Shown: positions 1-64,000 of the stretch, one piece after another
Position numbering within the stretch: position 1 is the stretch's first letter
How the letters are laid out: each line of letters starts with the position of its first letter
Program-made: the position numbers and the translations under genes
The notes under the pieces: model-generated
Told to the model about the DNA's origin: nothing
What the model saw: the letters and a program-made list of their open reading frames with translations, nothing else
Database searches by the model: none
From: Candidatus Nomurabacteria bacterium
Lineage (GTDB): Bacteria; Patescibacteriota; Minisyncoccia; Phycocordibacterales; UBA9973
Assembly: GCA_016199805.1 (NCBI GenBank)
Contig: JACQGC010000004.1
Span: 106,908 to 170,907, forward strand
Direction: 5' to 3'
DNA: 64,000 bases

Positions 1-1196
1 CAGATTTGGTCACTGAAGGATGCCTCACCCTGATACCAAGAGTCTGGGTATGTACCCGCGTCCACTGATTTTGGCACAGCACAATATACAGTGTTGCTCA
101 AACTACCCCAGACACATTTCTCCGACAGTGTCCGTACTCCAATCGGGGTCGAGACTTTCGTGTCAGTATGGTAAATATTCAGGGATAAATTATCGTTACT
201 ATAAAGAATCAGTTTTCCATTTGGGCTGGCCAGCGTGGTGAGCCCGTTTATGCCGCTAAGTATATTGGTTAGACTCTTTGTGCTGGTATTCAAGGAATAT
301 ACATATCCGGGTATGCCGGATGCGGGTTTGGTTGTGAGATTAATTGTGCCGGGGTTTGGCCACTGTGATAACCATTCAGTAAAAGGTGAAATAAAAATCT
401 GTACTTTTTTACTGGTTGCCAGGTTCATCGTTGTACCTACCATATTGCCTACATTGTTGAATAAATAAAAAATACTTGAAGTGTCGGGCGATAAACTCAT
501 ATCTTTAATATTTTCCGGCAAGAAAGCCCCCTTGATTTCATTGTTTGACACTCGGTCGACACCCAGGAGTTCTTTGGGTAAGGTCGCGGCAAAAGTTTCT
601 ATTGTCCTCCCATCACTTTTCAAGTAACGCATGACTACAGATTGCCCCTTATTGCCAAAAACCGCCTCATAAATCTGAGGTATCACGGTTATGGAAAACT
701 TCTGCTCAAAAATTTTGTCCGCAAAAGTTTCATAAATATTTCCACTGGCTCTGTCCACATACCTCAAAATAGGAGCAAACTCTGTCAAAGGTTTTGTTGC
801 TTTCGGTGGAGTTTTTGATATTACTACTGGAGTTGTAGTGGCTCCATCCCCTGACAAGGGGAGGGTCGGGGTGGGGTTGGTTGCTGGTATTTCTTTTATC
901 CTTTCTTGACTAAACACTGCAAATCCCGCAACCGGCATAGTTGAAACCTTGATTAGTTTTGCGGTCGTTTCCGGAGTAGTACCTGGCTCATTATTGGGTA
1001 TTTCGACAGGAGGTATAGTAGTCGGTGGAGTTTTTGTTTTACTGCTTGCAAAAGGATTAAATTGCGAGAAAAAATTTGTACCCGTACTTTCCCCGCCTGG
1101 AGTGGTTGGGCCAGAATTAAAAACCAGAAAGCCAAAAATCGCGATAACGACGATGGCCAGAACTATTACTAAAAGTATAAAATTTCTTCGTGACAT
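1..1196 (-). CDS. Membrane-anchored hypothetical protein, 3' end beyond window edge. N-terminal TM helix then Thr/Pro-rich linker and large extracytoplasmic domain; first gene of the T4SS-like array
   Basis: Hand translation of the minus strand from ATG at 1196-1194 (MSRRNFILLVIVLAIVVIAIFGF...) runs without a stop to position 1. It is absent from the ORF track because it is truncated by the window edge. The plus-strand ORFs 20-241 and 235-468 are antisense artefacts. Confidence 0.5.
   Translation of the reverse strand, partial: MSRRNFILLVIVLAIVVIAIFGFLVFNSGPTTPGGESTGTNFFSQFNPFASSKTKTPPTTIPPVEIPNNEPGTTPETTAKLIKVSTMPVAGFAVFSQERIKEIPATNPTPTLPLSGDGATTTPVVISKTPPKATKPLTEFAPILRYVDRASGNIYETFADKIFEQKFSITVIPQIYEAVFGNKGQSVVMRYLKSDGRTIETFAATLPKELLGVDRVSNNEIKGAFLPENIKDMSLSPDTSSIFYLFNNVGNMVGTTMNLATSKKVQIFISPFTEWLSQWPNPGTINLTTKPASGIPGYVYSLNTSTKSLTNILSGINGLTTLASPNGKLILYSNDNLSLNIYHTDTKVSTPIGVRTLSEKCVWGSLSNTVYCAVPKSVDAGTYPDSWYQGEASFSDQI
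845..880. repeat. In-frame GC-rich hairpin (CCCCTGACAAGGGG, identical to the type A hairpin) within the edge ORF
   Basis: catcccctgacaaggggagggtcggggtggggttgg encodes NPTPTLPLSGDGA. Confidence 0.45.
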
Positions 1197-1212
1197 AAAA
1201 ATTAATTATATA

Positions 1213-2310
1213 TTAAGGACCAACATGCCAATGATTCCCCTCGTACCTAAATGAAATGCCATCTTTTGAGTACCTTTGGTTAAGAGCCGGAGCTTTTCCA
1301 CCGGTTATGTAGTTGGTCAGGGTAGAATTTACGCCGAGATCTATGGTCGGGCTACCAATTCCGTGGCTGGTGCTTCCGGTTTCTCCACCATGCAGCCAAA
1401 ATTCTGTTCCACCTTGTATGGACAATGCACAGGTGGGGCATTTTTGATGGATGGTGTTTAAGTATGCTGGGTCAAGACCGGCCGTTGATGTGCAACTTGT
1501 TTGTCCAACAGTTGTACACTGTGCATTATATACAGTTGCGCCGCTGTCTGCTAGGTTGGCAAGTGCGCCAGCTCTGGGTGCGTAGGGTTCATTTTTGTTA
1601 TAAGCAAGACCTCCATGGGTATATTGTAATTGACCATTAACTAATGTTCCTGTTTGAGGAATATTATCATTAACTGCCACATCCACTGTCACTGGCGCCA
1701 AACTGTTGAGCTCCGTGCCCAATATGTCCGGATTTATTTGGTATAGGAGTGTCCAGGCGCCAAGGGCCAAGAGCAGACCGAATATGGCGTGAGTTATCCT
1801 TTCCTTTCCTGCTTCTTTCCCGGAAATCAGTTCCGTGGTCATGTATTCTATCCCCCCTATCACAATCATCACTACAGCCAAGACAGCGCAAAGGCCGATG
1901 AATATTCTTATCATGACGTTTAAGTATCCGCCGATTTTGTTTGGGCCGGTAGGGTCAAAAGTTGTCAGTTTGCCGTTTTCATCACATCCGCCAACGCCAG
2001 GTGTAGCACAAGGCAGTGGCGCCAGGAGCACATAAGGCCCCGCCCAAGTGCCACCTTGGCTTGCACAATCAGATTGTATTGTTGGGCCGACATTGTCGCC
2101 TATGGTGCATGTCCCAATCGGGTCGACAAATGTTCCACTGGGGTTTGATACGCTCGCGCAGTCATTTTGCGCCTGCAGTTGAGTAATTCCTGTTTTAGTT
2201 TCACTGGTAATACAATGTTCCAGATTTGTTTCCGCATAAAGAGCGGACAAGGGGCTAAGTATTCCCACCAGTGTAATGATTATTAAAATGTAGTTTATGT
2301 ATTTTCGCAT
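1213..2310 (-). CDS. Secreted/membrane protein: signal peptide, Cys-rich repeat module, VirB2/TrbC-like double-TM hairpin, C-terminal LAS/M15-type metallopeptidase-like domain (putative cell-wall hydrolase)
   Basis: 365 aa. N-terminal hydrophobic leader. Two hydrophobic helices (IFIGLCAVLAVVMIVIGG ... FGLLLALGAWTLLY). C-terminal motifs S-x-H-x-x-G-x-x-x-D (STSHGIGSPTIDLG) and E-x-x-HWH (EGNHWHVGP) resemble VanY/M15 zinc ligands. Confidence 0.45.
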   Translation of the reverse strand: MRKYINYILIIITLVGILSPLSALYAETNLEHCITSETKTGITQLQAQNDCASVSNPSGTFVDPIGTCTIGDNVGPTIQSDCASQGGTWAGPYVLLAPLPCATPGVGGCDENGKLTTFDPTGPNKIGGYLNVMIRIFIGLCAVLAVVMIVIGGIEYMTTELISGKEAGKERITHAIFGLLLALGAWTLLYQINPDILGTELNSLAPVTVDVAVNDNIPQTGTLVNGQLQYTHGGLAYNKNEPYAPRAGALANLADSGATVYNAQCTTVGQTSCTSTAGLDPAYLNTIHQKCPTCALSIQGGTEFWLHGGETGSTSHGIGSPTIDLGVNSTLTNYITGGKAPALNQRYSKDGISFRYEGNHWHVGP

Positions 2311-2350
2311 TTTACTTTATGAACTTTATAACTTTCTACTTTATAACTAC
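2311..2350. promoter_or_regulatory. AACTTTATAA-word motif block immediately upstream of minus-strand gene start
   Basis: ttactttatgaactttataactttctactttataact. Confidence 0.35.
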
Positions 2351-3337
2351 TCAAAAGTTGACATTTATTTCTTTACTTACATTTTCAAAAAGCTTATAAG
2401 TGTTGCTGATTTGCAAGTCTATCTTAGATGTTCCGGAAACTCCGGGTTGCAGTTTGAGGGGCATTAAGTTTTGTTGAAAGCTCTGAATGACGACGGGGCT
2501 GTCATTTATAGACCAACTCCAAATGAGGGTCGGTATTCGTATGTCCCCCGGCGAGATAAAGTATGGTGCGGCCTGGATAGTTTCATCACCGGTCACTTTA
2601 TGTTCGTCTGAAATGGCTTGCTCCCACAAGGTTCCGAGCTGTAAATCATTTTTATAAAATACAATCTTGGGTTGATAGGTGCCTACATCTATACTTGCCT
2701 CAGATGAAGATGTTTGGTCAACCGTACTAGCCACCACATCTATGTTGTTTGAACCGTCCAGATAATCGTTGACATAAGTGAAAGAATTTTTGCCATAACC
2801 GGAACCATCCGGCACATTGGTGTAGTCTTGTTTCCACGTATAAACGAGGTTTGTGGGGTTGGTCGTCTGAGAACCGGACTTTATTTCCGGCATGGCTACC
2901 ACTTTTATCTCACTTTGGGGTGAAGGCAAGGCCTTGCCTTTGTAAAAAGGAGGGACATAAGAGTCATCCGCCTGCCAAAGCAATATCATAACCGAAGACT
3001 TGATTAACATCGTGGTGTTGATGTCGCCATCGGGTAATTTGGTGGTGGCGATGACTGTCGTCTGTGCTCCTGCGGCTGGAGCATTCAAAGAAAAGGATTT
3101 TTTGCCGATTCCCGACAATCCACTCTTGCCGTTTACGGACCAAGATATCAAAACACTGTTTAAGTTGTCCACATAGCTATTTAAAGTGATGGTCACAGTC
3201 TCGCCGGGCGCTGGATTTTGCGGGGCGATATTTACCAAGATGGTGTCGGGAGAAGAAGCCTTTGCTTCAAAGGGTAAAACAACACTTGTTCCCATAAGTG
3301 TGATAACCAAATACAACAATAAGAATCTCAGTTTCAT
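2351..3337 (-). CDS. Secreted hypothetical protein (signal peptide, beta-rich)
   Basis: 328 aa ORF; N-terminal MKLRFLLLYLVITLMGTSVVLPFEAKA signal-like leader; preceded by the AACTTTATAA-type motif. Confidence 0.55.
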   Translation of the reverse strand: MKLRFLLLYLVITLMGTSVVLPFEAKASSPDTILVNIAPQNPAPGETVTITLNSYVDNLNSVLISWSVNGKSGLSGIGKKSFSLNAPAAGAQTTVIATTKLPDGDINTTMLIKSSVMILLWQADDSYVPPFYKGKALPSPQSEIKVVAMPEIKSGSQTTNPTNLVYTWKQDYTNVPDGSGYGKNSFTYVNDYLDGSNNIDVVASTVDQTSSSEASIDVGTYQPKIVFYKNDLQLGTLWEQAISDEHKVTGDETIQAAPYFISPGDIRIPTLIWSWSINDSPVVIQSFQQNLMPLKLQPGVSGTSKIDLQISNTYKLFENVSKEINVNF

Positions 3338-3392
3338 GCTATATAATTATATCACAACTACTTTATAAACTTTAAAACTTTCAACTTTATAA
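3338..3392. promoter_or_regulatory. AACTTTATAA-word motif block
   Basis: actactttataaactttaaaactttcaactttataacta. Confidence 0.35.
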
Positions 3393-5249
3393 CTATTGCT
3401 TATTTTCCACCTGACGAGATTCCAGTTCTTGTTTGGCTTTTTTGTTTGAGAGTATCTGCGAAGGATCGGAGGTAATAATCTGATCTTCGGTATAGGAAGA
3501 AATAATTTTTATGGCCACATGTTTTGTGCCGGCAAAGAATATTCCCTCACCCACATTGGATTCCAAAAGCAAATACTTTTCTTCATCCGTCAGGTTGAAA
3601 GTCTTTTGCAAAAGGTCAATCGTGGTAGGAGATTGTTTCAAAAGAAGCTGGATGGAAGAGTTGGTAATAATCGGCACGCCATAAGGGGAATTCAAAAAGT
3701 CGGCAGCGTCTTGAGTAATGGTGGAAAGTCCCAGGTAATATTTTCGTCCTCTTTTGGCGATGGAATACAAGAATGAGGCGGTATCTTCGGATTTCATCAT
3801 CCACCAGGCTTCGTCCACTACCAAAAGGCGTTTTTTCAAATTCTTACGCACCGCGTTCCAAATGTAATGCATGATGATATACATGGCCACCGGTTTGAGT
3901 TCGTCTTCCATGTCGCGCACCGAGAACACCACGAATTTTTTATTAATATCCACGTTTGAAGGTCTGTTTAAAAACGTGGCCCAAGAACCCTTGGTATATT
4001 TTACCAGTCTTTGCACCACGGAATCACTGCCGTCCATCCCCGAGAGCACCATTTCAAAATCCGATAAAAGTGGAGGTTCGATATTTGCAAAATCGGATTC
4101 CGGAGTTATGTCTTTTATGGCGTAAGTTTCCGAAATGGCGCGGTCCACCATGGAATCTTCTTCCGGAGTCAGCCCCCCGAGCATCAGTCGGAAAAGCCCG
4201 ACTAGGTTTATGATATTTGAACGCAACACGTCTTCAGCGGTTTCATCTTCACGGGGCATCGGCAAATCAAAAGGATTGATATGGTGGTCGGAAGAAAGTG
4301 AAATATTGAAATATCTGCCACCGACGGCTTCGGCCAAAAATTCATACTCTCTTTCCGGGTCGATGACGATGACATCGGTGTCAAACATCAAGGAACGTAA
4401 TATTTCCAGTTTGGTAGCATAAGATTTACCGGAACCGGCCTTGGCGAAAGTCACCGAATTATAATTTTCCAGAGAAAATCTGTCGAAAATAACCAAGCTG
4501 GAATTGCTTCTGTTTACCCCATAGAGAATTCCTTTGTCGGAAGTGAGGTCGGAAGAAATGAACGGGAAGACACTGGACAGAGGCTCGGAATTTAATTTTT
4601 GGTGGATGTTTAGCAGGTCTGTCTCTATCGGAATAACGCTTTTGAAACCTTCTTCTTGCTGGAAAAGGGCTGGTTTGATATATATCAGCTTTGATTCCAA
4701 CATCGATTTTATTTCATTTTCAATTTTGAAAAGCTCGAGTTCATTGTCCGCATAAATGGTGACATATATACCCACATCAAACATCTTTTCCTGCGCTTGA
4801 ATCAGGTTGTCGCGCAAGCCTTCCAGGTCTTGGTAAGCGGTGTCGAGCATCGGGTCGCGCACCATGCCTTTACCTTCACGCACGGAAATCTGGCTCTGCA
4901 CTTCGGCGACTTTTTTCTGAAATTGTCGGAGCATCAGCGAAGTGTCAATCGGATGAACAAAAATTGAAATATCAAAAACCTTGTCCAGGTTGATAATCGG
5001 GGAAAACCAATTGTCGGTTAAAAATCTCGGATAAGATATTATAAAAAATGTGCGGGCAATTTTCTCGCCCAGATTTATGGACTTGGGTTCTATCTTCAGA
5101 GCCGATGGCGCGATGACATCTTCGAGCTCCAGGTTGGCGGACTCGTAAATATCTTCGGGTAAAATAGCCAAAGTAGAAGCCCGGGCCTGGCCCCCGGCCG
5201 ACGTTCCTTGTTTTCTAAATAAATTTTTTATGTTATCTAAAATACTCAT
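3393..5249 (-). CDS. VirB4/TrbE/TraC-family type IV secretion ATPase
   Basis: 618 aa; Walker A FAKAGSGKSYAT, Walker B LLVVDEAWWM; size and motif spacing typical of VirB4-like ATPases. Confidence 0.8.
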   Translation of the reverse strand: MSILDNIKNLFRKQGTSAGGQARASTLAILPEDIYESANLELEDVIAPSALKIEPKSINLGEKIARTFFIISYPRFLTDNWFSPIINLDKVFDISIFVHPIDTSLMLRQFQKKVAEVQSQISVREGKGMVRDPMLDTAYQDLEGLRDNLIQAQEKMFDVGIYVTIYADNELELFKIENEIKSMLESKLIYIKPALFQQEEGFKSVIPIETDLLNIHQKLNSEPLSSVFPFISSDLTSDKGILYGVNRSNSSLVIFDRFSLENYNSVTFAKAGSGKSYATKLEILRSLMFDTDVIVIDPEREYEFLAEAVGGRYFNISLSSDHHINPFDLPMPREDETAEDVLRSNIINLVGLFRLMLGGLTPEEDSMVDRAISETYAIKDITPESDFANIEPPLLSDFEMVLSGMDGSDSVVQRLVKYTKGSWATFLNRPSNVDINKKFVVFSVRDMEDELKPVAMYIIMHYIWNAVRKNLKKRLLVVDEAWWMMKSEDTASFLYSIAKRGRKYYLGLSTITQDAADFLNSPYGVPIITNSSIQLLLKQSPTTIDLLQKTFNLTDEEKYLLLESNVGEGIFFAGTKHVAIKIISSYTEDQIITSDPSQILSNKKAKQELESRQVENKQ

Positions 5250-5299
5250 TTTTGTTTTTACTTTCTACTTTATAAACTTTATAACTTTTTACTTGAAGA
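5250..5299. promoter_or_regulatory. AACTTTATAA-word motif block
   Basis: tactttctactttataaactttataactttttactt. Confidence 0.35.
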
Positions 5300-5953
5300 T
5301 TAAGCTTCCAGCTTAATTTTCCCTTCCAATTCCCCCGGATTGAAAACTTTATAAAATACCTCGACGACTTCTTCGGTGCCGAGTTGGGCGGAATTTATAC
5401 CGCAGCGGCCGAGGCCCTGCTGAATGACGGCGACTCTCTCTTCCAGTTGCGACCTCTTTTCTTCAAAATCCACTTCCTTGGCCACCCGGTTTTCTTCTTT
5501 ACTGCCACCCTTAAAGAATTTTCCGAATATCCCGCCAAATATTCCCGAATCTGATTTTAGAACAGTATGGGTATATGGCACAACCACAAAAAAACTTTTG
5601 GTCATAATGGCTACCGACTCGGTGAAATTTCTGATAAATTCTATATACTCTTTTGTCTGTAGTTTGAGTAAGGGTTCGGTCTGCACTTTTACTCTGTTTT
5701 CCAACAATAACAAATATGGTCTTATGTCCAACTTCCTGGACTGGATAGATACCTGCACCGAAAAATCGAGAGTGTTTAGGAAATTTTGAAATTGTAAAAT
5801 TGTCGCCTTTTGTTCATCGTCTGACTTTAGGGAAAGGTTCACCGAGTTGGCCAAGACGAGCGCCCGCAAGTCGCCGTCTTTTAGAACCACGATGCCGTCG
5901 CGTACTTCTTTGATGGGTATAAACTCTTGTGTTGCTTTTGCGTTTAAGGCCAT
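5300..5953 (-). CDS. Hypothetical protein within T4SS-like cluster
   Basis: 217 aa ORF, co-directional, preceded by AACTTTATAA motif. Confidence 0.5.
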   Translation of the reverse strand: MALNAKATQEFIPIKEVRDGIVVLKDGDLRALVLANSVNLSLKSDDEQKATILQFQNFLNTLDFSVQVSIQSRKLDIRPYLLLLENRVKVQTEPLLKLQTKEYIEFIRNFTESVAIMTKSFFVVVPYTHTVLKSDSGIFGGIFGKFFKGGSKEENRVAKEVDFEEKRSQLEERVAVIQQGLGRCGINSAQLGTEEVVEVFYKVFNPGELEGKIKLEA

Positions 5954-6053
5954 AGATGTCTAGTTAAAAGTTCATAAAGTTCTTAAAGTTATAAAGTTGG
6001 ATTAAAATTAATTTGCATTGTATTTACTTGACGGACTTTATAAACTTTCTACA
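5954..6053. promoter_or_regulatory. AACTTTATAA-word motif block (both orientations, 100 bp)
   Basis: aaagttcataaagttcttaaagttataaagtt ... ggactttataaactttctacattataact. Confidence 0.35.
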
Positions 6054-6482
6054 TTATAACTGATGTTCTTGATTTTTTCTTAAATCAAGAACATCGAGAC
6101 TCCAGGCCAAGTCCCGGAGCTTGCTCCCAGTCAACTTGTTCCCGTATACCGCCTGATCTTTGTTGTCAGTTGTGGCTTGTGGTTGGTTGTTCGCAGACGA
6201 GCTCTTTTTCTTTTTCCAAATATAAAGCTTATTTTGACTGAAATATTTGAACCCGGATTCCAGCATGTTGATAAACGGCTTATTGTTGGGACGGTAAAAT
6301 ATTAGCATACCGGAAAATCCGGCAATCAGTAAAATGGGGATAGCTGCAAAAAGTAGACCGAGCAATTTAAATAGTATGTAGCACAAACCCGCCCCTCCGG
6401 CCAAATAGGCAAATTCCCTAAAGGTGAAAGGGCCAAAAATTTTGTCTTCAATATCCAAAAATTGTGGAACTTTAAATTGCAT
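6054..6482 (-). CDS. Small two-TM membrane protein, PrgI/VirB3-like
   Basis: 142 aa; two adjacent hydrophobic helices (YLAGGAGLCYILFKLLGLLFAAIPILLIAGFSGMLIF) near the N-terminus; sits next to the VirB4-like gene as VirB3/PrgI usually does. Confidence 0.45.
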   Translation of the reverse strand: MQFKVPQFLDIEDKIFGPFTFREFAYLAGGAGLCYILFKLLGLLFAAIPILLIAGFSGMLIFYRPNNKPFINMLESGFKYFSQNKLYIWKKKKSSSANNQPQATTDNKDQAVYGNKLTGSKLRDLAWSLDVLDLRKNQEHQL

Positions 6483-6535
6483 GGGGATGAGTTATAAAGT
6501 TATAAAGTTCATAAAGTTGTAAAGTTAATGCAATA
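6483..6535. promoter_or_regulatory. AACTTTATAA-word motif block
   Basis: gagttataaagttataaagttcataaagttgtaaagtta. Confidence 0.35.
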
Positions 6536-6883
6536 CTAATCCAGAGTTTTAATAAGACCTGATAATAGCTTAGAAATTTCTAGAGTTAAATCATACATTT
6601 TCTTAAAATCTCGTTCTGTAATGTATTTTAACTCCAAACCTAAGTTTAACATAGATCTGACTTCTCCGGCAGACCCCTTGGATATAAATAGAAAGTTTTT
6701 AAGCTCTTTGTTTGTTCGCCTTTCAAAACCTTCAGCAATGTTGTTCATTATTGAAACTGAAGCTCTTTCTATTTGGTTTTTAAAACTATAGTCTTTACAG
6801 CTCTTAAATACTATATAAACATTAATCGTTAAATCTTTTCCTTTTTGCCAAGATATTATTTCCTCAAATTTTTCTATTCGCAT
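6536..6883 (-). CDS. Four-helix-bundle protein (TIGR02436-like; former 23S rRNA intervening-sequence protein family)
   Basis: 115 aa; NIAEGFERRTNKELKNFLFISKGSAGEVRSML motif is characteristic of this family. Confidence 0.7.
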   Translation of the reverse strand: MRIEKFEEIISWQKGKDLTINVYIVFKSCKDYSFKNQIERASVSIMNNIAEGFERRTNKELKNFLFISKGSAGEVRSMLNLGLELKYITERDFKKMYDLTLEISKLLSGLIKTLD

Positions 6884-6930
6884 TTTACTTGATGACTTTA
6901 TGAACTTTTTACTTTATAACTGGACCACTC
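6884..6930. promoter_or_regulatory. AACTTTATAA-word motif block
   Basis: tgactttatgaactttttactttataact. Confidence 0.35.
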
Positions 6931-7935
6931 CTACTCCGGCACCTCTCGGTAAGGATCAACCAAAGGTTTACTTGATGGAGGTGTGGGTGCTGTAATGTTT
7001 GGCAAGGAGTGGTCGGTTTTTACTACCGGCGATGGCACGGGAATAGACATTTTTTGGGCCAAGGCGGGATGAATTGTATTATTACCCTCTTGAGGGGTGG
7101 CTTTAGCCGGGGTGGATAGTTCCAATTTTTCCGGGACGGGCATAGGATTATTCCCCTCTTGAGGGGTGGTGCTTGCGCCGGGGTGGATAGACTTCTTCTC
7201 CGGAATAATTTCAATCCCATGTGTTTTCAGTACGTTTGCGTTACTTACTTTCTGCTCCTCGGTGTCATGTTTTTCTTCGGGTTCCCCCATCTTGGTTCTG
7301 ACTTCTTTTATAATTCTTTGATTAACGGAATTTACGATTGTGTAGGCTATCCCGTCCGGCACTTTCAAAATGCTCTTTATCGCATCCTCGAATTTATCGG
7401 TAGGAACAGTGCCCAAAATCACACTAGTGGTTGTCGTTTCCAGCAGCCCTATTTGTTCCACCGTAAGCCCGTTTTCACTCCCGATGTTATAGATGGTCTC
7501 ATAATAATGCGCTTCTTTGATGTAATTTTTTATTTCTTCCGGTAGTTTCGCGAAACGCTCATCGAGCTCTTCTTCGAAACTTGCCCCTGCATTTCCTTCG
7601 GACCTTATGTTTGCGTCAAACACATTTAGAAGCTCCGGACGGATAGTTTTTATTATCGACTCATTTATTTCGGCGAGAATATTATCCAAAAATTCTTTTT
7701 GCAGACCCAAATCCAATTCCAGATTTTTCTTATATTCATCCAAATGAATTATGCCGAGCAAAACCAGAGTCATTTCCGTGCCCAAGGTTTCTTGTTGAGC
7801 CTTGGTCAGGTCGTGTTTGGTGCTGATTTGCTGCAATGTCTCCAGCCATTTCATACTGGAAAATATTTCCTGCAATTTGGGTGTAAGTTTTGAGTAATAT
7901 AAAGCAACATTTTGTTGTAATTCTGTTTTATCCAT
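6931..7935 (-). CDS. Hypothetical protein with C-terminal Pro-rich tail containing a tandem ATPQEGNN repeat encoded by a palindromic DNA repeat
   Basis: 334 aa; two copies of the CCCCTCTTGAGGGGTGG...GGGGTGGATA element lie in-frame at 7084-7190. Confidence 0.55.
   Translation of the reverse strand: MDKTELQQNVALYYSKLTPKLQEIFSSMKWLETLQQISTKHDLTKAQQETLGTEMTLVLLGIIHLDEYKKNLELDLGLQKEFLDNILAEINESIIKTIRPELLNVFDANIRSEGNAGASFEEELDERFAKLPEEIKNYIKEAHYYETIYNIGSENGLTVEQIGLLETTTTSVILGTVPTDKFEDAIKSILKVPDGIAYTIVNSVNQRIIKEVRTKMGEPEEKHDTEEQKVSNANVLKTHGIEIIPEKKSIHPGASTTPQEGNNPMPVPEKLELSTPAKATPQEGNNTIHPALAQKMSIPVPSPVVKTDHSLPNITAPTPPSSKPLVDPYREVPE
7084..7119. repeat. Type D palindromic repeat CCCTCTTGAGGGGTGG...GGGGTGGATA (copy 1, in-frame in the 6931-7935 gene)
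   Basis: accctcttgaggggtggctttagccggggtggata. Confidence 0.55.
7153..7190. repeat. Type D palindromic repeat copy 2 (in-frame)
   Basis: cccctcttgaggggtggtgcttgcgccggggtggatag. Confidence 0.55.
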
Positions 7936-7963
7936 AAATTATCTGATATTTATTATCAATTCT

Positions 7964-10519
7964 TTAATGATGGTCTGGAGCATGCGCGCTAGCCGTCGGG
8001 CCGTGCGCTGCTCCATGTCCTCCACCCCCATCTCCCAATTTCACATCTATCTTCGCGTGTTTTAGCGAATCACTGATTGTCTGACCAAGGTCCTTGAATA
8101 TATTTCCTTGAGGAGAGCCAGCTTCAACTCCGGCTCCTTTCTTTAGTCCGGCCCTCATTCCAAGCGCTACCGCAGAAATGATGCCAATAGTTGCTTTTGC
8201 GCCCAATCCCTCTCTCTTGTCTGCCGTTAACCCAGGTATATTTCTTACATCGTAAGTTCCACTTGTTGTTCTGGACGCTATTCTTGTTCCCATTCCCACT
8301 TTTTGCTGTGCTTCTTCTTGAAGTTTTGTAAACCTTTCTTTCCCTATTGATTGGGTTAGATTTTTCAATACTTCATTAAATTCTTTATTTAATTTATCTT
8401 CAACCTGCTTTCTTCCTTGATCATTCAACTCGCCCGCTGCGTCAATACTGTTAGGATCTGTTCTCTTTGTTTCATTTATAACATCTTGACGTCTTTTTAC
8501 TTTGTAATCATTCTCACCTTTTGCGTTTATGATATTGCCATTTACGTCTTTCTCGATAAGAACATCTCTGTTTTTGGCATCATAACCTCTCTTGATGTCT
8601 GATTCTACCTCTGACCTCTTTTCTTTCACGAATGTCTTTTCTATCTTTTCTTGTTCTACTCCAGAGAGGAATTTATCTCCTACTCCTTCGAGTCCTGCTT
8701 TTTTCTTTACTTCATCTATTTCATGTCTTGCGTGGTCTATTTCTCCTGACCTAGATTGAGCAGCGTTAATTCTTCCTCCTATTGCATCTACTCCACTGAT
8801 TTTTACTCCAGGATTTTTAGCTTCATAAGCCTTTTTTGACCCCTCCCACGTAGGCTTGGCCCCGGTCTTTCCTCCACTCTCCCATTTATCTAGTTCCCTG
8901 TTGTGCTCAATCATCGCCTTTCCGTAATGTTTTGCTCCTTCTGTTCTTGAAGTCGCCGCGGCTCCTCGGGCGATTAGTGTTCTTCCAGCAAAAGCTGCAC
9001 CCAAAGCAGTTCCGCCAACAGCTAGACCACCCAATACTTTTGCGCCAGCAATCAAATCCTCGGTGTATTTTCCGGACCCCTCCTTGGCAAGTTTTGTCGC
9101 CTTAAGAAGAAGACTGATGATTACCGCGGCTGGAAGCAAGACGAGAATGATAGTTTCTATCGATCCCACATCGGCTCGGTTGGAAGTGACTGCGAGGTCG
9201 TTAAAAATATTTGACCTTATCAACATAAATATCAAATACAACATAAACATAAAAGCCGGAGCCATAAACGCGGCTCCGAGCAGGCGCTTCAGCCAGGCTT
9301 CCCATCCCCAACGGTCAATACCGCTTAGCTTGGGCAAACTTGAAGACATAAAAGCAAAAGGCGCGGCAATAATCAAAACCCAGAGTTCTACCAGACGTCC
9401 GAGGAAACTCATGCCTGACATAAAGAGCGCATAGGCGGCGAAGAGCATTATTAATCCCGATATAAAAATAATTCCTAAAATCATTGGAGTTGGGATTTCT
9501 TCCGGGGACGGGTACCAATAACCATAAATTGCCCTGGGTATAAAATATATTGGCGCAGCGACAATATTGGCGGCGCTTATCAATGTCGAGCTGGTTGTCG
9601 CCGGCACTACCTGTGTTTTATTTTTAAGCTTGTCAAAAAAACCTTGGGTTAAAAATTGGGATGGGTCAAAAGCGGAGACCATACCGCCAGAAATATCTTT
9701 CTGGTCATATTTTGTAGCGGGGACATATGGTCTAGGGGTTATTGTCCCGTCCGGATTTTTTGTGTCCACATTTAATTTATTGTAAAAAACCAAAGCCAGA
9801 GCATTGGAAGTATCAATAATTACTTCGGTGAAAAACATACTAAAATTTATCAGCAAGGCCATGATTATGACCTGCACGATTATTTTTTTGGAATCATGCC
9901 CTAAATCCAAAATAATTTGGATGGCGACATAAAGTAAAATCAAAATAAAGAAAATATTTGAAAGGTCCCGCACGATGCCCCAAGCGGCGGGGATAAAAGT
10001 AGACCCGGCAAACAAGGTACTGCTCAAGGTCATAGATATCAAAACATTGAATAGTTTTGCCGCGACGATAAGCAACAAAGATGGAACGCCATAAAAAACA
10101 AAGAAAGCTATTTTTTGTATACAACCTTCAATGCTACCAGTTCCAATAACGTCACATTTTTTAAGGTTGTCTACTAAAGCATTGGTCGATGTTGGTGTTG
10201 TAGTTGCGGTTCCATTTACATTGGTTGTGGTTGTGGTGCCATTCGCGTTAGTGGTGGGTGGGTTAGGGGTAACATTTCCATTTGCTGGGTTGCAAGTTTG
10301 ATCTATCACAGACTGAGGCTGTTTTCCTGATAGTCGTGCTCGACATTCTGCTTCTGTTTCAGCCCGCGCTTTTCCAGCCGAAACAAAAGTTCCGGCTAAA
10401 ACCATAAGGAACAAGAATCCCAGTACTAAAATTTTACTTTTAGTTTTTGGTTTTAATTTATTTTTATCCTTTGTCGTCATCATTATTGATTTAACTTTAC
10501 AAACTTTAAAACTTTTCAC
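7964..10519 (-). CDS. Polytopic membrane protein, TrbL/VirB6-like, with Thr-rich N-terminal region and charged C-terminal tail
   Basis: 851 aa; signal/TM at the N-terminus, Thr-rich low-complexity segment, at least 6 hydrophobic helices in the middle, long Lys/Glu-rich C-terminal domain. This architecture is typical of VirB6/TrbL homologues. Confidence 0.5.
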   Translation of the reverse strand: MKSFKVCKVKSIMMTTKDKNKLKPKTKSKILVLGFLFLMVLAGTFVSAGKARAETEAECRARLSGKQPQSVIDQTCNPANGNVTPNPPTTNANGTTTTTNVNGTATTTPTSTNALVDNLKKCDVIGTGSIEGCIQKIAFFVFYGVPSLLLIVAAKLFNVLISMTLSSTLFAGSTFIPAAWGIVRDLSNIFFILILLYVAIQIILDLGHDSKKIIVQVIIMALLINFSMFFTEVIIDTSNALALVFYNKLNVDTKNPDGTITPRPYVPATKYDQKDISGGMVSAFDPSQFLTQGFFDKLKNKTQVVPATTSSTLISAANIVAAPIYFIPRAIYGYWYPSPEEIPTPMILGIIFISGLIMLFAAYALFMSGMSFLGRLVELWVLIIAAPFAFMSSSLPKLSGIDRWGWEAWLKRLLGAAFMAPAFMFMLYLIFMLIRSNIFNDLAVTSNRADVGSIETIILVLLPAAVIISLLLKATKLAKEGSGKYTEDLIAGAKVLGGLAVGGTALGAAFAGRTLIARGAAATSRTEGAKHYGKAMIEHNRELDKWESGGKTGAKPTWEGSKKAYEAKNPGVKISGVDAIGGRINAAQSRSGEIDHARHEIDEVKKKAGLEGVGDKFLSGVEQEKIEKTFVKEKRSEVESDIKRGYDAKNRDVLIEKDVNGNIINAKGENDYKVKRRQDVINETKRTDPNSIDAAGELNDQGRKQVEDKLNKEFNEVLKNLTQSIGKERFTKLQEEAQQKVGMGTRIASRTTSGTYDVRNIPGLTADKREGLGAKATIGIISAVALGMRAGLKKGAGVEAGSPQGNIFKDLGQTISDSLKHAKIDVKLGDGGGGHGAAHGPTASAHAPDHH

Positions 10520-10535
10520 TTTATAACTAACCCCC
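10498..10535. promoter_or_regulatory. AACTTTATAA-word motif block
   Basis: ttaactttacaaactttaaaacttttcactttataact. Confidence 0.35.
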
Positions 10536-10675
10536 TCTATTTTAGCACTCTTTTTGTTTTTTTACCCTAATTTTCTGTGTATATGTATGCTTTTCGCTTG
10601 ACATTTGTGATCTATTTGCTATACTTTGTATACAAATGGCTTCGGCCTCGCCCCGCGCAAGCAGGGCAAAATAAT

Positions 10676-11068
10676 TCAGTCAAACAAGAGCGCCTTCAGG
10701 GCGCTCTTTAGTTGAGAGAATAATTTCTCATCAATCATTCCGATTTTTCTAGTTAATCTCCTAATATCGATAAGTCTTATTTGGGAAAGAATAGCACTGG
10801 CATCACGATTTTCTAATTTACCTAAGTAAAAATAATGTTTCCCTTTTTTTATTTTACCGGTCAATGCGATCGCTAAGAAAATTTCTCGATTGAAACCCTT
10901 AATGACAATTATCGGTCGGTCAAAATTCTTACCCGTGCCGTCTTGTTCATTTCCGACATTTACGCCCAAAGAGCACCACCAAACTTCTCTTTCATGGTAG
11001 AAGACATTTGGTTTTTGTTTATGGATTGTTTTTTTATCGCTATTCCATTTGTCAAAATCTTTTTGCAT
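10676..11068 (-). CDS. PemK/MazF-family endoribonuclease-like toxin (no adjacent antitoxin found)
   Basis: G-x-EQ-x-G-x(4)-RP-x-I-V then SQIRLIDIRRLTRKIGMIDEKLF matches the MazF/PemK pattern. The track ORF (to 11137) starts upstream inside the palindromic repeat; the internal Met at 11068 is the more likely start. Confidence 0.5.
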   Translation of the reverse strand: MQKDFDKWNSDKKTIHKQKPNVFYHEREVWWCSLGVNVGNEQDGTGKNFDRPIIVIKGFNREIFLAIALTGKIKKGKHYFYLGKLENRDASAILSQIRLIDIRRLTRKIGMIDEKLFSQLKSALKALLFD

Positions 11069-11084
11069 TGATTTTTTGTATTTA

Positions 11085-11129
11085 TTCCCCTCTTGAGGGG
11101 TGGCTTTTGTAACCAAAAGGCGGGGTGGA
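11085..11129. repeat. Type D palindromic repeat copy 3 (at the 5' end of the MazF-like ORF)
   Basis: cccctcttgaggggtggcttttgtaaccaaaaggcggggtggatg. Confidence 0.55.
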
Positions 11130-11144
11130 TGTATCAACTTTATT

Positions 11145-13058
11145 TTAATTTTGTACCCAGGTTATGTTGTTGCGTATGTTGGGCCCGCAGCTGGCTTCTG
11201 TGATATTGGTTGTTGTCGTGCCGTCGGGATAAGTGCAAGTGCCATATGGAGCCCATGTTCCTGCACCCACAGGAGTATTTGCGCAGTTGGCTTGGGTTGT
11301 ATTTTGAAGTGGGGTGCCATTGACGATGCAAGCACCGAGCGGGCCGGTAGTGGTGGTCACTGTCGGACTCCAGTTTCCGCCCAAGGTTGTGCATTCTGAT
11401 TGTTTGGTATTGTTTACTGGGCTGCCGCTTATGGTGCAAGTTCCAATCAGGTCAGTTACTCCAGTAACCGGCGGGGCCACAGTTGTAGCTGTTGGAGTTA
11501 TTGTAATTGGAAGAATTATAACTTTGGCCGGAAGAGAAGAATCTTGAATAGTTACTAGGGCATTTCCTGCAGCTACGCCAATGACAGTTATGGTGGAGCC
11601 CTGAGCATACACGGTTGCAAATTGCGGGTCTGTGGGGTTCCATGTTCCTGCTCCGCTGGTAGTTGCCGAACAAGCAGCTTGAGTAATATTTTGTGTTGTT
11701 CCAGCTCCGCCATTGTCACAATTTCCCAAAAGAATGTAGGGAGGAGTGCCGCCAGAAATGGTTATGTTGTTGACGGCATTGCCGGGAAAAACAGAGACAC
11801 TGGTTGGGCTGACAGACAAAGGACCGCCAGTGATTGTTGTATTTGTGCCAGCGCTGCCTCCGGTGGTATTTGTAACCAAGGTGTTTCCTTGATAACTCCA
11901 AGAGTCTGTGGAGGAACTGCTTCCATTTATGGCATTACCTAGGGCGTTCAAACCTTGATCTAAAAAGTGACTAACCAGAGTATTTAGAATGGCGCTCAAG
12001 CTGCCTTCCACCATGGAGCCTAGAGCGGTCTGGTCTATATTTGAACCCAAAGCCTTGAATACCTGGTTGGCTGCCACCGCGCCAGGGGTTGTGTTTACTA
12101 ATCCATTTGAACCATCAGCTTTTTTACATTCATTCTTTTTACTCCAGTCAGATTTTTCTGTTGCGAGGTCTCTCTGGTAATTTGCATTTACTTGAGCAAT
12201 ACAATCACTTACCACTCCAGGTGCACTTTTAGAACCAACTGGACCATAACAGGCGTCTATTCTAGCTGTGAGATTTGAATCCAGATTAGATTGAAAAGCT
12301 GGCCTGTTGAATTCATTGTATCCATTATTGTAATTTGGGTTTACGTCATTTGGGCAAATTTGCGGAGACAAGAAGCCCATACCCTGATTTAAGGTGGTGT
12401 TTATTTTTTGCGCGGCGTTTTGGGTTGTACCTTGGAGTTGGCGGGCGAGTTTATCTGTGGCGAGCATATCAAAACCCAAATAATTATTTTGCGGATATTG
12501 TGTGTTGACAAGGAATCCATTCCATCCGCCGGCGTTGAAATTGTTTCTGTAGTTTTGCGCCATTATCGGGCTCATCACTGCCGAGAGCGAATAGGCCGCA
12601 TTTGAATCGGCCGCTGCTTTGTATCTGTTTATTACGTTTAGGGCAAAATTTTGACCATAAGGGAATCTGTTTGGGTCGTAACCGAATTCACCGACAATAG
12701 TTTTAATTTCGGATTTGGCGATGTCGTGAAAGAAAGAATCGGAATTGGTCAGAAAGAGCGGAGAGCCGTGGAAGCCACTATTGATCCAACCGGTAATGCC
12801 CTTGGTCAGTTCTTGAAGTAATCTCTTTTCAATAACCATCACTACTTGCTTGGCTATAGCGATGAGCGCATTTACCACAACATTGCCAGTCTCTATGGTT
12901 TGTGGAACCCCAACACTTAGTCCAACTACTGATATAAGAGTTGGGTCTATCACTACCCACTGCGCTTGCGCCTGCTTGGGCCCAGAAAACAAAACAGCCG
13001 GAAGTATTATCAATATGAGCAACAAAGCTGAGATTAATTTTTTATTTTTTTCTTTCAT
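11145..13058 (-). CDS. Large secreted protein with C-terminal Cys/Thr-rich repeats (possible surface or pilus-tip/adhesin component of the T4SS-like system)
   Basis: 637 aa; signal peptide; three C-terminal repeats of G-x-C-(T/I)-x(8-12)-T-x(3-5)-C-x(5)-G-x-W, shared with the N-terminus of the 1213-2310 protein. Confidence 0.6.
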   Translation of the reverse strand: MKEKNKKLISALLLILIILPAVLFSGPKQAQAQWVVIDPTLISVVGLSVGVPQTIETGNVVVNALIAIAKQVVMVIEKRLLQELTKGITGWINSGFHGSPLFLTNSDSFFHDIAKSEIKTIVGEFGYDPNRFPYGQNFALNVINRYKAAADSNAAYSLSAVMSPIMAQNYRNNFNAGGWNGFLVNTQYPQNNYLGFDMLATDKLARQLQGTTQNAAQKINTTLNQGMGFLSPQICPNDVNPNYNNGYNEFNRPAFQSNLDSNLTARIDACYGPVGSKSAPGVVSDCIAQVNANYQRDLATEKSDWSKKNECKKADGSNGLVNTTPGAVAANQVFKALGSNIDQTALGSMVEGSLSAILNTLVSHFLDQGLNALGNAINGSSSSTDSWSYQGNTLVTNTTGGSAGTNTTITGGPLSVSPTSVSVFPGNAVNNITISGGTPPYILLGNCDNGGAGTTQNITQAACSATTSGAGTWNPTDPQFATVYAQGSTITVIGVAAGNALVTIQDSSLPAKVIILPITITPTATTVAPPVTGVTDLIGTCTISGSPVNNTKQSECTTLGGNWSPTVTTTTGPLGACIVNGTPLQNTTQANCANTPVGAGTWAPYGTCTYPDGTTTTNITEASCGPNIRNNITWVQN

Positions 13059-13123
13059 TGTTGTTTATATTATACCCGGTAGTAGAACTTTTATCAAAGT
13101 CTCACTACCGGGTTATACACCTT

Positions 13124-14002
13124 TTAGGGTTTCAATTTTTGGTTGATAACAGCGGCTAGGTTTTTTACATCTGATACCAAAGTGGTGGCGTTTTGATTAT
13201 ATTTAGTCATCCCCCCCAAGGCGACAATCGGGTCGGTATTATAAAGCTTGAGGTCATTTAAATTTTCTACAACTCTCTCAAAATCATTTAAAACATTTAA
13301 ATGGAGAGACGCGAGAGACGAAGGAACACTAATTTTTGCCATCCCATCTATAAAACCACTAATTTGTTTAATGTTTGGGTCGAGTAGAGCAAGCGCGCTT
13401 ATGTCTGGGTTGTTTTGGTCGGCCGAGAACTTTTGCAAAATGTCTAAAATAGTATATTTTGTTGGATTTTTTTTATAAATAGTAGCTAGGGTGTCGGCAT
13501 ATTTTTTTACAGTGGCATACGAATCATCCTTTAATATTTTGAGATCGGTTAATATGTAAACTTTTCTTACCGGAGTATTTTGAATTTGCTGTGCTAGTGT
13601 GTCTCCCAAGTTGCTTGCCGTAATCTCGTCCATTCCCCCGTTTTGGCTCAAGGTGGTGACAGTCGCCATCAGGTCTTGAGAGAATTTATCTGTTTGGGTC
13701 AGATTTTCCGGTCCTTTGGTCAAAGGCAGCCCTTGTTCGGTTTGATTTTGCGCCACTAATTTTTGGATAGTTACACTATCCGGTGTTCCCGGGGTGGTTT
13801 CTTTCTTTGTCGGGTCGAGCCCGTACAAGCTCTCTTCCCAGTCCGGTACTCCGTCCCCGTCGGTATCTTTATTTACCGCGTCTTGCAGAGTCATGGTGCT
13901 GTCGTAAGTAAGACCTTCTTTTTTAAACAGAGAATCAATCGGATTTTTAAACACAAATCCTATTTTTATCAAAAAAAGCACAACAAGAAACACTATCGCC
14001 AA
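13124..14002 (-). CDS. Membrane-anchored hypothetical protein with Ca-binding-like DTDGDGVPD motif
   Basis: 292 aa; N-terminal TM; thrombospondin-type-3-like Asp-rich loop. Confidence 0.5.
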   Translation of the reverse strand: MAIVFLVVLFLIKIGFVFKNPIDSLFKKEGLTYDSTMTLQDAVNKDTDGDGVPDWEESLYGLDPTKKETTPGTPDSVTIQKLVAQNQTEQGLPLTKGPENLTQTDKFSQDLMATVTTLSQNGGMDEITASNLGDTLAQQIQNTPVRKVYILTDLKILKDDSYATVKKYADTLATIYKKNPTKYTILDILQKFSADQNNPDISALALLDPNIKQISGFIDGMAKISVPSSLASLHLNVLNDFERVVENLNDLKLYNTDPIVALGGMTKYNQNATTLVSDVKNLAAVINQKLKP

Positions 14003-14090
14003 AGCGATTGATATTATCCTTTTGTGTTTTTGCCAGATATTTTTAATAATGGGTTAATTATAACAACAATATAAATGTAAAGCAAAAAAC

Positions 14091-14168
14091 AACCCCCTAA
14101 ATCCCCCTTATCAGGGGGACTCCTGAATTTTTCCTCCCCTGACAAGGGGAGGCTAGGAGGGGTTGTAT
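14091..14168. repeat. Type A GC-rich double-hairpin element (CCCCCTTATCAGGGGGA + CCTCCCCTGACAAGGGGAGG), overlapping the ksgA 3' end
   Basis: aaccccctaaatcccccttatcagggggactcctgaatttttcctcccctgacaaggggaggctaggaggggttg. Confidence 0.55.
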
Positions 14169-15013
14169 TCTTCTGCAAGCTTGAGCCAGTCTTCCAGGGT
14201 CAAATCTTCCGCTCTTTTGTCCTTCATTTCTTCTGGTAAGACAAATTTTTCGTTTTTTAGGGCTTTTAGATTGCCGGAAAGCTTTTTTCTCTTGTGCGCA
14301 AATCCGGTTTTTACTATTTCCCAGAATCTTTGTTCGAAACCCTCCCCTCCTTTCGGAGGAGGGGTGCCGAAGGCGGGGTGGTGGTTTAGTGAGGGGAGAA
14401 AATTCTTCCTCGAAATATTTTTTATCAAAATCACCGCCGAGTCCACTTTCGGGGCTGGAGAAAAATATCTGGCCGGTACCTTCATTATCATTTTTGGCTC
14501 GCCATAAGCTTTGACAGAAATGGAAAGTAAACTTTCTTTTCCTCCCCTCCTTTCACCCGAGGGGCCGGGGGTGGTGATTCTCTTTGCCACTTCATTTTGG
14601 ACCATGAGCACCATACGCTCCGGCTGGCGCTCGGAAGTCAAAAACTTTTTCAAAATTGCGCCGGTGATGTTGTAAGGAATATTGGCGATTATTTTGTATT
14701 TCTCTCCCCCTGCTAAGGGGGAGATTAAGAGGGGGTCAAAATCCAAAATATCTTCATTCAGTAATTTTAATTGCCCGGATAAAATTTCTTTTTCAAATTT
14801 GGTTTTTAAAAACCCGAAAAGTTCGTAATCTTTTTCTACAGCTATAAGCTGACAGCTACTAGCTAGAAGCTTTCTGGTGAGTGCGCCTTTGCCGGGGCCA
14901 ATTTCCAAAACTGTGTCGCCCGGTTTCAAATCTCCTGCTTCTACGATTTTTCGTAATGCCGGTTCAGATTTCAAAAAGTTTTGCCCGAGAGATTTTTTTG
15001 CTTTGTGTATCAC
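14153..15013 (-). CDS. rsmA: 16S rRNA (adenine1518/1519-N6)-dimethyltransferase RsmA/KsgA, carrying three in-frame GC-rich palindromic insertions
   Basis: SLGQNFL motif, Rossmann-fold SAM-binding region. Insert-encoded peptides are TPPPKGGEG, PGPSGERRGGK and LAGGEKY. Confidence 0.85.
   Translation of the reverse strand: MIHKAKKSLGQNFLKSEPALRKIVEAGDLKPGDTVLEIGPGKGALTRKLLASSCQLIAVEKDYELFGFLKTKFEKEILSGQLKLLNEDILDFDPLLISPLAGGEKYKIIANIPYNITGAILKKFLTSERQPERMVLMVQNEVAKRITTPGPSGERRGGKESLLSISVKAYGEPKMIMKVPARYFSPAPKVDSAVILIKNISRKNFLPSLNHHPAFGTPPPKGGEGFEQRFWEIVKTGFAHKRKKLSGNLKALKNEKFVLPEEMKDKRAEDLTLEDWLKLAEEYNPS
14338..14398. repeat. In-frame GC-rich palindromic insert within ksgA (1 of 3; others at 14541-14576 and 14701-14736)
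   Basis: ccctcccctcctttcggaggaggggtgccgaaggcggggtggtg within otherwise AT-rich coding sequence. Confidence 0.5.
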
Positions 15014-15016
15014 TTT

Positions 15017-16609
15017 TTATCTAAGGATAAAAACGCCAATAATTAAAATCAAATAAATCATGTATATTACAAATCCTTTCCACTCTACATAATCTTCCTT
15101 GGTAATAAAATACCAAGAAAAAACAACGGCCACAATGGAAGGTATAAACAAAGATGGTATTTTAAAATACCACGGAATCAAAAGAAAGAAAAAACAAATA
15201 ATTCCAGCAATCAGTTTTTGGGATTTTTTTAATCCGAGCAACACCGGCAACGTCTTTATGCCATCAGCCTTATCCCCTTCAAAATCCTTGATGTCGCGAA
15301 TATTGGTAACAGCTGAAAAGAAAATGATTATTGCCAAGACTAGACCGGGCGGAAAAGCCAAAATGCTTTTGTCATTATTCACCAAGAAAAATCCAGCCAA
15401 AATGATTGCTAGGCAAGCGAGGCTGACCAGGAATGAATTGAGTATCACAAAGCGTTTTAGGCGCAGTGGTGGGTTGGAATAAATATAATAAACAAATAAA
15501 AACATACTTACAAAAAACAATATGTAATGGCTCGCCGCATAGGCTGTGAGGAAAGTGAACAGCAAAAATATTTTTGAAACTACCTGCATATCATCTTTTG
15601 ATAAATCTTTTGAAATAACAGGGCGGTCCTTATTTGAGAGAGAATCAATTTTCTCATCGTAAATATCATTCTGGCAAACACAAAACATCCAGGCACAGAT
15701 AAAAGAAATGAAGGCTAATAAATAAACCTGAACATCAACCCAATTTGCAAACCACGACGCGTGCACTAGGGCGGAGCCGAATAAAAACAAAAGAAAAAAG
15801 TGAAAAATTCTCTCTGGTCGGCTGTTTTTTATCATCACTTGTAATTTCTTGCGGGTTCCAAGGAAAAATAAAAATATAGTGGCACCCATAGCAACCAGGG
15901 TGTTAATCCCAATCATAATTTTATTAAAAGCCAAATCAAACAATCCTAAATTGTCGGCAGTAAAAGCTGGATGAATATTGTTTTGAATGATGTGCGAAGA
16001 AAATGTCGATTGCACGATTGCGTTAATTGGCGGAATCTGTTGCGTTGCAAACAAGACTGCAAGTGATGGCAGGGAAAATATAAAAAATATCAGGCAATAA
16101 AATGCCACAGCCGCCCCGATTGCCCGGTGCGTGTTTGTTGTTGTGTGAACGTAAATGTAGCAAAAGATAATTCCTAAAATTGTTTCAATTTGGATGCCGA
16201 GAGTGATGCCGGCGTGTGTGTGCCAACCAAAAAAAGTCAAAAAGCTAAACAATAATTCTCTCATAGGCAAGAAAAAATAACTTATCTGGTATCCACCGAT
16301 TCCTCCTGCGATGAGGTCGATAACTGGTGCCAATAAAATAACGGAAGAACCCAAAATGCCGACAGCCAAAGCTTCCTGTATTTTTATCTTGCTAAAAAAC
16401 ATCAGAATGCACATGAGACAGAGAGAGATTGCCAAATAAGATATGCCATAGTGTAGAATAGTCGGCAAATCAATCAAAACAAAATGTCCCTTACTAAAGT
16501 CGGGATATTGTTCAAAAAACGTTCTGATTATCACAATGCCGACGAAGGAGATAATCCAGGATTCGAAAGTGATTGGCAGAGACTGTGCGTACTGGCGCAT
16601 TTTTTTCAT
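15017..16609 (-). CDS. Polytopic membrane protein with C-terminal UbiA-family prenyltransferase-like domain
   Basis: 530 aa; Asp-rich motif NDIYDEKIDSLSNKDRPV (N/DxxDxxxD) typical of UbiA prenyltransferases; about 300 aa of extra N-terminal TM helices. Confidence 0.5.
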   Translation of the reverse strand: MKKMRQYAQSLPITFESWIISFVGIVIIRTFFEQYPDFSKGHFVLIDLPTILHYGISYLAISLCLMCILMFFSKIKIQEALAVGILGSSVILLAPVIDLIAGGIGGYQISYFFLPMRELLFSFLTFFGWHTHAGITLGIQIETILGIIFCYIYVHTTTNTHRAIGAAVAFYCLIFFIFSLPSLAVLFATQQIPPINAIVQSTFSSHIIQNNIHPAFTADNLGLFDLAFNKIMIGINTLVAMGATIFLFFLGTRKKLQVMIKNSRPERIFHFFLLFLFGSALVHASWFANWVDVQVYLLAFISFICAWMFCVCQNDIYDEKIDSLSNKDRPVISKDLSKDDMQVVSKIFLLFTFLTAYAASHYILFFVSMFLFVYYIYSNPPLRLKRFVILNSFLVSLACLAIILAGFFLVNNDKSILAFPPGLVLAIIIFFSAVTNIRDIKDFEGDKADGIKTLPVLLGLKKSQKLIAGIICFFFLLIPWYFKIPSLFIPSIVAVVFSWYFITKEDYVEWKGFVIYMIYLILIIGVFILR

Positions 16610-16627
16610 GAGAAAACTATATCATAA

Positions 16628-18661
16628 TTATAGGTATATTGTCTTCAGTAAATTTTTTTCTCCTTCTTTTTCAAATAAATCTCCCGGAATATCCGAAATA
16701 AATTCCGATGGCGCATTTATATTTCTTGACCCGAAAATGGTGCGGAAGTTTGCAAATGACAAAAACAATTTTTCCTTGGCGCGGGTGATGGCCACGTAAA
16801 AAAGCCTGCGCTCCTCTTCCCTATCTTCGCCTGTCTGCGTCTCATTGTGCCTTTGGTGCGGGAAAAGTCCGTCTTCTAGACCAGTCACAAAAACGTATTT
16901 AAATTCAAGGCCTTTTGACGCATGCACAGTCATTAGTTTAATTGAGTTTGTTTCTTTTTTCTTCTCCTGATTTATCATTATACTGTCTTGGTCGGAAGCA
17001 AGTGAAGCATCCTCTAAAAGCTTTTCAATTCCTGCTCCATTTACCAAATTATCGTATTTGAGGGCGAGGGTGGCGAGCTCTTTTATGTTCTCCAGTCTTT
17101 CCATATCTTCTTCGGTGCCACTAGAAAGTTCCAACTCGATGCCGGATTTTTTGACCACGAATTTTATCACCTCGCTCGTTTTTGCTTCTCCAATTTTTTC
17201 TTTTATTTCTTCCAGTATTTTATAAAAATTTTCAACTTTTACGCGCACTTTTATCGGCAGAGTTTCTTTTTCTCCGGCAAAAATTTTCGCCAAGGTCACT
17301 TTGCCTATGCCGCGCGCCGGAAAGTTAATTATTCTTTTTATATCCGACAAACTCTCCGGGTTCAAGGCCGCGCGCAGGTACGCGAGCGTATCTTTTATTT
17401 CTTTTCTTTCAAAAAATTTAACACCCAAAACTTGGTAAGGAATATTGTAGCGGAGCATAGCTTCTTCGAGCGCGCGCGATTGAAAATTTGCGCGGTACAG
17501 AACGGCTATATTAGATGGGGAAAAGGATTCTGCTTTTGCGGGGTCGCTGTCTGGGGCTTCTGCCCCAGCGCTCCCTCTCGGCTCGTCAGCCTGCGAGAGA
17601 CCCCGCGAAAGCAAATCCATTCCCCCATCCAGAATTTCCAAAATCTTTGTCGCCACGAAATCCGCTTCGTCATTTTCATCGAGCGCTTCGTACAGACCTA
17701 TCTTCTCGCCGACGATGTTGTCGGTAAATAAATTTTTGTCGGGTCTGAATTTATTTTTTTTGATTATTTCGTTGGCGGCTTCCAAAATATTTTTCGTGGA
17801 GCGGTAATTTTGTTCAAGCAGAACTATTTTCGCGTTCGGATAATCTTTTTCAAAACTCAAAATATTCTTCAGGTTGGCTCCGCGCCAGGAATATATATTT
17901 TGGTCGGCATCGCCCACCACGCAGATGTTTTTGCGTTCATTCAGAAGTAGTTTGGACATCATATATTGCACTTCGTTGGTGTCTTGGTACTCGTCGATGT
18001 GTATATATTCCCATTTCTCCTGGTAAATCTTCCGTATTTCAGCGTTGTCCTGCAAGAGTTTTGTGGCTTTCAGAAGTAAATCGTCAAAATCGAGTGAATT
18101 CTCTTTCATTTTTTGTTTCTCGTATAAATTCCATACCTGCGCCACTATTTTACCCAGAGTGCTGGTGCTTTGAGTTTCGGCATATTCCGCCAAATGGGTA
18201 AATTTTCCCTTCTCGCGGGAAATAATATTTTTTATTTTCTTCGGGTCATATTGTTTGGGGTCGATGCCGAGCTCTTTTATTATTTCTTTTATCATCGAGG
18301 TGGCGTCGCTTTCATCCAGAATAGTGAAATATTTTGTCAGGCCCAAAAGCCGCGCGTTTTCTTTTATTATGTAAACTCCGAGCGAGTGAAAAGTGCTGAC
18401 AAAGGGAATTTTGTCCTGGCCCTGGGTGTTTTTCTCTATTTCGGCAATTATTCTCTCCCGCATTTCCTTGGCGGCTTTATTGGTGAAAGTTACTGCCAAA
18501 ATTTTCTCCGGTGCGACTCCGTTTTTGATTAAGTTTACTATTCTGTGAGTGATAGTCTTGGTTTTTCCAGCGCCAGCCCCGGCCACTATCAAAATAGGCC
18601 CTGCCATATGCAAAGCCGCCTCTTTCTGCTCTTTATTTAAGCCCTTCAGGTGCTCGTCCAT
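16628..18661 (-). CDS. UvrD/PcrA/Rep-family ATP-dependent DNA helicase (with in-frame GC-rich insertion)
   Basis: 677 aa; Walker A AGAGAGKTKT, DEYQDTN helicase motif II, C-terminal VITRAKEKLFLS motif. Confidence 0.85.
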   Translation of the reverse strand: MDEHLKGLNKEQKEAALHMAGPILIVAGAGAGKTKTITHRIVNLIKNGVAPEKILAVTFTNKAAKEMRERIIAEIEKNTQGQDKIPFVSTFHSLGVYIIKENARLLGLTKYFTILDESDATSMIKEIIKELGIDPKQYDPKKIKNIISREKGKFTHLAEYAETQSTSTLGKIVAQVWNLYEKQKMKENSLDFDDLLLKATKLLQDNAEIRKIYQEKWEYIHIDEYQDTNEVQYMMSKLLLNERKNICVVGDADQNIYSWRGANLKNILSFEKDYPNAKIVLLEQNYRSTKNILEAANEIIKKNKFRPDKNLFTDNIVGEKIGLYEALDENDEADFVATKILEILDGGMDLLSRGLSQADEPRGSAGAEAPDSDPAKAESFSPSNIAVLYRANFQSRALEEAMLRYNIPYQVLGVKFFERKEIKDTLAYLRAALNPESLSDIKRIINFPARGIGKVTLAKIFAGEKETLPIKVRVKVENFYKILEEIKEKIGEAKTSEVIKFVVKKSGIELELSSGTEEDMERLENIKELATLALKYDNLVNGAGIEKLLEDASLASDQDSIMINQEKKKETNSIKLMTVHASKGLEFKYVFVTGLEDGLFPHQRHNETQTGEDREEERRLFYVAITRAKEKLFLSFANFRTIFGSRNINAPSEFISDIPGDLFEKEGEKNLLKTIYL
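17536..17612. repeat. In-frame GC-rich palindromic insert within the UvrD-family helicase gene
   Basis: ggggcttctgccccag and ctctcggctcgtcagcctgcgagag hairpins; encodes LSQADEPRGSAGAEAPDSDPAKAES. Confidence 0.5.
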
Positions 18662-18676
18662 AATGTAATACTAACA

Positions 18677-18754
18677 CAACCCCCTAAATCCCCCTTATCA
18701 GGGGGACTCCTGAATTTCTCCTCCCTTGATAAGGGGAGGTAGGGAGGGGTTGTA
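18677..18754. repeat. Type A GC-rich double-hairpin element copy
   Basis: caaccccctaaatcccccttatcagggggactcctgaatttctcctcccttgataaggggaggtagggaggggttg. Confidence 0.55.
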
Positions 18755-18758
18755 TTTT

Positions 18759-19853
18759 TTATTTCTGCTCCGGCAATTTAATTCCAAAAGCTTCTGCTTC
18801 GTCTGGCGATATCATTTTCCTCTCGCCAGGAAACAATCTTTTCCCGGCGGCGGTAGTTTCCATGTGCCCATCGGAAAATATTCTGGTTACCATTTCGGAA
18901 CCATCAGTTAGTGGTAAAGTCCGAATAAACATCCTCTCACCTTTTTCATCAACTGATTCAGTGAATTGGTCTTTTTCGTGTTTTGCATTTTCCTTGGCGC
19001 GTTCTTTTAATAATTCTTCATAAGACTTTGGCTTGGCTGTTTCTGGTTTTTTTACTGTTTCCACTTTTTTAGTGGGAGTTTCAATCTTATCCTTTTTCTT
19101 TGAAGCAGTTTTTTCCGGCGCGCTGCTTGTAATTTTGTCTTTGTCGTTTGGGTTTAAATGCGCCCTTTTTATTGACTCATCGTACACCCAGCCACCCACA
19201 GCTACTCCGGCTACAGCAGCGAGCGCAATCCATCGTTTTTTTAATGAACGCCAAAACCCTCTCGGGCGTTCTTCCTCATATTCTTCGTCTTTATCCTCTA
19301 TGTGTGAAGTAGTAGGCGGGATATTTATTATTACTGGAGGTGGTGGAGTATTGGGTGTTGGCGGAACAGGAGGTAAAGGCGGAAGTACTTCTGGGTTTAT
19401 TCCTAAAGGAGCCGAAATGGCGAGTCCTTGGGTTTGTTCAGCCTCACTAGGTGTTGGTTTTGTATATCCTTGTTCTAGCATATTCATTGCCTCGTCCAAT
19501 AATTCCTGCTCAGTTTTTTGCGCAATCGGACCTGTGGGTGCAGTGTCTTTTTGGGGTTCAGGTGGCAAAGGCTTGGGCGTAATCCGTCCAGTAGGCGCGG
19601 TGTCTGGTGTTGTGGGCGCATAAAGTGGTATCGATACACCACCCTTCCAACGACCCGTCGTCGTGCCGTCCCAATCAAAACCTTCCTTGCTTCCATCTGC
19701 ATAAATTCTTTCAGTCAACACCCCCTTGGCATCATAGTGTTCGGTGTATTCAATGTCTCCACGAGTGAATTTTTTCCAAACCAAACGACCATTCTCATAA
19801 TGTTCTGTTGGCGTATCTTGTGGCTCTCCTGGTTTTGGTTCTCCTGATTCCAT
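18759..19853 (-). CDS. Pro-rich single-pass membrane protein with N-terminal MORN-like repeats
   Basis: 364 aa; YENGRLVWKKF / YDAKGVLTERIYADGSKEGF repeats; PPxP-rich linker; one TM (WIALAAVAGVAVGGWVY); Lys-rich C-terminus. Confidence 0.5.
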   Translation of the reverse strand: MESGEPKPGEPQDTPTEHYENGRLVWKKFTRGDIEYTEHYDAKGVLTERIYADGSKEGFDWDGTTTGRWKGGVSIPLYAPTTPDTAPTGRITPKPLPPEPQKDTAPTGPIAQKTEQELLDEAMNMLEQGYTKPTPSEAEQTQGLAISAPLGINPEVLPPLPPVPPTPNTPPPPVIINIPPTTSHIEDKDEEYEEERPRGFWRSLKKRWIALAAVAGVAVGGWVYDESIKRAHLNPNDKDKITSSAPEKTASKKKDKIETPTKKVETVKKPETAKPKSYEELLKERAKENAKHEKDQFTESVDEKGERMFIRTLPLTDGSEMVTRIFSDGHMETTAAGKRLFPGERKMISPDEAEAFGIKLPEQK

Positions 19854-19976
19854 AGTTGTAATTTATTATATATTTTTTAGCTTTCAGAGCCTAATTTTTA
19901 CTTTAAAGTACTTTAATTATACATAATATACAACAAGCTGTCAAATTCGAGTTTTCCACAGCCGACCCCTTCCAGA

Positions 19977-20005
19977 TTGACTTTTGACCCTTTTTGCGCT
20001 ATTCT
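19977..20005 (+). promoter_or_regulatory. Candidate sigma70-type promoter for the LysM-M23 gene (TTGACT-17-TATTCT) giving an ~190-nt leader
   Basis: TTGACT at 19977, 17-nt spacer, TATTCT at 20000. Confidence 0.3.
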
Positions 20006-20203
20006 GAGTTTGTTATTCAGAAGAGAGGTACGGTACAAATTGACCGAAAGATAGAGCCGACAGTAACCATCGTGAGAACCTTAGTTTACAGAACTAAATA
20101 GGTCGTCCTGTGATTCTACCCTTATATTATAAGGGCTGAGAAGGAAATCTCGCGAAAATTCGTTTGTTTTATAAAAAACACAACTAAAATAGTTTGCAAA
20201 ATA

Positions 20204-21388
20204 TTGAGGTCGGCTTTAACCTTTTCCATCTTATTTGGAACTCTTTTGATTCCCCTTCGGGTGCTGGAAGCCAGCTTTTTGTCTTCCCTTTTTGTCGGAG
20301 ACCAAGCTTATGCCAAGACAGACAGCAAGGCGGACAAAACAAATAAGCCATATGAAATAAAGCCCCCCGAGAATGACAGCAATTCTCAAAACCCCGAGCT
20401 TTCCCTCGAGGCCAATGTTTCTTCCTCCTCTGTTTTTAAAACCAAAAACTCTACAAATAAGCCAATTTCTACAATTACAGGCAAGAACGACGCTCAAGTT
20501 GTCCAAGTTTCTCCGGTTGACCCAAATACAAAGGTAACCATTGTCGCCGACAATGCCATACAGCCAGCCACCGGTCCCATGGGAGTATCGGACGGCAAGG
20601 ACACTCCTACCCCTTCCACAAATGACACCAGTGTGTACGTGGTCAGAGCCGGAGATTCGATTTCCCAAATAGCCGATATGTTTGGGGTCACAGTCAATAC
20701 TATCCTCTCTGCCAATGATATGAAAAAGGGCGACAAGCTGACTCCTGGTGACGTTCTCCTGATTTTACCTATTTCCGGTATTGAGTACACGGTTAAAGCG
20801 AAAGACTCTTTGCAAAGTATTGCCAAGCTCTATAAGGTGGACATAAATGATATTGTGCAAAACAATGATATATCTGTGAACACCCCTCTCGTTGTCGGAG
20901 ACACTCTCATTATTCCAAATGCTGATGTTTCTCAGGAAAACGATAAGCCAATTCCTGCCAAAGATCTCGGCGCAAGCATTGCTAAAGACAAACAATACTA
21001 TGTACAGCATCCCGTGCAAAATCTTGCCGGATATTTCATAGACCCTGTTCCGGGATACAGACTGAGCCAGGGCATTCATGATAAAAACGCCGTGGATTTG
21101 GCGATAGGAAAAGGAACCCCTATTCACGCCGCTGCCGCCGGAGTGGTTCTCCTAGCCCGAAACGGATACAACGGAGGATTTGGTAATGTGGTCATCATTA
21201 ATCACCCAAATGGCACGCAGACCGTATATGCTCATCAATCGAAATTGGCCACGCACACCGGAGACCAGGTCTACCAAGGACAGGTTATCGGCTACGTCGG
21301 TTCTACTGGCCACTCTACCGGACCTCACTTACACTTCGAAGTTCATGGAGCGCAAAATCCTGGCGCGGATGATTCTTGGAAATACTAA
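20204..21388 (+). CDS. Peptidoglycan DD-metalloendopeptidase, two LysM domains + M23 peptidase domain
   Basis: LysM-like segments (YVVRAGDSISQIA..., YTVKAKDSLQSIA...); M23 motifs HxxxD and GSTGHSTGPHLHFEVH. Confidence 0.85.
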   Translation: MRSALTFSILFGTLLIPLRVLEASFLSSLFVGDQAYAKTDSKADKTNKPYEIKPPENDSNSQNPELSLEANVSSSSVFKTKNSTNKPISTITGKNDAQVVQVSPVDPNTKVTIVADNAIQPATGPMGVSDGKDTPTPSTNDTSVYVVRAGDSISQIADMFGVTVNTILSANDMKKGDKLTPGDVLLILPISGIEYTVKAKDSLQSIAKLYKVDINDIVQNNDISVNTPLVVGDTLIIPNADVSQENDKPIPAKDLGASIAKDKQYYVQHPVQNLAGYFIDPVPGYRLSQGIHDKNAVDLAIGKGTPIHAAAAGVVLLARNGYNGGFGNVVIINHPNGTQTVYAHQSKLATHTGDQVYQGQVIGYVGSTGHSTGPHLHFEVHGAQNPGADDSWKY

Positions 21389-21397
21389 AAAAATAAA

Positions 21398-21470
21398 TAG
21401 CAAATTTTTTTGTCGCTCACCCTTCCCCGAGTACGGGGCGGGACCCTACTCCAAAAAAATTTGCTGTTTG
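21398..21470. terminator. Bidirectional terminator between convergent M23 and ZIP genes: 13-bp AT inverted repeat flanking the GC core CCCCGAGTACGGGG
   Basis: agcaaattttttt...cccttccccgagtacggggcggg...aaaaaaatttgct. Confidence 0.45.
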
Positions 21471-21475
21471 TTTTT

Positions 21476-22210
21476 TTATATTCCTGCAAAATGTATAGCC
21501 GTGTATAAAACCGCTACGCCCAAAACCGTGGCGAAAGTTGTCCACGCGGTCGGATGGCTGTGATGGCTCTCCGGCAACAAGTCCGAAGCGCCGATATACA
21601 GGAAAAACCCTGTAAAAATGGCTAAAATTACACCCAGGGTCGATTCCGATACCGAAAAAAATAAAGTAGAAATTACTCCGAGGACCGGGGCAAGCGCGTC
21701 AATCAAAAGCCATTTGAAAGCCTGTGCGCGAGTGCCGGAATTTTTCAAAATCATATTCACTGTATTTATACCATCGGAGAAATCATGCACCAGCACCGCC
21801 GTGGCCACCACTACGCCGACGGCTGCAGACACCTGAAAGGCTAAACCCATAGCTACCCCATCGAGCAAGCTGTGCGCCGATAAACTTCCCGCCCCCAGTA
21901 TTCCCCTCTCGCTCATTTTTCTCACCGCACTTTCTTCGTCTTGGTCATGTGAATGAAAAAAAACAAATCTGTCTAAAATAGTATAAGCTATGAATCCTAA
22001 AGCGACGATAGAAGTAATATATGAGACAGAGTAGTGTGCGCCACCGAGACTTATAGCTTCCGGTAGTAAATCAAAAAAGGCCACACCGATGATTGCCCCG
22101 GCCGAGAAACCTAAAATCAAATGTAATTTATCTTTAAAACGCAAAGCAAACATACCACCCAAAAAAGTGGAAACCAACGCCGCGACGCTGATTAAAATTA
22201 TCATTCCCAT
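21476..22210 (-). CDS. ZIP-family divalent metal transporter (ZupT-like)
   Basis: 244 aa, about 8 TM; His-rich loop and HDFSDG / HSLLDGVAMG motifs. Confidence 0.7.
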   Translation of the reverse strand: MGMIILISVAALVSTFLGGMFALRFKDKLHLILGFSAGAIIGVAFFDLLPEAISLGGAHYSVSYITSIVALGFIAYTILDRFVFFHSHDQDEESAVRKMSERGILGAGSLSAHSLLDGVAMGLAFQVSAAVGVVVATAVLVHDFSDGINTVNMILKNSGTRAQAFKWLLIDALAPVLGVISTLFFSVSESTLGVILAIFTGFFLYIGASDLLPESHHSHPTAWTTFATVLGVAVLYTAIHFAGI

Positions 22211-22227
22211 AGTATAGCAATTTTTTG

Positions 22228-22298
22228 TGCGGGATGGGAGAATCGAACTCCCAACCTCAGTTTGGAAAACTGACGTTTTACCATTAAACTAATCCCGC
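22228..22298 (-). tRNA. tRNA-Gly (anticodon TCC)
   Basis: Reverse complement GCGGGATTAGTTTAATGGTAAAACGTCAGTTTTCCAAACTGAGGTTGGGAGTTCGATTCTCCCATCCCGCA folds into a cloverleaf with a 7-bp acceptor stem, anticodon loop TTTCCAA and T-loop TTCGATT. Confidence 0.75.
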
Positions 22299-22324
22299 AA
22301 AACAAAACTAATTCAAAAAACTTG

Positions 22325-22395
22325 TCGGGCTGCTGGGAGTCGAACCCAGCCTAAATGCTCCCAAAGCACTTGTACAACCGATATACTACAGCCCG
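22325..22395 (-). tRNA. tRNA-Pro (anticodon TGG most likely; alternative register GGG)
   Basis: Reverse complement CGGGCTGTAGTATATCGGTTGTACAAGTGCTTTGGGAGCATTTAGGCTGGGTTCGACTCCCAGCAGCCCGA: C1-G72 acceptor typical of tRNA-Pro, anticodon loop TTTGGGA with G37, T-loop TTCGACT. Confidence 0.6.
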
Positions 22396-22425
22396 CTGCC
22401 TCAAATTCAACGATGATTTAATATA

Positions 22426-22854
22426 TCATAAAATTATATCGCTGACTACTTTTACTCTTGCCTTTCTTTCTTTTTGGCATAAATAAATGACCAACAAATC
22501 CACTTGCCATTCTTTTTCTTCTAAATTTCTATGGGACAAAAGGTAGGTTTGGATTGTCCGTGACAGGCGTTTTAGTTTCCATGGGTGCATATTGTCTTCG
22601 GGCCGGGGTTCGTATCTGTCGTCGGAACTACTATATGATTTTGGTGTAAATGTATCTAAAGTTTCTCGTGAAACGCTTTTTACCTCGATAAAATATAGCT
22701 TCCCTTCTTTTTCGGCAACAATATCAATTTCACCCCATTTTTTAGTGTAGTTCCTATCTAATATTAGAAATCCATGTTTCACGAGGAACTTTGCAGCTAT
22801 ATTTTCGCCAAGTTCTCCTATCTTTTGCTTTTCTGATGTAAATACCTTAGGCAT
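22426..22854 (-). CDS. YraN/UPF0102-family predicted endonuclease
   Basis: GELGENIAAKFLVKHGFLILDRNY...EIDIVAEKEGKLYFIEVKS matches the UPF0102 signature. Confidence 0.65.
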   Translation of the reverse strand: MPKVFTSEKQKIGELGENIAAKFLVKHGFLILDRNYTKKWGEIDIVAEKEGKLYFIEVKSVSRETLDTFTPKSYSSSDDRYEPRPEDNMHPWKLKRLSRTIQTYLLSHRNLEEKEWQVDLLVIYLCQKERKARVKVVSDIIL

Positions 22855-22934
22855 ATAAATAGCAATGTTTCACGATTAACCGGCCTCAAGTTTCACGCCT
22901 GCCCGCCTCTGGCGGGAATAACATACTAATTTAA

Positions 22935-22948
22935 GTTTCACGTGAAAC
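22935..22948. promoter_or_regulatory. Perfect 14-bp palindrome GTTTCACGTGAAAC, one of about 8 GTTTCACG-type motifs clustered at 22660-24140
   Basis: Other copies at about 22667, 22775, 22866, 22891, 23888 and 24105/24130 (the last two in coding sequence). Confidence 0.3.
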
Positions 22949-23135
22949 AAAACCGTAATTTATCGTGTCTTTTATCAAAATAACCTTATTTTACAACGTA
23001 TATTAAACAAAAATCACCCTGAAAGACATCGCAAAACTATGTCCTTTATAAACATTACTAACATAGTTATCCCCATTTTCAACAAAATCCTTTAACGACA
23101 AGCACTTTATAAAGGACAGGACAGAATCATTCGTG

Positions 23136-23206
23136 TGCGGCCACCGGGAATCGGACCCGAATCTGATCCTTGGCAAGGACCTGTTCTACCATTAAACCAT
23201 GACCGC
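23136..23206 (-). tRNA. tRNA-Gly (anticodon GCC)
   Basis: Reverse complement GCGGTCATGGTTTAATGGTAGAACAGGTCCTTGCCAAGGATCAGATTCGGGTCCGATTCCCGGTGGCCGCA; anticodon loop TTGCCAA. Confidence 0.75.
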
Positions 23207-23298
23207 TTTTTTGATTTCAAAAGCAGATTCATTATAGTATTTTATTAAAAGTAATGCAATTGTAAACTTCGAATATATCTTGTGTTCCGAAGTTAATC

Positions 23299-23751
23299 GT
23301 GCTAGAATATAGGTCAATGAAGAAATGCACAAAGTGCGGAAAAGAAAAAAAGGAAAGCGAATTTAATTTTAAAATCAAAGTTTTGGGATTGCGCCATAAT
23401 CAATGCAATGAATGCACTAGGTTATTTGTAAAAAATCATTATAATAAGAATAAAGAGTATTATTTAATAAAGACGCATAAGCGTAATAGCAAATTAAGAC
23501 TAGAGGTGTTAAATTACCAGCGGCAATATTTACAGGAAAACCCTTGCGTAGACTGCGGTGAATCGGATATTACCGTTCTCGAATTTGACCATAAGGGTAA
23601 AATTCCAAAATTTAAGGCAGTATCTTCTTTAATGCGGTCTCGTTATTCACTGATAAGAATAAAAGAAGAAATTAATAAGTGTGATGTTAGGTGCGCAAAT
23701 TGCCATAGACGAAAAACAGCAAAAGATTTCAAATGGTTAAAAAGTAATTGA
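23299..23751 (+). CDS. HNH endonuclease-family protein with multiple Zn-ribbon CxxC motifs
   Basis: 150 aa; CTKCGK, CNECT, CVDCGESDITVLEFDHKGK...N...CANCHRRK (HNH D-H-N-CxxCH pattern); lies between two tRNA genes. Confidence 0.6.
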   Translation: MLEYRSMKKCTKCGKEKKESEFNFKIKVLGLRHNQCNECTRLFVKNHYNKNKEYYLIKTHKRNSKLRLEVLNYQRQYLQENPCVDCGESDITVLEFDHKGKIPKFKAVSSLMRSRYSLIRIKEEINKCDVRCANCHRRKTAKDFKWLKSN

Positions 23752-23756
23752 ATAAC

Positions 23757-23828
23757 GCGCTTGTAGCTCAACGGATAGAGTACTCGTCTTCGGAACGAGT
23801 GATGTGGGTTCGATTCCTGCCAGGCGCA
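23757..23828 (+). tRNA. tRNA-Arg (anticodon TCG)
   Basis: GCGCTTGTAGCTCAACGGATAGAGTACTCGTCTTCGGAACGAGTGATGTGGGTTCGATTCCTGCCAGGCGCA; anticodon loop CTTCGGA, T-loop TTCGATT. Confidence 0.75.
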
Positions 23829-23838
23829 CAAAAACTAG

Positions 23839-25455
23839 ATGGAACAAAATCTAAAAAACTTAATACAAAAAATACCCAAGGAAGTTTCACATGTAACCGA
23901 AACTTTAGAAAAAGCCGGTTTTGAGGCGTACCTGGTCGGTGGCTGTGTCCGCGATCTGATTATCGGCAGAGAGCCGAAAGATTGGGATGTTACGACCAAT
24001 GCCAAGCCGGAGCAGATTATCGGTCTTTTTGAGAAAACTGTATATGAAAATACGTTTGGGACCGTGGGAGTTGTTATTTCCTTCGGGGGTACTCAGGACG
24101 TTCCGCGTGAAACGGGGGATGAGGTTGTTCCTCGTGAAACACCGGAAAACATGATGATAGAAGTCACTCCCTACAGAATCGAAGCAAAATATAGCGATTT
24201 TAGGCATCCGGATGAGGTAAAATTCAGTGAAAATCTATCGGACGACCTTAAAAGACGTGATTTCACTATCAATGCGCTGGCAATGGACTCTAAAGGACAC
24301 GTAACGGACTTGTTTGAAGGCATAAAGGACATAAAGGACAAGACCTTGCGAGCCGTCGGTAATCCTGACGACAGATTTACCGAAGATGCGCTCCGAATGT
24401 TGCGCGCCGTGCGCTTCGCTTGCCAACTGGATTTTTCTGTGTCGTATGAAACAATGGAAAGTATTTTGAAAAATGCGGAATTGCTTTCCAAAATTTCCGC
24501 CGAAAGAATTCGTGATGAATTTGAAAAAATAATTATGTCAGCAAATCCCGCCAGCGGAATCGTGATGTTGCAAAAATTTAATTTGTTAAAAAATATTATT
24601 CCGGAGCTTGAAGAGGGAATTGGTTGCGAACAAAGTGGCGAACATATCTATGATGTTTGGAATCATCTTCTGCACGCGGTGCAACATGCCGCCGACAAGA
24701 ATTGGCCGCTGCATATAAGGCTCGCCGCGCTTTTTCACGATATAGGGAAGCCGAAATCCCGACGCTTGGCGGGAGCCGAAGAAGTAAAGAAAAATTTCTC
24801 GGCATTACTCCAGCCTTCGGCTGGAACCTTCCGCCAGCAAAATTCTTCTTTACCTCTTCGGCAGAAAAAGAAATATACTTTCTACGGGCACGAAGTTGTC
24901 GGCGCGAGGATGACAAAAAAAATATTGGAGCGTTTGAAATTTCCCAAAAAAGAAATTGATTTGGTGGATAAGCTTGTCCGCAACCATATGTTTTTTTCGG
25001 ATACGGAATTGATTACGCTTTCGGCTGTGCGCCGCATCGTGGTAAAAGTCGGCAAAGAAAATATTTGGTCTCTCATGAATGTGCGTGAGTGTGACCGGGT
25101 AGGCATGAAGAAAAAAGAAGCACCATACAGATTGCGAAAATATTTTGCGATGATAGAAGAAGCTCTGCGTGACCCGATTTCCGTCGGCCAGTTGAAAATA
25201 AACGGTGAATACATGATAAAAGAGCTAGGAATAACACCCGGTCCACGCATGGGGTGGATTTTAAACGCGCTCCTCGAAGAAGTGCTGGACGCTCCGGAGA
25301 AAAATACCGTGGAGCATCTCTCTGAACTGGTGAAATCCCTAAACATGCTTGGTAACGAAGAATTAAAAACCCTAGGCGATAGAGGAAAAGAAAAAAAAGA
25401 AGAATTAGAGGAAGAAGAAGTGAAAAAATTACATCTACGCCATGGCGTAGATTAG
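23839..25455 (+). CDS. cca: CCA-adding tRNA nucleotidyltransferase with HD domain (carries in-frame repeat/hairpin insertions)
   Basis: GGCVRDLIIGREPKDWDV nucleotidyltransferase motif; HDIGKP HD motif; tandem VPRETGDEVVPRET duplication; CCAGCCTTCGGCTGG hairpin in-frame. Confidence 0.8.
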   Translation: MEQNLKNLIQKIPKEVSHVTETLEKAGFEAYLVGGCVRDLIIGREPKDWDVTTNAKPEQIIGLFEKTVYENTFGTVGVVISFGGTQDVPRETGDEVVPRETPENMMIEVTPYRIEAKYSDFRHPDEVKFSENLSDDLKRRDFTINALAMDSKGHVTDLFEGIKDIKDKTLRAVGNPDDRFTEDALRMLRAVRFACQLDFSVSYETMESILKNAELLSKISAERIRDEFEKIIMSANPASGIVMLQKFNLLKNIIPELEEGIGCEQSGEHIYDVWNHLLHAVQHAADKNWPLHIRLAALFHDIGKPKSRRLAGAEEVKKNFSALLQPSAGTFRQQNSSLPLRQKKKYTFYGHEVVGARMTKKILERLKFPKKEIDLVDKLVRNHMFFSDTELITLSAVRRIVVKVGKENIWSLMNVRECDRVGMKKKEAPYRLRKYFAMIEEALRDPISVGQLKINGEYMIKELGITPGPRMGWILNALLEEVLDAPEKNTVEHLSELVKSLNMLGNEELKTLGDRGKEKKEELEEEEVKKLHLRHGVD

Positions 25456-25458
25456 AAA

Positions 25459-27210
25459 TTAGTAAATTTCTTGCTGGTAGCAAGTTTCGCAGTAAACTGT
25501 CTCTGTTCGGTCAGGGGAGTAGCTGGTTTCAAATTCATTCTCGCATTTTTCCGCGCCATGTTGGTGGTTTTCTTTTTCACACATGCAAGCGCGATGCCAA
25601 AGTTTTATTAAATTTCTTTCCTTAAACATTTCAAAATATCTGGTATTCGGACATTTAGTTGGCAGGGGAATATTCCATTTTCTATACATATTAAGTTCGT
25701 TTTGAGTTATTTTGAATGCCTTTGTGCATTTATGATTTTGAGCTTCGTTTTTGTTTTTATCCCAAGCTTCGCACAAAATAATTTCAGAAAGTATGTCATT
25801 GTCAGTTTCCTCAATACTTTCGGGTAAATCTTTCCAATTTTTAGTCGGAACGTAACCTTTTTCTTCAATACTATCCCAGGAATAGCCAAGTTTTTTAGCA
25901 CCGTCTTCATTAATTGGTATGTATTCTTGAGCTAAAGTTTCGTTGTATGCGTGAGGGCTAAATTCAAATGGAAAAAATTCTCCATATTTATATATTTTTC
26001 CCTTTTTATCTAAATATGGCATTTCTTCCATATTCTTTTTAACTTTTTCTACCAACGCCGCATATTCTTCCCGCGAATATTGTTTGTTGAGAATGCAATA
26101 TTCTTTTTTGCGAACGGAAATATTTCCAAATGAATTATTTACATGATCACAATCTAATAAATATTCGGAATTCATATTATTTTCTCCATTGATGGCAAAA
26201 AAACATCGGGAAGAGAAATCTATATTATTACATTCGTAGCACAATTCTCCAGCGTGGACACCGAAACCATCAAATGTGTCTTTTTGGCCTATTCCTCCCC
26301 TCACGGCATATTTTTCGTTTTCACCGTTGTCTATATAATAAGATTTGTGCACGTTTTTGGAATTGGAAATAAATTCCCCGGAAACATTTTGATTATGTTC
26401 TCCGGTCATAAATCTATGTATGGCATTTTCTTGGACAATTTTTTTAAATTTATTTTTTGCATTTTGGAGAGTTGAACGCGAACTGAATATTTCTTGCTTA
26501 GTTTTATTAAACTCTTCTTTTGAAACCGGTTTGTTAAAAATGTGGTAATTTTTGCTTCTCAAGTTATAACAAAAAAGGCAATTCTGGCAGTTTCGGCAGT
26601 CGTATATAAAGGTAGAATCAATACAGGCAGTACATTGCTTACTGAAAAGCACCTGGTTGCATTTTGTGCAATCCGTCGAGCCAAAACACAACTCGCAATC
26701 TCTAACAAATACACAATCCCAGCATTCTTTACTACTCAAAACAGTTTGCCCATATCCACAGTTTTCGGAAAACCAACTACCAAACATTAAATAGCTTCCC
26801 TTCATGTGGGCAGTGTAATTGCAATATTCACTATTTACATTTTTAGTTGCATAAGAAGCGGCTCGGGGAACTGTTTTCTGTAATTTTTTGAATTGTTCGA
26901 AAAATGAAATATTAAAATCACAATCTTGTCCATAATCAAGCGGACTCCATTCATCTCCCCACCAACATTCGTGGCAATACACCGGGAATGAAACACCTTG
27001 TTTATACATTGAAATAATATCTTTTTTACATAAGTCGCAACTTCTTTTATATAAAGATCTTTCGTTTCTCCAGGTGAGTTTTCGAGCTAGGCGGCATTCA
27101 GGGCAAAATGTCGGAGAAGGCATTTTTATTCTTTCATAAAACTTAAAGTCTTCCGTCTCTATCGTGAAATTCTTTTTACAGTTTTGGCAGTTTTTTGTTT
27201 CGTTTTCCAT
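25459..27210 (-). CDS. Cysteine-rich protein (583 aa), N- and C-terminal zinc-ribbon-like motifs, internal CxxC repeat arrays; paralog of the next gene
   Basis: CQNC...CPECR at N-terminus; arrays like CWDCVFVRDCELCFGSTDCTKC...CRNCQNCLFCYNLR; C-terminal CETCYQQEIY. Confidence 0.6.
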   Translation of the reverse strand: MENETKNCQNCKKNFTIETEDFKFYERIKMPSPTFCPECRLARKLTWRNERSLYKRSCDLCKKDIISMYKQGVSFPVYCHECWWGDEWSPLDYGQDCDFNISFFEQFKKLQKTVPRAASYATKNVNSEYCNYTAHMKGSYLMFGSWFSENCGYGQTVLSSKECWDCVFVRDCELCFGSTDCTKCNQVLFSKQCTACIDSTFIYDCRNCQNCLFCYNLRSKNYHIFNKPVSKEEFNKTKQEIFSSRSTLQNAKNKFKKIVQENAIHRFMTGEHNQNVSGEFISNSKNVHKSYYIDNGENEKYAVRGGIGQKDTFDGFGVHAGELCYECNNIDFSSRCFFAINGENNMNSEYLLDCDHVNNSFGNISVRKKEYCILNKQYSREEYAALVEKVKKNMEEMPYLDKKGKIYKYGEFFPFEFSPHAYNETLAQEYIPINEDGAKKLGYSWDSIEEKGYVPTKNWKDLPESIEETDNDILSEIILCEAWDKNKNEAQNHKCTKAFKITQNELNMYRKWNIPLPTKCPNTRYFEMFKERNLIKLWHRACMCEKENHQHGAEKCENEFETSYSPDRTETVYCETCYQQEIY

Positions 27211-27254
27211 ATTTTTCTCGAATTACATATTTACGCTATAGCTGATATATGTTT

Positions 27255-29027
27255 TTAATATATTTCCTGATTATAGCATTTTTCACAATATACAATTTCT
27301 TTACGGTTAGGGGAGTAGGGAGTCTCAAATTCATTCAAACAAGCTGATCCATTGTGTTCATGGGTACGAGTATTTTTGTAAATATCATTTGAGGAGGCTG
27401 GGCCGATACATTGGCATTTCCTGGACCACAATTTTATGGGATTTCTTTTCGCGATTCTTTCACAATACCTGCAGTTGTAGCAAAGGCGAGGGAGGGGAAT
27501 ATGCAATTTTTTATAAAAATCGAGTTCAGTCTCAGTTATTTTGTATGCTTTTGTGCATTGGTGGTTACAATTTCCTTCGTGCTGGCAACTAATTACTTTT
27601 TTAGTGATTGAATCATCTGTCTCGTTCAGCGAGTCTGGCAAATCTTTTGCTTTTACATCACTTATATAATCCTTTACTATTTTTTCTCTCCATAAATATC
27701 CTTTTGCCTCAGCCTCCTTTTTTGTAAGTGGGAAAAGCTCTTGGGCGACGGTTTCATTGTAGCCAAAAGGGGACAAGTCTGCTGGGAAATAATCTCCATA
27801 TTCATAAATCCTACCCGCTGCGTCTTTGTAAGGCAGTTCATCCATGTGTTTTTTTAAGTCAGGAATAAGTTTCAAATATTCTTCTTTCTCATATTGCTTG
27901 TTGAAGATACAGAAACTTTTATTTCTGAGCCCAACGCATCCAAAAAGATTGGAAGAATTGTGGCAATTATAGGAATAAGAAATATCATGAGACTCAAAAA
28001 TAAACCTGGAAAATAAGACTTTATTACCCGGATATACTGTTGAGGTCTGGTAGCAATCCTGTGAATTTCTGCCGAAATGATCGCAGTCATAGCAGTCGCA
28101 GACGGCCGAGTAAGAAAGCCAAATATTTCCGCAATCTTTTACACCGTTTGAAACATCAAAACAATTCTTGCAGTTTTTTGTTCCGTCCAAATTGTTCCCG
28201 GTTGAATTTATTGATTTGATGACATTGGCGAACTTATGGGGATATTCTAAGATAAATTCTTCAAATTGCTTTTTATATTTTTCAATTTGAGAAAAAGACG
28301 ATAAATCGATTTTTTTCATCGTGTCCGCGTAAGATTCTTTGTCTAGTTGCTCATTAAAGAAACAATACGAAGCATTGCGCAGGTTTACGCAGCCGAAACA
28401 GTTGCTGCAATTCTTGCAATTAAAAAGAAGGACAGAGTCCAGGCAAGCTTCACATTGGCGGCTATATAAAAGTCTAGAGCAAGATATGCAATCCACGCTT
28501 TCATAACTCAAATCGCTTTTTGAAACCCAATGTAAATCAATACTGTCCTTGGTATTAAAGGTAAAACTGGAATACATGACATTTTCATTGAAATCTCCGC
28601 CTACAACCAAGTAGCAATTTTTATTTCCCTCGGTAATACTGCAGTAATCACTGTTTACAGGATTGATGTTCATTAGGGCGATATCAGGGACTTTTCTCCA
28701 TAAAGTTTTTAATTGTTCAAAAAACGGTTTACTAAAATCAATTTCTTGGCCATAAGACAAAGCATCCCAGGAATCCCCCCACCAGGTCTTGTGATCATAT
28801 ACTTTTTGGTCGGAATCAGGGGAGAATATGGAAAAAATTTCTCCTTTTGAATCTAGCGCATCAGATTTTCTTTTATAAAGAGTTCGCTCGTTTCGGAACA
28901 TCATTCGCTGTTGTAATCTGCAATCGGGGCAAAGTTTCGGAATTGGAACATTAATTTTTCCATAGAAACCAAGCTCTTCTTTTACTATTTCAAACTCTTT
29001 GTTGCAGTTTTTGCAGGTTTTTTGCAT
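27255..29027 (-). CDS. Cysteine-rich protein (590 aa), tandem paralog of 25459-27210
   Basis: Same architecture: CKNCN...CPDCR; CKNCSNCFGCVNLR; CYNCRYCERIAKRNPIKLW; C-terminal CEKCYNQEIY; colinear conserved blocks (WWGD, EYGD(E/Y)FP, YNET(L/V)AQE). Confidence 0.6.
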   Translation of the reverse strand: MQKTCKNCNKEFEIVKEELGFYGKINVPIPKLCPDCRLQQRMMFRNERTLYKRKSDALDSKGEIFSIFSPDSDQKVYDHKTWWGDSWDALSYGQEIDFSKPFFEQLKTLWRKVPDIALMNINPVNSDYCSITEGNKNCYLVVGGDFNENVMYSSFTFNTKDSIDLHWVSKSDLSYESVDCISCSRLLYSRQCEACLDSVLLFNCKNCSNCFGCVNLRNASYCFFNEQLDKESYADTMKKIDLSSFSQIEKYKKQFEEFILEYPHKFANVIKSINSTGNNLDGTKNCKNCFDVSNGVKDCGNIWLSYSAVCDCYDCDHFGRNSQDCYQTSTVYPGNKVLFSRFIFESHDISYSYNCHNSSNLFGCVGLRNKSFCIFNKQYEKEEYLKLIPDLKKHMDELPYKDAAGRIYEYGDYFPADLSPFGYNETVAQELFPLTKKEAEAKGYLWREKIVKDYISDVKAKDLPDSLNETDDSITKKVISCQHEGNCNHQCTKAYKITETELDFYKKLHIPLPRLCYNCRYCERIAKRNPIKLWSRKCQCIGPASSNDIYKNTRTHEHNGSACLNEFETPYSPNRKEIVYCEKCYNQEIY

Positions 29028-29169
29028 ACAAATATTATAGTACTTTGAAATATATTGTCAAGTAGTTTGACCAAAAAAAGTTACAAATATGCTTTTTTAT
29101 ATAGGCAAAAAGGATTAAATGGAATTTTGTTCATAGTTATTGACAAATTTTTGGGCTTTATGATATAGT

Positions 29170-29961
29170 ATGGAAATGGAAAATGGTAATTTGGATTTGC
29201 AAAAAAGTTTGGAATTTATCGGCTTTAGTGAAAAGGAAGTTTTGGTCTATTTGGCACTGCTTGAACTCGGCAAAGGGACAGTCACCCAAATTTCCCGCAA
29301 AGCCGGAATCAACCGCCCGACGGGGTACCATATTTTGGCTTCGCTTGCAGTGAAGGAACTTGTCAAAGCTTCCGGCAAGGAACCAAAGCAAGAATATGTA
29401 GCAGAGTCGCCAGACCAGATTGAAAAACTACTTGTTAAGAAAATTGAAAACGACCAGGCATTTATAAAAGAAGCGAAAAAAATAATTCCGGAATTAAAAT
29501 CCATGCACAATGTCGCCGACCGGCCGAAAGTTTCTTTTTATGAGGGCAGGGAAGGTTTGGAAAAAGTTTACGAAGATACTTTGACCTCGCACGAGCCGAT
29601 ACGCGCTTATGCGACATATGATGATATGCAAGTTGCCTTGCCTGGGTATTTTCCGGATTATTTTCACCGTCGGGCAAAGAAAGGAATACCAATAAGAGCT
29701 ATTTTCCCATTCACAAAAGCCGGCATAGAATTGAGCAAGGATGATATAGCGCAAAAAAGAGAAATAGCTATGATTCCGGCTGATAAATATTATTTTTCTC
29801 CTGAGATAAATATTTACGATAATAAAATTATGATTGCATCTTGGAAAGAAAAACTTGGTATAGTCATCGAGTCTCACGAAATAGCCGATGCTATGAAAAA
29901 AGTTTTTGAGCTCTCGTGGGCAGAGGCAAAGAGACTAGATGCAGAACTCAAAAAGAGCTAA
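29170..29961 (+). CDS. TrmB-family winged-helix transcriptional regulator
   Basis: N-terminal LKSLEFIGFSEKEVLVYLALLELGKGTVTQISRKAGINRPTGYHIL matches the TrmB HTH; about 260 aa, typical size. Confidence 0.65.
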   Translation: MEMENGNLDLQKSLEFIGFSEKEVLVYLALLELGKGTVTQISRKAGINRPTGYHILASLAVKELVKASGKEPKQEYVAESPDQIEKLLVKKIENDQAFIKEAKKIIPELKSMHNVADRPKVSFYEGREGLEKVYEDTLTSHEPIRAYATYDDMQVALPGYFPDYFHRRAKKGIPIRAIFPFTKAGIELSKDDIAQKREIAMIPADKYYFSPEINIYDNKIMIASWKEKLGIVIESHEIADAMKKVFELSWAEAKRLDAELKKS

Positions 29962-29989
29962 ATCTTTCAGCCAGTGCCTTAGACACTGG

Positions 29990-30652
29990 CTAGTCTGCAA
30001 AGTGGCCCTTGGTGTCTTCGCCGAAGAAGAGGCGATGCAATGCTTTTAGGAAACCTTCAAAGAGATATGTGCTATAAGATGAGAGGTTGAAGATTACAGC
30101 CAAGGTAAACAAGAAGAAGGAAAGTTTGATGCTCCAGAAACAAATAAGTATTGCCACCAGTGCGAACAATACCGGCATAAGGATGCGGATGGTGCTGCCG
30201 CGGATTTCGCGCTTGGTGATTTCCGGATTCTTGATATGGTCGGAGTAGAAAACATATCGGCGCATCCAATACAATACGAGGCCTATCAGAATAGTATGCA
30301 CACCAAATATTACTATTGATAATTCGTTTTTGCTGTACTCGCCCAAAACACTGGCGGAAAAAGGTATCAAACTTATGAGCATAAAAAATAGGGCATTGAT
30401 GTTTGTAAGCTTTGGGTCAATATTTTTCGCATACACTGAGACAAAGAAATGATGCGCACGCCAGTATGTGAAGAGTAGAGAAAAGGAAAGAAGGTAAGTT
30501 AGGAGTAGGGGAAACAAATGTTTGATTTGCAACCAGAGGCCCATGTTGTCTATGGGGCCCCACACTGCAGCTACTTTTATATCGAAAACGAGAATAGTCA
30601 TAACTATGGCAAAGATGCCATCTGCCAACTGGTCTAATCTATTGTGGTTCAT
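29990..30652 (-). CDS. DUF1211/TMEM175-like membrane protein (putative K+ channel family)
   Basis: RLDQLADGIFAIVMTILVFDIK resembles the RxxxFSDGVFAIAxTLLV signature; about 6 TM. Confidence 0.5.
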   Translation of the reverse strand: MNHNRLDQLADGIFAIVMTILVFDIKVAAVWGPIDNMGLWLQIKHLFPLLLTYLLSFSLLFTYWRAHHFFVSVYAKNIDPKLTNINALFFMLISLIPFSASVLGEYSKNELSIVIFGVHTILIGLVLYWMRRYVFYSDHIKNPEITKREIRGSTIRILMPVLFALVAILICFWSIKLSFFLFTLAVIFNLSSYSTYLFEGFLKALHRLFFGEDTKGHFAD

Positions 30653-30753
30653 CCCGTACGAAGTAAAGAGTATTTTTTTTCTTTACTTTAATTAAATAAT
30701 AATCAAAAGTTTTCTTCTCCGTAAGAACATATTACATAAACTTCGTACGGGAT

Positions 30754-31026
30754 TCATTCCCTCAAAAACAAAAATTGTCTTAATCGAGATTTCATATACC
30801 TCTTACCTTTTCCAGATTTAAGATACAACTCTCTTGACCTTGCATCTTTTTGTTCTACACATGCCTCGTAATAAATTAACTCAAACGGACCTTTTCCCTT
30901 AGTATATATAGACTCTCCGTTGTTGTGTTCCTTAAAACGCCTTCGCAGATTATCTGTATATCCTGTATACATCTTACCATCTTTTTTACTTTTTAATACA
31001 TAAGTGTAAAACATACTTTTATACAT
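30754..31026 (-). CDS. GIY-YIG nuclease-domain protein (UPF0213-like)
   Basis: FYTYVLKSKKDGKMYTGYTDNLRRRFKEHN: GIY...YTG motif with R and E catalytic residues. Confidence 0.7.
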   Translation of the reverse strand: MYKSMFYTYVLKSKKDGKMYTGYTDNLRRRFKEHNNGESIYTKGKGPFELIYYEACVEQKDARSRELYLKSGKGKRYMKSRLRQFLFLRE

Positions 31027-31059
31027 CTATATTATCATAGTGTGTGATATATTGTTAAT

Positions 31060-31842
31060 ATGCGTATAGGTATTTTTGATTCGGGGTTGGGCGGGCTAAT
31101 TGTCGCCCGGGCTGTGCAAAAGGCGATGCCTGAATATGACTATATTTACCTAGGGGACACAAAAAGATTGCCTTATGGGAACAAAACCCAAAATGAAATT
31201 TATAAAAATACTATTCAGGCGCTTCGGTATTTATTTGAAAAAGATTGCGTTTTGGTGGTAATCGCTTGCAACACAGCATCCTCCCAGGCTTTGCGTAGGG
31301 TGCAACAAGAATGGTTACCAAAATCAAAATATTTTGACAGAAAAGTTTTGGGGGTAATCCGCCCGACAGTGGAGATGGTGGAAAAGGCCAGAAACATTGG
31401 GTTGATTGGAACATTGCGCACAGTAGACTCCACGGCGTATTTGCAAGAACTGCAAAAAATAAACAAAAATATAAAGTTGCTCGCCAAAGCTACTCCAAAA
31501 CTTGTATCTATGGTTGAGTCTGGAAAGTACGAAGATGAAATTTTAAAAAATTATTTGGTTCCTTTTAAAAATGTGGAAATTTTAATTCTCGGCTGTACGC
31601 ATTTTGGTATGCTAAAAAAAGAAATACAAAATATTCTCGGGAAGAAAATAAAAATTATCGCGCAAGAAGATATTTTGCCGGGAAAACTAAAAAGCTACTT
31701 GGCAAAACATAAAGAGATAACAAAAAAATTGGGAAAAAGTAAGAAATTTGAAATTTTGGTGACAAAATCAAGCAGGCGTTACGAAAAATTATCCCGCGAA
31801 TGGTTCGGAGCGAAAACAAAACCGAAACTAATCAATCTCTAG
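31060..31842 (+). CDS. murI: Glutamate racemase
   Basis: IGIFDSGLGGL and VIACNTAS motifs. Confidence 0.85.
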   Translation: MRIGIFDSGLGGLIVARAVQKAMPEYDYIYLGDTKRLPYGNKTQNEIYKNTIQALRYLFEKDCVLVVIACNTASSQALRRVQQEWLPKSKYFDRKVLGVIRPTVEMVEKARNIGLIGTLRTVDSTAYLQELQKINKNIKLLAKATPKLVSMVESGKYEDEILKNYLVPFKNVEILILGCTHFGMLKKEIQNILGKKIKIIAQEDILPGKLKSYLAKHKEITKKLGKSKKFEILVTKSSRRYEKLSREWFGAKTKPKLINL

Positions 31843-31883
31843 GCCTCACCCCTGGCCCCTCTCCAGAGTACTGGCGAGGGGAA
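31843..31883. terminator. GC-rich palindromic element type B (CCTCACCCCTGGCCCCTCTCCAGAGTACTGGCGAGGGGAA); bidirectional terminator-like between convergent murI and xth
   Basis: Stem CCCCTCTCCAG/CTGGCGAGGGG; three further copies at 32710, 34177 and 56702. Confidence 0.5.
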
Positions 31884-31893
31884 GAATAATGAA

Positions 31894-32685
31894 TCAAATT
31901 TCAATCATTACAGGGCAGTGGTCCGAGCCCAGCACTTTATCCAAAATTTCAGCTTTTTTCACTTTCTTTTCCAGATTTTTGCTGACGAAAATATAATCTA
32001 TTCTCCAGCCCACGTTTCTAGCTCTAGCGTTTGCGAAATGGCTCCACCAGGTGTAGTGGCCGTTGCCTTTGGTGAAAATTCTGAAAGTATCCACAAATCC
32101 CGAATCTATTATATTTTGGATGCCTTCACGTTCTTCTGTCGTGAAACCTTTGTTGCCTTCGTTTTCTTTTGGGCGAGCCAAGTCATCCGGAGTATGAGCC
32201 ACGTTTAGGTCTCCGCAAAATATTACCGGCTTTATTTTTTCCAAATCTTTCATGTATTGCAGAAAGGCCGGGTCCCATTGTTTGTGGCGCAGGGGAATGC
32301 GCGAAAGGTCATCTTTGGCGTTTGGCGTGTAAACGGTTACTATGTAGAATTTTTTATATTCAAGCGCCACCACTCGGCCTTCGGTGTTCGGGTTGCCATA
32401 TTTATCTTCAACCAGTCCATACTTCTTTATTATTTTTTCCGGCATGCCGAGCACCACCGCCAACGGTTTCTCTTTGGTAAAAATGGCTGTGCCACTGTAA
32501 CCGGGTCTTTCAGCCGAGTTCCAATATTCAGTGTATTCTTTCAGCTCCACTTCATGCTGGTGTTGTTGCGCCTTTGTCTCTTGTAAGCATAAAATATCAG
32601 GCTTATATTTTTCAATGAAGGGCACAAAAAGACCTTTTTTGTGCACTGCCCTTATTCCGTTTACGTTCCAGCTGATGATGCGCAT
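31894..32685 (-). CDS. xth: Exodeoxyribonuclease III (AP endonuclease)
   Basis: MRIISWNVNGIRA N-terminus, C-terminal SDHCPV. Confidence 0.85.
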   Translation of the reverse strand: MRIISWNVNGIRAVHKKGLFVPFIEKYKPDILCLQETKAQQHQHEVELKEYTEYWNSAERPGYSGTAIFTKEKPLAVVLGMPEKIIKKYGLVEDKYGNPNTEGRVVALEYKKFYIVTVYTPNAKDDLSRIPLRHKQWDPAFLQYMKDLEKIKPVIFCGDLNVAHTPDDLARPKENEGNKGFTTEEREGIQNIIDSGFVDTFRIFTKGNGHYTWWSHFANARARNVGWRIDYIFVSKNLEKKVKKAEILDKVLGSDHCPVMIEI

Positions 32686-32709
32686 TAGTTTATTTTATCA
32701 CAAATTCAG

Positions 32710-32750
32710 CCTCACCCCCTGCCCCCTCTCCAGATTACTGGCGAGGGGAG
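32710..32750. repeat. GC-rich palindromic element type B copy
   Basis: cctcaccccctgccccctctccagattactggcgaggggag. Confidence 0.5.
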
Positions 32751-32762
32751 TTTGTGGGAATT

Positions 32763-33740
32763 CTATTGCTTGTTGTGAAATTTCTTGTGAATATCTCGCA
32801 AATGTTTGTCTGTCACGTGGGTGTAAATCTGGGTGGTACTGATGCTGGCATGGCCGAGCATGACTTGCACGGAGCGGATGTCGGCGCCGTTGTTTAAGAG
32901 GTCGGTGGCGAATAGGTGACGCATCATGTGCGGAGTAACTCTTTTGGCTATTCCGGCAATTGTCGCATAGTGTTTTACTATTCTCTCTACCGAGCGCCGG
33001 TCTAAATTGCCATATTCTTTACCGGTATATTTTTTCTTATTGATTTTGCCGGGCTTTTCTTCTTCGTTTAATTTTTTACTTTCACCCGGGCCATCCAGCC
33101 GAATGAATAATCCTTCTTCCATATCTTTTCTTGCCGACAAATATTTTTTCAAAGCGGACTTGGCTTCTTCGGAGAAAAAAACCATTCTTATCTTGCCACC
33201 CTTTCCTCTTACTGAAATTTCGTCAGCTGCCAGATTGATGTCACGGGGCAGGGAACACAGTTCGGAGACACGCAAGCCGGTGGAAAACAGGAGTTCCAGT
33301 ATTGCTTTGTCGCGAAGAGATTTTATATCGGTACCATCCGGAGCTTTTAAAATCTTTTGCAGTTCTTCGGCGGTGATTAGGTCGAGAGAATGTTCGGGAG
33401 TTTTAGCCAGTTCTATTTGGTCTGTAGAAATGGCGGGTATCGCTCTTTTCGCCAGATACTTCAGGAACACGCGCAAAGCTATCATATAATAATTTTGAGT
33501 TCTCTTCGACATTGTTTCGGTTCGTGTTTTTGAAGGGGAATATCCCGCTTGCCTGTTGAGCCACAGACGAAACTCTCTTACTGATGTAGCGGTGATGTCT
33601 TTCGGCTCTTTGATTTTTCCAAATTTAAAATAGCGGTCAAGATACTGGCCATATAGCTCGATGGTTCGGAGAGATGACCCCTTTTCAATTTCCAAGTATT
33701 CCAAAAATTCGCGTTGGAGTTTGTCCATTTCTGTGGCCAT
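32763..33740 (-). CDS. Tyrosine site-specific recombinase, XerC/XerD-like
   Basis: R...HxxR...Y catalytic pattern: LRVSEL, HMMRHLFAT, QIYTHV; N-terminal SAM-like core-binding domain. Confidence 0.85.
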   Translation of the reverse strand: MATEMDKLQREFLEYLEIEKGSSLRTIELYGQYLDRYFKFGKIKEPKDITATSVREFRLWLNRQAGYSPSKTRTETMSKRTQNYYMIALRVFLKYLAKRAIPAISTDQIELAKTPEHSLDLITAEELQKILKAPDGTDIKSLRDKAILELLFSTGLRVSELCSLPRDINLAADEISVRGKGGKIRMVFFSEEAKSALKKYLSARKDMEEGLFIRLDGPGESKKLNEEEKPGKINKKKYTGKEYGNLDRRSVERIVKHYATIAGIAKRVTPHMMRHLFATDLLNNGADIRSVQVMLGHASISTTQIYTHVTDKHLRDIHKKFHNKQ

Positions 33741-33819
33741 ATGTGTATTTTAGCATAAATATTGTGCGACACGATAGGAATTGCAATTTTTTGGCTTTTG
33801 TGCTAATATGAAAAGTAGT

Positions 33820-33897
33820 TGAAAGTTATCAAGTTCATAAAGTAATCAAGGGAATACTTTAAAAACTTTCTACTTTATAAACTTTAAGAACTAAATT
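33820..33897. promoter_or_regulatory. AACTTTATAA-word motif block (both orientations) upstream of rpsO
   Basis: gaaagttatcaagttcataaagtaatc...aaaactttctactttataaactttaag. Confidence 0.35.
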
Positions 33898-33898
33898 C

Positions 33899-34162
33899 AT
33901 GTTAGCAACAAAGAAAAAGCAAGCAGTTATAAAGAAAAATCAGATTCATGATAAAGACACGGGTTCACCCGAGGTGCAGGTGGCGGTTTTGTCCGTGCAG
34001 ATTGATCTTTTGGCCAAACATTTAAAGAAACACAAAAAGGATAATCATTCCCGCCGAGGTCTCATCAAGATGGTGGCAGACCGACGCACTCATTTGAAAT
34101 ATTTGGAACGAAAAAGTAAGCCTCGTTATGTGGCTTTAATGAAGAAGATGGAGCTAGCGTAG
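33899..34162 (+). CDS. rpsO: 30S ribosomal protein S15
   Basis: 87 aa; [16 protein letters not shown]...[20 protein letters not shown]. Confidence 0.9.
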
Positions 34163-34176
34163 ACCTATTTCGCCCG

Positions 34177-34217
34177 GCCTCACCCCCGACCCCTCTCCAG
34201 ATTACTGGAGAGGGGAA
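34177..34217 (+). terminator. Type B GC palindrome acting as rpsO terminator
   Basis: cctcacccccgacccctctccagattactggagaggggaaaag, 15 nt after the rpsO stop. Confidence 0.5.
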
Positions 34218-34343
34218 AAGGTGCTATACTATATATACTTGTCCCGTATGAAATTTTTGATTACATATTTTTATCAAGAATAAAAAGAAGGGAAAAGTAA
34301 GTCGATTTAAGATTATTATTAAAAATAAAATTTTCATACTGGG

Positions 34344-34856
34344 ATGACAGTAATAAAGCATAAAGAACAAAGAGTTGGAGTTTTTATTGATACTCAAAAT
34401 TTATATCATTCAGCTCGCAACTTATACCAAGCTCGGGTAAATTTCGGCGCGGTCTTGAAAGATGCGGTGGCGGGCAGGAAGCTCGTGCGGGCGGTGGCTT
34501 ATGTCATCACCACTGAAGCCGGAGATGAGAAAAACTTTTTTGAAGCGCTTGCAAAACAGGGGATTGAAACTAAGACAAAAGATTTACAAATTTTTGCCGG
34601 AGGCGCAAAGAAAGCGGATTGGGATGTGGGTATAGCTGTTGATGCTATTACCATGGCACCCAAGCTAGATACAGTTGTGCTTGTTTCAGGAGACGGAGAT
34701 TTTGTTCCCTTGATAGAATACTTAAGAGTACATTCCGGCATTCAAGCGGAGGTTGCTTCCTTTGGCAAATCAACATCCGGCAAACTTCGCGAAGCTACCG
34801 CTGATTTTTTGGACCTTTCCGCCTTCCCTAGGAAATATCTGATGGGGATGAAATAA
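34344..34856 (+). CDS. NYN-domain (LabA/YacP-like) protein
   Basis: VGVFIDTQNLYHSAR...VSGDGDFVPLIEYL motifs (conserved Asp residues of the PIN-like fold). Confidence 0.65.
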   Translation: MTVIKHKEQRVGVFIDTQNLYHSARNLYQARVNFGAVLKDAVAGRKLVRAVAYVITTEAGDEKNFFEALAKQGIETKTKDLQIFAGGAKKADWDVGIAVDAITMAPKLDTVVLVSGDGDFVPLIEYLRVHSGIQAEVASFGKSTSGKLREATADFLDLSAFPRKYLMGMK

Positions 34857-35026
34857 ATCTCAACTTCGTTGCATTTTGGGCCGAAAATGCTAATATAATC
34901 AATAGTTCTTTCATTTAATCCGCCAAAGGCGGACAAGTTTATTAGTTAATCGGTTCGCGTTCAGACATATAGTAGTGTTCTGTTAAACAGGAACAATACT
35001 CCAGTCTGAATACGAGTCTAAAAATT

Positions 35027-35071
35027 GCGCCGCGTTTAATCGACGGTTACGCGGCATGATTTCGCAAAATC
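35027..35071 (+). promoter_or_regulatory. Start-proximal conserved element E (GC hairpin + ATGATTTCGCAAAATCA) directly 5' of the pnp start
   Basis: gccgcgtttaatcgacggttacgcggcATGATTTCGCAAAATCatg; near-identical copies at 61171-61219 and 59911-59955, variants at 51933-51979 and 50287-50343. Confidence 0.5.
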
Positions 35072-37219
35072 ATGTACAAAAAAGAATATAGTGTAGAGAT
35101 TGGAGGAAAAACTTTAACTGCCATGTTTACGGATTTGGCAGAGCAAGCTCACGGTTCGGTCTTATTAAAATACGGCGAGACTATCGTCCTCGCGACTGCT
35201 TGCATGTCGAAAGACAGACAAGCCGGGCTTGGATATTTTAATCTGACGGTGGACTACGTGGAGAAATTTTACGCAGCCGGAAAAATCCTGGGCTCACGTT
35301 TTGTGCGCCGGGAAGGGAAGCCATCCGAAGAAGCGATATTGGGCAGCAGAGTTATAGACAGAACTTTGCGTCCGCTTTTTGACCAATCCATCCGCCATGC
35401 AGTGCAGGTCATCGTTACAGTATTGTCTGTAGATGATAACGATCCCACGATTTTAGCGGTGAACGCCGCGTCCCTCGCTTTGGCTGTCTCCAATATTCCT
35501 TGGAATGGACCGGTAGGTTGCGTGAGAATTGGCAAGTATGCAGATAAAGACAACAGCGATACTTTAAAAATTAATCCGGCGCAATCTTTACGCTTGGGCG
35601 AAATGGATTACAAGTTTGACCTGACAGTTTGCGGCAAAGATGGAAATATAAATATGATTGAAGCGGCTGCGCACCAGAGCACCGAAGATGAACTGGAAAA
35701 AGCCTTCGGGGTAGCTAGCGCGGAAATAACCAAACTGGAAAATTTCCAGAAAAATATCGTCAAAGAAATCGGTAAAGAAAAAAGAGTGATAGAAAAAGAG
35801 ATAATCAATCCGGAGTCTACGGCATTGTTCAACGAAAATATCTTGCCCAAAATGGAGACGGCAATTTTCAACGAAGTCGGCAAAAAACATATTGATGAAT
35901 TGCACAATGTTTGGAACAAAATGGTAGCGGAAAAATATCCCGACCGAAAAGATTTTGCAGTTGAGGATGATTTATTTGATGACACCGAAAACGACATCTT
36001 ACACAAAAAAGCGATTGAAGAAAATTTGCGAGCTGATGGCCGAAAAATGGATGAGGTGCGTGATTTGTACGCGCAAGCCGGTGGACTTTCTCCTGTTCTA
36101 CACGGCTCTGGAATTTTTTATCGTGGGGGCACACACGTTCTTTCCGTATTAACTTTGGGAGGACCGGACGACAGAAATTTGGTGGATGGATTGCAACTGA
36201 AAACAGAAAAAAGATTTATGCACCATTACAACTTTCCGCCGTACTCGGCCGGAGAAACCGGACGCGCGGGATTTACAAATCGTCGCGAAGTCGGGCACGG
36301 AGCACTTGCTGAAAAAGCATTGCTTATGGTGTTGCCGCCAGTGACAGAATTTCCGTACACAATCCGAATCGTTTCTGAATCGATGGCCTCGAATGGTTCC
36401 ACTTCACAAGCTTCCATCTGCGCATCTATTCTCGCGCTCATGGATGGTGGAGTGCCCATCCTTGCCCCGGTCGCGGGTATCGCCATGGGATTGATGATGA
36501 CGACATCCGCCAAAGGCGGACAAGAATATAAAGTGCTGACCGACATCCAGGGACCTGAAGACCATTACGGTGATATGGATTTTAAAATTGCCGGTACACG
36601 TGAAGGGGTCACGGCTATCCAACTGGATGTGAAAGTAGAAGGTGTGCCGATAAAAATATTGGGCGAAGCCATGAAGCAAGCCAAAGGTGCGCGCGTAACC
36701 ATCATCGACAGAATTGAAAAAGAAATTCCAAAACCTCGGGCCAATATTTCTCCAAACGCTCCAGAAATCTTAATCATCAAAATCAATCCGGATAAGATAG
36801 GTATGGTTATCGGTGGTGGCGGAAAAACCATCAAAGACATTCAAGAGAGAACCGGGGCAACGATAACAATTGACGACGACGGAACTATCTATTTCACCGG
36901 TAAAGACGGTTCGGCCGGAAAAGCCAAAGCAATAGTGGAAGAAATGACCCATGAGTTTAAAATAGGCGAAGTTTTGCAAGGAAAAATAGTAAAAATGGCT
37001 GATTTTGGAGCCTTTGTTGAGCTCAATCCCTTTACCGATGGCATGGTGCATATATCCGAAATGGCCCCGTTCCGCGTGGAAAGAGTGTCCGACCTGGTAA
37101 AAGAAGGCATGATTGTGCCAGTCAAAATAATAAATATAGACGCGGAAAGAGGCAAAATCGGCCTATCTATCAAAGAAGCCGACAAAGATTTCTTCTCCGC
37201 TCACATCAAAAAGGCGTAA
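35072..37219 (+). CDS. pnp: Polynucleotide phosphorylase
   Basis: 715 aa; two RNase PH domains, KH (IGMVIGGGGKTIKDI) and S1 (GEVLQGKIVKMADFGAFVEL) domains. Confidence 0.9.
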   Translation: MYKKEYSVEIGGKTLTAMFTDLAEQAHGSVLLKYGETIVLATACMSKDRQAGLGYFNLTVDYVEKFYAAGKILGSRFVRREGKPSEEAILGSRVIDRTLRPLFDQSIRHAVQVIVTVLSVDDNDPTILAVNAASLALAVSNIPWNGPVGCVRIGKYADKDNSDTLKINPAQSLRLGEMDYKFDLTVCGKDGNINMIEAAAHQSTEDELEKAFGVASAEITKLENFQKNIVKEIGKEKRVIEKEIINPESTALFNENILPKMETAIFNEVGKKHIDELHNVWNKMVAEKYPDRKDFAVEDDLFDDTENDILHKKAIEENLRADGRKMDEVRDLYAQAGGLSPVLHGSGIFYRGGTHVLSVLTLGGPDDRNLVDGLQLKTEKRFMHHYNFPPYSAGETGRAGFTNRREVGHGALAEKALLMVLPPVTEFPYTIRIVSESMASNGSTSQASICASILALMDGGVPILAPVAGIAMGLMMTTSAKGGQEYKVLTDIQGPEDHYGDMDFKIAGTREGVTAIQLDVKVEGVPIKILGEAMKQAKGARVTIIDRIEKEIPKPRANISPNAPEILIIKINPDKIGMVIGGGGKTIKDIQERTGATITIDDDGTIYFTGKDGSAGKAKAIVEEMTHEFKIGEVLQGKIVKMADFGAFVELNPFTDGMVHISEMAPFRVERVSDLVKEGMIVPVKIINIDAERGKIGLSIKEADKDFFSAHIKKA

Positions 37220-37337
37220 AATTCTAAAAAAATGTTAGAATATAAAAGATAAAGTAAGAAGACCCCGAAAGAATTTTTTAGACTTTATTTTATGAATGAG
37301 ATGAACACTTAGTAAGTAAATTATATTTTTAGTCAAC

Positions 37338-38231
37338 ATGACAAAAGAAAGTGAAAATTCAAACGGGGCAGGTAAAAATCTCGAGCACAGCGCAATCGTG
37401 GAAACTTACAGCGGAGACATGGCCGAGGTCCTTGAGAGCGACACAGAAGGGCTAATCAAAAAAATAATTCACGGCGAAGAGGAACATAGCAAGGAACAAA
37501 AAGAAATGTCTCCCGAGTCGAAGAAAAACAGGCTTTTCATGATTATCGGTATAGTGTTGATTGCCATAGCTTTGATTATTTTATCTTTTTTCTTATTTAG
37601 GAAAAATGCAAGTACTGTTCCCGTGGCGCAGCAGTTCATTCCAATTGTTTTTAACGACCAAATAACTTATCTCGAAATTTCCGGACTCAAAAAAGACCAG
37701 ATAGCCCAAGCCGTGCTGAACGACATCGATAATACAAAGGTAAAAGTGGGAGGACTGGAGGGTATTTATCCGACCGAAAATAAAAAAATAATCGGACTGA
37801 GAAGATTTATCTCTCTGACAGAGAGCGGCTTTGCTCCGGGAGATAACCCGCTTTTCATCAACGACAATTTCTTGATGGGAGATGTGAATAGTCCGGCCGG
37901 ACCCGCCTCTGAATTGGCGGGCAAGGATTTTTTCATGCTGATAAAAGTGCGGCAGACAGCGGATGTCTTTGCCCCGATGCGCGCGTGGGAAAAGAATCTT
38001 TTTGTCGACTTGCGCGGTTTTTTGAGTATAAATACCGGCAGCGATACAAGCTACCTGCTCTCGAAAAATTTTGAAGACGGAATTATAGAAAACAAAAACG
38101 CTCGAATACTTTATGACCAAAACAAGCAAATAGTTTTGATGTACATTTTTGCCAATGATAATTCGGTAATCATCACTGGCTCGGAAGCCGCAGCGCACGA
38201 GGTATTGCTTCGCTTGGCTTCGGGGAAGTAA
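37338..38231 (+). CDS. Membrane-anchored hypothetical protein
   Basis: 297 aa; acidic N-terminus, one TM (LFMIIGIVLIAIALIILSFFLF), extracytoplasmic domain. Confidence 0.5.
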   Translation: MTKESENSNGAGKNLEHSAIVETYSGDMAEVLESDTEGLIKKIIHGEEEHSKEQKEMSPESKKNRLFMIIGIVLIAIALIILSFFLFRKNASTVPVAQQFIPIVFNDQITYLEISGLKKDQIAQAVLNDIDNTKVKVGGLEGIYPTENKKIIGLRRFISLTESGFAPGDNPLFINDNFLMGDVNSPAGPASELAGKDFFMLIKVRQTADVFAPMRAWEKNLFVDLRGFLSINTGSDTSYLLSKNFEDGIIENKNARILYDQNKQIVLMYIFANDNSVIITGSEAAAHEVLLRLASGK

Positions 38232-38251
38232 CCCAAAAGACCGTCTTTTGG

Positions 38252-39850
38252 CTATTCTATAGCCGGTAATTCTAGATAAAATTGAGAACCTTTGTCGGCG
38301 CCTTCGGATTCCGCCCAGACACGTCCTTTGTGGGCTTCTATTATGAATTTCACGGAATAGAGACCATAGCCGGTGCTGTCCACATTTACCTTAACCGAGT
38401 TTTTACCTCTGCCACCTTCGGTAAACAACCCTTTTTTGTCTTCTTCGGTAATGCCTACTCCTGTGTCTTTAACTGAAAGTAAAATTTTGTCAGCATTCTT
38501 TTCCAAGCCAACTGTTATTTTTCCCTCCCGTGTATATTTTATGGAGTTTTCAATCAAATTATTTACGGCTTCTTTGAGCCAGAAAGCATCACCCAAAACC
38601 GAGTAAGCATTTTCTTTTATTTTCATCGTAATTTCCAAACCTTTTGCTTTTGCTGAAACATTTTTTTCCTCGACAGTTTTCTGCACGATTTCTTTAAAGT
38701 CAGTTTTTTGCATATCGTATTTTACGATGCCTTTTTGCAGATTGTCCGCGTTTAAAACCAAATCCACGGTCTCGATACCCATATTGTCGGATTCCAGTCC
38801 CTGCTCGGCTCTCTTTTTTACTTCGTCATTTATTTCACCGAAAGTTCCATCCAAAATTCCGGCAAAAATATATTTGGAACGGGTAAAAGAGCCTTTGACT
38901 TTGTGGGTGACCAAGTGCACTAAGCTCTCTCTTTGCTTGATGGATTCTTCCAGGCTGGTGTTGAGCTTTGCCAGTTCTTCTTTTTGTTCAACTTCTAAGA
39001 TAACACTTCTGATTAAATTTATGCCAAATATGAGCACTAATAGGAAAACACTGCTTCTAAAAATAATCAGGACAAGAGTATTTGAAAATATTATTTCCAG
39101 AAATAAAACGATTGATAGAAGAAAAACCAGCGTTGAGGTAGAAACTACTTTTATACTGAAAAGACGATGATGTAGGATTGCATAAGTGGTGAAAATGACG
39201 AAGGGGAAAGTGAATAATGCACCCAAAGGAAGGTATCTTGGATTTTCCAGAATAGCTGGAAATATAAAGTTAAAGGTTATAATTAACCCGAACATAATAG
39301 CTGTTCCGAAAAGTATTTTAACGTAGGCTCCTGATTGTGCCTTGTCCGCACGGTGAAGATTTCTAATAAATATAAATAAAGCCGAAATTACCAAAGCAAC
39401 ACTGACCACTCCAAAAAGAGGGATAGCTGGCCCGTTTGATATTTTTATTATACTTCCTGTCGCCGACATTTCTTTTATTTTGGAAAGAACCAAAGGTGAA
39501 GCTGATATACCTGCCGTAAGCAGCACAAACGGCACCAAAAGATATTTGTAGATTTTGGAAAATATTACTGTTGTATTTGGGAATACGTAAAAAAATTGAA
39601 AAATAGAAAAAGCTTGAAGTACCGCCAAAAATAAAACCAATCTTAGTAGCGCAAAAGCTATGTTTGGGTTCATGAGCTTATATCCAAAATAGTTTGCCAA
39701 CCCCCATACTCCAGTAACTATTGAGAATAAAAGGAATGTTTTATTAGTTATGCTTTTCTTATCAGTAAAGAACACCGTAAACCCAAGTATAAAGGTTCCC
39801 GCAATTGCCACGGCAACCGACAGAATATCCAAATTTTCTATTACATTCAT
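38252..39850 (-). CDS. Sensor histidine kinase with polytopic N-terminal sensor domain (no cognate response regulator nearby)
   Basis: At least 8 TM; HATPase_c motifs NLIENSIKYT, DTGVGI, GYGLYSVKFIIEAHKGRVW. Confidence 0.7.
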   Translation of the reverse strand: MNVIENLDILSVAVAIAGTFILGFTVFFTDKKSITNKTFLLFSIVTGVWGLANYFGYKLMNPNIAFALLRLVLFLAVLQAFSIFQFFYVFPNTTVIFSKIYKYLLVPFVLLTAGISASPLVLSKIKEMSATGSIIKISNGPAIPLFGVVSVALVISALFIFIRNLHRADKAQSGAYVKILFGTAIMFGLIITFNFIFPAILENPRYLPLGALFTFPFVIFTTYAILHHRLFSIKVVSTSTLVFLLSIVLFLEIIFSNTLVLIIFRSSVFLLVLIFGINLIRSVILEVEQKEELAKLNTSLEESIKQRESLVHLVTHKVKGSFTRSKYIFAGILDGTFGEINDEVKKRAEQGLESDNMGIETVDLVLNADNLQKGIVKYDMQKTDFKEIVQKTVEEKNVSAKAKGLEITMKIKENAYSVLGDAFWLKEAVNNLIENSIKYTREGKITVGLEKNADKILLSVKDTGVGITEEDKKGLFTEGGRGKNSVKVNVDSTGYGLYSVKFIIEAHKGRVWAESEGADKGSQFYLELPAIE

Positions 39851-39887
39851 ATGTTGTTTTTATTATATATTAAAATACATTCATTTC

Positions 39888-40943
39888 CTATTCTATAACT
39901 GGTTCCTTCCTACTGCTGCGAGCTGACGGATTTTTTGCGTAGCCAACGCGGAACATCAGAAGAGGTACCTCGCTTGAGGATAGATTGAACGCGGAAAATA
40001 TGTCTTGGTATGATTTTAATGCAATTTTTTTGTGTTTCTGGCTTAGTATCTGGTCGGTCAAACTGTTTTGTAGTTTAAAGCCCAAAAAAAGAATTGCGGC
40101 TACCGGCTGAAAAGCAAGCCCCAGTGACGTTGTTTTTAGCCAGATTTCCTGCAGTTTCATTCCAAGTTTAACAAAATTTTCCGGGGATATTTTTTTTAAA
40201 GTTAATAATCCCATTACAGAACTACTCGAATATAACACCGCATCTTGTTTCGCAATAAAATAAGGCAGATGAATTTTTACTGCCAGTCGCATCAATATTT
40301 TATTACTGGCTAACTTAAAAAGAAGTCGTTGCACAGGATTAAATTCCATTGTTTTTATATAAAGACCGTGTTTTTCTTTCCTTTCCTGTTTTTCGGACCA
40401 CATCACATCCTTGAAAAGGTATTCGTGAAGTAATTTATTTTCTAAAATAATTATTTCTGCTGAACTCCCCGCTGTTCCAGCCAGATTTTTATTTTCCGTA
40501 TCCGTTATAAAATGAACGGAAACATCGTCAAACGCACCTGCCTCTTCAAAGAGTATATTTTCTTTTCCAGAAAGTTGTTTTTGCTCATAGGGTCTTCTAT
40601 TTGTCGCCCGTTTCGCGATAAATTCAAACAGAGGATCAATCTGTATATCTAAACTGTTTTCAAAATTAATTTCTGCCACAAGATTTAAATCGCCCGGTTC
40701 CGGGAATAATTTTATTTTTGTCACTAATCCTAGTTTTGGGGATGCGATTTCTATATTTTTTAGCAGTGCGCCATGTGCAATCAAGGAACCACCCTGCATG
40801 AAATTTAAATACGGGTTATCTTTGTCCGGTAAATTATAAATTCTAAGCGTGGTGTTTGATAAAACAAACCGCCATGGTTGGGAGTTGTCACCCGATGGGG
40901 CCATCACACTATATGAAAGTATTTCTTTTATTTTTTTATCCAT
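39888..40943 (-). CDS. Nitroreductase-superfamily FMN oxidoreductase, double-domain (Acg/SagB-like)
   Basis: APSGDNSQPWRF and IAKRATNRRPY (RRSxR-like FMN-binding) motifs; 351 aa, longer than single-domain nitroreductases. Confidence 0.6.
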   Translation of the reverse strand: MDKKIKEILSYSVMAPSGDNSQPWRFVLSNTTLRIYNLPDKDNPYLNFMQGGSLIAHGALLKNIEIASPKLGLVTKIKLFPEPGDLNLVAEINFENSLDIQIDPLFEFIAKRATNRRPYEQKQLSGKENILFEEAGAFDDVSVHFITDTENKNLAGTAGSSAEIIILENKLLHEYLFKDVMWSEKQERKEKHGLYIKTMEFNPVQRLLFKLASNKILMRLAVKIHLPYFIAKQDAVLYSSSSVMGLLTLKKISPENFVKLGMKLQEIWLKTTSLGLAFQPVAAILFLGFKLQNSLTDQILSQKHKKIALKSYQDIFSAFNLSSSEVPLLMFRVGYAKNPSARSSRKEPVIE

Positions 40944-42445
40944 TTTTGCTTTATTCCTGGCTTAAAGTATTCTTGGCTTCCGTTTTTCCAAAGCGTCACG
41001 GAAACGCGCGCCCTATCATTGAAATGACTTATTGTCTCCTTGTATTCTGAATGAGTTTTTAGCAGCTGATTATGGATAAGTTCCGTAACTTCATTTAAAA
41101 GATGTGCGGACGGGCTGACATTTTTTTTAAGTTCAACGTGGACAATAAGTTTCGGGTCTTGTTCCCCGGAAAAACTTGATTCAAGTACGAATTTTCCGGT
41201 AACTTTCTTTTGGATGTCCTTTCCTAATAATATTTTCCTTATAGGACCTGGATATACCTGAAAAGCATAATAGCTCACAGAAAAATCGCTTCTCTCAAAC
41301 ACATAAACAAACGGCAGTTCCCAAACACTACCCTGTATTTTATGTTTTTTGGCTTCTATCTGAAGATCAATGCCAAATTCTTTGAATAAATAGACCATAT
41401 CCCGGAACCTTATGACACTTCCTCTGTCCTCCAGGTCATATCTGATTAAGGGAATTGCGCTTTCGCTGGTGCAGTAAATATTATTATCAATAGATTCGAA
41501 ATAAAACAACTCTGGCAGATATTGTGTCAGGGTTGGTATTTTTATGATATTTCCGAATATTTTTTTATACAAAACCTCATTTTTTTCGGCCAATTTTTTT
41601 ATCAAAATACAGATAGGTGTTTCGTAAGACATAGTTCCGAGGTCTACTGTGCCATAATGGTTGAGCGTATCCAAAAAAATATTCTTACTGCCAACAATAT
41701 CACCGACATAATCTCGGAAAGATTCAGGGAAAGCTTCTGCAGAAAATACGAACTTAATGTTATATTTTTTCCAGTTGATACCCTCATGAAGTCCCGCATC
41801 CAAAATATCTTTGGCAAATGGGCCATATGCCCCGATGATTATTTGGTCGTAATTTTTTCCCATTTTTCCCACTGTTTTTATAACCAAAGAAGTATCAATT
41901 CCGGCCGTAATTATGCTTAGCGGATAGTTTGCCTCACGAGCAATTCGGGTTATCACTTCATAGGTAAAAATACCACCAATCCATGGGCCCATCGGAAAAG
42001 CATCAATATATAAAGTTTTTTTCTTGTGTACTTGAAAATTATTTCTTAAATAAATTTCAGCGTAGAGCTGGTATTGTCTATCCTGTGTTTCAGTTCTGGG
42101 GAAATAAAACGGTTCCCCTGTCGAACCTGAAGTAGTGGCAAAAACCCTGGGTATCTCTGTCAATTGGTTTTTAGTAAAAAGTTTTTCAAAAGGATAAGAC
42201 CTCAAATAGCTGTTTTTACCCGGAGGCGGTAAATCTTTAAATTCGCTCACTGTTTTAACAAGAGGTATTTTACCGATTTGTTTTTTTAAAAAATCTTTAT
42301 AAGCCGGAACCTGTTTGGCTTCCTTAAAAAGTTTCAAAAGATTTTTTTCGCCACGTTTAATCCAAAAAGACTCCTTTTTGGTTCCGAGTAGCTTTTCCAA
42401 TTCAAGAGTTTTTTTGTGAACGGAATACCTCATATGTTTATTCAA
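40928..42445 (-). CDS. ANL-superfamily adenylate-forming enzyme, PaaK/coenzyme-F390-synthetase-like
   Basis: 505 aa; ATTSGSTGEPFYFP (TSGSTG P-loop of PaaK/F390 ligases). Confidence 0.6.
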   Translation of the reverse strand: MNKHMRYSVHKKTLELEKLLGTKKESFWIKRGEKNLLKLFKEAKQVPAYKDFLKKQIGKIPLVKTVSEFKDLPPPGKNSYLRSYPFEKLFTKNQLTEIPRVFATTSGSTGEPFYFPRTETQDRQYQLYAEIYLRNNFQVHKKKTLYIDAFPMGPWIGGIFTYEVITRIAREANYPLSIITAGIDTSLVIKTVGKMGKNYDQIIIGAYGPFAKDILDAGLHEGINWKKYNIKFVFSAEAFPESFRDYVGDIVGSKNIFLDTLNHYGTVDLGTMSYETPICILIKKLAEKNEVLYKKIFGNIIKIPTLTQYLPELFYFESIDNNIYCTSESAIPLIRYDLEDRGSVIRFRDMVYLFKEFGIDLQIEAKKHKIQGSVWELPFVYVFERSDFSVSYYAFQVYPGPIRKILLGKDIQKKVTGKFVLESSFSGEQDPKLIVHVELKKNVSPSAHLLNEVTELIHNQLLKTHSEYKETISHFNDRARVSVTLWKNGSQEYFKPGIKQKWIKK

Positions 42446-43503
42446 AAATTATTAAATTTTTTCTCAGCGATTTCATTGGCTATAATGTTTGTAGCTTTTT
42501 TATTTTGGTCGCTTCCTATGAAAATTTCATTCAAAATATCCTTAATTTTCATTACCTTGGCGCTGACAGTGTCTTTGTTGTAAATTTTATTACTATATTC
42601 ATCAAAAACACTAATAAGCCCTCCCGCATTTGCAATATAATCAGGCGCATATAAAATATGCTTCTCGAAAAGAACCGTACCGAGAGATTCTTTTTCCAGC
42701 TGGTTGTTGGCTCCACCCGCGACAATCTTGCATCTCAAATCCTGTATAGTTTTTTCATTAATTACTCCTCCCAAAGCGCAAGGACAAAATACATCCACTT
42801 CTAGCTTGTGAATTTCCTTAGGGTCGACGATTTTAACATCTGGAAATTTTTCTTTAATCATCTTTATTTTTTCCGGAATAATATCGGAAACATAGATGAT
42901 GCGACAACCTGAATCCGAGAGGAGTTTTATCAATCCGGCGCCGATATTCCCGACTCCTTGAATTGCAAAACTTCTTTTTGAAACATCTTTCGTGCTAAAT
43001 ACTTTTTGCAGAGATACTTGGATAGCGTTGTAGATGCCAAGAGTGGTAAATTCCACTGAATTATCGTTAAACCCCACAATATATGGAGTTTCCTCTTTCA
43101 TAATGGCCAAATCCCTCTGGCATAAACCAACGTCAGTACCTGTAATAAATTTTCCTTTGAGTAAGTCTACATTTTTCGCATATTCTCTTAAAAGTTCCTC
43201 TCGATTTGGAGAGGTCGGGTTTGCAATAATTACGCCCTTCCCGCCGCCACAATCTAGTCCGGCCAGCGCGGCTTTATACGACATCATTCGAGATAAACGT
43301 AAGGAGTCCCGAAGTCCCTCTATACCATTTTTATATGCCCACATTCTAGTTGCTCCAAAGGAGGGGACAGTTGGATTTTTCCTGTGAATGGAGATGTACC
43401 CCTTGAAGCCAATGTCTTTATTTTCTAAAAGAAAAACCCCATTGTGATTTTCAAATTCCGGCAGGGCTCTGATTTCGGGATTATTTGTTATGTCTGTTAT
43501 CAT
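42442..43503 (-). CDS. Glu/Leu/Phe/Val-family amino-acid dehydrogenase
   Basis: 353 aa; KAALAGLDCGGGKGVI catalytic glycine-rich motif; NAD Rossmann segment GVGNIGAGL. Confidence 0.75.
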   Translation of the reverse strand: MITDITNNPEIRALPEFENHNGVFLLENKDIGFKGYISIHRKNPTVPSFGATRMWAYKNGIEGLRDSLRLSRMMSYKAALAGLDCGGGKGVIIANPTSPNREELLREYAKNVDLLKGKFITGTDVGLCQRDLAIMKEETPYIVGFNDNSVEFTTLGIYNAIQVSLQKVFSTKDVSKRSFAIQGVGNIGAGLIKLLSDSGCRIIYVSDIIPEKIKMIKEKFPDVKIVDPKEIHKLEVDVFCPCALGGVINEKTIQDLRCKIVAGGANNQLEKESLGTVLFEKHILYAPDYIANAGGLISVFDEYSNKIYNKDTVSAKVMKIKDILNEIFIGSDQNKKATNIIANEIAEKKFNNF

Positions 43504-43506
43504 AAT

Positions 43507-44586
43507 TTATTCGTTGTGTGTGCCATATTGAATTCCGAGCGGGCTAATGTGTCCACGGACGTCGATTCGCTTGTCATAGCCGAGGATAATTTGCTTGATG
43601 GCGTATGTTGCCATTACTCCTGCCAGGATGGCAGCAGACCCAAGCTGTGGCCAGGATACCAATTCTTTCTTGATAACTCTAGATACTGATTTTATCATTC
43701 TTTTGTCCACTTTATTAATTCCTCCTACAATATCGGAAATAATTAACTCGGCAACTTTCTCTCTCGCAATACCGGGAGCCATAAAAGATTCAAAATGAGC
43801 CAACTCTTTCCCGAATATTTTTTTATGAGCTAAATCATATCGTTCAATATGTAAAACTATACTCTCGCCGTTATCGGTAACCATGACTACAGGCACTTTG
43901 TATTTTTGGGCGAGAACGCGTATGTCAATTTTTACAGCCATATTGTCGACTTCATCAACAATGAGATCCAGTTTTTTATGCCTTAAAAGATTTTCAATGT
44001 TTTTTTTATTGACTCCGTCGGACAAAACAGTGATTTTCGCGAAAGGATTATCTTCGTATATATGTCTAGCGGTGATGGCGCACTTACTTAAGCCGACCTG
44101 GTGAACACCAGCGATGATTCGGTTTAAATTTGTAGTATCCAGGGAGTCAAAATCGGAAATCGTAATCTCGTTCGAAATGCCAGCCTGCGTCAGCACCAGA
44201 GCAATATTGCTTCCGACACTCATTCCGAAAACCGCAATTTTAGCTTTTCGTAACTTGGTTTGTTCTCCCTCGGTGATCAGGTCTCTGTTTCGGTTGGTCT
44301 TTAATTCCAAATAATCTTTCTTCTGTACTGTTTTTACTAGAGAAAAATTCCATGGATAAAACACGTAAACATATTTTTTCCCTATTTTCTTGGAAAAATC
44401 TGCGAATTCTCGCGTTTGGTATGCTTTTTCTTTTTCCGGTCCAGCATATTCCGGATTTTTGATTATGAAGAGTTCCTTTACTTGGAACGAAAAAGCATCA
44501 ACAAAATTAATTGATTTATTTTTCATCAATTTTTTTGTCTCTATTTCGCTCAATATTACTGGCTTATATTCTTGTTTTCGTGTCAT
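43507..44586 (-). CDS. ThiF/MoeB/E1-like adenylyltransferase-family protein
   Basis: KIAVFGMSVGSNIALVLTQAGI nucleotide-binding segment, DFDSLDTTNLNRI motif. The track ORF extends to 44622, but the upstream 12 codons are AT-rich promoter-like sequence, so start set at Met-13. Confidence 0.6.
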   Translation of the reverse strand: MTRKQEYKPVILSEIETKKLMKNKSINFVDAFSFQVKELFIIKNPEYAGPEKEKAYQTREFADFSKKIGKKYVYVFYPWNFSLVKTVQKKDYLELKTNRNRDLITEGEQTKLRKAKIAVFGMSVGSNIALVLTQAGISNEITISDFDSLDTTNLNRIIAGVHQVGLSKCAITARHIYEDNPFAKITVLSDGVNKKNIENLLRHKKLDLIVDEVDNMAVKIDIRVLAQKYKVPVVMVTDNGESIVLHIERYDLAHKKIFGKELAHFESFMAPGIAREKVAELIISDIVGGINKVDKRMIKSVSRVIKKELVSWPQLGSAAILAGVMATYAIKQIILGYDKRIDVRGHISPLGIQYGTHNE

Positions 44587-44661
44587 TTCCCAAATGAAAG
44601 ATATGTGTATATTATAGCACATTAAATAAATGGAAAATAATCTAAAAAAAGCTATAAAAAT

Positions 44662-44787
44662 TTACTTTTTGATTTTTTTATTTAATCTCTTTGCCTCTTC
44701 AAGTGCCATATCAAAAATACTTTTCATAACATCTGACATTTCTTTAATTTCAATAATTACGGCTATGCCACCTTTTTCAGTGGACAT
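44662..44787 (-). CDS. Unlisted 42-aa ORF directly upstream of the ThiF-like operon (MSTEKGGIAVIIEIKEMSDVMKSIFDMALEEAKRLNKKIKK)
   Basis: Hand-translated; ATG at 44787-44785, TAA at 44664-44662; below the ORF-track length cutoff. Confidence 0.25.
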   Translation of the reverse strand: MSTEKGGIAVIIEIKEMSDVMKSIFDMALEEAKRLNKKIKK

Positions 44788-44816
44788 ATACGCAATCGCC
44801 AAAAAAATAGGATATA

Positions 44817-45758
44817 ATGTGTATTATGAGTATACAAAATATGTTTTCTGAGAAAAAGCTTGTGATTCTTGTAGTCGTCGTTGCAGTTTTGGTTTTTGGG
44901 TATGTTGGATTAAACCAGTATCGCTCTAATAAAGCAGAACAAGCAAGACTCGAACCTTTATCTACTAGAGGTTTACCTCCACCGGCTGCAGATGTTGCCA
45001 CAGAATTATTTAAAGTAAAACCAATTTTAGAATTAAAAATACAAGACTCAGATACGAGCTCAACAAGCACAACGTCATCTCAACAATGGAAACTCACAGG
45101 TATAACAAATAAACAAATAAAACGAGTTACATTGGAATCTCATGATGGTTCTACTCAATCAACTATTCACCTAGAATTTAATACTGAAGGCACAAAATTA
45201 ATATATGAAACAACTAAAGCAAATATTGGGAAGAAAATGGGGATTTTTGTTAATGGAAAACTTTTGAGTGCTCCTAGAATAGGGGGAGTAATTAATGAGG
45301 GTCAGGTAATAATTAGTGGCAATTTAAGTGTAGATGAAGCAAACAGTATAGCTAGTCAAATTAATAATACTATTCCAATAGCCAATAGGCCAATACTTAA
45401 GCTAGTACCAGTTGATGATGTTACTAAACGAGATAATATTCGTATTGAGGATGTCCAACAAATAAATAAAGCGATTAAATTATACTATAATGATAAAAAT
45501 CCTTATTACCCTAAGAACTTAAAAGATTTAGTACCCAATTATATTTCAAAATTACCAGTAGCTCCAACACCAGCAGACGGTGATTGTAGTTTTTATGATA
45601 ATTCCTACGAGTATACCTTGGTAAGTAGCGAGAGTTACGTAATAAGTTTTTGCTTAGGAAATGAAACCAGTGGTTACTCAGCAGGATACCACACCATGAA
45701 TCCAAATGGAATTATTAGTTCTGATGGTGCACGTTATTTGCCAGGGTTTTCTTACTAG
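44817..45758 (+). CDS. Membrane-anchored/secreted hypothetical protein with Ser/Thr-rich linker
   Basis: 313 aa; N-terminal TM LVILVVVVAVLVFGYVGL; divergent from the ThiF-like operon. Confidence 0.55.
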   Translation: MCIMSIQNMFSEKKLVILVVVVAVLVFGYVGLNQYRSNKAEQARLEPLSTRGLPPPAADVATELFKVKPILELKIQDSDTSSTSTTSSQQWKLTGITNKQIKRVTLESHDGSTQSTIHLEFNTEGTKLIYETTKANIGKKMGIFVNGKLLSAPRIGGVINEGQVIISGNLSVDEANSIASQINNTIPIANRPILKLVPVDDVTKRDNIRIEDVQQINKAIKLYYNDKNPYYPKNLKDLVPNYISKLPVAPTPADGDCSFYDNSYEYTLVSSESYVISFCLGNETSGYSAGYHTMNPNGIISSDGARYLPGFSY

Positions 45759-45892
45759 ACTTCTTTTAAACATGACATATTATTTGAAGTGCAAATAACC
45801 ACGGTGGTCTTCAATGAAGTGAACGAAATGCTTCATGCAGGATACCACCTAAGGAAATATCATTTGTGAAACCTGCGACAATGCAACATTCG

Positions 45893-46375
45893 TCACAGGT
45901 TTTCTTTTAGAATTTTTTTTGCCAAAGCTTTGGTGTTGGAAAGCATATCCAAATTATCTATTTCACTAAGCGTAACCCATTTATATTCAGTGTGTTCGGC
46001 AGGATTTAAAATTATGTCTTTATTTTCAGGGAGAATGTTGAAAACATAGCCACGGCATCTTTTTTTATCAGAAACAGCATTGAAATCGAAAATTTCTGGC
46101 TTCGAGAGAAATTCTTTTATAGATAAATTTGTTTCTTCGAATAATTCTCTCCGCCCCCCAGAGAAAATATCCTCATTTTCATCGAGTTTACCTCCGGGCA
46201 GTTCATATAATCCCGGGAAATGGTCGGTTTTCGCTCTCTTCAACATTAACAGTGAATCACCTCGCACCATAGCTAGTCTTACTATTTTTCTACTTATTCC
46301 GTCTTTTTCTGCCGTGTCTGATAATTTCTTATTAATTATTTTATAATCTTTTTTTAAAATTGTTTTTTTAGGCAT
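45893..46375 (-). CDS. NUDIX hydrolase
   Basis: Nudix box GGKLDENEDIFSGGRRELFEETNL. Confidence 0.75.
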   Translation of the reverse strand: MPKKTILKKDYKIINKKLSDTAEKDGISRKIVRLAMVRGDSLLMLKRAKTDHFPGLYELPGGKLDENEDIFSGGRRELFEETNLSIKEFLSKPEIFDFNAVSDKKRCRGYVFNILPENKDIILNPAEHTEYKWVTLSEIDNLDMLSNTKALAKKILKENL

Positions 46376-47042
46376 GTGACAGTGTTCTCATATGTGCAAT
46401 ATATTCCCTGCAGATTGGTAATGATTTTTCCCAATATTCCAACGCCTTGTCAACTTCAAGCGGTATGCCTCCCCAGATAGCCTTATTTTCAAGTGAATTA
46501 GAACTAATACCGCATTGTTCCAATATATCTATCACTTCTTGTTTAGATTTTTCAATAATTGGAGCGTGTAACTTTATACCATACTCTTTCAAAAAATTTT
46601 TCATAAGTTCAAAAAAATCGTTTCGTTGTTCTATGTATCTGTCTTGCTTACCCTGATACCCAGAGTATCCGCACGCAATGTCATGAATATCGTTTTCCAA
46701 ACAATATAAAATAGCCCCGGCATATATGCCGAAGGCAATGGCGATAGGGTATACCACATGCATACTGTTTGTCTTTTCTATGGCTAGTTTTCTGAGTAAA
46801 TACCCATTTCCGGTAATAATACGTTCGGGGTCAATACTTTCAGGAAAAGCCTTCAAAAGCTCCATTTGTCTGATGTCTGGCGCTGAATCTCCATGCGGGC
46901 CAACCAGTTCGGGCAATCCTCCTTGATAGGTAAACAATTTTATAAAATATCCGGCGCGTATCATCTCAATGACTACAGACGAAGAATCCCTTCCTCCTGA
47001 GAACAACACAAGCACTTTTTTAGAAGTATTCACAATGTACAT
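46368..47042 (-). CDS. PP-loop ATP pyrophosphatase-family protein (QueC-like)
   Basis: VLVLFSGGRDSS PP-loop (SGGxDS); 224 aa; 8-nt overlap with the NUDIX gene. Confidence 0.5.
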   Translation of the reverse strand: MYIVNTSKKVLVLFSGGRDSSSVVIEMIRAGYFIKLFTYQGGLPELVGPHGDSAPDIRQMELLKAFPESIDPERIITGNGYLLRKLAIEKTNSMHVVYPIAIAFGIYAGAILYCLENDIHDIACGYSGYQGKQDRYIEQRNDFFELMKNFLKEYGIKLHAPIIEKSKQEVIDILEQCGISSNSLENKAIWGGIPLEVDKALEYWEKSLPICREYIAHMRTLSHA

Positions 47043-47279
47043 ATTTTAACACAAAAACCAATTTTTACTTGCCATGTAAACAAGGCATGTTATGATTGGC
47101 TTATGCTTAACAAGAAAAAAATAAAAGAAAAATTGGAAAAAGAAAGAGATCTTCTACTCGAAGAGATGAAAGGTATGGGCAAGCTGAATCCCGAGACAGG
47201 AGACTGGGAAGCAATTCCAGACTCAAACCTGCAAGAAACATAAGGAAGAAAATATTTAAAAAAATAATACTATCAAAAT

Positions 47280-48893
47280 ATGTCTTTCTCACGAGTATAT
47301 TCAGCTCAGACGCATCTACTAAAGGGAAAGATTGTTACTATTGAAGTTGATATTACTAAAAAAACTTTACATGCTTTTACTATTGTCGGATTGCCGGACA
47401 AAGCTGTGGACGAATCCAAAGACCGCATGAGCTCGGCCCTAAAGAATTCCGGCTTTAAGTCTCCCAAAAATCAAAATCAAAAAATAGTCATTTCACTTTC
47501 TCCGGCGGATTTAAAAAAAGAGGGGCCATACTTTGACTTGGCTATCGCATTGGCATATCTGCTCTCCGGTGAGGAAATAGATTTCGACCCGAAAGGAAAA
47601 ATTTTCTTGGGAGAACTTGCTTTAAACGGAGAATTACAGCCGGTTAAAGGAGTGCTGCCGCTCGCCGAGCAAGCCATGAAGCTGGGTTACAAAGAAATTT
47701 TTGTGCCGGAAGCAAATGCCCCCGAGGCGGCTTTGGTAAAAGGCATTACTGTTTACGGAGCGCGCACCTTAAAAGAAGTTATCGAACATCTCTCGAGTGG
47801 CGCCGACCCCGAAGGAAAGAGTACTTCCTACGGGGCAGGCAAAAAAGCAAAATTAGTTGGGAAAAAACAAATAAGAATTATTCCACAAAAACCAACTCAA
47901 ATAATTCACAAAGATACAGTGCATGATGTAGACTTTTCCGATATTAAGGGGCAAGAAAGTGCAAAGCGCGGGCTCGAAATAGCCGCTGCTGGTGGGCACA
48001 ATATAGCTATGTCTGGCCCGCCCGGCACCGGCAAAACCATGCTGGCGCGGGTGTTTTCACACTTGCTACCCGAGCTCGGCAATGACGACATTTTGGAAAT
48101 TACGGGCATACACTCCGTCGTGGGACTACTCGAAGATGCTCTCGTCACCGAGCCGCCTTTTCGCGCTCCGCACCATACCGCGAGCTATGTATCCATGATT
48201 GGTGGCGGCACAAACCCCAAACCCGGGGAAGTTACTTTGGCCCACAAAGGGGTGCTTTTCTTGGACGAATTTCCGGAATTTGAAAAGAGGGTATTGGAGG
48301 CTTTGCGCCAACCCCTCGAAGATAACATTGTTTCCATTTCCCGCGCCAGAGGTTCCGCTATTTTCCCTTCAAATTTTATTTTAGTCGCGGCAATGAATCC
48401 CTGCCCGTGCGGGAACAAGGGCAACAAAGACAAAATTTGCATTTGCAAACCGAGCGACTTGGACCGCTACGCGCGGCGAATCTCGGGACCCATCATAGAC
48501 CGCATAGACCTGTGGGTCGCCGTCGGCAATGTGGATTATGAAAAACTTAGTGACGAAGTGGTACGCAGTGAAAGGACGCACACCATAAAAGAACGGGTGA
48601 AAAAAGCGCGACTGATGCAGGAGAAAAGATTTGCGAAATCCCAAAACAATTCGAAGAGAAGAATAAAAACCAACAGTGAGATGAATGTGAAAGAGCTCAG
48701 TGTGTTTGTGCCACTTAGCCCCGAAGTGAAAGAACTTTTAAACGACAGTGCCGAGAGGTTAGCTTTGTCGGCGAGAGCGTATCATAGAGTAATAAAAATA
48801 GCCCGCACAATAGCCGACCTAGAAAATTCCCCCAATGTGGAAGCGAATCATATTTTGGAAGCTATTCAGTACCGCCCGAAGGTCACTAACTAA
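47280..48893 (+). CDS. comM: Mg-chelatase-like AAA+ ATPase YifB/ComM
   Basis: 537 aa; Lon-protease-like N-terminal domain, Walker A GPPGTGKTML, C-terminal ChlI-like domain. Confidence 0.85.
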   Translation: MSFSRVYSAQTHLLKGKIVTIEVDITKKTLHAFTIVGLPDKAVDESKDRMSSALKNSGFKSPKNQNQKIVISLSPADLKKEGPYFDLAIALAYLLSGEEIDFDPKGKIFLGELALNGELQPVKGVLPLAEQAMKLGYKEIFVPEANAPEAALVKGITVYGARTLKEVIEHLSSGADPEGKSTSYGAGKKAKLVGKKQIRIIPQKPTQIIHKDTVHDVDFSDIKGQESAKRGLEIAAAGGHNIAMSGPPGTGKTMLARVFSHLLPELGNDDILEITGIHSVVGLLEDALVTEPPFRAPHHTASYVSMIGGGTNPKPGEVTLAHKGVLFLDEFPEFEKRVLEALRQPLEDNIVSISRARGSAIFPSNFILVAAMNPCPCGNKGNKDKICICKPSDLDRYARRISGPIIDRIDLWVAVGNVDYEKLSDEVVRSERTHTIKERVKKARLMQEKRFAKSQNNSKRRIKTNSEMNVKELSVFVPLSPEVKELLNDSAERLALSARAYHRVIKIARTIADLENSPNVEANHILEAIQYRPKVTN

Positions 48894-48977
48894 ACCTGGA
48901 CTTTCTCTTCATATATGTTATCGTAAATACGAATTTAAACTTGTCCCCCATACACAATTGGGGAGTATGGAGTATAT

Positions 48978-49253
48978 ATGTACACAAAACAAAGCATTTT
49001 GAACTTCCTTACCCGCACAAGGCAGCACGAGGAAGTCCAAGAAGATGTGAGGAGGAGAATGGAGGTTATCGCCAAGGGAAAGAACAATTTCCCCGAAGGG
49101 GACATCTACTATGTCCTGGAAAATCCCATCCTCGTGCGGGCCTTTCTCGAGTGGGTCGCCGAGTCCTACCTCCTCTCGGTTTCGGCGAGGGAAGCAGAAC
49201 GCCAGGCGGAGGCTTGGCACGAGGCTTTCGCTTACAAATACGCAATCACATAG
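48978..49253 (+). CDS. Hypothetical 91-aa protein in GC-rich island
   Basis: ORF followed 9 nt later by a strong hairpin (ccgcccgggtggag/ctccacccgggcg) plus T-tract. Confidence 0.4.
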   Translation: MYTKQSILNFLTRTRQHEEVQEDVRRRMEVIAKGKNNFPEGDIYYVLENPILVRAFLEWVAESYLLSVSAREAERQAEAWHEAFAYKYAIT

Positions 49254-49261
49254 TTAGTCAT

Positions 49262-49300
49262 CGCACCCGCCCGGGTGGAGGAAGCTCCACCCGGGCGCTT
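49262..49300 (+). terminator. Rho-independent terminator
   Basis: cacccgcccgggtggaggaagctccacccgggcg followed by cttcctatttta. Confidence 0.6.
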
Positions 49301-49390
49301 CCTATTTTATATACAATTTTATCAACTAGCTTTTATTTTTTTATGGGTTCATAATAAATTCATAACTTAGTCCTTTGAAAGGGGATCAAG

Positions 49391-49723
49391 ATGAAAGAAG
49401 GCAGAACCATACTGTGGTTCGGATACGAAGTTGTGCTGATAGCGTTTGTGTGCGAAATCGGCATAAACGCTTACTGGTGGGCTCTGCGAAATGGCAAGAA
49501 AGAAATGTTGTCATTTCGCACATCCGGGAACGAAACAGACGACCACTCGTATCAGCACAAGCCATCTAAAAAGTGTTCTTCTACCAAAAAGTCACGCCAA
49601 TGGCTTCAGGTGAAAAAGCGGACTGCCAAAGTCCGTTCCAAGAAGAACAGCAAGAAGAAGCGGACCGTCGCCCAAGTCCGCAAAGACAAGAAACGGCTCG
49701 CCCGCCAACGTCTCCGCAAATAA
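49391..49723 (+). CDS. Hypothetical 110-aa protein: one TM helix followed by an extremely Lys/Arg-rich tail
   Basis: ILWFGYEVVLIAFVCEIGINAYWWAL then KKCSSTKKSRQW...KKNSKKKRT...RKDKKRLARQRLRK. Confidence 0.4.
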   Translation: MKEGRTILWFGYEVVLIAFVCEIGINAYWWALRNGKKEMLSFRTSGNETDDHSYQHKPSKKCSSTKKSRQWLQVKKRTAKVRSKKNSKKKRTVAQVRKDKKRLARQRLRK

Positions 49724-49740
49724 CTCCCGCCATCATCGTA

Positions 49741-49780
49741 TCGTATCAAGGCGGTCGCTTCCCCAGCGACCGCCTCTTCT
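49741..49780 (+). terminator. Rho-independent terminator
   Basis: aggcggtcgcttccccagcgaccgcct followed by cttctagtttt. Confidence 0.6.
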
Positions 49781-49854
49781 AGTTTTAGTGCGGCTAGCTT
49801 TTTATTTTTATAGGTGCATACTTGATTTGATACAGTTCCTCAGGTGAGGTTTCT

Positions 49855-50076
49855 ATGCGCTCCGGACACAAGGAATGTTTCTGCCCCGTTTGCGAAAAGA
49901 AGACATTCTTCTATCTTTACGCAGCCGGTTGGGCCTGTATGAATCTAGAGCTCTCACACCCCTGGAGGGAGGGGAAGGAGATCAAACCGATTCCAGTCAT
50001 CGTCATAGAGGTGGCGACAATAGCCCATCGCGATAACGTGGTGGAGCTTCTCCCAAGGAGGAAGAAGGCCGGATGA
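49855..50076 (+). CDS. Hypothetical 73-aa protein with CPVC Zn-ribbon-like motif
   Basis: HKECFCPVCEKK; followed by hairpin gtgaggggg...ccccctcac at 50093-50125. Confidence 0.3.
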   Translation: MRSGHKECFCPVCEKKTFFYLYAAGWACMNLELSHPWREGKEIKPIPVIVIEVATIAHRDNVVELLPRRKKAG

Positions 50077-50092
50077 ACTATCGAACAGTGTG

Positions 50093-50125
50093 AGGGGGCC
50101 GACGCAACTCGACCCCCTCACAAAA
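50093..50125 (+). terminator. Rho-independent terminator-like hairpin
   Basis: gtgagggggccgacgcaactcgaccccctcac followed by aaaataatcttt. Confidence 0.45.
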
Positions 50126-50224
50126 TAATCTTTAAATTGGACTAGGTAATACCTAGTTTTTTTATTGCTTGAGCCTGCCCCGTATCAAGTTTGGCTTTGG
50201 TTCGGGGTTATCCACAGTTTGCAT

Positions 50225-50253
50225 TTGACAGTGAACGAGCGTTCACTTATACT
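50225..50253 (+). promoter_or_regulatory. Sigma70-type promoter TTGACA-17-TATACT with embedded LexA (Cheo-type) box GAAC-N4-GTTC
   Basis: ttgacaGTGAACGAGCGTTCACttatact; box at 50232-50245 lies in the spacer. Confidence 0.65.
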
Positions 50254-50286
50254 AACTAAGTCGTAGTTTATAAGTTTAATTAAAAT

Positions 50287-50343
50287 TTACGTCGCGCTTC
50301 GTCGCATTTCAATGGAGAATGCGACATGATTCAGCAGAATCAA
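50287..50343 (+). promoter_or_regulatory. Variant copy of start-proximal element E overlapping the start of the SOS-box-regulated small ORF
   Basis: acgtcgcgcttcgtcgcatttcaatggagaatgcgacATGATTCAGCAGAATCAA. Confidence 0.4.
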
Positions 50344-50571
50344 TTGCGCGACGCGATTTTGCAAAATCGCATGTCTCAATCACAATATTTAAAAATGTTA
50401 GAAAAAGAGATTCAGAAGATTAATCAAAAGATTGATTTGAAGATTCTTCAAGGTGAAGCATATTTCAAGGAAGCCAGGGACCACAAGTTGCTCCTCAAAA
50501 AAGTCCGCTATCATACCCGCCGCAGTTTTTTCAGCCGGGTTTTTCCGGGATTGGCAAAATTTTCTTTCTAA
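50326..50571 (+). CDS. Small coiled-coil hypothetical protein co-transcribed upstream of lexA, under the LexA-box promoter
   Basis: 81 aa (MIQQNQLRDAILQNR...); 6-nt gap to lexA. Confidence 0.5.
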   Translation: MIQQNQLRDAILQNRMSQSQYLKMLEKEIQKINQKIDLKILQGEAYFKEARDHKLLLKKVRYHTRRSFFSRVFPGLAKFSF

Positions 50572-50577
50572 AAAATA

Positions 50578-51156
50578 ATGAGAAACGAATATCAAAATAA
50601 ATTAGAAACTTTCTACGGCGACAATAAACGGATGCCGACTTATTCCGAGATGCTGAAACTTTTCGGTTTCAAGTCCAAGAACGCCGTGGCCAGAGTGGTG
50701 GAGAAACTCATAGATGCCGGACTGGTGGCCAAAGACCATTTGGGCAGATTGATACCAAGTCAAACCTTTTCGGAAATGACCACCAATGTGCCTATGCTGG
50801 GCTATGTCACCGCCGGTTTCCCGGCGACAGTGGAAGAGGAACTGGTCGACACGGTGAACCTGGACGATATGCTGATAAAAAACAAACCGCTGACATATAT
50901 GCTCGAAGTGGACGGAGACTCGATGATAGATGCGCACATAGAAAAAGGGGATATGGTTCTCGTAGAAAAAGCCACCACAGCCAAAGATATGCAAATAGTC
51001 ATAGCCGAAGTAGACGGGGAGTTTACCATGAAATATTTTAGAAATAAAAATGGGAAATCTTGGCTCGAACCGGCCAATAAAAACTATAAGCCGATATATC
51101 CGGAGCATTCTTTAAACATCAACGCCGTGGTGAAGGCAGTTATTAGAAAATATTAA
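50578..51156 (+). CDS. lexA: LexA repressor (S24 peptidase)
   Basis: N-terminal wHTH (MPTYSEMLKLFGFKSKNAVARVVEKLIDAGLV); cleavage region AG/VTAG; S24 catalytic GDSM and K (EVDGDSMIDAHI...MQIVIAEV). Confidence 0.8.
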   Translation: MRNEYQNKLETFYGDNKRMPTYSEMLKLFGFKSKNAVARVVEKLIDAGLVAKDHLGRLIPSQTFSEMTTNVPMLGYVTAGFPATVEEELVDTVNLDDMLIKNKPLTYMLEVDGDSMIDAHIEKGDMVLVEKATTAKDMQIVIAEVDGEFTMKYFRNKNGKSWLEPANKNYKPIYPEHSLNINAVVKAVIRKY

Positions 51157-51162
51157 AATTTT

Positions 51163-51600
51163 ATGCATCTTTTCTGGGAAAATCTAATTGAAGTTTCGAT
51201 TAAAATAATACCCATACTGGTCGCAGCGCTGGTGGGATTTCTATTTGGTGTATTGAAAGACCACAAAAATACAATTTTTAATAAAAAACTGGCCGTATAT
51301 TCTCAAATAATATCGAGCATCAACAAACATGAATATATGACGGAAAATTTCAACAAGATGGATTTGATAGACCTCTTTGCCCCGGCTCGCTTGTTGGGTA
51401 GCAGGAAGCTGGAATTTTACTTAAGGGAATATTATGCCTTGGTTGTGGAATATTTGCATATTGATGAAATCTCCGCAAGGGAAACCAAAAGCGATGAAAT
51501 CTCGGAAGTGGTGATGAACATAGAGCAGATAATGCGGGAAGAATTGGGCAACCGGAGAACCTTATCTGCAAAAGAAATATTTAAGCATGTGTATAGATAA
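51163..51600 (+). CDS. Hypothetical protein with N-terminal TM
   Basis: 145 aa ORF; 7 nt after lexA. Confidence 0.45.
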   Translation: MHLFWENLIEVSIKIIPILVAALVGFLFGVLKDHKNTIFNKKLAVYSQIISSINKHEYMTENFNKMDLIDLFAPARLLGSRKLEFYLREYYALVVEYLHIDEISARETKSDEISEVVMNIEQIMREELGNRRTLSAKEIFKHVYR

Positions 51601-51603
51601 AAA

Positions 51604-51640
51604 CAAAAAACACCCTAGTGGGTGTTTTTTGTTTTTCATT
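51604..51640. terminator. Bidirectional rho-independent terminator (A-tract, hairpin acaccctagtgggtgt, T-tract)
   Basis: aaaaaacaccctagtgggtgttttttgttttt between the convergent 51163-51600 and hup genes. Confidence 0.65.
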
Positions 51641-51659
51641 CTTTTCGCGCGAAAAGAAT

Positions 51660-51932
51660 TTATGCAACCATATCTTTCAAACCTTTTGCAGCTCGGAATT
51701 TTGGAACTTTCTTTGCGGCAACTTTGACTTGCTCTCCAGTCTTTGGATTGCGAGCCATGCGGGCAGCTCGGGCCTTTACGGAGAAGATTCCGAAGCCAGC
51801 TATTGAAACTTCACCTCCCTTTTTCAAGGTTGCAATGATAGCGTCAAATAGGCTGTCTACGATTTCCTCTGCTTGCACTTTCGTGCCACCCAACTTTCCG
51901 TGTACTAATTCAGCTAATGCTTGTTTATTCAT
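51660..51932 (-). CDS. hup: HU-family DNA-binding protein
   Basis: 90 aa; GFGIFSVKARAARMARNPKTGEQVKV arm motif. Confidence 0.85.
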   Translation of the reverse strand: MNKQALAELVHGKLGGTKVQAEEIVDSLFDAIIATLKKGGEVSIAGFGIFSVKARAARMARNPKTGEQVKVAAKKVPKFRAAKGLKDMVA

Positions 51933-51979
51933 ATGATTCTGCGAATCACGTCGCGCAAGTCCTTTCGGCGCGACGCAAC
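51933..51979 (-). promoter_or_regulatory. Variant copy of start-proximal element E in the hup leader (GC hairpin + GATTCGCAGAATCAT + ATG)
   Basis: On the mRNA strand: gcgtcgcgccgaaaggacttgcgcgacgtGATTCGCAGAATCATatg. Confidence 0.4.
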
Positions 51980-52087
51980 TTAAAAGTTAATTTAATAATC
52001 TGTTCGACCTTTTAACCCTTATATTTGCTACCACCTTATTATATAGCAAGGGTTTTTTAAGGCAAGGGGTCGAAAAATATAACTTTT

Positions 52088-53614
52088 TTAGCGGGCGTAT
52101 TCGATAATACGTGTTTCGCGTATCATGGTGACCTTGATTTCACCAGGGTATTTGAGTTCTTGTTCTATTTTTATGGCTATATCGCGGGCCATGAGCTTGG
52201 CTTCGGCGTCGGAAATCTTTTCCGGGGTGACAAATATGCGGATTTCACGTCCGGCTTGCAAGGCATACGATTTCTCGACAGCCGGGAAGGTGTTTACCAG
52301 CGCTTCCAATTCTTGCAAGCGTTTCAAGTAGTTTTCTACGGAGTCTCGGCGAGCGCCAGGGCGGCCACCAGAGATGGAGTCGGCTGTCTGCACGATAATG
52401 GATTCGATGGTTTCATAAGGGTAGTCTTCGTGATGGCTTTTCATCGCGGTTATTATGCGCGGGTCGGCGCCGAACTTTTGCAATATGCGCATACCTATCT
52501 CTATGTGTGTGCCTTGTACTTCATGGTCGAGGGCTTTACCGATGTCGTGCACCAGGGCTCCGGCTTTGGCGATGGCCACGTCGGCGCCGAGTTCTTCGGC
52601 CAGCATGCCGGCAATGTGCGCCATTTCAATGGAATGCTGGAGAACATTTTGCCCGTAACTGGTGCGGAAATATAATCGTCCAATGATGGCCACGATGCGC
52701 GGGTCGAAATTGAATATACCGCATTCGTAAACCGCTTGTTCTCCTTTTTCCTTGATGATTTTATTTATTTCCTCTTTGGCTTTTTCCACCAGCTCCTCAA
52801 TCTTGGCGGGCTGAATGCGTCCATCCAAAATCAAATTTTCAAGCGCCAAACGGGCCACTTGCCTGCGGATAGGGTCAAAAGAAGAAATGACGATAGAGCC
52901 CGGAGTGTCATCCACGATGAGTTCCACGCCGGAAGCTCGCTCAAAAGCTCGGATGTTACGGCCTTCCTTTCCGATAATTTTACCCTTGATTTCGTTGTTG
53001 GGTATGGAAACGACGGTGGTCATGAGCTCGGAAGCCGTGCTGGAAGACAGGCGTTGGATAGAAGTAGCCAAAATATCTTTAGCTCTACGGTCCAATTTTT
53101 CCTCATTATTATTTTCGAGCTTTTGTATCTTCACCAAGATGTCTTCCTCGTACTTTTTCTCCACGTCTTTCAGAAGTTCGTCTTTTGCTTCTACCTCGGT
53201 CAGCTTGGCTACGCGTTCCAATTCCAATATCTTGTCCGCTTCGGCCTTGGAAACTCTCTCCTGGATCTTTTTAATTTCTTCCACCTTCGTCTTTATATTT
53301 TCTACCTCTTTGTCCACCTCCATCTGGCGCACGTCCAAAAACTCATCCTTCTTGATAAGTCTTTTTTCCGTCTCTTTGAACTCGTGTTCTTTCTTCTTCT
53401 CTTCGTCGCGAAGTTCCGCCAGTTTTGTCTCGGAAGTTTTCTTGGCTTCGTCCACAATGTTTTGCGCTTCTTCCTTGGCGCCGACCATCATCTGCTTGAT
53501 GTCTATCTCGATAGACCTTCTCTTCCCGAGAGCGATAATCAGACGCAGATAGTAACCTATGCCTACGCCCAAGAGGAGCACCGCGACCCCGACTAAAATT
53601 ATTATTATACTCAT
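52088..53614 (-). CDS. rny: Ribonuclease Y
   Basis: N-terminal TM, long coiled coil, KH (GKIIGKEGRNIRAFE), HD domain (HSIEMAH...LVHDIGKA). Confidence 0.85.
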   Translation of the reverse strand: MSIIIILVGVAVLLLGVGIGYYLRLIIALGKRRSIEIDIKQMMVGAKEEAQNIVDEAKKTSETKLAELRDEEKKKEHEFKETEKRLIKKDEFLDVRQMEVDKEVENIKTKVEEIKKIQERVSKAEADKILELERVAKLTEVEAKDELLKDVEKKYEEDILVKIQKLENNNEEKLDRRAKDILATSIQRLSSSTASELMTTVVSIPNNEIKGKIIGKEGRNIRAFERASGVELIVDDTPGSIVISSFDPIRRQVARLALENLILDGRIQPAKIEELVEKAKEEINKIIKEKGEQAVYECGIFNFDPRIVAIIGRLYFRTSYGQNVLQHSIEMAHIAGMLAEELGADVAIAKAGALVHDIGKALDHEVQGTHIEIGMRILQKFGADPRIITAMKSHHEDYPYETIESIIVQTADSISGGRPGARRDSVENYLKRLQELEALVNTFPAVEKSYALQAGREIRIFVTPEKISDAEAKLMARDIAIKIEQELKYPGEIKVTMIRETRIIEYAR

Positions 53615-53851
53615 AAGCTTTGTGTCAGCTTACAAGAACAAGCCACTATATAGAGTTCTCCTTTTTTGCGAGGATGTCAGTAAAGATTTGAAAATTTTCT
53701 CTCATACTTTCTTTTATAAACTTCATAATATATGGAATATTCCTGTGAACCGGACTTAAATTAACAAAATAAATTTCTAAATTTCAACTTTTTCAGTATA
53801 ACAGATAAAAGATTTTTTGTCTATATAATTTTTTTGTGCTAAAATAATGCT

Positions 53852-55741
53852 ATGCATCCCGGGCTAAAATCTTGGCGGAACCTTGTCATCTATGCTTTTA
53901 ACGCTTTTTCCATACCGCTACTTCTAAAGACTCTAATTTCTCCATGGAAGATGGACGGCAGCGCCACCGGGCACTTGTCGATTTTTGAGAGGTTGGTTTT
54001 TGCCATATTCTCTCGGGTTTTGGGTTTGGTGGCCCGAATTTTTCTCATAGTTCTCGGTTTGGTTTTTACTTTAATTATTATTCTGACTTTCCCAATCTTC
54101 TTGGTTTTGCCGATAAATATCAGTCGGGAAACTTTGCAAAGTTTCGGCAGTTTTGGCGCTTCACTTTCTTATGGCGACACTTTTACATTAAATAAACACA
54201 GCCGCGACGTCGTGCTTTTCTCCGCCCAAAAAATTTACGGTAAAGAAAAAGCTCTGCGCATGATTGAGCGGGGACTTTCCAGAGATACCAACCACAACAT
54301 GCTCTTGGTGGGAGACACGGGCATAGGTAAGTCGACCCTGATTTCTTATCTCGGGCTCCTCGGGCAGTCCGGCTTGTCTTTCCCGGGCATTCATAATCAT
54401 AGAGTGGTGGAGCTGATGATTGAAGGTCTTTCGGTTCCGGATTTTGAGAAGTGCTTGAAAGAAGCAGCCGGAGCGGGTAATATAATTTTGGTCATCGAAA
54501 ACATACACGCATATGAATCAATATATGAAAAACTCATGCCATCTCTCGATATGCGCCACCTGGGCATCATCGTGACCACCGATTTGTCCGATTACGACAG
54601 AGTGCTGAAAAATCATCCGGAATTTCTTTCGAAGTTTGGAAAAGTCGACATAGAAGAAACATCCGAAGCCGACACTGTGGCAATCTTGAAGAATAACGCT
54701 CGCTTACTTCGGATGAAAATCAAGCCGGATGCCATTTTGGAAATTGTGAAACTGTCCGACCGGCTGATTGCCAACATTCCGGAACCGGCCAAGTCGCTTT
54801 CCGTTTTGTCGGAACTTCAAACGTTAAAGAAAACTATCACTATCGATGATGTCAGGCAGATAATCTCCGACAAAACAAATGTCCCGATTGGAGCCATCGG
54901 CGCCGACGAGAGAAAAGTGCTGATAGGGCTGGAAGTTTCAATGCGGGAAAAAATTGTCGGGCAAGACGAAGCCGTGAAAGACGTGTCCGAAGCTCTGCGC
55001 CGATTGCGTACCGGAGTGGCTGACCACAGCAAGCCAGCCGGGAGTTTTCTTTTCTTGGGTCCGACGGGTGTGGGCAAGACATATACCGCTAAAATCTTGG
55101 CGGAAAGTTATTTTGGCCGGAAAAACGCGATGATTCGTTTTGATATGAGTGAATTTTCCCTGCCGGGCTCCGTGGATGTATTTGTGGACAGACTCTCGGC
55201 GGTGATAGAAGAAGCGCCACTCTCGCTTGTGTTCTTTGATGAACTCGAAAAGGCCAATTCCTCTATTCACAATTTGCTCCTGCAGGTGCTAGACGAAGGA
55301 CGCCTGACCAGAAATTCTGGGCGAGAAGCCAGCTTTAAAGACAGTATCATCATCGCCACTTCCAATGCCGGCAGCGCGGATATTATCGCCAGCCCAAACA
55401 TTGATAAAAAAGTTTTGATAAATGGTTTGATAAAAAGGGGAGTGTTCGCGCCGGAATTTTTAAACAGGTTCAATGACATCGTGCTTTTCAAACCCCTCAA
55501 TCAGGATGAAGCGAGAAAGATTGCCTCCTTGATGCTCTCCGAGTTTGCCGAGAGGCTTTTGGAGGATAAAAAAATCACTTTGGTCATCACTGATGCATTG
55601 ATTGATAAAATTTCCGCGGCGGGTTTTGACCCGGAGTTTGGAGCCAGACCCATCAAACGGGCCATGGAAGAAATTGTCGAAAATAAAGTGGCGGAATACA
55701 TAATGGCGGGGAACAGCGAAGGTAGCTTGAAGATACTGTAA
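53852..55741 (+). CDS. ClpA/ClpB/ClpC-family double-AAA+ ATPase with N-terminal polytopic membrane domain in place of the usual N-domain
   Basis: About 3 TM in the first 100 aa; NBD1 LLVGDTGIGKSTLI; NBD2 SFLFLGPTGVGKTYTAKILAESYFG...MIRFDMSEF, highly similar to the ClpA/B D2 signature. Confidence 0.65.
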   Translation: MHPGLKSWRNLVIYAFNAFSIPLLLKTLISPWKMDGSATGHLSIFERLVFAIFSRVLGLVARIFLIVLGLVFTLIIILTFPIFLVLPINISRETLQSFGSFGASLSYGDTFTLNKHSRDVVLFSAQKIYGKEKALRMIERGLSRDTNHNMLLVGDTGIGKSTLISYLGLLGQSGLSFPGIHNHRVVELMIEGLSVPDFEKCLKEAAGAGNIILVIENIHAYESIYEKLMPSLDMRHLGIIVTTDLSDYDRVLKNHPEFLSKFGKVDIEETSEADTVAILKNNARLLRMKIKPDAILEIVKLSDRLIANIPEPAKSLSVLSELQTLKKTITIDDVRQIISDKTNVPIGAIGADERKVLIGLEVSMREKIVGQDEAVKDVSEALRRLRTGVADHSKPAGSFLFLGPTGVGKTYTAKILAESYFGRKNAMIRFDMSEFSLPGSVDVFVDRLSAVIEEAPLSLVFFDELEKANSSIHNLLLQVLDEGRLTRNSGREASFKDSIIIATSNAGSADIIASPNIDKKVLINGLIKRGVFAPEFLNRFNDIVLFKPLNQDEARKIASLMLSEFAERLLEDKKITLVITDALIDKISAAGFDPEFGARPIKRAMEEIVENKVAEYIMAGNSEGSLKIL

Positions 55742-55786
55742 AAAAGAGTATAGTGGGGGTATTAATATTAAATCGGATATAAAAAT

Positions 55787-56056
55787 ATGAGTATGGAAAA
55801 TGTACCACAGCCATTCGGTCAGAAAGTTAAACATTTTTTGGGTATGGATTTTAAAGCTAGAAAAGATGCTGATAGAAGAAAAGAGCTAGAAACGAAATTA
55901 GCAACTGCTAAAAAATGGCTTTTATCTTCGGATTATAGTGGGCAAAGAGATTCATCTGACACCGGAGGTGGCAGTGTAAATAGTAACATCGTAGAAGGAT
56001 ATAAAAAGGAAATTTTTGATTTGGAAAAAGAGTTAGGTGAACTAAATAAAAATTAA
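55787..56056 (+). CDS. Small hypothetical protein
   Basis: 89 aa ORF between the Clp ATPase and convergent clpP; 4-nt overlap with the clpP stop. Confidence 0.35.
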
Positions 56057-56658
56057 TCTTCTCTCTTTTTCTCCGGAGCTTTGGATTTGGTGACTATTTC
56101 GTCTATGATGCCGTATTTTTTGGATTCTTCGGCGTCCATAAAGAAATCCCTTTCTACGTCTTTTTCTATTTGAGCTAAAGGCTTGCCGGTATTTTTGGCG
56201 AGTAATTTATTTAAATTATCTCTGGTCTTCAGAATGTGCTTGGCAGTGATGGCGATATCTGTGGCCTGGCCCTCCACTCCACCCATCGGCTGGTGAATCA
56301 TCACTTCGGCATTTGGAAGAATAAATCTTTTTCCTTTTTTGCCGGCAGATAAAACAATAGCCGCGCCGGAAGCGGCTAGACCCACGCAGAAAGTGGAAAT
56401 ATCCGGGCGCACGTGGTTCATCGTGTCTACGATGGCCATAGTGCTGGTGACGGAACCGCCGGGGGAGTTGATATAAAGATAAATATCTTTTTTAGAATCT
56501 TCGGATTCGAGGAACAAGAGCTGGGCGATGACGATATTCGCCGTGTCGTCATCTATCGCTCCGGCCAGGAAAACGATCCGCTCGCGCAAAAGACGCGAGT
56601 AAATATCATAAGCTCTTTCTCCAAACTGTGATTTTTCTATAACTGTGGGGATTAACAT
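56053..56658 (-). CDS. clpP: ATP-dependent Clp protease proteolytic subunit
   Basis: [31 protein letters not shown], catalytic S (GGSVTS), H and D regions. The track ORF start (56748) is an artefactual extension through the GC palindromic element; Met at 56658 matches the ClpP N-terminus. Confidence 0.85.
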
Positions 56659-56701
56659 AATGAGTATTATAGCAAAAATTTTAGTTTTTTCAAATACAAG
56701 A

Positions 56702-56835
56702 GCCTCACCCCTGACCCCTCTCCAGAGTACTGGCGAGGGGGAATACAACCCCCTGAATCCCCCTTGTCAGGGGGACTGAAATCCACGAAGTATTTTTCCT
56801 CCCCTGACAAGGGGAGGCCGGGAGGGGTTGTATTT
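56702..56835. repeat. Composite GC-rich palindromic element (type B followed by type A) between clpP and tig
   Basis: cctcacccctgacccctctccagagtactggcgaggggg...cccccttgtcaggggga...cctcccctgacaaggggagg...gggaggggttgta. Confidence 0.55.
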
Positions 56836-56841
56836 CTTCTT

Positions 56842-57891
56842 TTATTGATTCTCCAAAAACTGGAAGATTTTTTCGTTGGTGAGGACGTTCTCGGCGTGCG
56901 TTTCCGCCCTTTGCGGGTCCGCGTCTTTATATTGTTCCAATATCATGGCGACTTCTTGCGCCACTTGTTCTTTGTCCGCTTCTATTTTTTCTTCCTTGGC
57001 TATTTCATTCAAAATGAGCGCCAGCTTGGCTTTTTTCTCGGCATCAGCACGAAAGTCTTTTTGTAAATCTTCTTTGGTTTTATTCAAGTGCTTCAAATAG
57101 TCCTCGAATTTCAGGCCCATCTGGGTGATGTCGGACTCCATGCGGTACAAAATTTTGTCCAGTTCAATATTCACCAAGATTTCCGGCAACTCCAAAGTGC
57201 TTTCGTCTATTATTTTCTCAATAATTTTCAGACGAGTTTTTTCTTTGAGGGCATTTTCTTTTTCCAGTTTGATATTGGCCTTCAATTTTTCCTTGAAGTC
57301 TGCCACGTTCTCGAATGGGCCAAGAGCCTGTACAAAATCATCGTTGAATTCCGGAAGTTCAGGTTCAAGATGAACTTCGCCTTCTTTGTGTTCATGCTCG
57401 GCGATGTTTACTTTGGGAGCGCGGGATTTACGGATATCCATTACGGTATTTTCCACGTCTTCGGGAGTGACTTCCACGTTTTTCTCTTCGTCGGTGATGG
57501 AGGAGATCATTTCCTTGGCCACTTTTTTATAATCGGGAAGTTTTATCCCCGGCATAACGGCGGTTTTTATTTTGAAGCCGAGAGGGTTTTTGCGCGCGAG
57601 TTTGATGATGGAAATTTCCGGTCGGCTGATGGCATCTATTTTTTCATCGGCGATAATTTTCGGATAATATTCTGCCAGAGCCATCTCGGCCATTTCTTCC
57701 AAGATACTGATTTCCGGAACATTGGACAGTAAAACACTTTCCGGAACTTTACCCGGCCTAAATCCGTCCAGTTTTACATTTTCGCCTATCTTTTTAAGCG
57801 CAGCAGAATAATAAGATTCGAATTTCTCTGCGTCTATTTCACCTTCAATTTCTACTTCGCTATTGGGAAGTTTCTTGACTGTTATTTGCAT
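56842..57891 (-). CDS. tig: Trigger factor (short form, 349 aa)
   Basis: N-terminal ribosome-binding domain MQITVKKLPNSEVEIEGEIDAE...GFRPGKVP. Confidence 0.75.
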   Translation of the reverse strand: MQITVKKLPNSEVEIEGEIDAEKFESYYSAALKKIGENVKLDGFRPGKVPESVLLSNVPEISILEEMAEMALAEYYPKIIADEKIDAISRPEISIIKLARKNPLGFKIKTAVMPGIKLPDYKKVAKEMISSITDEEKNVEVTPEDVENTVMDIRKSRAPKVNIAEHEHKEGEVHLEPELPEFNDDFVQALGPFENVADFKEKLKANIKLEKENALKEKTRLKIIEKIIDESTLELPEILVNIELDKILYRMESDITQMGLKFEDYLKHLNKTKEDLQKDFRADAEKKAKLALILNEIAKEEKIEADKEQVAQEVAMILEQYKDADPQRAETHAENVLTNEKIFQFLENQ

Positions 57892-57895
57892 ATAT

Positions 57896-59908
57896 TTATA
57901 TCAATAAAATAACTATGAGTAAGGCCACGATGTTCAAGATTTTTATCATCGGGTTGATGGCTGGGCCGGCAGTATCTTTGTATGGGTCGCCGACGGTGTC
58001 TCCGGTCACAGCGGCCTTGTGGGCATCACTGCCTTTGCCTCCATGGTTTCCACCTTCAATGTATTTCTTGGCATTGTCCCAAGCGCCTCCGCCGGAGGTC
58101 ATAGAGATAGCCACGAAGAGCCCGGTCACGATTGAGCCGACGAGCAGTCCGCCCAACACAACCAAACCTTTTTCTTTTCCAAAAATTAAAACGACGAGAA
58201 TCGGAGCAAGTACCGGAATCAAAGCTGGTAATATCATTTGCTTGATGGCGGCGCCGGTGATGATGGAAACGGCCTTGGCGTAATCCGGTTTTGCTTTTCC
58301 TTCCATGATGCCTTTTATTTCTCTGAATTGTCGGCGGATTTCTTCCACGACTTTTCCGGCAGTTTTTCCCACGGCTTCCATGCAGAGCGCGCCGAAATAA
58401 TATGGCAAGAGTCCTCCCAAGAAGAGTCCGACGATGACATAAGGATTACTCAAATCAAAAGTGATACTTTTCCCGGCCTTGATAATTTCTTCAGTGTAAG
58501 AAGCGAAGAGCACAAGAGCGGCAAGTCCGGCAGAACCGATGGCGTAACCCTTGGTCACAGCCTTGGTGGTGTTGCCTACGGCATCGAGTGGGTCGGTGAC
58601 ATCGCGAACCTCTTTTGGCAATTCGGCCATTTCGGCGATACCTCCAGCGTTGTCGGTGATGGGCCCATAGGCATCGATAGCTACAATGATTCCGGTCATC
58701 GAGAGCATGCTCATAGCGGCTACGGCGATACCATAAAGTCCGCCGTATGTGTAACTAATTAATATTCCAACAACGATAGTAATCAAAGGCAGAGCGGTAG
58801 ATTTCATGGAAATAGCCAAACCTTGGATGACGTTTGTGCCGTGTCCGGATACGGATGCTTCCGCGATAGATTTAACAGGATAGTATTTTGTAGAAGTAAA
58901 ATATTCGGTGATGACTACGAGTGCTCCGGTGACCAAAAGGCCAACCAGAGAACAAATAAATAAATCCATTACGGAATATTTTCCATTTCCGGACATAAGC
59001 ATATTGGTGATAGGGTAGAAAGCGATAGCGGCGATGACTCCAGCGGCAATGAGGCCTTTGTACAAAGCCCCCATGATATTTTGTTTTTTACCGAGGCGTA
59101 CAAACCAAGTGCCGATGATGGAGGCGAAGATTGCCATCCCGCCGATAGCCAGAGGATAGAGAACTGCATTTTCAAAACCGGCAAAAAGAAGTGAACCTAA
59201 AAGCATTGTCGCCACAGAAGTAACTGCGTAAGTTTCAAAAAGGTCCGCGGCCATGCCAGCACAGTCTCCTACATTGTCTCCTACATTGTCGGCGATAACT
59301 CCCGGATTTCTTGGGTCATCTTCGGGAATTCCGGCTTCAAGTTTACCCACCAAATCTGCGCCGACATCGGCTGCTTTAGTGAAAATTCCACCACCGAGTC
59401 TGGCAAATACGGAAATGAGTGATGCGCCGAAACCAAGTCCGACGAGAGCGGTAACGTCATGAGTAATAGCATAAAAAGCCGATACGCCGAGAAGAGCCAG
59501 TCCGACTACCAAGAGTCCGGTCACAGTTCCTCCTTTAAAAGCTAGAGAAAGTGCTTCATTTATTCCACCACGAGCAGCTTCAGCGGTGCGTACGTTTGCG
59601 CGGACAGATACGTTCATACCGATGTATCCGGCCAAAGCAGAGAAGACAGCGCCGACTAAAAATCCGAAAGCCATTGTCCAGCCGAGCTTGGGAACGAGTC
59701 CGACGATGAAGAAGAGAACCACGGCAATCATGCCGATGGTTTTATATTGTTTATTTAAATAAGCGCCCGCGCCCTCTTGGATAGCTTTGGCTATTTCTTG
59801 CATCCGCGCATTCCCGGCGCTCTTTTTTAAAATAGACTTTGCTAAAAACAAACCGTAAACAATAGACAGAACAGCACTAATTATTGCAAACAATAAAAAT
59901 GTATTCAT
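57896..59908 (-). CDS. hppA: Membrane-bound proton/sodium-translocating pyrophosphatase
   Basis: [22 protein letters not shown] and other V-PPase motifs, about 15 TM. Start set at MNTFLL (59908); the track ORF extends through element E via TTG/ATG. Confidence 0.85.
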
Positions 59909-59910
59909 TT

Positions 59911-59955
59911 GATTTTGCGAAATCATGCCGCGCAATCGTCCATTAAAGCGCGGCG
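59911..59955 (-). promoter_or_regulatory. Start-proximal element E copy at hppA
   Basis: mRNA strand: cgccgcgctttaatggacgattgcgcggcATGATTTCGCAAAATCAAatgaat. Confidence 0.5.
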
Positions 59956-59971
59956 TTTAATTAATAATAAT

Positions 59972-61168
59972 TTATTCCTCTTCTTTTGCTTCTTCTGCTA
60001 CTTTTTCTTCTGTCGCCGATGTTTCGTCTCCTTTTATATCTATTCTCCAGCCGGTCAGCTTGGCGGCCAAGCGAACATTTTGTCCGCCTTTGCCGATGGC
60101 GAGTGAGAGCTGGTCGTTGCCCACTTCCACTGTCGCCTTGTGTTCTTTTTCATCAATTTCTATAGAGATGACTTTGGCCGGGGAAAGAGCGTTGGAAACA
60201 AAAACTTTTGGGTCTACAGACCAAGGAATTATATCAATTTTTTCTCCGGAAAGCTCACTGGTGATGGTGTTTACTCGGGTGCCTTTTTGTCCGACACAAG
60301 AACCCACGGCATCTATATGTTCGTCGTTAGAAAATACCGCTATCTTGGAGCGGGCGCCGGCTTCACGGGCCACCGCTTTTATTTCCACCACGCCGTTTTC
60401 AATTTCCGGAGCTTCCAGAGCGAAAAGTTTTTCTATAAATTTTGGATGAGTGCGGGAAAGACGCAAATTTATGCCCCGAGGAGAATCTTCCACGCTAAAG
60501 AGGTAAGCTCTCACTCTGCGGCCCCGTTCCCAATATTCGCCGGGAATTTGTTCTTCGGCTCCCAGGATACCTGTGGCCCGGTTGAAATCTATGTAAACAT
60601 TGCCCCTCTCCACTTTTTGGACCACACCGGAAACCACTTCGCCTTCTTTGGTGCCGTATTCATCTATGATGGAAGTACGTTCCGCTTCACGGATTTTCTG
60701 GATGATGACTTGCTTGGCTGTCTGTGCGGCGATGCGTCCGTAATCATCTTTGGCTTCGAGCGGGAAAATAATTTCATCGTTCAGCTCTACCCCTTTTTTT
60801 ATTTTCTTGGCATCTTCGAGGAGGATGTGGTGCTCGCTGTTAAAATGCACGCGTTCGTCTGTGTTTTCTTTGAGTGAATACTCACCCCCTCCTTTCTCCT
60901 CCCCCTTAGTAAGGGGGAGGCCGGGTAGGGGTCTTTCTCCGTCCATTATGGCGATACTTTCATCCACAACTATTTTTACCTGGAAAAAATCCGTTTTGCC
61001 TGTCTCCATGTCAAACTTGGCGCGGACAATTTGTCCTTTTTTGCCGTAATCTTTCTTGTAGGCGGCGGCCATAGCTTGCTCGATGGCTTCCAATATTTTT
61101 TCCTTAGGAATCTTCCTCTCTTCCTCTAATTGCTCTAACGCTGACTTGAATGTTTTTATATCTAACAT
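59972..61168 (-). CDS. nusA: Transcription termination/antitermination factor NusA (with in-frame GC palindromic insert encoding KGEEKGGGEYS)
   Basis: S1 domain and two KH domains (GQNVRLAAKLTGWRIDIK). Confidence 0.85.
   Translation of the reverse strand: MLDIKTFKSALEQLEEERKIPKEKILEAIEQAMAAAYKKDYGKKGQIVRAKFDMETGKTDFFQVKIVVDESIAIMDGERPLPGLPLTKGEEKGGGEYSLKENTDERVHFNSEHHILLEDAKKIKKGVELNDEIIFPLEAKDDYGRIAAQTAKQVIIQKIREAERTSIIDEYGTKEGEVVSGVVQKVERGNVYIDFNRATGILGAEEQIPGEYWERGRRVRAYLFSVEDSPRGINLRLSRTHPKFIEKLFALEAPEIENGVVEIKAVAREAGARSKIAVFSNDEHIDAVGSCVGQKGTRVNTITSELSGEKIDIIPWSVDPKVFVSNALSPAKVISIEIDEKEHKATVEVGNDQLSLAIGKGGQNVRLAAKLTGWRIDIKGDETSATEEKVAEEAKEEE
60881..60940. repeat. In-frame GC-rich palindromic insert within nusA
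   Basis: ctcaccccctcctttctcctcccccttagtaagggggaggccgggtagggg. Confidence 0.5.
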
Positions 61169-61170
61169 GT

Positions 61171-61219
61171 GATTTGATTTTGCGAAATCATGCCGCGTAA
61201 CCGTCGATTAAACGCGGCG
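61171..61219 (-). promoter_or_regulatory. Start-proximal element E copy at nusA
   Basis: mRNA strand: cgccgcgtttaatcgacggttacgcggcATGATTTCGCAAAATCAAatcacATGtta; 45/45 identity to the pnp copy over the core. Confidence 0.5.
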
Positions 61220-61355
61220 TTATTCTATTAAATTGTTAAAACAAAAGCCCTGTTGCGACAGGACTCATACAGTGAAGATACTATCACGAATGTTGCCTTT
61301 ATGCAAACACATTATGCTATAATAACAGCGTACATTTATCAGTTAAAATATTTTT

Positions 61356-63248
61356 ATGAAATACAAAAAATTCGTCTTTTTATTAAGTTTTGTTTTGTTG
61401 GTTTTATTTGCCGTCCCGGGTTTGTCCCGCGCGACAGACTGCGCTGTGACCGCTACTTGTGGCGGAGGAAATGCTGACACTAGGGATGCAGATTTTGCTG
61501 CGGGCGGATTTGTGGCCAATATGTCTGCCTGCCAAACTATTATCGGATCTCCCTTGGCTTCTATGTTACAAACAGAAGAAGAATTAACCAGAATTAGTCC
61601 TTTTCCTCCAGAAAACGGTGGTCCAAGACCGGTTTTTCATTACAATCCAGGGCAATATTCCACACTAGCGGCTTCAGATTTATTGGCCAGTTGCTTGGGT
61701 GGGACAGCCATTGTGAGAGTTTTAGCAGATGCGTCTTCTCCTTTTGATATTCCTGCAGAACCCGACGTTATTTTTAAAGGCCTAACTTTTGATTCAGCTG
61801 AATATATAACCCTGCTTAACAGTTTGGGTAATGTGCGAGAGTGGTACTACGCTTGGATTCAACCTGGTATAAGTACGACTTCTCCCGCGACAGGAAGTTC
61901 TACCCCCTCAACTCCTTTGCCTGTTTCATCTTCGTCTTCATCTACAAGTACAAGTGCCAGCACTTCTGCTCAATCTTCTTCAGACAAAGCCATGGCCGCT
62001 TTAAATGCGCAAGTAAAGCAAGCGCAAGAAAAATACCTTAATCAAATCAGCCAGGTTATAAATGCTGTCGGCAGTACGGTTCCTTGCGGTACTAATATTT
62101 GTCCGGACTTACAACAACTTATAAATTTACAGACCCAGCTTTACCAAACCGGATCGGTTTATTCCAAGCCGATATTTACGACCAATGCCAATGGCTCTAT
62201 GCGCGTCGGTGATATCTGGAGCGTGGCTATAACTGGACTCAACCCTGGAGAAATCATTTACGGGACTGGCGGCAGAAAAACAGGTAGTGTTGTGCCAACC
62301 GACAAAACCCCATACACGGCAAATGGCCTGGGAGTTTTCTTTGAAACAGGTACTCACACCAAAGAAGTAGTCGGTGATTGGCAAATTGTTTGGACTCGCG
62401 CGAACGGTACGGTGTTGGGCACAATGACCTTCAGTGTGGCAAACAGAGTGGTAGCGGGAGTTCCCGTATCAGGTACAACCAGTGGAAACAGAGTTGAACT
62501 TCCTACGACTATCTCTTGCAGATTGACCGCTACTTGCAGTAGAGGTGACAACGCACCTACATCCTCACCTGTTCCTGGAACAAAGACCAGTAATTTTGAT
62601 TACATGTTTACAAAAAATGGCGACGCCTGGGTCATCACCTTAGACAACGTAGCTCTCGGCACACCGGCAGACCACTTCTATATTCCCGCAAGTTATTCTA
62701 TCACCGCGCTCGGCGCGTATGACCTGAATATGCAGGCCCAAAGCCGATTTAATACTGGTTCATACTTTCCGGGAACACCAGATGGAAACACATTCTACTC
62801 GCAGATGTTTGGCGCCTTTATCGCCGCTTACTATGACTGGGATAATAAAACCGGCACCAACTCGTCTTCAAACGCAACACAAACGGCAGATGTTCTGACC
62901 GCCAACGATTCTACGCTCGCCACGGTCAAAGTCGGTGATACTATAAAGTACGTGTGGAATTCTGTCGGAGGTACCAGTTACGATTCATATTATATGGCTG
63001 ACAAACCGGATACCTGTGTCGGTGGTTTTACTTCCGCTGGCACGACCAAACCATGGGTGGCAAATAGCGCAAAGGGTTCCGTGTCGGAAACAGCTCTGTC
63101 TTGCCAAGTCGGCGTGACTTACACCATCGCGTACAGGGTTCACAATGCCATTGGTTCAGATAGTCTAAAATCGGTCATCGTAGTTGTAAAAGATGCCTCC
63201 GGAGCGACAGGCGCCTGCGGCATTACCGGCACTTGCGCTACGTACTAA
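61356..63248 (+). CDS. Secreted hypothetical protein with signal peptide, Ser/Thr-rich linker and recurring (D/S)C-x-(V/L)TATC motifs
   Basis: 630 aa; MKYKKFVFLLSFVLLVLFAVPGLSRA leader; DCAVTATCGGG, SCRLTATCSRG, C-terminal GACGITGTCATY. Confidence 0.6.
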   Translation: MKYKKFVFLLSFVLLVLFAVPGLSRATDCAVTATCGGGNADTRDADFAAGGFVANMSACQTIIGSPLASMLQTEEELTRISPFPPENGGPRPVFHYNPGQYSTLAASDLLASCLGGTAIVRVLADASSPFDIPAEPDVIFKGLTFDSAEYITLLNSLGNVREWYYAWIQPGISTTSPATGSSTPSTPLPVSSSSSSTSTSASTSAQSSSDKAMAALNAQVKQAQEKYLNQISQVINAVGSTVPCGTNICPDLQQLINLQTQLYQTGSVYSKPIFTTNANGSMRVGDIWSVAITGLNPGEIIYGTGGRKTGSVVPTDKTPYTANGLGVFFETGTHTKEVVGDWQIVWTRANGTVLGTMTFSVANRVVAGVPVSGTTSGNRVELPTTISCRLTATCSRGDNAPTSSPVPGTKTSNFDYMFTKNGDAWVITLDNVALGTPADHFYIPASYSITALGAYDLNMQAQSRFNTGSYFPGTPDGNTFYSQMFGAFIAAYYDWDNKTGTNSSSNATQTADVLTANDSTLATVKVGDTIKYVWNSVGGTSYDSYYMADKPDTCVGGFTSAGTTKPWVANSAKGSVSETALSCQVGVTYTIAYRVHNAIGSDSLKSVIVVVKDASGATGACGITGTCATY

Positions 63249-63509
63249 AAAATCTGGCATAGAAACATGAATCTACAACCCAGAGCTATAATTTCCGCGA
63301 TACTCACTCGCAAAAGAAATAATCAAACATGATTTTTCTGCCATATTTTATAATCATTTTACTATTTCAACCAAAACAAGCAATGTTTTCACGTTTCTTT
63401 ACAAGTATCTATATTTATACTAGTCTCTCTAAAGACAAGGATGGGCTTTGTGGTCTGTCCCGTAATTAGTTGTTTGACAACAAAACTCAAGTAAAATAGA
63501 AAGGAAACC

Positions 63510-64000
63510 ATGAAGAACATCACTGTAAAAGGAATTCGGAAGTCTTTCAACACCATTTCAATCCTCGACGGAGTGAGCTTTGCTTTGCCTGAAGGAAAGC
63601 GGCTTGCGCTCATCGGCGAAAACGGCAGCGGTAAATCTACGCTGCTCAGGATTGTTACTGGCAACCTAAAACCCGACGCTGGAGAAGTATTCGGCTTGGA
63701 CGCCGGATGCGCTTACATTGCGCAAGACTTTTCCGGCAATGATAAAGATACGCCGCGCGAGTTTTTAACGCATCGTGTAGAGTCCATCAACAAAGCGGTT
63801 AGACTGCTCAGCCAGTCCGGCTTCGACCTGGGTAAAGACGAAGCGAGACTTCAACAAGTCAAATGTGGTGATCTTTCCGGCGGAGAGAAGAAGAAGCTGG
63901 AGATAGTCGCAGGACTTGCGAGCGGATCGCTGTTCATCGCCATGGATGAGCCGGAAAACCATCTCGATTATCAGACAATCGAGTGGTTGATCGGCTTTCT
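63510..64000 (+). CDS. ABC-F/ABC transporter ATP-binding protein, N-terminal fragment (runs off window end)
   Basis: RBS aaggaaa then ATG at 63510; Walker A GENGSGKST, signature LSGGEKKKL, Walker B FIAMDEPENHLD; absent from ORF track because it has no stop in the window. Confidence 0.75.
   Translation, partial: MKNITVKGIRKSFNTISILDGVSFALPEGKRLALIGENGSGKSTLLRIVTGNLKPDAGEVFGLDAGCAYIAQDFSGNDKDTPREFLTHRVESINKAVRLLSQSGFDLGKDEARLQQVKCGDLSGGEKKKLEIVAGLASGSLFIAMDEPENHLDYQTIEWLIGF

Follow-up and report, generated by a model that had tools for sequence, protein, structure and literature searches.

An origin-proximal chromosomal type IV secretion-like gene module in a Candidatus Nomurabacteria bacterium, probably uncoupled from DNA transfer

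A VirB4-like ATPase gene lies among several genes for membrane proteins at 1-14002 of a 64-kb stretch of DNA (the window in what follows) from a Candidatus Nomurabacteria bacterium (class Paceibacteria, Patescibacteria). Does this array belong to a conjugative element, or does it encode a type IV secretion system (T4SS) that serves another end? An earlier note, made from the sequence alone, had read it as a T4SS-like, non-conjugative apparatus of a kind found in Patescibacteria. Profile matches of the VirB4 protein and inspection of the flanking DNA favour this core reading, and place the array on the chromosome rather than on a plasmid or an integrative and conjugative element (ICE). We consider it likely that the locus is a chromosomal, vertically inherited, origin-proximal T4SS, derived from conjugation systems of the MPF-FATA class and uncoupled from DNA transfer, which probably acts at host contact.

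Extent and gene order of the array

The twelve co-directional minus-strand ORFs of the original description are indeed present at 1-14002. Ten of them form a module whose gene order (tm292, sec637, polytopic, p334, PrgI, TrsD, VirB4, sec328, pilin fusion, p453) is kept across about 80 related species-level Paceibacteria genomes, where it is flanked by ksgA and uvrD. Synteny counts were taken over 81 related loci.

13124..14002, minus strand: tm292, 292 aa (282 aa at NCBI), first gene of the module, with a transmembrane (TM) anchor
11145..13058, minus strand: secreted protein of 637 aa, with signal peptide and 12 Cys
10676..11137, minus strand: insert, PemK/MazF-type toxin (PF02452, 1e-10; 4/81 loci)
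7964..10519, minus strand: polytopic channel candidate of 851 aa, putative functional VirB6 analogue (TM scan)
6931..7935, minus strand: p334, 334 aa, without TM segment or signal peptide (at this position in 44/81 loci)
6536..6883, minus strand: insert, 23S_rRNA_IVP four-helix-bundle protein (PF05635, 3.8e-31; 8/81 loci)
6054..6482, minus strand: PrgI/VirB3-like small membrane protein (PF12666, 34 bits, cutoff 27; 76/81 loci)
5300..5953, minus strand: TrsD-like protein of 217 aa, detached VirB4 N-terminal domain (directly upstream of virB4 in 79/81 loci)
3393..5249, minus strand: VirB4 ATPase, C-terminal P-loop part (Walker A GSGKS, nt 4422-4436; Walker B DEAW, nt 3804-3815)
2351..3337, minus strand: secreted protein of 328 aa, with signal peptide and no Cys (77/81 loci)
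1213..2310, minus strand: pilin fusion, 365 aa (PF18895, T4SS_pilin, 27.1 bits, cutoff 26.6)
1..1196, minus strand: p453, membrane-anchored, final gene of the module, truncated at the window start (same position in 69/81 loci)

The two ORFs outside the module (6536-6883 and 10676-11137) were rejected as T4SS parts, being unrelated sporadic inserts. The presence of such foreign MazF and IVS protein genes inside the array, together with a VirB4 split in two ORFs, might suggest that an element integrated long ago is decaying here and no longer has a function. This explanation is disfavoured and seems to us barely credible. All ORFs of the array are intact, and the split of VirB4, kept in nearly every locus (79/81), is the TrsD arrangement known from pGO1 (PMC12102498). 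VirB4 is also better conserved than the adjacent housekeeping genes (median identity in the same 24 loci of 78% for VirB4, 54% for UvrD and 47% for KsgA), although selecting the loci on VirB4 similarity biases the VirB4 figure upwards.

Within the module, p334 varies in length (130-440 aa among the orthologues at its position), and its variable Pro-rich tail holds two GC-rich palindromes (7084-7097 and 7153-7166). No family match was obtained for it in Pfam, NCBIfam or a scan of its orthologues.

The VirB4, TrsD and PrgI core

The protein encoded at 3393-5249 matches the NCBIfam model NF045971 ("VirB4-like conjugal transfer ATPase, CD1110 family") with 368.7 bits against a cutoff of 325, spanning profile positions 182-734, and Pfam P-loop_TraG with 90 bits (1.7e-25), which bears out its earlier assignment as a VirB4-like ATPase. 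It is 75-95% identical across 80 fetched relatives, all Patescibacteria MAGs. Positions 1-74 of the same model are matched by the neighbouring protein at 5300-5953, which also matches the N-terminal part of a second VirB4 model (NF045975, positions 102-233, E 4e-9) and the TrsD/TraD model NF041427 (E 8.6e-5), all of these being domain-level matches under the whole-protein cutoffs. This protein had been put forward as a candidate for a VirB8, VirB5 or VirB9 fold; its matches to the N-termini of VirB4 models identify it instead as a TrsD-like VirB4 N-domain. The PrgI/VirB3-like identity proposed for 6054-6482 stands, with a score above the PrgI family cutoff.

Chromosomal setting and missing conjugation genes

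The 10 kb of DNA beyond position 1 contain jag, yidC, rnpA, dnaA and dnaN, and the module lies about 2 kb from dnaA. With these genes on one side and ksgA on the other, the cluster therefore adjoins the replication origin. No relaxase, oriT, VirD4/TcpA-type coupling protein (T4CP) or VirB11 was found within the window and the 10 kb beyond position 1 (about 74 kb), and the Walker A motif is absent from all unassigned large ORFs of the window. The lack of VirD4, relaxase and VirB11 that had been claimed for the first 14 kb thus extends to the whole window and to the flanking DNA, where the origin-associated genes were found in place of a relaxase, VirD4 or oriT. The remainder of the 214-kb contig, or of the genome, could still encode a T4CP or relaxase.

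An ordinary conjugative or mobilisable element, with its relaxase, T4CP and oriT outside the examined region, would account for the nearest curated models being those of conjugal-transfer families (CD1110 and the Mycoplasma ICE proteins Mbov_0395/0396/0397). VirD4 homologues do occur elsewhere in many Patescibacteria genomes, and in most they are distant from virB4 (PMC12102498). A tyrosine recombinase is encoded at 32763-33740; however, it looks XerC/D-like and lies 19 kb off, amid housekeeping genes. Moreover, the module occupies one chromosomal site in many species, between ksgA/uvrD and jag-yidC-rnpA-dnaA, and the neighbouring genes diverge along with VirB4 in these relatives, with median identities of 27-62%. 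This fixed site with co-diverging neighbours fits vertical descent, not recent transfer. No more than 103 of 3,035 Patescibacteria genomes encode a relaxase (PMC12102498), and with neither relaxase nor T4CP in the 74 kb covered here, an ICE appears very unlikely.

The polytopic protein and the surface proteins

The 851-aa protein had been described as TrbL/VirB6-like and polytopic. It is polytopic (about 7-8 TM segments), with a signal/TM segment, a Cys/Thr-rich ectodomain, about 7 TM segments at residues 139-472 and a long hydrophilic tail (480-851). The TrbL part of the description finds no support in Pfam, with no TrbL match in this protein or in 20 orthologues (21 family members), and the VirB6 part is left with weak matches to ICE proteins. 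These comprise a weak, sub-threshold NCBIfam match to the Mbov_0396 ICE TM protein (E 3e-4) and, in the family, weak NCBIfam matches to MMCAP2_0566 (5/21 members) and to CD3337/EF1877 (1.1e-6). Such matches suggest only a weak likeness to VirB6 and ICE membrane proteins.

Two large secreted Cys/Thr-rich proteins had also been reported. This holds for the 637-aa protein, whereas the 328-aa protein is secreted and contains no cysteine. In the former, a conserved N-terminal domain precedes a variable Cys/Thr-rich C-terminal region; W91, G98, W179, N191, C235 and C311 are conserved positions of the family, and the C-termini of orthologues bear Ig-like, SprB or T2SS-T3SS_pil_N modules. It has no PDB match, and is a candidate surface adhesin or tip component. 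Orthologues of the 328-aa protein are constant in length (about 320-350 aa), and this protein found no match in Pfam, NCBIfam or PDB. The window holds the N-terminal 398 codons of p453, whose full length of 453 aa is known from locus L001; a TM segment (7-25) is followed by a Pro/Thr linker and a beta-rich ectodomain, with no Pfam or PDB match. A pooled scan of 48 orthologues from three uncharacterised families gave a single PD40 match for the pool as a whole.

The first gene product, tm292, consists of the TM anchor, a TSP3-type Ca-binding motif DTDGDGVPDWEE and a predicted extracellular four-helix bundle. It was another of the VirB8, VirB5 or VirB9 candidates, and was rejected as VirB8-like since the structure model shows this bundle and not an NTF2 alpha+beta ectodomain. 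No VirB8-like protein was recognised in the module.

A pilin-like protein with exchangeable modules

The 365-aa fusion combines a signal peptide, a Cys-rich N-module, a VirB2-like two-helix hairpin (residues ~125-192) and a C-terminal "HWH" domain (~205-365). Its pilin-like double-TM character, already suspected, is upheld by the PF18895 match above cutoff and by an AF2 model that shows the helical hairpin; PF18895 is found in 59 of 66 orthologues, and the hairpin is kept in 72/81 loci. The M15-type hydrolase proposed for the C-terminal part finds no support in Pfam, PDB profiles or hhalign. Across 20 members searched with an E limit of 10, the HWH domain had no Pfam match; no PDB profile matched it either, and hhalign against VanY-type orthologues gave a probability of 0.9%. 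A search for the M15/LAS Zn-ligand pattern (H-x6-D plus E-x-x-H or H-x-H) identified invariant H316-x7-D324 and E357-x2-H360-W-H362, a pattern match only, the canonical M15 spacing being H-x6-D. Modules found in the same slot in orthologues are NlpC/P60 (12), VanY or M15_4 (8), Amidase_5 (6), YkuD (4), CHAP (3) and SLT-type (4), and the module type differs even between species with 90-95% identical VirB4.

Conservation of the hairpin, and its structural likeness to an archaeal conjugative pilin, could indicate that the locus assembles a surface fibre or adhesion structure only. VirB4, the pilin dislocase of Gram-negative systems, would then extract the VirB2-like protein for a pilus or for enzyme display, with no substrate translocated. 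A potential to elaborate pili has been noted in reviews (PMC12857230). However, the hairpin is flanked by about 100 aa on its N-terminal and 170 aa on its C-terminal side, extensions that a VirB2-type helical filament would accommodate only with difficulty, and a candidate VirB6-like channel protein is kept alongside it, so that fibre assembly alone strikes us as improbable. We suggest, tentatively, that the Paceibacteria VirB2-like protein is a conserved membrane- or machine-borne carrier of interchangeable peptidoglycan-acting modules, the HWH domain among them, and not a pilus subunit, with the wall of the host, in place of that of the symbiont, as a possible target. Such a carrier would explain why VirB1 homologues seem "missing" from most Patescibacteria T4SS loci.

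Intergenic DNA

The layout of one promoter per gene that had been proposed for the array could not be confirmed. A sigma-70 scan returned 33 sites against 29.6 +/- 4.5 expected, with a match in only 3 of 11 gaps. What the gaps contain instead are AAAGT pentamer arrays. The following elements were identified.

13069..13097, minus strand: best sigma-70-like promoter of the array (TTGATA-17-TATAAAT class, 11/12 matches)
2314..2342, minus strand: AAAGT pentamer array repeating every 7-9 nt, just upstream of where the pilin fusion starts
3360-3388, 5260-5288, 5967-5998, 6495-6526, 6895-6915 and 10493-10522: further AAAGT arrays

An inverted repeat, CCCGGTAGT...ACTACCGGG, flanks the -35 element of the promoter at 13069-13097, and the promoter element recurs in loci L004 and L033. 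AAAGT-N4-AAAGT was counted 11 times, where 0.40 +/- 0.75 would be expected; seven of the eight AAAGT-type arrays of the window lie within 2314-10522, shuffles giving 0-2 arrays, and both orientations are found. A pentamer array overlaps the first 9 codons of the 7964-10519 ORF, and the ATG at 10483 is probably the true start of the 851-aa protein.

Comparison with known systems

The locus is a system of the kind already described in ultrasmall Patescibacteria, and no new kind of system. The Patescibacteria-clade T4SS of Quinonero-Coronel et al. (2025) has a TrsD/PrgI/VirB6/PF18895 repertoire without relaxase and is sited near dnaA, dnaN, rnpA and ksgA, a layout abundant in Paceibacteria (PMC12102498). 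In common with it, the locus splits TrsD from VirB4 and has PrgI/VirB3, a polytopic candidate for VirB6 and a VirB2-like PF18895 pilin, in a cluster without relaxase or T4CP near the same four genes. It differs in its one pilin-domain gene, compared to arrays of 2-11 in Saccharimonadia and Microgenomatia, in the fusion of that gene with an extracellular enzyme-type domain, and in four more conserved secreted or anchored proteins without named counterpart. In Saccharibacteria, epibiotic growth of Southlakia epibionticum requires the T4SS (SEML1_0006-0019; Wang et al. 2023, PMC10633639), and it is for this system alone that essentiality is known.

The best curated matches lie with MPF-FATA systems (pCF10 prgH-I-J-K-L, pIP501 tra, pGO1 trs, C. 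difficile CTn2 CD1110, Mycoplasma ICE Mbov_0395-0397). The order of candidate channel protein, VirB3, (TrsD) VirB4 and putative membrane-anchored peptidoglycan hydrolase mirrors prgH-prgI-prgJ-prgK, and, like Gram-positive MPF-FATA T4SSs, the locus has no outer-membrane core components. Unlike the conjugative members of this class, it has no relaxase, T4CP, oriT or PrgB-type adhesin; it also departs from MPF-FATA T4SSs in that no NTF2-fold VirB8-like protein is recognised, in its fixed chromosomal site and vertical inheritance, and in the VirB2-like hairpin as anchor of the putative hydrolase. As with PrgK, TraG-pIP501, CwlT and Tn916 Orf14, an anchored extracellular module, putatively peptidoglycan-acting, is encoded shortly after virB4 (as the second gene downstream, following that for the 328-aa protein), and NlpC/P60, CHAP and SLT modules are common to the pilin-fusion orthologues and VirB1-type hydrolases. 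Unlike in the latter, the HWH domain matches none of their families, the anchor is a two-helix pilin-like hairpin following a Cys-rich ectodomain, and the module changes between species 90-95% identical in VirB4.

ComB of Helicobacter pylori and Ced of Crenarchaeota are likewise VirB4 machines without relaxase that are used for other than conjugative export, and the locus might by analogy be an import device that exports nothing and supplies the cell with host macromolecules, such as DNA or RNA, as nutrients. The lack of a relaxase and T4CP nearby would suit such a role. Because the class has no nucleotide biosynthesis and Southlakia can do without its competence system, uptake by a T4SS has been proposed (PMC11665869). 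ComB and archaeal Ced serve as import precedents (PMC9905601, and as cited in PMC11665869), and Patescibacteria VirB4 is nested in MPF-FATA, a class which also holds archaeal VirB4 homologues (PMC12102498). Unlike ComB and Ced, with which sequence affiliation was compared via VirB4 only, the module encodes no DNA-handling partner, and profile searches found no ComEC-, Ced- or DNA-binding component in it. Transport direction is not indicated by sequence, and a wall-acting module with adhesin-like proteins suits export equally. An import device thus seems possible but doubtful.

Proposed mechanism and implications

For the likely case of a conjugation-derived T4SS uncoupled from DNA transfer, we propose that the VirB4 ATPase, its N-domain carried on the separate TrsD-like polypeptide, would dock at the membrane via PrgI/VirB3 and power a channel made of the 851-aa polytopic protein. 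The VirB2-like hairpin protein would display its putative extracellular enzyme domain and so may take the VirB1-type role of PrgK, TraG and CwlT in opening peptidoglycan, while the proteins of 292, 637, 328 and 453 aa, all four lineage-specific and either secreted or anchored, would constitute the extracellular and adhesive part. The machine most likely moves macromolecules across the host-cell contact site, to judge by analogy with the T4SS that is essential in Saccharibacteria.

Few machines have been shown to be indispensable to Patescibacteria in their epibiotic life. The T4SS is one of them, and this locus is a clean, complete Paceibacteria example of the ten-gene module. Its one less ordinary feature is a pilin-like membrane anchor whose cell-wall enzyme-type module differs from one related species to the next. 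A pilin-annotated gene that may act in a VirB1-type wall-hydrolase role and that swaps modules among close relatives represents a testable lead. Module exchange at the pilin slot points to the cell-wall interface, possibly that of the host, as the site of specificity evolution. If the host wall is indeed the target, the swapped module would be a fast-evolving determinant of which hosts can be breached.

Gene content of the array

The first 14 kb of the window (1-14002) holds 12 ORFs, all co-directional on the minus strand and separated by intergenic gaps of 7-156 bp, in agreement with the array described in the earlier note. Parts were named by Pfam and NCBIfam scans where possible.

Genes of the type IV secretion (T4SS) array
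1-1196, minus: protein of 453 aa, cut at the window start
1213-2310, minus: pilin fusion, 365 aa (identical to NCBI HY311_00940), with T4SS_pilin domain PF18895 (27.1 bits vs 26.6)
2351-3337, minus: secreted protein, 328 aa
3393-5249, minus: VirB4-family ATPase, 618 aa; NF045971 'VirB4-like conjugal transfer ATPase, CD1110 family' (368.7 bits, cutoff 325)
5300-5953, minus: TrsD-like protein, 217 aa, aligned with the N-terminal parts of two VirB4 models and with the TrsD/TraD model
6054-6482, minus: PrgI/VirB3 protein, 142 aa (34 bits vs 27)
6536-6883, minus: 23S-rRNA-IVS four-helix protein, unrelated to secretion
6931-7935, minus: protein of 334 aa
7964-10519, minus: polytopic protein, 851 aa
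10676-11137, minus: PemK/MazF toxin, unrelated to secretion
11145-13058, minus: secreted protein, 637 aa
13124-14002, minus: protein of 292 aa (identical to HY311_00990)

The proposed VirB4 membership of the 618-aa protein is confirmed by its NF045971 score; further matches are to Pfam P-loop_TraG and AAA_10, and the GSGKS and DEAW motifs lie at nt 4422-4436 and 3804-3815. The NF045971 alignment begins at model position 182, and the 217-aa ORF upstream of virB4, by its own alignments, supplies the missing VirB4 N-terminal domain. The 851-aa protein, taken earlier as TrbL/VirB6-like, is indeed polytopic (about 7-8 TM segments followed by a 370-aa hydrophilic tail in a TM scan). The family name is less secure, as Pfam TrbL matched neither this protein nor 20 orthologues, and NCBIfam matches of the family, to the ICE membrane proteins Mbov_0396, MMCAP2_0566 and CD3337/EF1877, were all sub-threshold.

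Chromosomal context and conservation among relatives

Proteins HY311_00940 and HY311_00990, to which the pilin fusion and the 292-aa protein are identical, come from a 214-kb contig of a Candidatus Nomurabacteria MAG. A Logan contig with an identical 365-aa gene reaches past window position 1. It gives the full length of the truncated ORF as 453 aa, and beyond this ORF lie jag (R3H), yidC, rnpA, dnaA, dnaN, a class A PBP and a tRNA synthetase gene. The other flank is formed by ksgA, a UbiA-family gene and uvrD/pcrA, and the remaining window encodes housekeeping functions (CCA enzyme, PNPase, RNase Y, ComM, Clp ATPase, H+-PPase, NusA, trigger factor) and one XerC/D-like recombinase. Relaxase, VirD4/TcpA and VirB11 were not detected among the scanned proteins of the window, and Walker A motifs were absent from all its unassigned large ORFs. 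A relaxase, VirD4 or oriT immediately past position 1, as in an ordinary conjugative element, would have refuted the earlier note; this place is taken by the jag-to-dnaN genes instead. Elsewhere in the window, two neighbouring paralogues of about 585 aa (25459-27210, 27255-29027) are highly enriched in CxxC pairs; their N-terminus resembles a zinc ribbon (CxNCxK...CPxCR), and Pfam matched neither.

VirB4 relatives were sought in one genome per GTDB species. The best 80 of 562 found, 75-95% identical, all derive from MAGs of Patescibacteria, for the most part under the label Nomurabacteria or Paceibacterota. Comparison of every window protein with the related loci by tblastn revealed a fixed gene order, here given with presence among 81 loci, many of them incomplete: 292-aa protein (36), 637-aa protein (44), polytopic protein (62), 334-aa protein (44), PrgI (76), TrsD (79), VirB4 (81), 328-aa protein (77), pilin fusion (72) and 453-aa protein (69). 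In relatives uvrD and ksgA usually precede this module. The IVS protein (8/81 loci) and MazF (4/81) are sporadic inserts at these positions, the mazF/pemK gene having no obvious antitoxin ORF beside it. Another sporadic insert, detected in only 1 of 80 related loci from other genomes, is the UbiA gene between ksgA and uvrD (15017-16609), whose 530-aa product has 13 TM segments and contains a UbiA prenyltransferase domain.

VirB4 has a median identity of 80%, TrsD of 62% and PrgI of 49%, and the proteins exposed at the envelope have medians of 27-41%. Where uvrD and ksgA are present as well (24 loci), VirB4 stands at 78% vs 54% for UvrD and 47% for KsgA, with the caveat that loci were selected by VirB4 similarity. 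The pattern marks a chromosomal machine under strong constraint and vertical inheritance, not a mobile element or a relic.

A pilin fused to exchangeable, putative cell-wall modules

The 365-aa pilin fusion consists of a signal peptide, a Cys-rich N-module, a VirB2-like hairpin and a C-terminal domain (residues ~205-365) named HWH here, which the earlier note had labelled M15-type. This label found no backing: 20 members had no Pfam match at E up to 10, a PDB profile search with the domain alone had none, hhalign detected no relationship between the family and VanY-type orthologues, and the H...D spacing exceeds the canonical H-x6-D by one residue. M15 membership is thus not demonstrated. An exhaustive profile search with the domain returned 1,329 representatives; the best 150 of these were all close family members, with the domain at or near the protein C-terminus, so that none of them links the domain to a known family. 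On this search, the HWH domain forms a family of its own.

Of 66 orthologues at the pilin slot, 59 have PF18895, but the C-terminal module varies among them: NlpC/P60 in 12, VanY in 7 (and Peptidase_M15_4 in 1 more), Amidase_5 in 6, YkuD in 4, SLT, SLT_2 or SLT_3 in 4, and CHAP in 3. The HWH type of the window itself occurs in 14 of 76 pilin-slot ORFs. NlpC/P60 is carried by the relatives L002 and L004, whose VirB4 proteins are 95% and 91% identical to that of the window, YkuD by L008 and L014, SLT_2 by L012 and VanY by L007. Module exchange is, on these comparisons, recent. No description of this pilin fusion, or of such module exchange, was found in the searched literature. Four loci (L010, L056, L062, L066) have two tandem pilin-fusion genes at this slot instead of one, recalling the arrays of pilin genes described in other classes of Patescibacteria.

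In Gram-positive systems, membrane-anchored VirB1-type hydrolases (PrgK, TraG, CwlT) are encoded after virB4. The pilin-fusion gene is their positional and probably also their functional equivalent, and differs from them in that its anchor is a VirB2-like hairpin. This positional equivalence makes the HWH domain a candidate for a metal-dependent enzyme acting on peptidoglycan.

Other secreted and membrane-anchored proteins

The 637-aa protein combines a conserved N-terminal domain with a variable Cys/Thr-rich C-terminus, and since orthologue C-termini carry Ig-like, SprB or pilus-N modules, it would fit a surface adhesin. Its DUF4141 match was below cutoff and limited to the signal/TM stretch (residues 17-40), and was therefore treated as spurious. 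Structure prediction for the 292-aa protein, for which VirB8 or VirB5 folds had been proposed, gave a four-helix bundle, and both assignments were rejected. PDB profile searches with the 328-, 453-, 637- and 851-aa families yielded no match, and a mixed Pfam scan of orthologues of the 334-, 453- and 328-aa proteins yielded only sporadic PG_binding_1 and PD40 matches; relatives of known function were not detected for these last three families.

Direct reading of the translations revealed a short Cys module, G-x-C-x10-14-C-x3-8-G-x-W, that recurs in extracellular parts of three T4SS proteins: the N-terminus of the pilin fusion (1213-2310, residues 27-100), the C-terminus of the 637-aa protein (11145-13058, residues ~445-637) and the N-terminus of the polytopic protein (7964-10519, residues ~55-135). 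This suggests a shared disulfide-type binding or stabilising unit.

Promoters and repeats

The earlier idea of one promoter per gene was dropped, because neither sigma-70-like sites (33 vs 29.6 +/- 4.5 in shuffles) nor terminators exceeded shuffled counts in 1-15200; only three gaps contain a sigma-70-like site. The best such site (13097-13069) belongs to a promoter-like element at 13059-13123, in which a perfect 9-11-bp inverted repeat, CCCGGTAGT...ACTACCGGG, brackets the -35 element and abuts TATAAT. This repeat looks like an operator. The same element was found in only 2 of 81 loci (L004, 11860-11930; L033, 1753-1821), and precedes the 637-aa gene in the window and L033 and the 328-aa gene in L004.

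Gaps of the array hold tandem arrays whose 7-9-nt unit ends in AAAGT (AAAGT-N4-AAAGT: 11 occurrences vs 0.40 expected), in both orientations and often abutting a start codon. Seven of the eight in the window lie within 2314-10522, i.e. inside the T4SS array (2314-2342, 3360-3388, 5260-5288, 5967-5998, 6495-6526, 6895-6915, 10493-10522; the eighth at 33856-33885). Judging by the array at 10493-10522, the ATG at 10483 is the likely true start of the polytopic gene. Of the relatives, only the closest, L002, has the exact motif; others have arrays with different cores (TAGGC, AAGCT, AATTCGT), also outside the T4SS region, and density across loci is nearly equal inside and outside (0.058 vs 0.050 per kb). 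The arrays are therefore a lineage feature rather than a mark specific to a T4SS regulon. In relatives, pentamer arrays sometimes come as sense/antisense pairs, with the potential to fold into hairpins.

An interspersed GC-rich hairpin repeat, CCTCCCCTTGTCAGGGGAGG...AGGAGTCCCCCTGATAAGGGGGATTTAGGGGGTTGT, with short palindromes CCCCTCTTGAGGGG, was also noted (14003-14152, 18662-18758; also 14704-14721, 56759-56776, 7084-7097, 7153-7166, 11087-11100). Some copies fall within ORFs. They are translated as 'TPQEGN' in the 334-aa protein tail and in the dubious N-terminal part of the MazF ORF, and ksgA contains one.

Relation to described Patescibacteria systems

A survey of 3,035 Patescibacteria genomes found a monophyletic VirB4 clade nested in MPF-FATA; TrsD is the component most often associated with it, and PrgI/VirB3, VirB6 and PF18895 VirB2-like pilins lie near virB4; relaxases are almost absent, T4CP homologues lie far from virB4, and in Paceibacteria the T4SS adjoins dnaA, dnaN, rnpA, ksgA and rpmH (PMC12102498). 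The locus studied here has VirB4, TrsD, PrgI/VirB3 and the PF18895 pilin at such a location, with no relaxase or coupling protein detected in the window, and so typifies a system that has been described before. The observation of the earlier note is largely right, and its main reading, a non-conjugative T4SS-like set of the kind known in Patescibacteria, stands.

Epibiotic growth of Southlakia epibionticum requires the counterpart, SEML1_0006-0019, in which coupling and relaxase proteins are likewise not recognisable (PMC10633639). The role of the Southlakia-type system has been termed 'completely unknown', with effector delivery or uptake of nutrients or nucleic acids under discussion (PMC11665869; PMC12857230). 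We favour a non-conjugative T4SS acting at the host interface, which would be powered by the split VirB4 and for which the pilin-anchored cell-wall enzyme may open the peptidoglycan.

Follow-up and report, generated by a model that had tools for sequence, protein, structure and literature searches.

Results

The Type D unit and its surroundings

The window, the whole 64,000-nucleotide stretch of the Candidatus Nomurabacteria bacterium genome that was analysed, contains a gene at 6931-7935 that sits in a type IV secretion-like cluster and, at higher coordinates, a PemK/MazF-family gene. The palindrome CCCCTCTTGAGGGGTGG is found at 7084 (with one mismatch, A replacing the first C), 7153 and 11087, and each copy is followed by GGGGTGGAT after a gap of 8, 10 or 18 nt. 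This unit, designated Type D, is thus present three times, always on the plus strand, against a chance expectation of 0.03, in agreement with the original prediction of a palindrome in three copies. The relevant features, including a distant relative of the unit, are as follows.

6931..7935, minus strand: host gene of copies 1 and 2, encoding a 334-aa protein of unknown function
7079..7216, plus strand: tandem periods, two of about 69 bp (23 codons), each comprising the unit and a flank coding (V/I)PEK
7081..7116, plus strand, antisense to the host gene 6931-7935: Type D copy 1, 36 nt, covariance model E=5e-10; Y arm aCCCTC (7084-7089), loop TT, R arm GAGGGG (7092-7097); linker TGG plus CTTTAGCC (7098-7108) with mini-hairpin GGCT-TT-AGCC; mirror tail GGGGTG (7109-7114), then GA; translated STPAKATPQEGNN
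7150..7187, plus strand: Type D copy 2, 38 nt, covariance model E=2e-12; Y arm CCCCTC (7153-7158), R arm GAGGGG (7161-7166); linker TGG plus TGCTTGCGCC (7167-7179) with mini-hairpin GGTGC-TT-GCGCC, containing one G.T pair (plus strand); mirror tail GGGGTG (7180-7185), then GA; translated SIHPGASTTPQEGNN
10676..11068, minus strand: PemK/MazF-family coding sequence, 130 aa, start codon ATG (11068-11066), with copy 3 upstream and outside the gene
11084..11129, plus strand: Type D copy 3, 46 nt, covariance model E=6e-14; Y arm 11087-11092, R arm 11095-11100; linker 11101-11121 with 6-bp mini-hairpin CTTTTG-TAAC-CAAAAG; mirror tail GGGGTG (11122-11127), then GA
14340..14382, plus strand: distant Type D relative, in frame in ksgA, covariance model E=0.05; layout CCCCTCCT-ttcgg-AGGAGGGG-tgccgaaggc-GGGGTGGT

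The 334-aa protein is composed of a conserved N-terminal domain, a hypervariable linker that carries both units, and a conserved C-terminal motif. Because this motif (HPxLxQKLS..VKTxHSL..DPYREIPE) is kept in 24 homologues, 6931-7935 is a real gene up to its stop codon. Translation confirmed that copies 1 and 2, whose starts are 69 bp apart, are in frame and give a tandem peptide (...STTPQEGNN...KATPQEGNN...). Likeness between the two 69-bp periods continues into both flanks, which suggests an in-frame tandem duplication of old date and fits the earlier description of the unit as recombinogenic. Most orthologues of the protein lack the unit, and others carry it at another position in the linker.

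Copy 3 had been assigned to the 5' end of the MazF-like reading frame, an assignment that fits only the maximal ORF from TTG 11137. PemK/MazF proteins have a modal length of 130 aa and invariably start with M-x-KDFDxWN, the NCBI call at this locus is also 130 aa, and the rare homologues with longer N-termini have unrelated extensions. These observations place the MazF start at ATG 11068 and therefore copy 3 in a 76-nt intergenic spacer (11069-11144), where it is central, with 15 nt to the upstream stop codon and 15 nt to the MazF start. Residence in coding sequence, originally claimed for all three copies, is thus retained for copies 1 and 2 and lost for copy 3. The four closest MazF homologues have no unit upstream of the gene.

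An inner hairpin and a mirrored tail

The Type D consensus is (A)ATTC-CCCTC-TT-GAGGGG-TGG-(variable mini-hairpin)-(G)AC-GGGGTGG-A. Conservation ends abruptly at ATTC (5') and A (3'), bases outside the search pattern, and the junction bases are alike across phyla; the identity of P1 and the tail across phyla is partly a product of the exact-match search pattern. With a covariance model trained solely on other phyla, each window copy was recovered on the plus strand, at E values between 6e-14 and 5e-10. The outer stem forms the perfect hairpin originally described in copies 2 and 3, and is 5 bp long in copy 1. As a Watson-Crick DNA fold, copy 3 reaches -10.4 kcal/mol (z=-3.3), and the two copies inside the gene, at -4.1 and -4.7 kcal/mol (z=-0.7 and -0.3), do not stand out.

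The N8-18 spacer of the first description is itself a small hairpin, a feature overlooked there. Among the matches listed, the spacers comprise 96 distinct sequences with about 60 distinct stems. Each of the four modelled pairs in this inner hairpin has undergone double compensatory changes, and 98% of cells are paired. Covariation is strong, scoring 0.315, compared with 0.076 after shuffling (0/500) and no more than 0.04 after sliding. Template-switch (quasi-palindrome) mutation can also yield compensatory changes in DNA hairpins without selection. The spacers are strand-asymmetric as well, with GAA, GTA or GCA loops in 43 and TTC in 3 among the matches listed. GNA triloops with C:G closure are a hallmark of stable DNA mini-hairpins.

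Also overlooked was the nature of the second GGGGTG: this 3' tail is the purine arm GAGGGG in mirror image, with G matched by G and A by A or T. With Type D left out, asymmetric arms of 7 nt or longer are followed by a mirrored tail in 31 of 100 strand-instances, or about 31 of 50 hairpins, compared with 4 for direct repeats and 1.8 for permuted arms. The rule extends to 22 distinct arms besides that of Type D, from 17 loci. Units with a GAGGAG arm (Type D') carry the tail GAGGTG in place of GGGGTG in 6/6 cases. The Type D tail taken alone admits another reading too, a shifted direct repeat of GGGGTGG; the mirror reading is adopted on the basis of the other families and of the D/D' comparison. 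Facing A:T pairs, the third strand has T in 52 cases and A in 39, as fits a purine motif on the G strand and not a pyrimidine motif on the C strand. The window as a whole contains 15 perfect matches (14 non-overlapping units) against 0.1 in shuffled sequence.

A structured RNA made from one strand, whether a cis-regulator, small RNA, terminator or mRNA-stabilising hairpin, would account for the two hairpins, one of them clearly covarying, and for the position of copy 3 and several others in 5' leaders (rplJ, rpsL, MazF). We consider it very unlikely. Rfam 15 gave no match at the units even at E<=10, gathering scores in the window being reached by four tRNAs only. The G-rich strand is antisense to all three neighbour genes in the window, and elsewhere units take every orientation, lie between divergent genes or are buried deep inside ORFs; a U-tract is absent from most copies. 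The GNA triloops closed by C:G point to DNA mini-hairpins, and T facing A:T fits a purine-motif triplex, which does not form in RNA (PMC4666352).

Constraint on DNA and not on peptide

At least 116 loci carry Type D. They represent about 12 phyla, with cultured Bacteroidota among them (Pedobacter, Flavobacterium and Parasediminibacterium isolates); the surveyed loci were chosen for intact units and are biased towards well-preserved copies. Outside the window the unit is intergenic or genic, on either strand relative to genes, and is read in five frames over two strands. Neighbours of intergenic copies are co-directional, convergent or divergent. Among the matches listed, ORFs of 80 aa or longer, ksgA and nusA among them, hold 38% of copies, and ORFs are modestly enriched in units whose length is a multiple of 3 (10/23 vs 10/51, p=0.03). 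Genic copies occupy loops or linkers of variable sequence; most are antisense, and most use the one hydrophilic frame free of stops, ATPQEGN. Copies thus occupy unrelated genomic contexts, and different sites within orthologous genes.

The ksgA unit of the window lies at the exact site of a Type D' plus Type D pair in four other CPR genomes. At this site four genomes share one partner unit with 100% identity across 35 nt, whereas flanking synonymous positions are 44-58% identical and near saturation, and the inner loops and spacers of the units differ. Such same-site copies in several genomes represent long-term vertical inheritance, which is also compatible with a host function. In one case the unit substitutes for a ksgA loop of similar length and is not added to it.

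These data bear directly on the reading of ATPQEGNN as a functional motif, an ancient coding repeat under peptide-level selection. The ATPQEGN frame does dominate in long host ORFs (18/26) and several genomes share the peptide at one ksgA site, but copy 3 and most copies elsewhere are non-coding, and genic units are read in five frames, counting both strands. Each window copy has the distal half (ATCCACCCC) in a frame of its own, giving IHP, STP or HPP. The peptide is missing from most orthologues, and synonymous positions are invariant within the ksgA-site unit and variable in the flanking conserved codons. The converse pattern, a peptide kept without conservation of the DNA, was looked for and not seen. 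The peptide-level reading is effectively refuted. Conservation at the DNA level, as originally proposed, is borne out by the mixed frames, the non-coding copies and the ksgA partner unit; together with the varied contexts and the absence of units from most orthologues, these comparisons indicate that the constraint acts on DNA, not on peptide.

The 100% identity of the ksgA partner unit between near-saturated flanks, the identical junction bases across phyla and the excess of perfect matches in the window could likewise reflect a host-beneficial DNA signal, selected even inside genes through its fold or a conserved binding protein; a replication or repair pause site, a recombination signal and a nucleoid-protein site are examples. 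Such a signal is improbable in our judgement: position and orientation relative to genes are inconsistent, orthologous sites are often empty, the choice of loci with intact units favours well-preserved copies, and experiments on relatives in E. coli found no function (PMC4666352). We saw no evidence for the unit as a regulator of host genes.

Mobility

The mobility suggested in the original prediction is putative. Neither target-site duplications nor terminal inverted repeats were seen at Type D units, some copies are old and vertically inherited, and no transposase-like family turned up repeatedly among the 388 ORFs lying up to 1.5 kb from units. A Pfam scan of the 150 nearest-neighbour ORFs at 87 loci returned 157 families, none in more than 3 members, and no recurring Y1/HUH family. 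Classification as a MITE was rejected on the lack of terminal inverted repeats and on flanking direct repeats that do not exceed the A/T-rich background.

These surveys also weigh on a REP/REPIN-like origin, in which a single-copy HUH transposase (Y1, RAYT or IS200/IS605-type) acting in trans would read hairpins on single-stranded DNA and the mirror tail would be a recognition or guide sequence and not a triplex strand. This reading accommodates the strand-specific single-strand features, the sharp unit ends with conserved junction bases, the inverted pairs of two sub-types observed for Type D (compare REPINs and BIMEs) and the identical copies within single genomes; the cross-phylum sequence would follow naturally if a horizontally transferred enzyme dictates it. 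Nevertheless, no transposase family recurs in either set of neighbour ORFs, the GTAG-type 5' tetranucleotide is absent, and protein recognition leaves unexplained why many unrelated arms each have their own mirror tail (G to G, A to A or T). We regard a REP/REPIN-like element as unlikely, although a single-copy gene acting from another part of each genome may exist.

REP, REPIN and BIME repeats resemble Type D in being hairpin units of 20-50 bp, mostly between genes, with inverted doublets and single-strand features; Type D differs in the missing GTAG-like head, and no RAYT gene was found near units. REPs are species-specific in sequence and extragenic by definition. Cyanobacterial small dispersed repeats and the GC clusters or double-hairpin elements of fungal mitochondria are tiny GC-rich hairpins that appear to move with no obvious transposase, can be nested within other repeats and at times persist inside genes; in sequence and host they are unlike Type D. 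To our knowledge, a mirror-image third segment has not been described for these cyanobacterial and mitochondrial repeats.

Discussion

The evidence favours Type D being a short DNA repeat, non-coding by origin, of the class II intrastrand triplex kind, and on the sequence data we hold this to be probable. Membership in this known repeat class, across many phyla, had escaped the original prediction. The order that defines class II (5' Y arm, R arm, 3' reverse-Hoogsteen arm) is present in all three window copies as CCCCTC...GAGGGG...GGGGTG on the plus strand. Predicted mirror triads (G*G:C, A*A:T or T*A:T) number 6/6 in copies 2 and 3; copy 1 has an intact mirror tail and 5 intact triads, its outermost stem pair being lost to the A-for-C change. 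Of the published definitions of class II, ITxF sets a minimum stem of 6 triads with loops of 1-6 nt, and that of Hoyne requires more than 7 triads with loops of 0-10 nt. With a stem of 6, the ITxF minimum, and a second loop of 11, 13 and 21 nt in the window copies, Type D falls outside these limits, and published searches would have missed such units. The hairpin in loop 2 shortens the effective connector, so that Type D would act like a class II motif beyond the published definitions.

The closest known systems are BoxC, PIT and TMECO (Hoyne et al. 2000; Holder et al. 2015, PMC4666352). Like Type D, these consist of a Y arm, loop, R arm, loop and mirrored G-rich segment, are G/C-rich in a lower-GC background, occur in many copies per genome, form inverted doublets of two sub-types (A+B pairs) and are associated with local rearrangement; they have no transposon, phage or plasmid link and no fixed relation to neighbour genes. 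Their single strands form triplexes by CD and NMR (Holder 2015, PMC4666352). In TMECO, the relative studied in most depth, the triplex escaped detection by DMS footprinting in vivo, and the search for promoter, terminator or other activity was negative (PMC4666352). Other families in the window (loop 2 = cta, ccg, tag, tta) closely fit this architecture. Type D does not match the TMECO consensus (CCCTCNCCC-N3-6-GGGNGAGGG-N3-GGGNGAGGG), which has 9 triads compared with 6, and is of the same kind but of another family. Its second loop, at 11-27 nt, contains its own covarying hairpin, unlike those of BoxC/PIT/TMECO. In addition, TMECO is proteobacterial and "always intergenic" in E. coli, in contrast to the phylum range and genic share of Type D, and the triplex demonstrated for TMECO is predicted for Type D. 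The hairpin within loop 2, the multi-phylum spread and the in-frame residence in CPR genes are new.

Rickettsia palindromic elements (RPEs; PMC10969869) provide a precedent for the last of these, being palindromic and in frame in unrelated, often essential genes of a reduced genome; they are viewed as selfish DNA that adds a peptide segment without impairing the protein (Ogata et al. 2000, 2002; reviewed in PMC10969869). RPEs are about 100-150 bp, MITE-like and confined to Rickettsia, whereas Type D is 36-50 bp and cross-phylum, lacks terminal inverted repeats or target duplications and has a triplex-type mirror tail. Assignment of Type D to the RPEs was rejected: in-frame residence is shared, and size, sequence and host range differ.

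In the class II model, when the G-rich strand becomes single-stranded the CCCCTC and GAGGGG arms would pair as a hairpin and the third segment, GGGGTG, would lie antiparallel in its major groove via G*G:C and T*A:T triads. The freely varying small hairpin would serve as the connector that returns the third segment to the stem. The predicted triplex has 6 triads only (5 in copy 1), and its first loop is very short. What is conserved would be the DNA fold and its junction bases (ATT 5', TGG, AC, GA 3'), and no peptide. Units may spread or be copied via a structure-dependent DNA process; as a conjecture, a polymerase may stall at the folded single strand, with template switching or gap repair to follow, since known relatives block polymerases in vitro and are tied to local instability. 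The 69-bp tandem duplication in 6931-7935 could be a product of the same process. Selection in a gene-dense CPR genome would then retain only copies in spacers or in disordered protein segments with a tolerable frame.

More tentatively, and with doubt outweighing confidence, the fold may have been selected across about a dozen phyla and the triplex may form in cells where DNA is transiently single-stranded, which would make Type D a hairpin-bridged sub-class not recognised before, with structure-primed, transposase-free copying or a conserved DNA-metabolic function. The window genes with in-frame units of the intrastrand-triplex kind include ksgA and nusA; if this proposal is true, Type D would have been absorbed in CPR bacteria as permanent loop segments of the essential KsgA and NusA.

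Three Type D copies and their host genes

Type D is a 36-46 bp DNA repeat in which a pyrimidine arm (CCCCTC), a loop, a purine arm (GAGGGG), a connector hairpin and a tail (GGGGTG) follow one another. Three matches to its 17-mer CCCCTCTTGAGGGGTGG lie in the window, the source of which is a Candidatus Nomurabacteria (CPR/Patescibacteria) genome. All of them are on the plus strand, at 7084 (one mismatch), 7153 and 11087, compared with 0.03 expected from dinucleotide shuffles, confirming the threefold occurrence first reported; GGGGTGGAT follows each of them after a gap of 8, 10 or 18 nt. The copies are housed in a T4SS-like/conjugation cluster on the minus strand (1213-13058).

Type D copies and genes of the type IV secretion-like cluster
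1213-2310, minus: T4SS pilin-like gene
3393-5249, minus: TraG/VirB4-like ATPase
6054-6482, minus: PrgI-like gene
6536-6883, minus: PF05635 gene
6931-7935, minus: 334-aa gene
7081-7116, plus: Type D copy 1
7150-7187, plus: Type D copy 2
7964-10519, minus: 851-aa multi-pass membrane protein
10676-11068, minus: PemK/MazF-family gene
11084-11129, plus: Type D copy 3
11145-13058, minus: 637-aa secreted protein, DUF4141 N-terminus

Copies 1 and 2 lie inside the minus-strand ORF 6931-7935. The C-terminal motif HPxLxQKLS..VKTxHSL..DPYREIPE of its product is kept in 24 homologues, which identifies the ORF as a real gene up to its stop. As originally predicted, the pair is read in frame, giving ...STTPQEGNN... 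and ...KATPQEGNN... in a gap-rich, hypervariable linker of the protein. Similarity between the 69-bp periods reaches both flanks (...CCGGGA-unit-GGATAG...TTCCGG, coding (V/I)PEK), and the two inner hairpins are substitutions and a 2-nt indel apart. The simplest reading would be that a single unit underwent an old tandem duplication, in frame and 23 codons long, which agrees with the slippage and instability described for intrastrand-triplex repeats. Watson-Crick folding energies of these in-gene copies are unremarkable.

Copy 3 had been taken for the 5' end of a 153-aa MazF ORF, making all copies coding; this did not hold. PemK/MazF proteins have a modal length of 130 aa and an N-terminus that is always M-x-KDFDxWN, the NCBI call for the window gene is likewise 130 aa, and the few longer homologues carry unrelated N-terminal extensions. 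These features place the start at the ATG 11068-11066. Judged by this family comparison, copy 3 is non-coding and central in a 76-nt spacer upstream of MazF, and the 153-aa ORF is an upstream read-through artefact.

The MazF gene is solitary within the cluster, with no antitoxin ORF adjacent. A 45-nt AT-rich repeat of (A)CTTTAT/TAAAGT sub-repeats stands ahead of every gene of the cluster, filling the gap directly between one gene's stop and the next gene's start (2304-2348, 3350-3394, 5257-5301, 6017-6061, 6877-6921 and 10484-10528). Inverted copies are at 5968-6001, 6496-6529 and 33822-33855, some of them on either side of the PF05635 gene, and a similar leader, 'gtaaagttcataaagttgaaagtt', stands before a MazF homologue of another genome (L118). 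The repeat resembles a promoter, leader or operator module shared by these genes. The PF05635 gene encodes a 23S-rRNA-intervening-sequence-type four-helix bundle with weak bAvd similarity. It is the next gene downstream of the 334-aa gene in each of three genomes (the window, L117 at 2595-2975 and the P0011 contig), and because of this synteny it appears to be a stable cluster member rather than a stray cassette. A link between Type D and this gene was rejected, since despite the synteny it is not recurrent near units elsewhere.

Distribution and anatomy of Type D

Scanning one genome per species with the pattern CCCTCTTSAGGGGTGG-N4-24-GGGGTGG (chance expectation below one match), a search that favours intact copies, located Type D at at least 116 loci. 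The matches listed include Nomura-, Pacei-, Sacchari- and Gracilibacteria within the Patescibacteria; Bacteroidota, with cultured Pedobacter, Flavobacterium and Parasediminibacterium; Ignavibacteriota/Kapabacteria, Thermotogaceae, Bacillota, Nitrospirota and Chloroflexota; Verrucomicrobiota, Cloacimonadota and Planctomycetota; and one MAG each under the labels Simkania and Hyphomicrobiales. Binning error may explain some of the single-MAG assignments, so the count of about 12 phyla is an upper estimate. Inner hairpins and partners of the diverged form D' at L001 and L071 (Simkania MAG) and at L012 and L038 (Hyphomicrobiales MAG) are identical to those of Patescibacteria contigs; ACTTTGTACTCAAAGGAC, for example, also occurs in L063 and L077. 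The contigs with these two labels may be mis-binned CPR contigs.

Alignment of 129 copies from the matches listed defined the edges of the unit. Near-invariance begins abruptly at 5'-ATTC, outside the search pattern, and conservation ends one base past GGGGTGG, at an A. Neither terminal inverted repeats nor a target duplication was found at these copies, and MITE-type insertion was rejected on that ground. The N8-18 spacer is itself a hairpin: among the matches listed there are 96 distinct spacers with about 60 distinct stems, nearly all self-complementary. A covariance model seeded with 18 copies, all from genomes other than that of the window, found the window copies on the plus strand (E = 6e-14, 2e-12 and 5e-10) and one weak relative besides, at 14339-14384. 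In the model-based alignment of 150 copies, 98% of inner-hairpin cells are paired and compensatory double changes occur at 4/4 modelled pairs, in 16-66 sequences each; the covariation score is 0.315, versus 0.076 in shuffled controls (0/500) and at most 0.04 in slid controls. Template-switch correction can be a source of such covariation in DNA. Spacer hairpin loops are strand-asymmetric, with GAA/GTA/GCA in 43 spacers versus TTC in 3 among the matches listed, an indication that the fold matters on the G-rich strand.

In two genomes the core lies within longer, genome-specific repeats. Those of the Bacillota MAG Th196P3bin37 (L004, L019, L024, L033, L044 and others) have flanks aaccgttaaaaaATTC...GGGGTGGaaagaaaagc; those of a Thermotogaceae MAG (L002, L003, L009, L020 and others) have flanks taaaacaagcatttg...ttgtttta and possibly inverted termini. 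The Type D core seems to be a module reused within larger lineage-specific repeats.

A role of Type D as RNA is the least likely of three rival explanations. Rfam has no family at Type D at the gathering threshold, nor at E<=10 around the copies, so a known RNA family was rejected, and RNA does not form purine-motif triplexes (PMC4666352). An intrinsic terminator was rejected because units are located between divergent genes and deep in ORFs and generally lack a T-tract.

A mirror-image tail and a proposed triplex design

In D', the purine arm is GAGGAG (versus GAGGGG) and the tail is GAGGTG (versus GGGGTG), in 6/6 cases from six genomes. As the tail changes with the arm, this second run of Gs is more than a simple repeat. 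Purine-motif triple helices follow the antiparallel rules G·G:C, A·A:T and T·A:T. Every pyrimidine-arm/purine-arm hairpin in about 0.87 Mb of fetched sequence was checked for a tail mirroring the purine arm 0-20 nt downstream; Type D was left out, and an arm counted if it was asymmetric and 7 nt or longer. An exact mirror tail (G to G, A to A or T) was present in 31/100 strand-instances, or about 31/50 hairpins, compared with 4 for a direct copy of the arm and 1.8 for permuted arms. The mirror-tailed hairpins comprise 22 distinct arms at 17 loci, most commonly with a 3-nt connector.

Examples of mirror arms and tails
AAGAGGGGGA / AGGGGGAGTT
AGGAGAGGGG / GGGGTGAGGT
GGGAGGGA / AGGGTGGG

Opposite A:T pairs, the third-strand base is T 52 times and A 39 times, a usage that fits a purine motif on the G strand and not a pyrimidine motif on its complement. 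T in the tail would put A into a would-be pyrimidine third strand; a pyrimidine-motif triplex on the C-rich (mRNA-sense) strand is therefore disfavoured. A G-quadruplex was also rejected: Type D has two GGGG runs only, and many sister families with A-rich arms (e.g. AAGGAGAGGA / AGGAGAGGTT) cannot form one and still follow the mirror rule. By NMR, the related repeat TMECO is a triplex, not a G4 (PMC4666352).

The window contains 15 perfect matches to the triplex design (14 non-overlapping units; arms of at least 6 nt), versus 0.1 in shuffles, with three inverted pairs among them. A composite of about 87 nt, made of two different triplex-type units inverted head-to-head, occurs three times between genes, in the arrangement of the inverted A+B pairs reported for TMECO in E. 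coli (PMC4666352). Another mirror-rule family, CCCCTCTCC-agtaatct-GGAGAGGGG-tcg-GGGGTGAGG, is G-rich on the minus strand; only its copy at 34178-34215 is perfect, the others being slightly degenerate.

Further triplex-type units in the window
14092-14163, 18679-18748, 56748-56828: composite of about 87 nt, inverted units, intergenic
31843-31881, 32710-32748, 34177-34215, 56702-56740: CCCCTCTCC family, G-rich strand minus

Units inside genes are constrained as DNA

Among the matches listed, 49/129 Type D copies fall in ORFs of 80 aa or more; 35 of these are antisense and 14 sense. ORFs of 200 aa or more read the unit as ATPQEGN in 18/26 cases, with four further frames on both strands, and the frame of the distal half varies between copies. 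The antisense strand of the conserved parts is stop-free in every frame and ATPQEGN is its most hydrophilic reading, so this frame bias is as expected from selection on random insertions. Unit lengths in ORFs are no more than modestly enriched for multiples of three (p = 0.03), and a clean fixed-length insertion, weakly supported, was not adopted.

The closest relatives of the two host proteins share no more than 48% and 76% identity with them. In the 334-aa orthologue of another Nomurabacteria genome, a full Type D and its D' partner lie elsewhere in the linker, before the AGIEI motif, the window's units being after it, and the unit upstream of MazF is absent in the four closest homologues (72-76% identity).

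The essential genes ksgA and nusA contain related units in frame.

Triplex-type units in ksgA and nusA
14153-15013, minus: ksgA/rsmA (16S rRNA dimethyltransferase KsgA)
14340-14382, 14544-14573, 14703-14736: ksgA units, in frame
59972-61168, minus: nusA
60884-60920: nusA unit, in frame

The ksgA units encode LNHHPAFGTPPPKGGEGF, TPGPSGERRGG and DPLLISPLAGGE. Set against solved KsgA structures, the insertion amounts to about 13 extra residues at one site and about 5 at another; at the remaining site the unit stands in for a loop of similar length. The nusA unit, CCTCCCCCT-tacta-AGGGGGAGG-agaaa-GGAGGGGGT, is within the NusA N-terminal domain, which with the unit spans 158 residues versus 119 positions in the Pfam model (peptide ...PLPGLPLTKGEEKGGGE...).

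At the first ksgA site, four other CPR genomes have a D'+D pair at the exact position, and the window has a different family member; at a second site the orthologue L047 is empty. The 35-nt D', which is outside the search pattern, is 100% identical in the four genomes, versus 44-58% for third positions of flanking amino-acid-identical codons; the inner loops and inter-unit spacer differ. It follows that DNA and not peptide is under constraint, as the original prediction had proposed, and the converse pattern, a peptide conserved without its DNA, was not what the comparison revealed. The proposed mobility stands in part: the ksgA comparison also shows that some copies are old and inherited, so that 'mobile' would be just part of the story.

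Relation to known intrastrand-triplex repeats

Intrastrand-triplex repeats of the BoxC/PIT/TMECO kind date in the literature from the 1990s; to our knowledge, they have no accepted function and there is no evidence of the triplex in vivo. The 'class II intrastrand triplex motif' was first seen as BoxC, then as PIT elements (Hoyne et al. 2000) and then as TMECO (PMC4666352). Single-stranded TMECO forms a very stable triplex by CD and NMR (Holder et al. 2015, PMC4666352). The fold was undetected in vivo by DMS, and TMECO has neither promoter nor terminator activity and no link to transposons, phages or plasmids; in E. coli it is always intergenic, and it marks loci unusually rearranged among strains (PMC4666352). 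Type D has the same class II architecture but a different sequence and only six triads, and, unlike BoxC/PIT/TMECO, a second loop of 11-27 nt forming a hairpin of its own. With loops limited to 6 or 10 nt, the two published searches would have missed it. Our keyword searches of the literature for CPR palindromic repeats and the raw motif returned nothing relevant.

On sequence grounds, Type D is a new hairpin-bridged variant of this class, conserved across many phyla, and in gene-dense CPR genomes elements of its class live inside essential genes. The earlier description of a DNA element tolerated in frame was largely right but incomplete, having missed the triplex class. As far as the alignments show, Type D is a structured repeat at the DNA level with conserved arms, tail and junction bases, and its bridging hairpin is kept as a hairpin only; reading frame and what the protein tolerates act as a filter on its copies. 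The comparative pattern provides evolutionary evidence that the three-stranded fold itself is preserved, because many unrelated arm sequences each have their own mirror-image tail, arm, arm and tail covary three ways in one case, the bridging hairpin varies freely yet remains paired, and DNA identity outlives synonymous-site saturation. These data lend themselves to a natural test of whether selection acts on triplex folds.

We infer that the G-rich strand, when single-stranded during replication, repair or DNA uptake, could adopt a hairpin-triplex, and that this putative fold would underlie both the local instability and a putative copying process of Type D. Mobilisation by a trans-acting REP/RAYT-like system is the likeliest of the three rivals, but transposases and HUH nucleases are not recurrent neighbours of the units: 388 neighbour ORFs clustered all-vs-all gave none, and the 150 nearest ORFs at 87 loci, scanned against Pfam, gave none among 157 families, no family having more than three members. 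Both analyses returned diverse housekeeping genes only. A host-beneficial DNA signal is less likely than a REP/RAYT-like system. A phage vector for cross-phylum spread was rejected, the unit being present in 1 of 2.9 million viral contigs.

Apart from the putative hairpin-triplex itself, such units matter for gene calling, where they create spurious N-terminal extensions such as the window MazF ORF, and for protein-family alignments, where they appear as odd low-complexity inserts (ATPQEGN or SPLEEYPLGGGG); they also bear on the origin of new protein loop segments. Six MazF homologues of other genomes (P0108, P0133, P0151, P0160, P0190 and P0201) have C-terminal extensions ending ...NSLPPLARGRGRSHL/M. 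It looks as though the reading frame there runs on into another kind of GC-rich hairpin unit adjoining the MazF 3' end, in which case gene ends, and not just interiors, would be affected by such repeats.

Follow-up and report, generated by a model that had tools for sequence, protein, structure and literature searches.

A Nomurabacteria genome, sampled here by one 64,000-nt stretch of DNA (the window), has probably been invaded by small palindromic repeats of the REP/BoxC type, dispersed and falling into several families, with the persistence of a copy depending on its position and reading frame. The elements of the window were judged to be dispersed repeats resembling REP and BoxC elements, with a behaviour like that of the palindromic elements of Rickettsia.

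The motif CCCCT-N(1–30)-AGGGG was matched 24 times in the window, compared with 1.19 matches (sd 1.27) expected by chance, and none of the 100 shuffles used as the null reached 24. The GC-rich palindrome family proposed in the preliminary description was thus real. The basic unit was a tailed hairpin of 35–50 nt, consisting of a 5′ tail (CACCCC or CAACCCC; CCTCACCCC, CACCACCCC, ATCCACCCC, ACAACCCC), a spacer of 3–20 nt, and a CCCCT...AGGGG stem-loop. Units were found singly or as inverted doublets, and the doublets resembled REPINs, which are two inverted REP units. Several families were distinguished (Table 1). The type B copies were 82–97% alike, and the type A doublet had terminal inverted repeats of 8–11 bp (AATACAACCCC / GGGGTTGTATT). 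In type D, a stem-loop in the spacer was kept between the tail and the hairpin though the spacer sequence varied among copies; the spacer of the copy at the MazF-like gene made its own stem-loop. The three type D copies had been overlooked in the first reading. Furthermore, the same units recurred at unrelated loci: the A-right unit was common to nusA, the edge ORF, and the type A doublets, the type C hairpin CCCCTCCTCCGAAAGGAGGGG occurred in ksgA at site 3 in the window and site 2 in relative L001, and the type E family was shared by uvrD of the window and ksgA of relative L049.

Table 1. Palindromic repeat units and related features of the window (z, folding relative to shuffled sequence)
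Feature	Position	Strand	Location and structure	Encoded peptide	z
Type A doublet	14089–14166		Downstream of ksgA; inverted pair of tailed hairpins bounded by ACAACCCC...GGGGTTGT		−4.3
Type A doublet	18676–18753		Between stop of ORF 18759–19853 and uvrD start		−2.1
Type A doublet	56745–56831		Between tig and clpP, adjoining a type B copy		−4.6
Type B (BoxC-like) tailed hairpin	31843–31881	+	Begins one base past stop of ORF 31060–31842		
Type B (BoxC-like)	32709–32748	+	Between integrase-family gene (3′ end) and exonuclease gene (5′ end)		
Type B (BoxC-like)	34177–34215	+	15 nt past rpsO stop; perfect 11-bp stem		−6.2
Type B (BoxC-like)	56702–56740	+	Upstream of clpP, adjoining a type A doublet		
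Convergent-gene terminator	21386–21478		27-nt A/T arms around B-like core (CTCACCC..CCCCGAGTACGGGG)		
ksgA insert 1	14703–14737	−	Single A-left-like unit, in frame	(D)PLLISPLAGGE	−3.3
ksgA insert 2	14541–14578	−	Type C unit, decayed stem	TTPGPSGERRGG	+0.46
ksgA insert 3	14340–14386	−	Type C unit (CACCACCCC...CCCCTCCTCCGAAAGGAGGGG)	NHHPAFGTPPPKGGEG	−2.6
nusA insert	60884–60932	−	A-right-like unit; outer ACCCC/GGGGT stem	RPLPGLPLTKGEEKGGG	−2.5
Edge-ORF unit	847–880	−	A-right-like, in frame; membrane-anchored ORF leaving the window at left	NPTPTLPLSGDG	
Type D unit	7081–7117	−	In frame in ORF 6931–7935	STPAKATPQEGNN	
Type D unit, second	7150–7188	−	In ORF 6931–7935	IHPGASTTPQEGNN	
Type D unit	11084–11130	−	5′ end or leader of MazF-like gene		−2.5
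uvrD insert	17518–17626	−	Separate GC-rich palindromic family (type E)	LSRGLSQADEPRGSAGAEAPDSDPAKAES	−4.0
cca insert	24775–24862	+	88-nt palindrome, 23-nt arms 91% complementary; HD-domain loop		

The intergenic type A and type B copies were confirmed at the sites first proposed, with the type A coordinates shifted by a few bases. They folded better than shuffled sequence (z −2.1 to −6.2), in agreement with the hairpins described earlier, and a stop codon lay within 15 nt of all seven. The doublet at the end of ksgA provided the last four codons and the stop of that gene (YNPS*), the stop codon being at 14153–14155 inside the copy; this doublet was missing in the closest relative, L001, and present in L009 and L016. 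The doublet upstream of uvrD was also missing in L001, and the tig–clpP junction of relative L216 was empty and only 15 nt long. The copies had been called terminator-like: their position agreed with this, but terminator function did not, since most of them lacked a following T-tract and terminator prediction picked none of them on the relevant (transcribed) strand. Canonical intrinsic terminators were rejected for the copies on these grounds. The convergent-gene terminator at 21398 did contain the type B-like core attributed to it.

In-frame copies were found in ksgA (n = 3), nusA, a secreted-protein ORF, and a DUF5663-like ORF. The units reported earlier in ksgA, nusA, and the edge ORF were all recovered. 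The same hairpin had also been placed in uvrD and cca; both genes do carry lineage-variable palindromic inserts, but the CCCCT..AGGGG unit is missing there and the inserts belong to other families. Examples of insert-encoded peptides are ITTPGPSGER and GEEKGGGEYSLK. The insert at ksgA site 2 folded no better than shuffles, and this site was also filled in relatives L001, L008, L012, and L016. An orthologous copy of the first type D unit of ORF 6931–7935 was present in L001.

The host belongs to Candidatus Nomurabacteria (CPR/Patescibacteria) and has a tiny genome with a GC content of about 42%; its KsgA and NusA matched Candidatus Nomurabacteria proteins at NCBI, encoded on a 214-kb contig, with 100% identity. 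The comparison covered orthologues of about 80 Nomurabacteria species together with close relatives from metagenomes, and filled and empty sites coincided in position across the set in ksgA, nusA, and uvrD, so that the inserts are lineage-variable, as had been proposed. The ksgA orthologues (65–78% identity) ranged from 253 to 331 aa, with the same peptides present or absent at four or five hot spots. The nusA insert was present in some relatives and missing in others at about 89% identity, with an empty site at the DNA level in relative L215. The uvrD site was empty in about nine species and filled elsewhere by at least five families. In ksgA, 95 inserts were counted in 55 of the 81 orthologues, with a GC content of 0.55 against 0.36 for the gene core and a folding energy per nt of −0.18 kcal/mol, compared with −0.07 kcal/mol in the core; 67 of these inserts contained a perfect stem of 6 bp or more. 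In uvrD, 74 inserts occurred in 42 of 68 orthologues (GC 0.58 against 0.38). The insertions were gene-specific, being many in ksgA and uvrD and almost absent from four neighbouring conserved genes. Tolerance alone may fall short as the cause of so strong a gene-specificity, which counts against the dispersed-repeat reading.

The orthologous in-gene copies had nucleotide identities of 0.74–0.95, compared with 0.50–0.66 at synonymous third positions of the same genes, and their substitutions fell mainly in loops. The copies were therefore unlike neutral junk. This excess conservation likewise counts against the dispersed-repeat reading; constraint at the nucleotide level, gene conversion among the copies, or re-insertion time after time might be at work. 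It would also suit a reading that is possible but rather unlikely, and compatible with mobility, namely that the units are mainly host cis-elements (3′-end hairpins or terminators, mRNA stabilisers, or protein-binding sites) under selection, with the in-gene copies as by-products. The nearness of stop codons to all the intergenic copies, the type B T:C mismatch kept from E. coli to the Nomurabacteria bacterium, and the type D spacer stem-loop kept despite sequence differences are consistent with such a role, and REPs have been proposed as RNA elements at 3′ ends (PMC3733652). However, the scarcity of T-tracts and the lack of terminator calls on the transcribed strand argue against it. Moreover, all four type B copies were on the + strand regardless of the direction of the neighbouring gene, the junctions of close relatives lacked copies, and the mid-gene copies in ksgA, nusA, and uvrD are left unexplained by a 3′-end function.

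Reading-frame neutrality, on which the first description had depended, held in every intact orthologue: the frame was preserved in all 81 ksgA and 67 full-length uvrD orthologues, with no frame-breaking copy among them. Two apparent gene splits were rejected as frame breaks, as they were runs of N. Every copy in 81 ksgA, 67 uvrD, and 22 nusA sequences comprised whole codons with no stop, and the same element was read in different frames and orientations. These results make it very unlikely that the in-gene copies are skipped by the ribosome or cut from the mRNA. Such skipping or removal occurs with the GC-rich palindromic 'byp' elements of some yeast mitochondria. The in-gene copies are reminiscent of the GC clusters of AT-rich mitochondrial genomes, keep hairpin potential, and exceed synonymous sites in conservation; nevertheless, neither whole codons nor freedom from stops would be needed under bypass, and decayed copies such as that of ksgA site 2 were still in frame.

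The ksgA inserts were shown to lie in predicted disordered loops. In the AlphaFold2 KsgA model, pLDDT was below 50 at insert 2 (153–156) and insert 3 (207–222), and insert 1 lay between strands. Structures of KsgA and NusA solved for unrelated bacteria had gaps at the insert positions, so the extra segments were not shared with these bacteria. The hot spots fell on loops whose length varies in unrelated bacteria as well (KsgA site 1 and a segment of the NusA N-terminal domain, for example), and no recognisable hairpin was found in 28 of the 95 ksgA and 40 of the 74 uvrD inserts, as might be expected if the variable segments were ordinary hypervariable loops arising from local slippage or compositional drift. 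This explanation is highly improbable and already largely refuted by the shared dispersed sequences: near-identical stretches of 20–50 nt recurred between genes and inside them at unrelated loci, in different genes and different species, and the GC content of the inserts was about 0.2 higher than that of the gene core. Furthermore, the same hot spots were used by several families, with individual families in both orientations, and one family occupied one ksgA hot spot both ways (FFSGPRISGSLSQPDHS versus FSNGLAGRGTRETEDLR). Metagenome assembly or binning artefacts have a negligible probability, because the same inserts recurred, always in frame, in dozens of assemblies made independently by different projects with different assemblers, although palindromic inserts do disturb assemblies, as seen in L034 and L029, where runs of N and a duplicated segment lie at the uvrD insert.

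Dispersed repeats thus remained the preferred reading, and those of the window were read as non-autonomous. Copies landing just past stop codons would persist, sometimes giving a new C-terminus and stop codon, and would probably act as 3′ RNA hairpins. Copies inside genes would persist only if the frame was kept, no stop codon was introduced, and a tolerant loop was hit, and they would then be translated as loops of 7–30 residues rich in Pro, Gly, and Glu. Spread would most likely require a trans-acting enzyme recognising the single-stranded hairpin and tail, by analogy a tyrosine HUH transposase of the RAYT kind, as for REPs. Pfam scans found no transposase or RAYT-like gene in the window, and a search of 1.4 Mb of related loci with only IS608 TnpA and E. 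coli RayT as queries, a weak test, found neither. Neither a target-site duplication nor a clear target motif was found. A strain-level presence/absence pair with identical flanks was looked for and none was found, so current mobility stays putative.

The in-frame repeats had been presented as rare and undescribed in this kind of genome. The literature search found no paper describing them in CPR/Patescibacteria, in line with the second part; however, REPs inside ORFs are on record from several phyla (PMC3733652), which makes the phenomenon less rare than first claimed. Type A was present on plasmids of cyanobacteria and on more than 120 metagenome contigs with a GC content of 22–63%, and types A and B were found in distant taxa and phage contigs. 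Type B was a member of the BoxC family of E. coli (about 50–56 nt, 22–32 copies; sequences from Additional file 1 of PMC2267715), as tail, stem, and T:C stem mismatch all matched. Lineage-specific families were rejected because type B is BoxC and type A is widespread. Like BoxC, type B had a tail CCTCACCC(C/T) with a spacer of 2–3 nt and a stem CCCTCTCC...GG(C/A)GAGGG, was intergenic, and adjoined gene ends; the mismatch was present in 18 of 22 E. coli copies and 3 of 4 window copies. Unlike BoxC, the inner stem and loop were CAG-AGTA-CTG instead of CC-AAA-GG, and the host was a CPR bacterium of about 42% GC. The related types A, C, and D also occurred inside coding sequences, for which no description was found for BoxC.

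Rickettsia palindromic elements (RPEs; Ogata et al. 2000, 2002) lie in frame within genes (PMC10969869, PMC3733652), and the proposed parallel with them was supported by the lineage-variable inserts and the kept frame. The window elements agree with RPEs in being palindromic repeats of several families, in frame in unrelated housekeeping genes left undestroyed, at both intergenic and intragenic places in a small, reduced genome, with inserts that the fold of the protein is predicted to accommodate. The RPEs first described measure about 150 bp (PMC10969869), and a CGTC tag is found on RPE-4 and RPE-6 (PMC3733652), whereas the window units are 35–50 nt with a CACCCC-type tail. The window elements also differ in host phylum, in families common to distant phyla and phage contigs, and in the use of the same hot spot by many families, some of them inserted both ways, over a set of about 80 species. 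Compared with small non-coding palindromic elements with terminal inverted repeats of usually 15–30 bp, the type A doublet has such repeats in a shorter form and single units have none, no target-site duplication was seen, and no parent insertion sequence is known. With regard to REPs and REPINs, the window tag differed from both GTAG and CGTC, the available sequence yielded no RAYT gene, and the intragenic share appears higher in the window. In other respects the likeness is close: both are short palindromes that bear a conserved, unpaired tag on one side and form inverted dimers, head-to-head and tail-to-tail (PMC3733652, PMC3116915), and, like REPs, the window copies lie less than 20 bp beyond the 3′ terminus of the preceding ORF, provide stop codons, and enter DNA-repair genes, including UvrD/REP helicases (PMC3733652).

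The motif CCCCT-N(1–30)-AGGGG was found 24 times in the window, where 1.19 matches were expected; no shuffled sequence out of 100 had as many. These hairpins are thus overrepresented, and the family reported in the preliminary description was borne out. With a GC content of about 42%, the window was only moderately AT-rich. Most copies escaped a strict hairpin census that demanded perfect stems. A scan for GC islands was tried as an element finder and rejected as too unspecific, because the genome, at about 42% GC, is not strongly AT-rich. Pfam scans of essentially all ORFs in the window identified ksgA, a uvrD/pcrA-type helicase gene, ubiA, cca, pnp, rpsO, nusA, tig, clpP, a clpX-like gene, an H+-pyrophosphatase gene and the RNase Y gene, together with a type IV secretion-like cluster.

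Repeat finding in the window yielded two intergenic types, A and B (Table). Folding of the intergenic copies as single-stranded DNA was better than that of shuffled sequences (z −2.1 to −6.2). No intergenic copy was more than 15 nt away from the stop codon of the gene upstream of it (0–15 nt for the type B copies of the window), and the last four codons and the stop of ksgA (YNPS*) were provided by the type A copy 3′ of this gene. This copy was missing in L001, the locus of the closest relative, as was the copy upstream of uvrD, and the tig–clpP junction, likewise empty, measured 15 nt in the related locus L216. No metagenome match was obtained for a pattern of the empty site at the 3′ end of ksgA. 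The copies had been called terminator-like; this agreed with their position at gene ends, but a consensus scan for intrinsic terminators called no copy on the relevant strand, and a T6 run followed only the copy at 14089–14166 (minus strand). The copies are not canonical intrinsic terminators. By analogy with REPs, the intergenic copies may possibly act as 3′ RNA hairpins.

Alignment of all copies from the window and the related genomes indicated a common architecture: an unpaired conserved 5′ tail (CCTCACCCC, CACCACCCC, ATCCACCCC or ACAACCCC), a spacer of 3–20 nt, and a hairpin that begins with CCCCT or CCCTC and ends with AGGGG or GAGGG. Type A was composed of A-left and A-right in inverted order, bounded by ACAACCCC...GGGGTTGT. 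Tail-to-tail doublets were also found at the third ksgA site in three related loci (L004, L005 and L055). In type D the spacer was itself a small stem-loop, in which the pairing was kept while the sequence varied (GCTAAAGC, GTCCCCGTCAGACGGGGC, GCTCCGACTTTGGTCGGAGC and GCCTTTTGGTTACAAAAGC); from the aligned copies, this looks like compensatory change.

Table. Sub-families of the tailed hairpins and positions of the repeats and inserts
Feature	Position in window	Strand	Consensus or encoded peptide	Remark
A-left sub-family			(ACA)ACCCCCT-AAAT-CCCCCTTNTCAGGGGGA	
A-right sub-family			ACAACCCCTCC-NRGC-CTCCCCTTGTCAGGGGAGGA	
B sub-family			GCCTCACCCC-TGN-CCCCTCTCCAGAKTACTGGMGAGGGG	
C sub-family			(A)TCACCACCCC-YRS-CCCCTCCT-loop-AGGAGGGG	
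D sub-family			ATCCACCCCG-(variable stem-loop)-GCCACCCCTCAAGAGGGGAAT	
Type A doublets	14089-14166, 18676-18753, 56745-56831			78–87 nt; repeat finding
Type B units	31843, 32709, 34177, 56702			~40 nt; copies 82–97% alike; repeat finding
ksgA	14153-15013	minus		three in-frame units
ksgA unit, site 1	14703-14737		DPLLISPLAGGE	
ksgA unit, site 2	14541-14578		TTPGPSGERRGG	
ksgA unit, site 3	14340-14386		NHHPAFGTPPPKGGEG	
nusA unit	60884-60932		RPLPGLPLTKGEEKGGG	
uvrD insert, type E	17518-17626			strong GC-rich palindrome, z −4.0; family other than A–D
cca insert	24775-24862			88-nt palindrome, 23-nt arms; without CCCCT..AGGGG unit
Unit in ORF running off left edge	847-880		NPTPTLPLSGDG	
Type D units in ORF	6931-7935 (ORF)		IHPGASTTPQEGNN and STPAKATPQEGNN	two units, in frame
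Type D unit at MazF-like gene				one unit, at 5′ end of gene
Type D copies compared for spacer	11084-11130, 7150-7188, 7081-7117			also in related loci: L020 7916, L028 10184, L052 15650, L054 20328 and others
AT-rich heptamer repeat	2304-2348, 3350-3394, 5257-5301, 6017-6061, 6877-6921, 10484-10528; also 5968-6001, 6496-6529, 33822-33886, 23036-23118			

The length of KsgA varied from 253 to 331 aa among close relatives with 65–78% identity, and the differences were confined to a few hot spots. At these, the recurring peptides ISPLAGGEK, TTPGPSxxRRGG, PLLVEEGxGGGDS, PPRPSGTPPxKGGE, HPGASATPQEGN and PSPSQGEGLGVRS were either present or absent. The ksgA DNA was compared across loci from 80 species-level Nomurabacteria/Paceibacteria genomes. 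The inserted DNA consisted of tailed hairpins of types A–D and several other palindromic families, located after core alignment columns 52, 96, 146–149 and 197 and at the C-terminus. At one hot spot, a single family was found in both orientations, as FFSGPRISGSLSQPDHS in L015, L027, L036 and L081 and as its reverse complement FSNGLAGRGTRETEDLR in L057 and L075. In the AlphaFold2 model of the window KsgA (mean pLDDT 78), insert 1 lay between strands E82–85 and E107–111, and inserts 2 and 3 had pLDDT below 50 (residues 153–156 and 207–222). Sites 2 and 3 were gaps relative to the solved KsgA of B. subtilis (6ifs).

Filled and empty sites were likewise found in the other genes. The NusA insert was carried by the window and by five proteins of relatives (P0122, P0123, P0125, P0128 and P0135), and it was missing in five others, all of about 89% identity (P0159, P0170, P0199, P0223 and P0228). 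At the DNA level, the nusA site was empty in the related locus L215 and filled in the window and L216. Residues 74–108 of the window NusA had no counterpart in the solved NusA (6j9e), and an AlphaFold2 model could not be used for NusA because of its low quality (pLDDT 54). The UvrD site, between FVATKILEILD and IAVLYRANFQSR, was empty in about nine species and elsewhere held at least five families, type E occurring in both orientations. The HD-domain segment of the window cca was missing in two related loci (L065 and L017). Hence, the inserts were present or absent among relatives in each gene tested, and the reading as in-frame, Rickettsia-like palindromic insertions proposed in the preliminary description was upheld for ksgA, uvrD, nusA and cca. 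Its statement that the same hairpin occurs inside all of these genes was correct for ksgA (three times), nusA and the edge ORF, whereas the inserts of uvrD and cca belong to other palindromic families. Three type D units had not been listed in it.

Several further inserts and candidate inserts were observed. In three related loci, the uvrD ORFs (L011_2, L012_14 and L060_6) encoded 1037–1116 aa, with about 360 extra residues between positions corresponding to window residues 256 and 265. This extension is most simply an intein or another large insertion, a phenomenon separate from the small palindromes. Of 21 orthologues of the UPF0102/YraN-like gene (22426–22854), seven contained GC-rich inserts, which were variable; a second small stand-alone gene of a nuclease family encodes a GIY-YIG domain protein of 90 aa (30754–31026). 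Near the 3′ end of pnp, an imperfect inverted repeat (37056–37161; 22-nt arms, 77% complementary and 62 nt apart) could be a further palindromic insert within a gene.

The reading frame remained open through the inserts in all 81 ksgA and all 67 full-length uvrD orthologues, as the proposal of frame-neutral insertion had implied. One hairpin was read in different frames (SPFAGG versus PPSQGGG) and in both orientations, which is the outcome expected if elements insert at random and only in-frame copies free of stop codons survive selection. In L034 and L029, uvrD seemed to be split; frameshifts were rejected here in favour of misassembly, as runs of N and a duplicated segment lay exactly at the uvrD palindrome (L034, about 3060–3180; L029, about 8760–9050). 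Palindromes of this kind appear to interrupt or mislead metagenome assembly.

In composition, the inserts are foreign to the host genes. In ksgA, the GC content was 0.55 for inserts and 0.36 for the core, with folding energies of −0.18 and −0.07 kcal/mol per nt, respectively, and 67 of 95 inserts had a perfect stem of 6 bp or more; the corresponding GC contents in uvrD were 0.58 and 0.38. Moreover, insertion is gene-specific: against the 95 inserts in ksgA and 74 in uvrD, neighbouring conserved genes were nearly free of them, with two in g13124 (67 orthologues), one in g6054 (42), and none in g5300 (39) or g21476 (18). Orthologous in-gene copies showed an element identity of 0.74–0.95, compared with 0.50–0.66 for third positions at identical residues of the same genes, and the differences among aligned copies fell mainly in the loops. 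The nusA insert likewise exceeded synonymous positions in conservation when the window was compared with L216. Such conservation is not what simple "junk" would show; it could stem from selection on the hairpin, from gene conversion among copies or from repeated re-insertion.

A similarity search starting from type B led to the araD–araA spacer of E. coli, where a B-like unit was found in 1362 of 5426 genomes; no repeat is annotated between araD and araA in MG1655. The reference for BoxC was the set of 22 published E. coli sequences (Additional file 1 of PMC2267715), six of which were aligned with the four type B copies of the window. The tail CCTCACCC, a spacer of 2–3 nt and the stem CCCTCTCC...GGNGAGGG were common to both. 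A stem mismatch, T:C, with GGCGAGGG as the 3′ arm, was found in 18 of 22 BoxC sequences, in three of the four type B copies of the window, and in 18 of 110 copies from viral contigs. Both elements also occupy intergenic sites near gene ends, the E. coli copy examined lying between araD and araA. Type B is therefore a member of the BoxC family, having in common the tail, the short spacer, the stem CCCTCTCC...GGCGAGGG and the T:C mismatch.

The type B pattern of tail plus stem was further found in more than 120 IMG/VR contigs with 34–72% GC; a perfect GGAGAGGG arm completed the hairpin in 86 of 133 viral matches, and the mismatch variant was also present. For type A, a Synechocystis plasmid carried an A-left unit within a DNA methyltransferase gene, and a Pseudanabaena plasmid had a type A-like doublet that separates two genes. 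When the tail was included (27 specified bases), the A-left unit matched more than 120 metagenome contigs of 22–63% GC. Among 125 metagenome A-left units, 42 were doublets resembling those of the window, several nearly identical, and only 10 were in long open frames. Copies of A-left with the AACCCCCTCA tail numbered three or four in two viral contigs of about 45% GC, L206 (IMGVR_UViG_3300033050_000064) and L208, all on the same strand within 11–14 kb. The type C pattern in viral contigs was rejected as a marker, as its matches were mostly Pro-rich coding sequence and the completing arm was present in only 3 of 47; type D gave a single match. Judging by these pattern matches, types C and D seem to be restricted for the most part to CPR-like sequence. 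As a whole, the families are not peculiar to this kind of genome, type B being E. coli BoxC and type A being widely distributed in environmental DNA. Rfam held no family for these elements, its only matches being generic hairpins far below gathering scores.

Other repeats and loci were recorded in the window. Within the type IV secretion-like cluster, six minus-strand genes in a row are immediately preceded by an AT-rich repeat of ACTTTATAA-like heptamers (e.g., ACTTTATAAACTTTATAACTTTCTACTTTATAACT), related copies of which were found upstream of rpsO. The repeat may be a common promoter or operator motif. This secretion/conjugation-like cluster (1213–13058) encoded a T4SS pilin domain, a TraG P-loop ATPase, PrgI and DUF4141, was syntenic with L001, and also contained a gene for a 23S rRNA intervening-sequence protein (6536–6883) and a MazF-like toxin gene. 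A 41-nt direct repeat with 93% identity (59907–59947 and 61172–61212), at or just upstream of the H+-pyrophosphatase and nusA starts, may be a common leader or promoter sequence. Between nusA and tig, the window carried a membrane H+-pyrophosphatase of 679 aa (57896–59935), and L216 a soluble inorganic pyrophosphatase of 183 aa (7225–7776) at the same position. In addition, tandem paralogues of 583 and 590 aa (25459–27210 and 27255–29027) had no Pfam match; a 108-nt repeat with 70% identity was present at the 5′ ends of both (25433–25540 and 27229–27336).

We take these elements to be palindromic repeats of the REP/BoxC kind, dispersed and most likely non-autonomous. On this reading, they spread within and between genomes, with phage contigs as a plausible vehicle, and survive where they are least harmful, just 3′ of stop codons or in frame in tolerant protein loops. 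Movement would most likely depend on a trans-acting enzyme recognising the single-stranded hairpin and its tail, as RAYTs (REP-associated Y1 HUH transposases) do for REPs. The conserved tail and mismatch fit the recognition of an irregular hairpin by a protein. No transposase Pfam domain was found in any ORF of the window, and phmmer searches with IS608 TnpA and E. coli RayT queries, a weak test, found no RAYT-like gene in the window or in 1.4 Mb of related loci. A bolder proposal, which we regard as rather improbable, would be that BoxC-type tailed hairpins form one mobile superfamily across phyla (E. coli, cyanobacteria and CPR), perhaps carried by phages and moved by a widely conserved, still to be discovered enzyme that recognises the tail and mismatched stem; they would be a main source of new protein loops in CPR bacteria, and in-gene copies would be kept at the nucleotide level by a hairpin function or by constant renewal from other copies.

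The genomes of CPR/Patescibacteria are very small, and nearly all knowledge of the group comes from metagenomes. KsgA, NusA, UvrD and the CCA-adding enzyme are among its most conserved information-processing proteins, and all repeatedly gained palindromic DNA in frame, probably as loops. Therefore, at least some of the unexplained length variation and "low-complexity" inserts of CPR proteins have a simple origin at the DNA level. This has consequences for the annotation, phylogenetic alignment and structure prediction of CPR proteins, and also for assembly quality, as the palindromes coincided with gaps in two related genomes. Furthermore, near-identical counterparts of E. coli BoxC, a 30-year-old repeat of unexplained function, occur in a CPR bacterium, on cyanobacterial plasmids and in over 100 contigs of viral or metagenomic origin whose GC differs widely. 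The spread of such tiny elements, and the enzyme that moves them, can be tested in tractable hosts.

Compared with known systems, the units did not agree with MITEs, which have terminal inverted repeats and a target-site duplication: the terminal repeats of type A were only 8–11 bp, no duplication was found at seven element sites (three of type A, four of type B) or in the nusA filled/empty pair, and a search for an insertion motif gave nothing convincing. Rickettsia palindromic elements (RPEs), summarised in a 2024 review of MITEs (PMC10969869), are in frame in conserved genes and missing in orthologues, like the inserts in ksgA, nusA, uvrD and cca. However, RPEs measure about 100–150 bp, with a CGTC tag in RPE-4 and RPE-6, whereas the window units are 35–50 nt (doublets 78–87 nt) without CGTC, a distinction drawn from their descriptions. 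REPs, tagged GTAG or CGTC, were described in eight phyla by Di Nocera et al. (PMC3733652), who placed RPE-4 and RPE-6 among the CGTC REPs. In that study, REPs lay less than 20 bp from ORF 3′ ends, sometimes providing the stop codon; formed head-to-head and tail-to-tail dimers; and in several species were wholly within ORFs, many of which encode DNA-repair proteins, UvrD/REP helicases among them. The window units are likewise dispersed multi-copy palindromes of the kind defined as REPs (20–40 nt), and the inverted dimers of REPINs, which form a long hairpin, are matched by the type A doublets and those of ksgA site 3; neither tag is present at the end of the window units. The preliminary description had considered in-frame palindromes rare and, to the knowledge of its author, undescribed for this kind of genome. 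Their rarity is at odds with the REPs documented inside genes of several phyla, but no description of such elements in CPR/Patescibacteria was found in the literature. What appears new is the host lineage, the density of about ten in-gene inserts per 64 kb, the recurrent multi-family hot spots of ksgA and uvrD over about 80 species, and the link that joins BoxC to elements of a CPR bacterium, of plasmids from cyanobacteria and of numerous contigs of viral or metagenomic origin.
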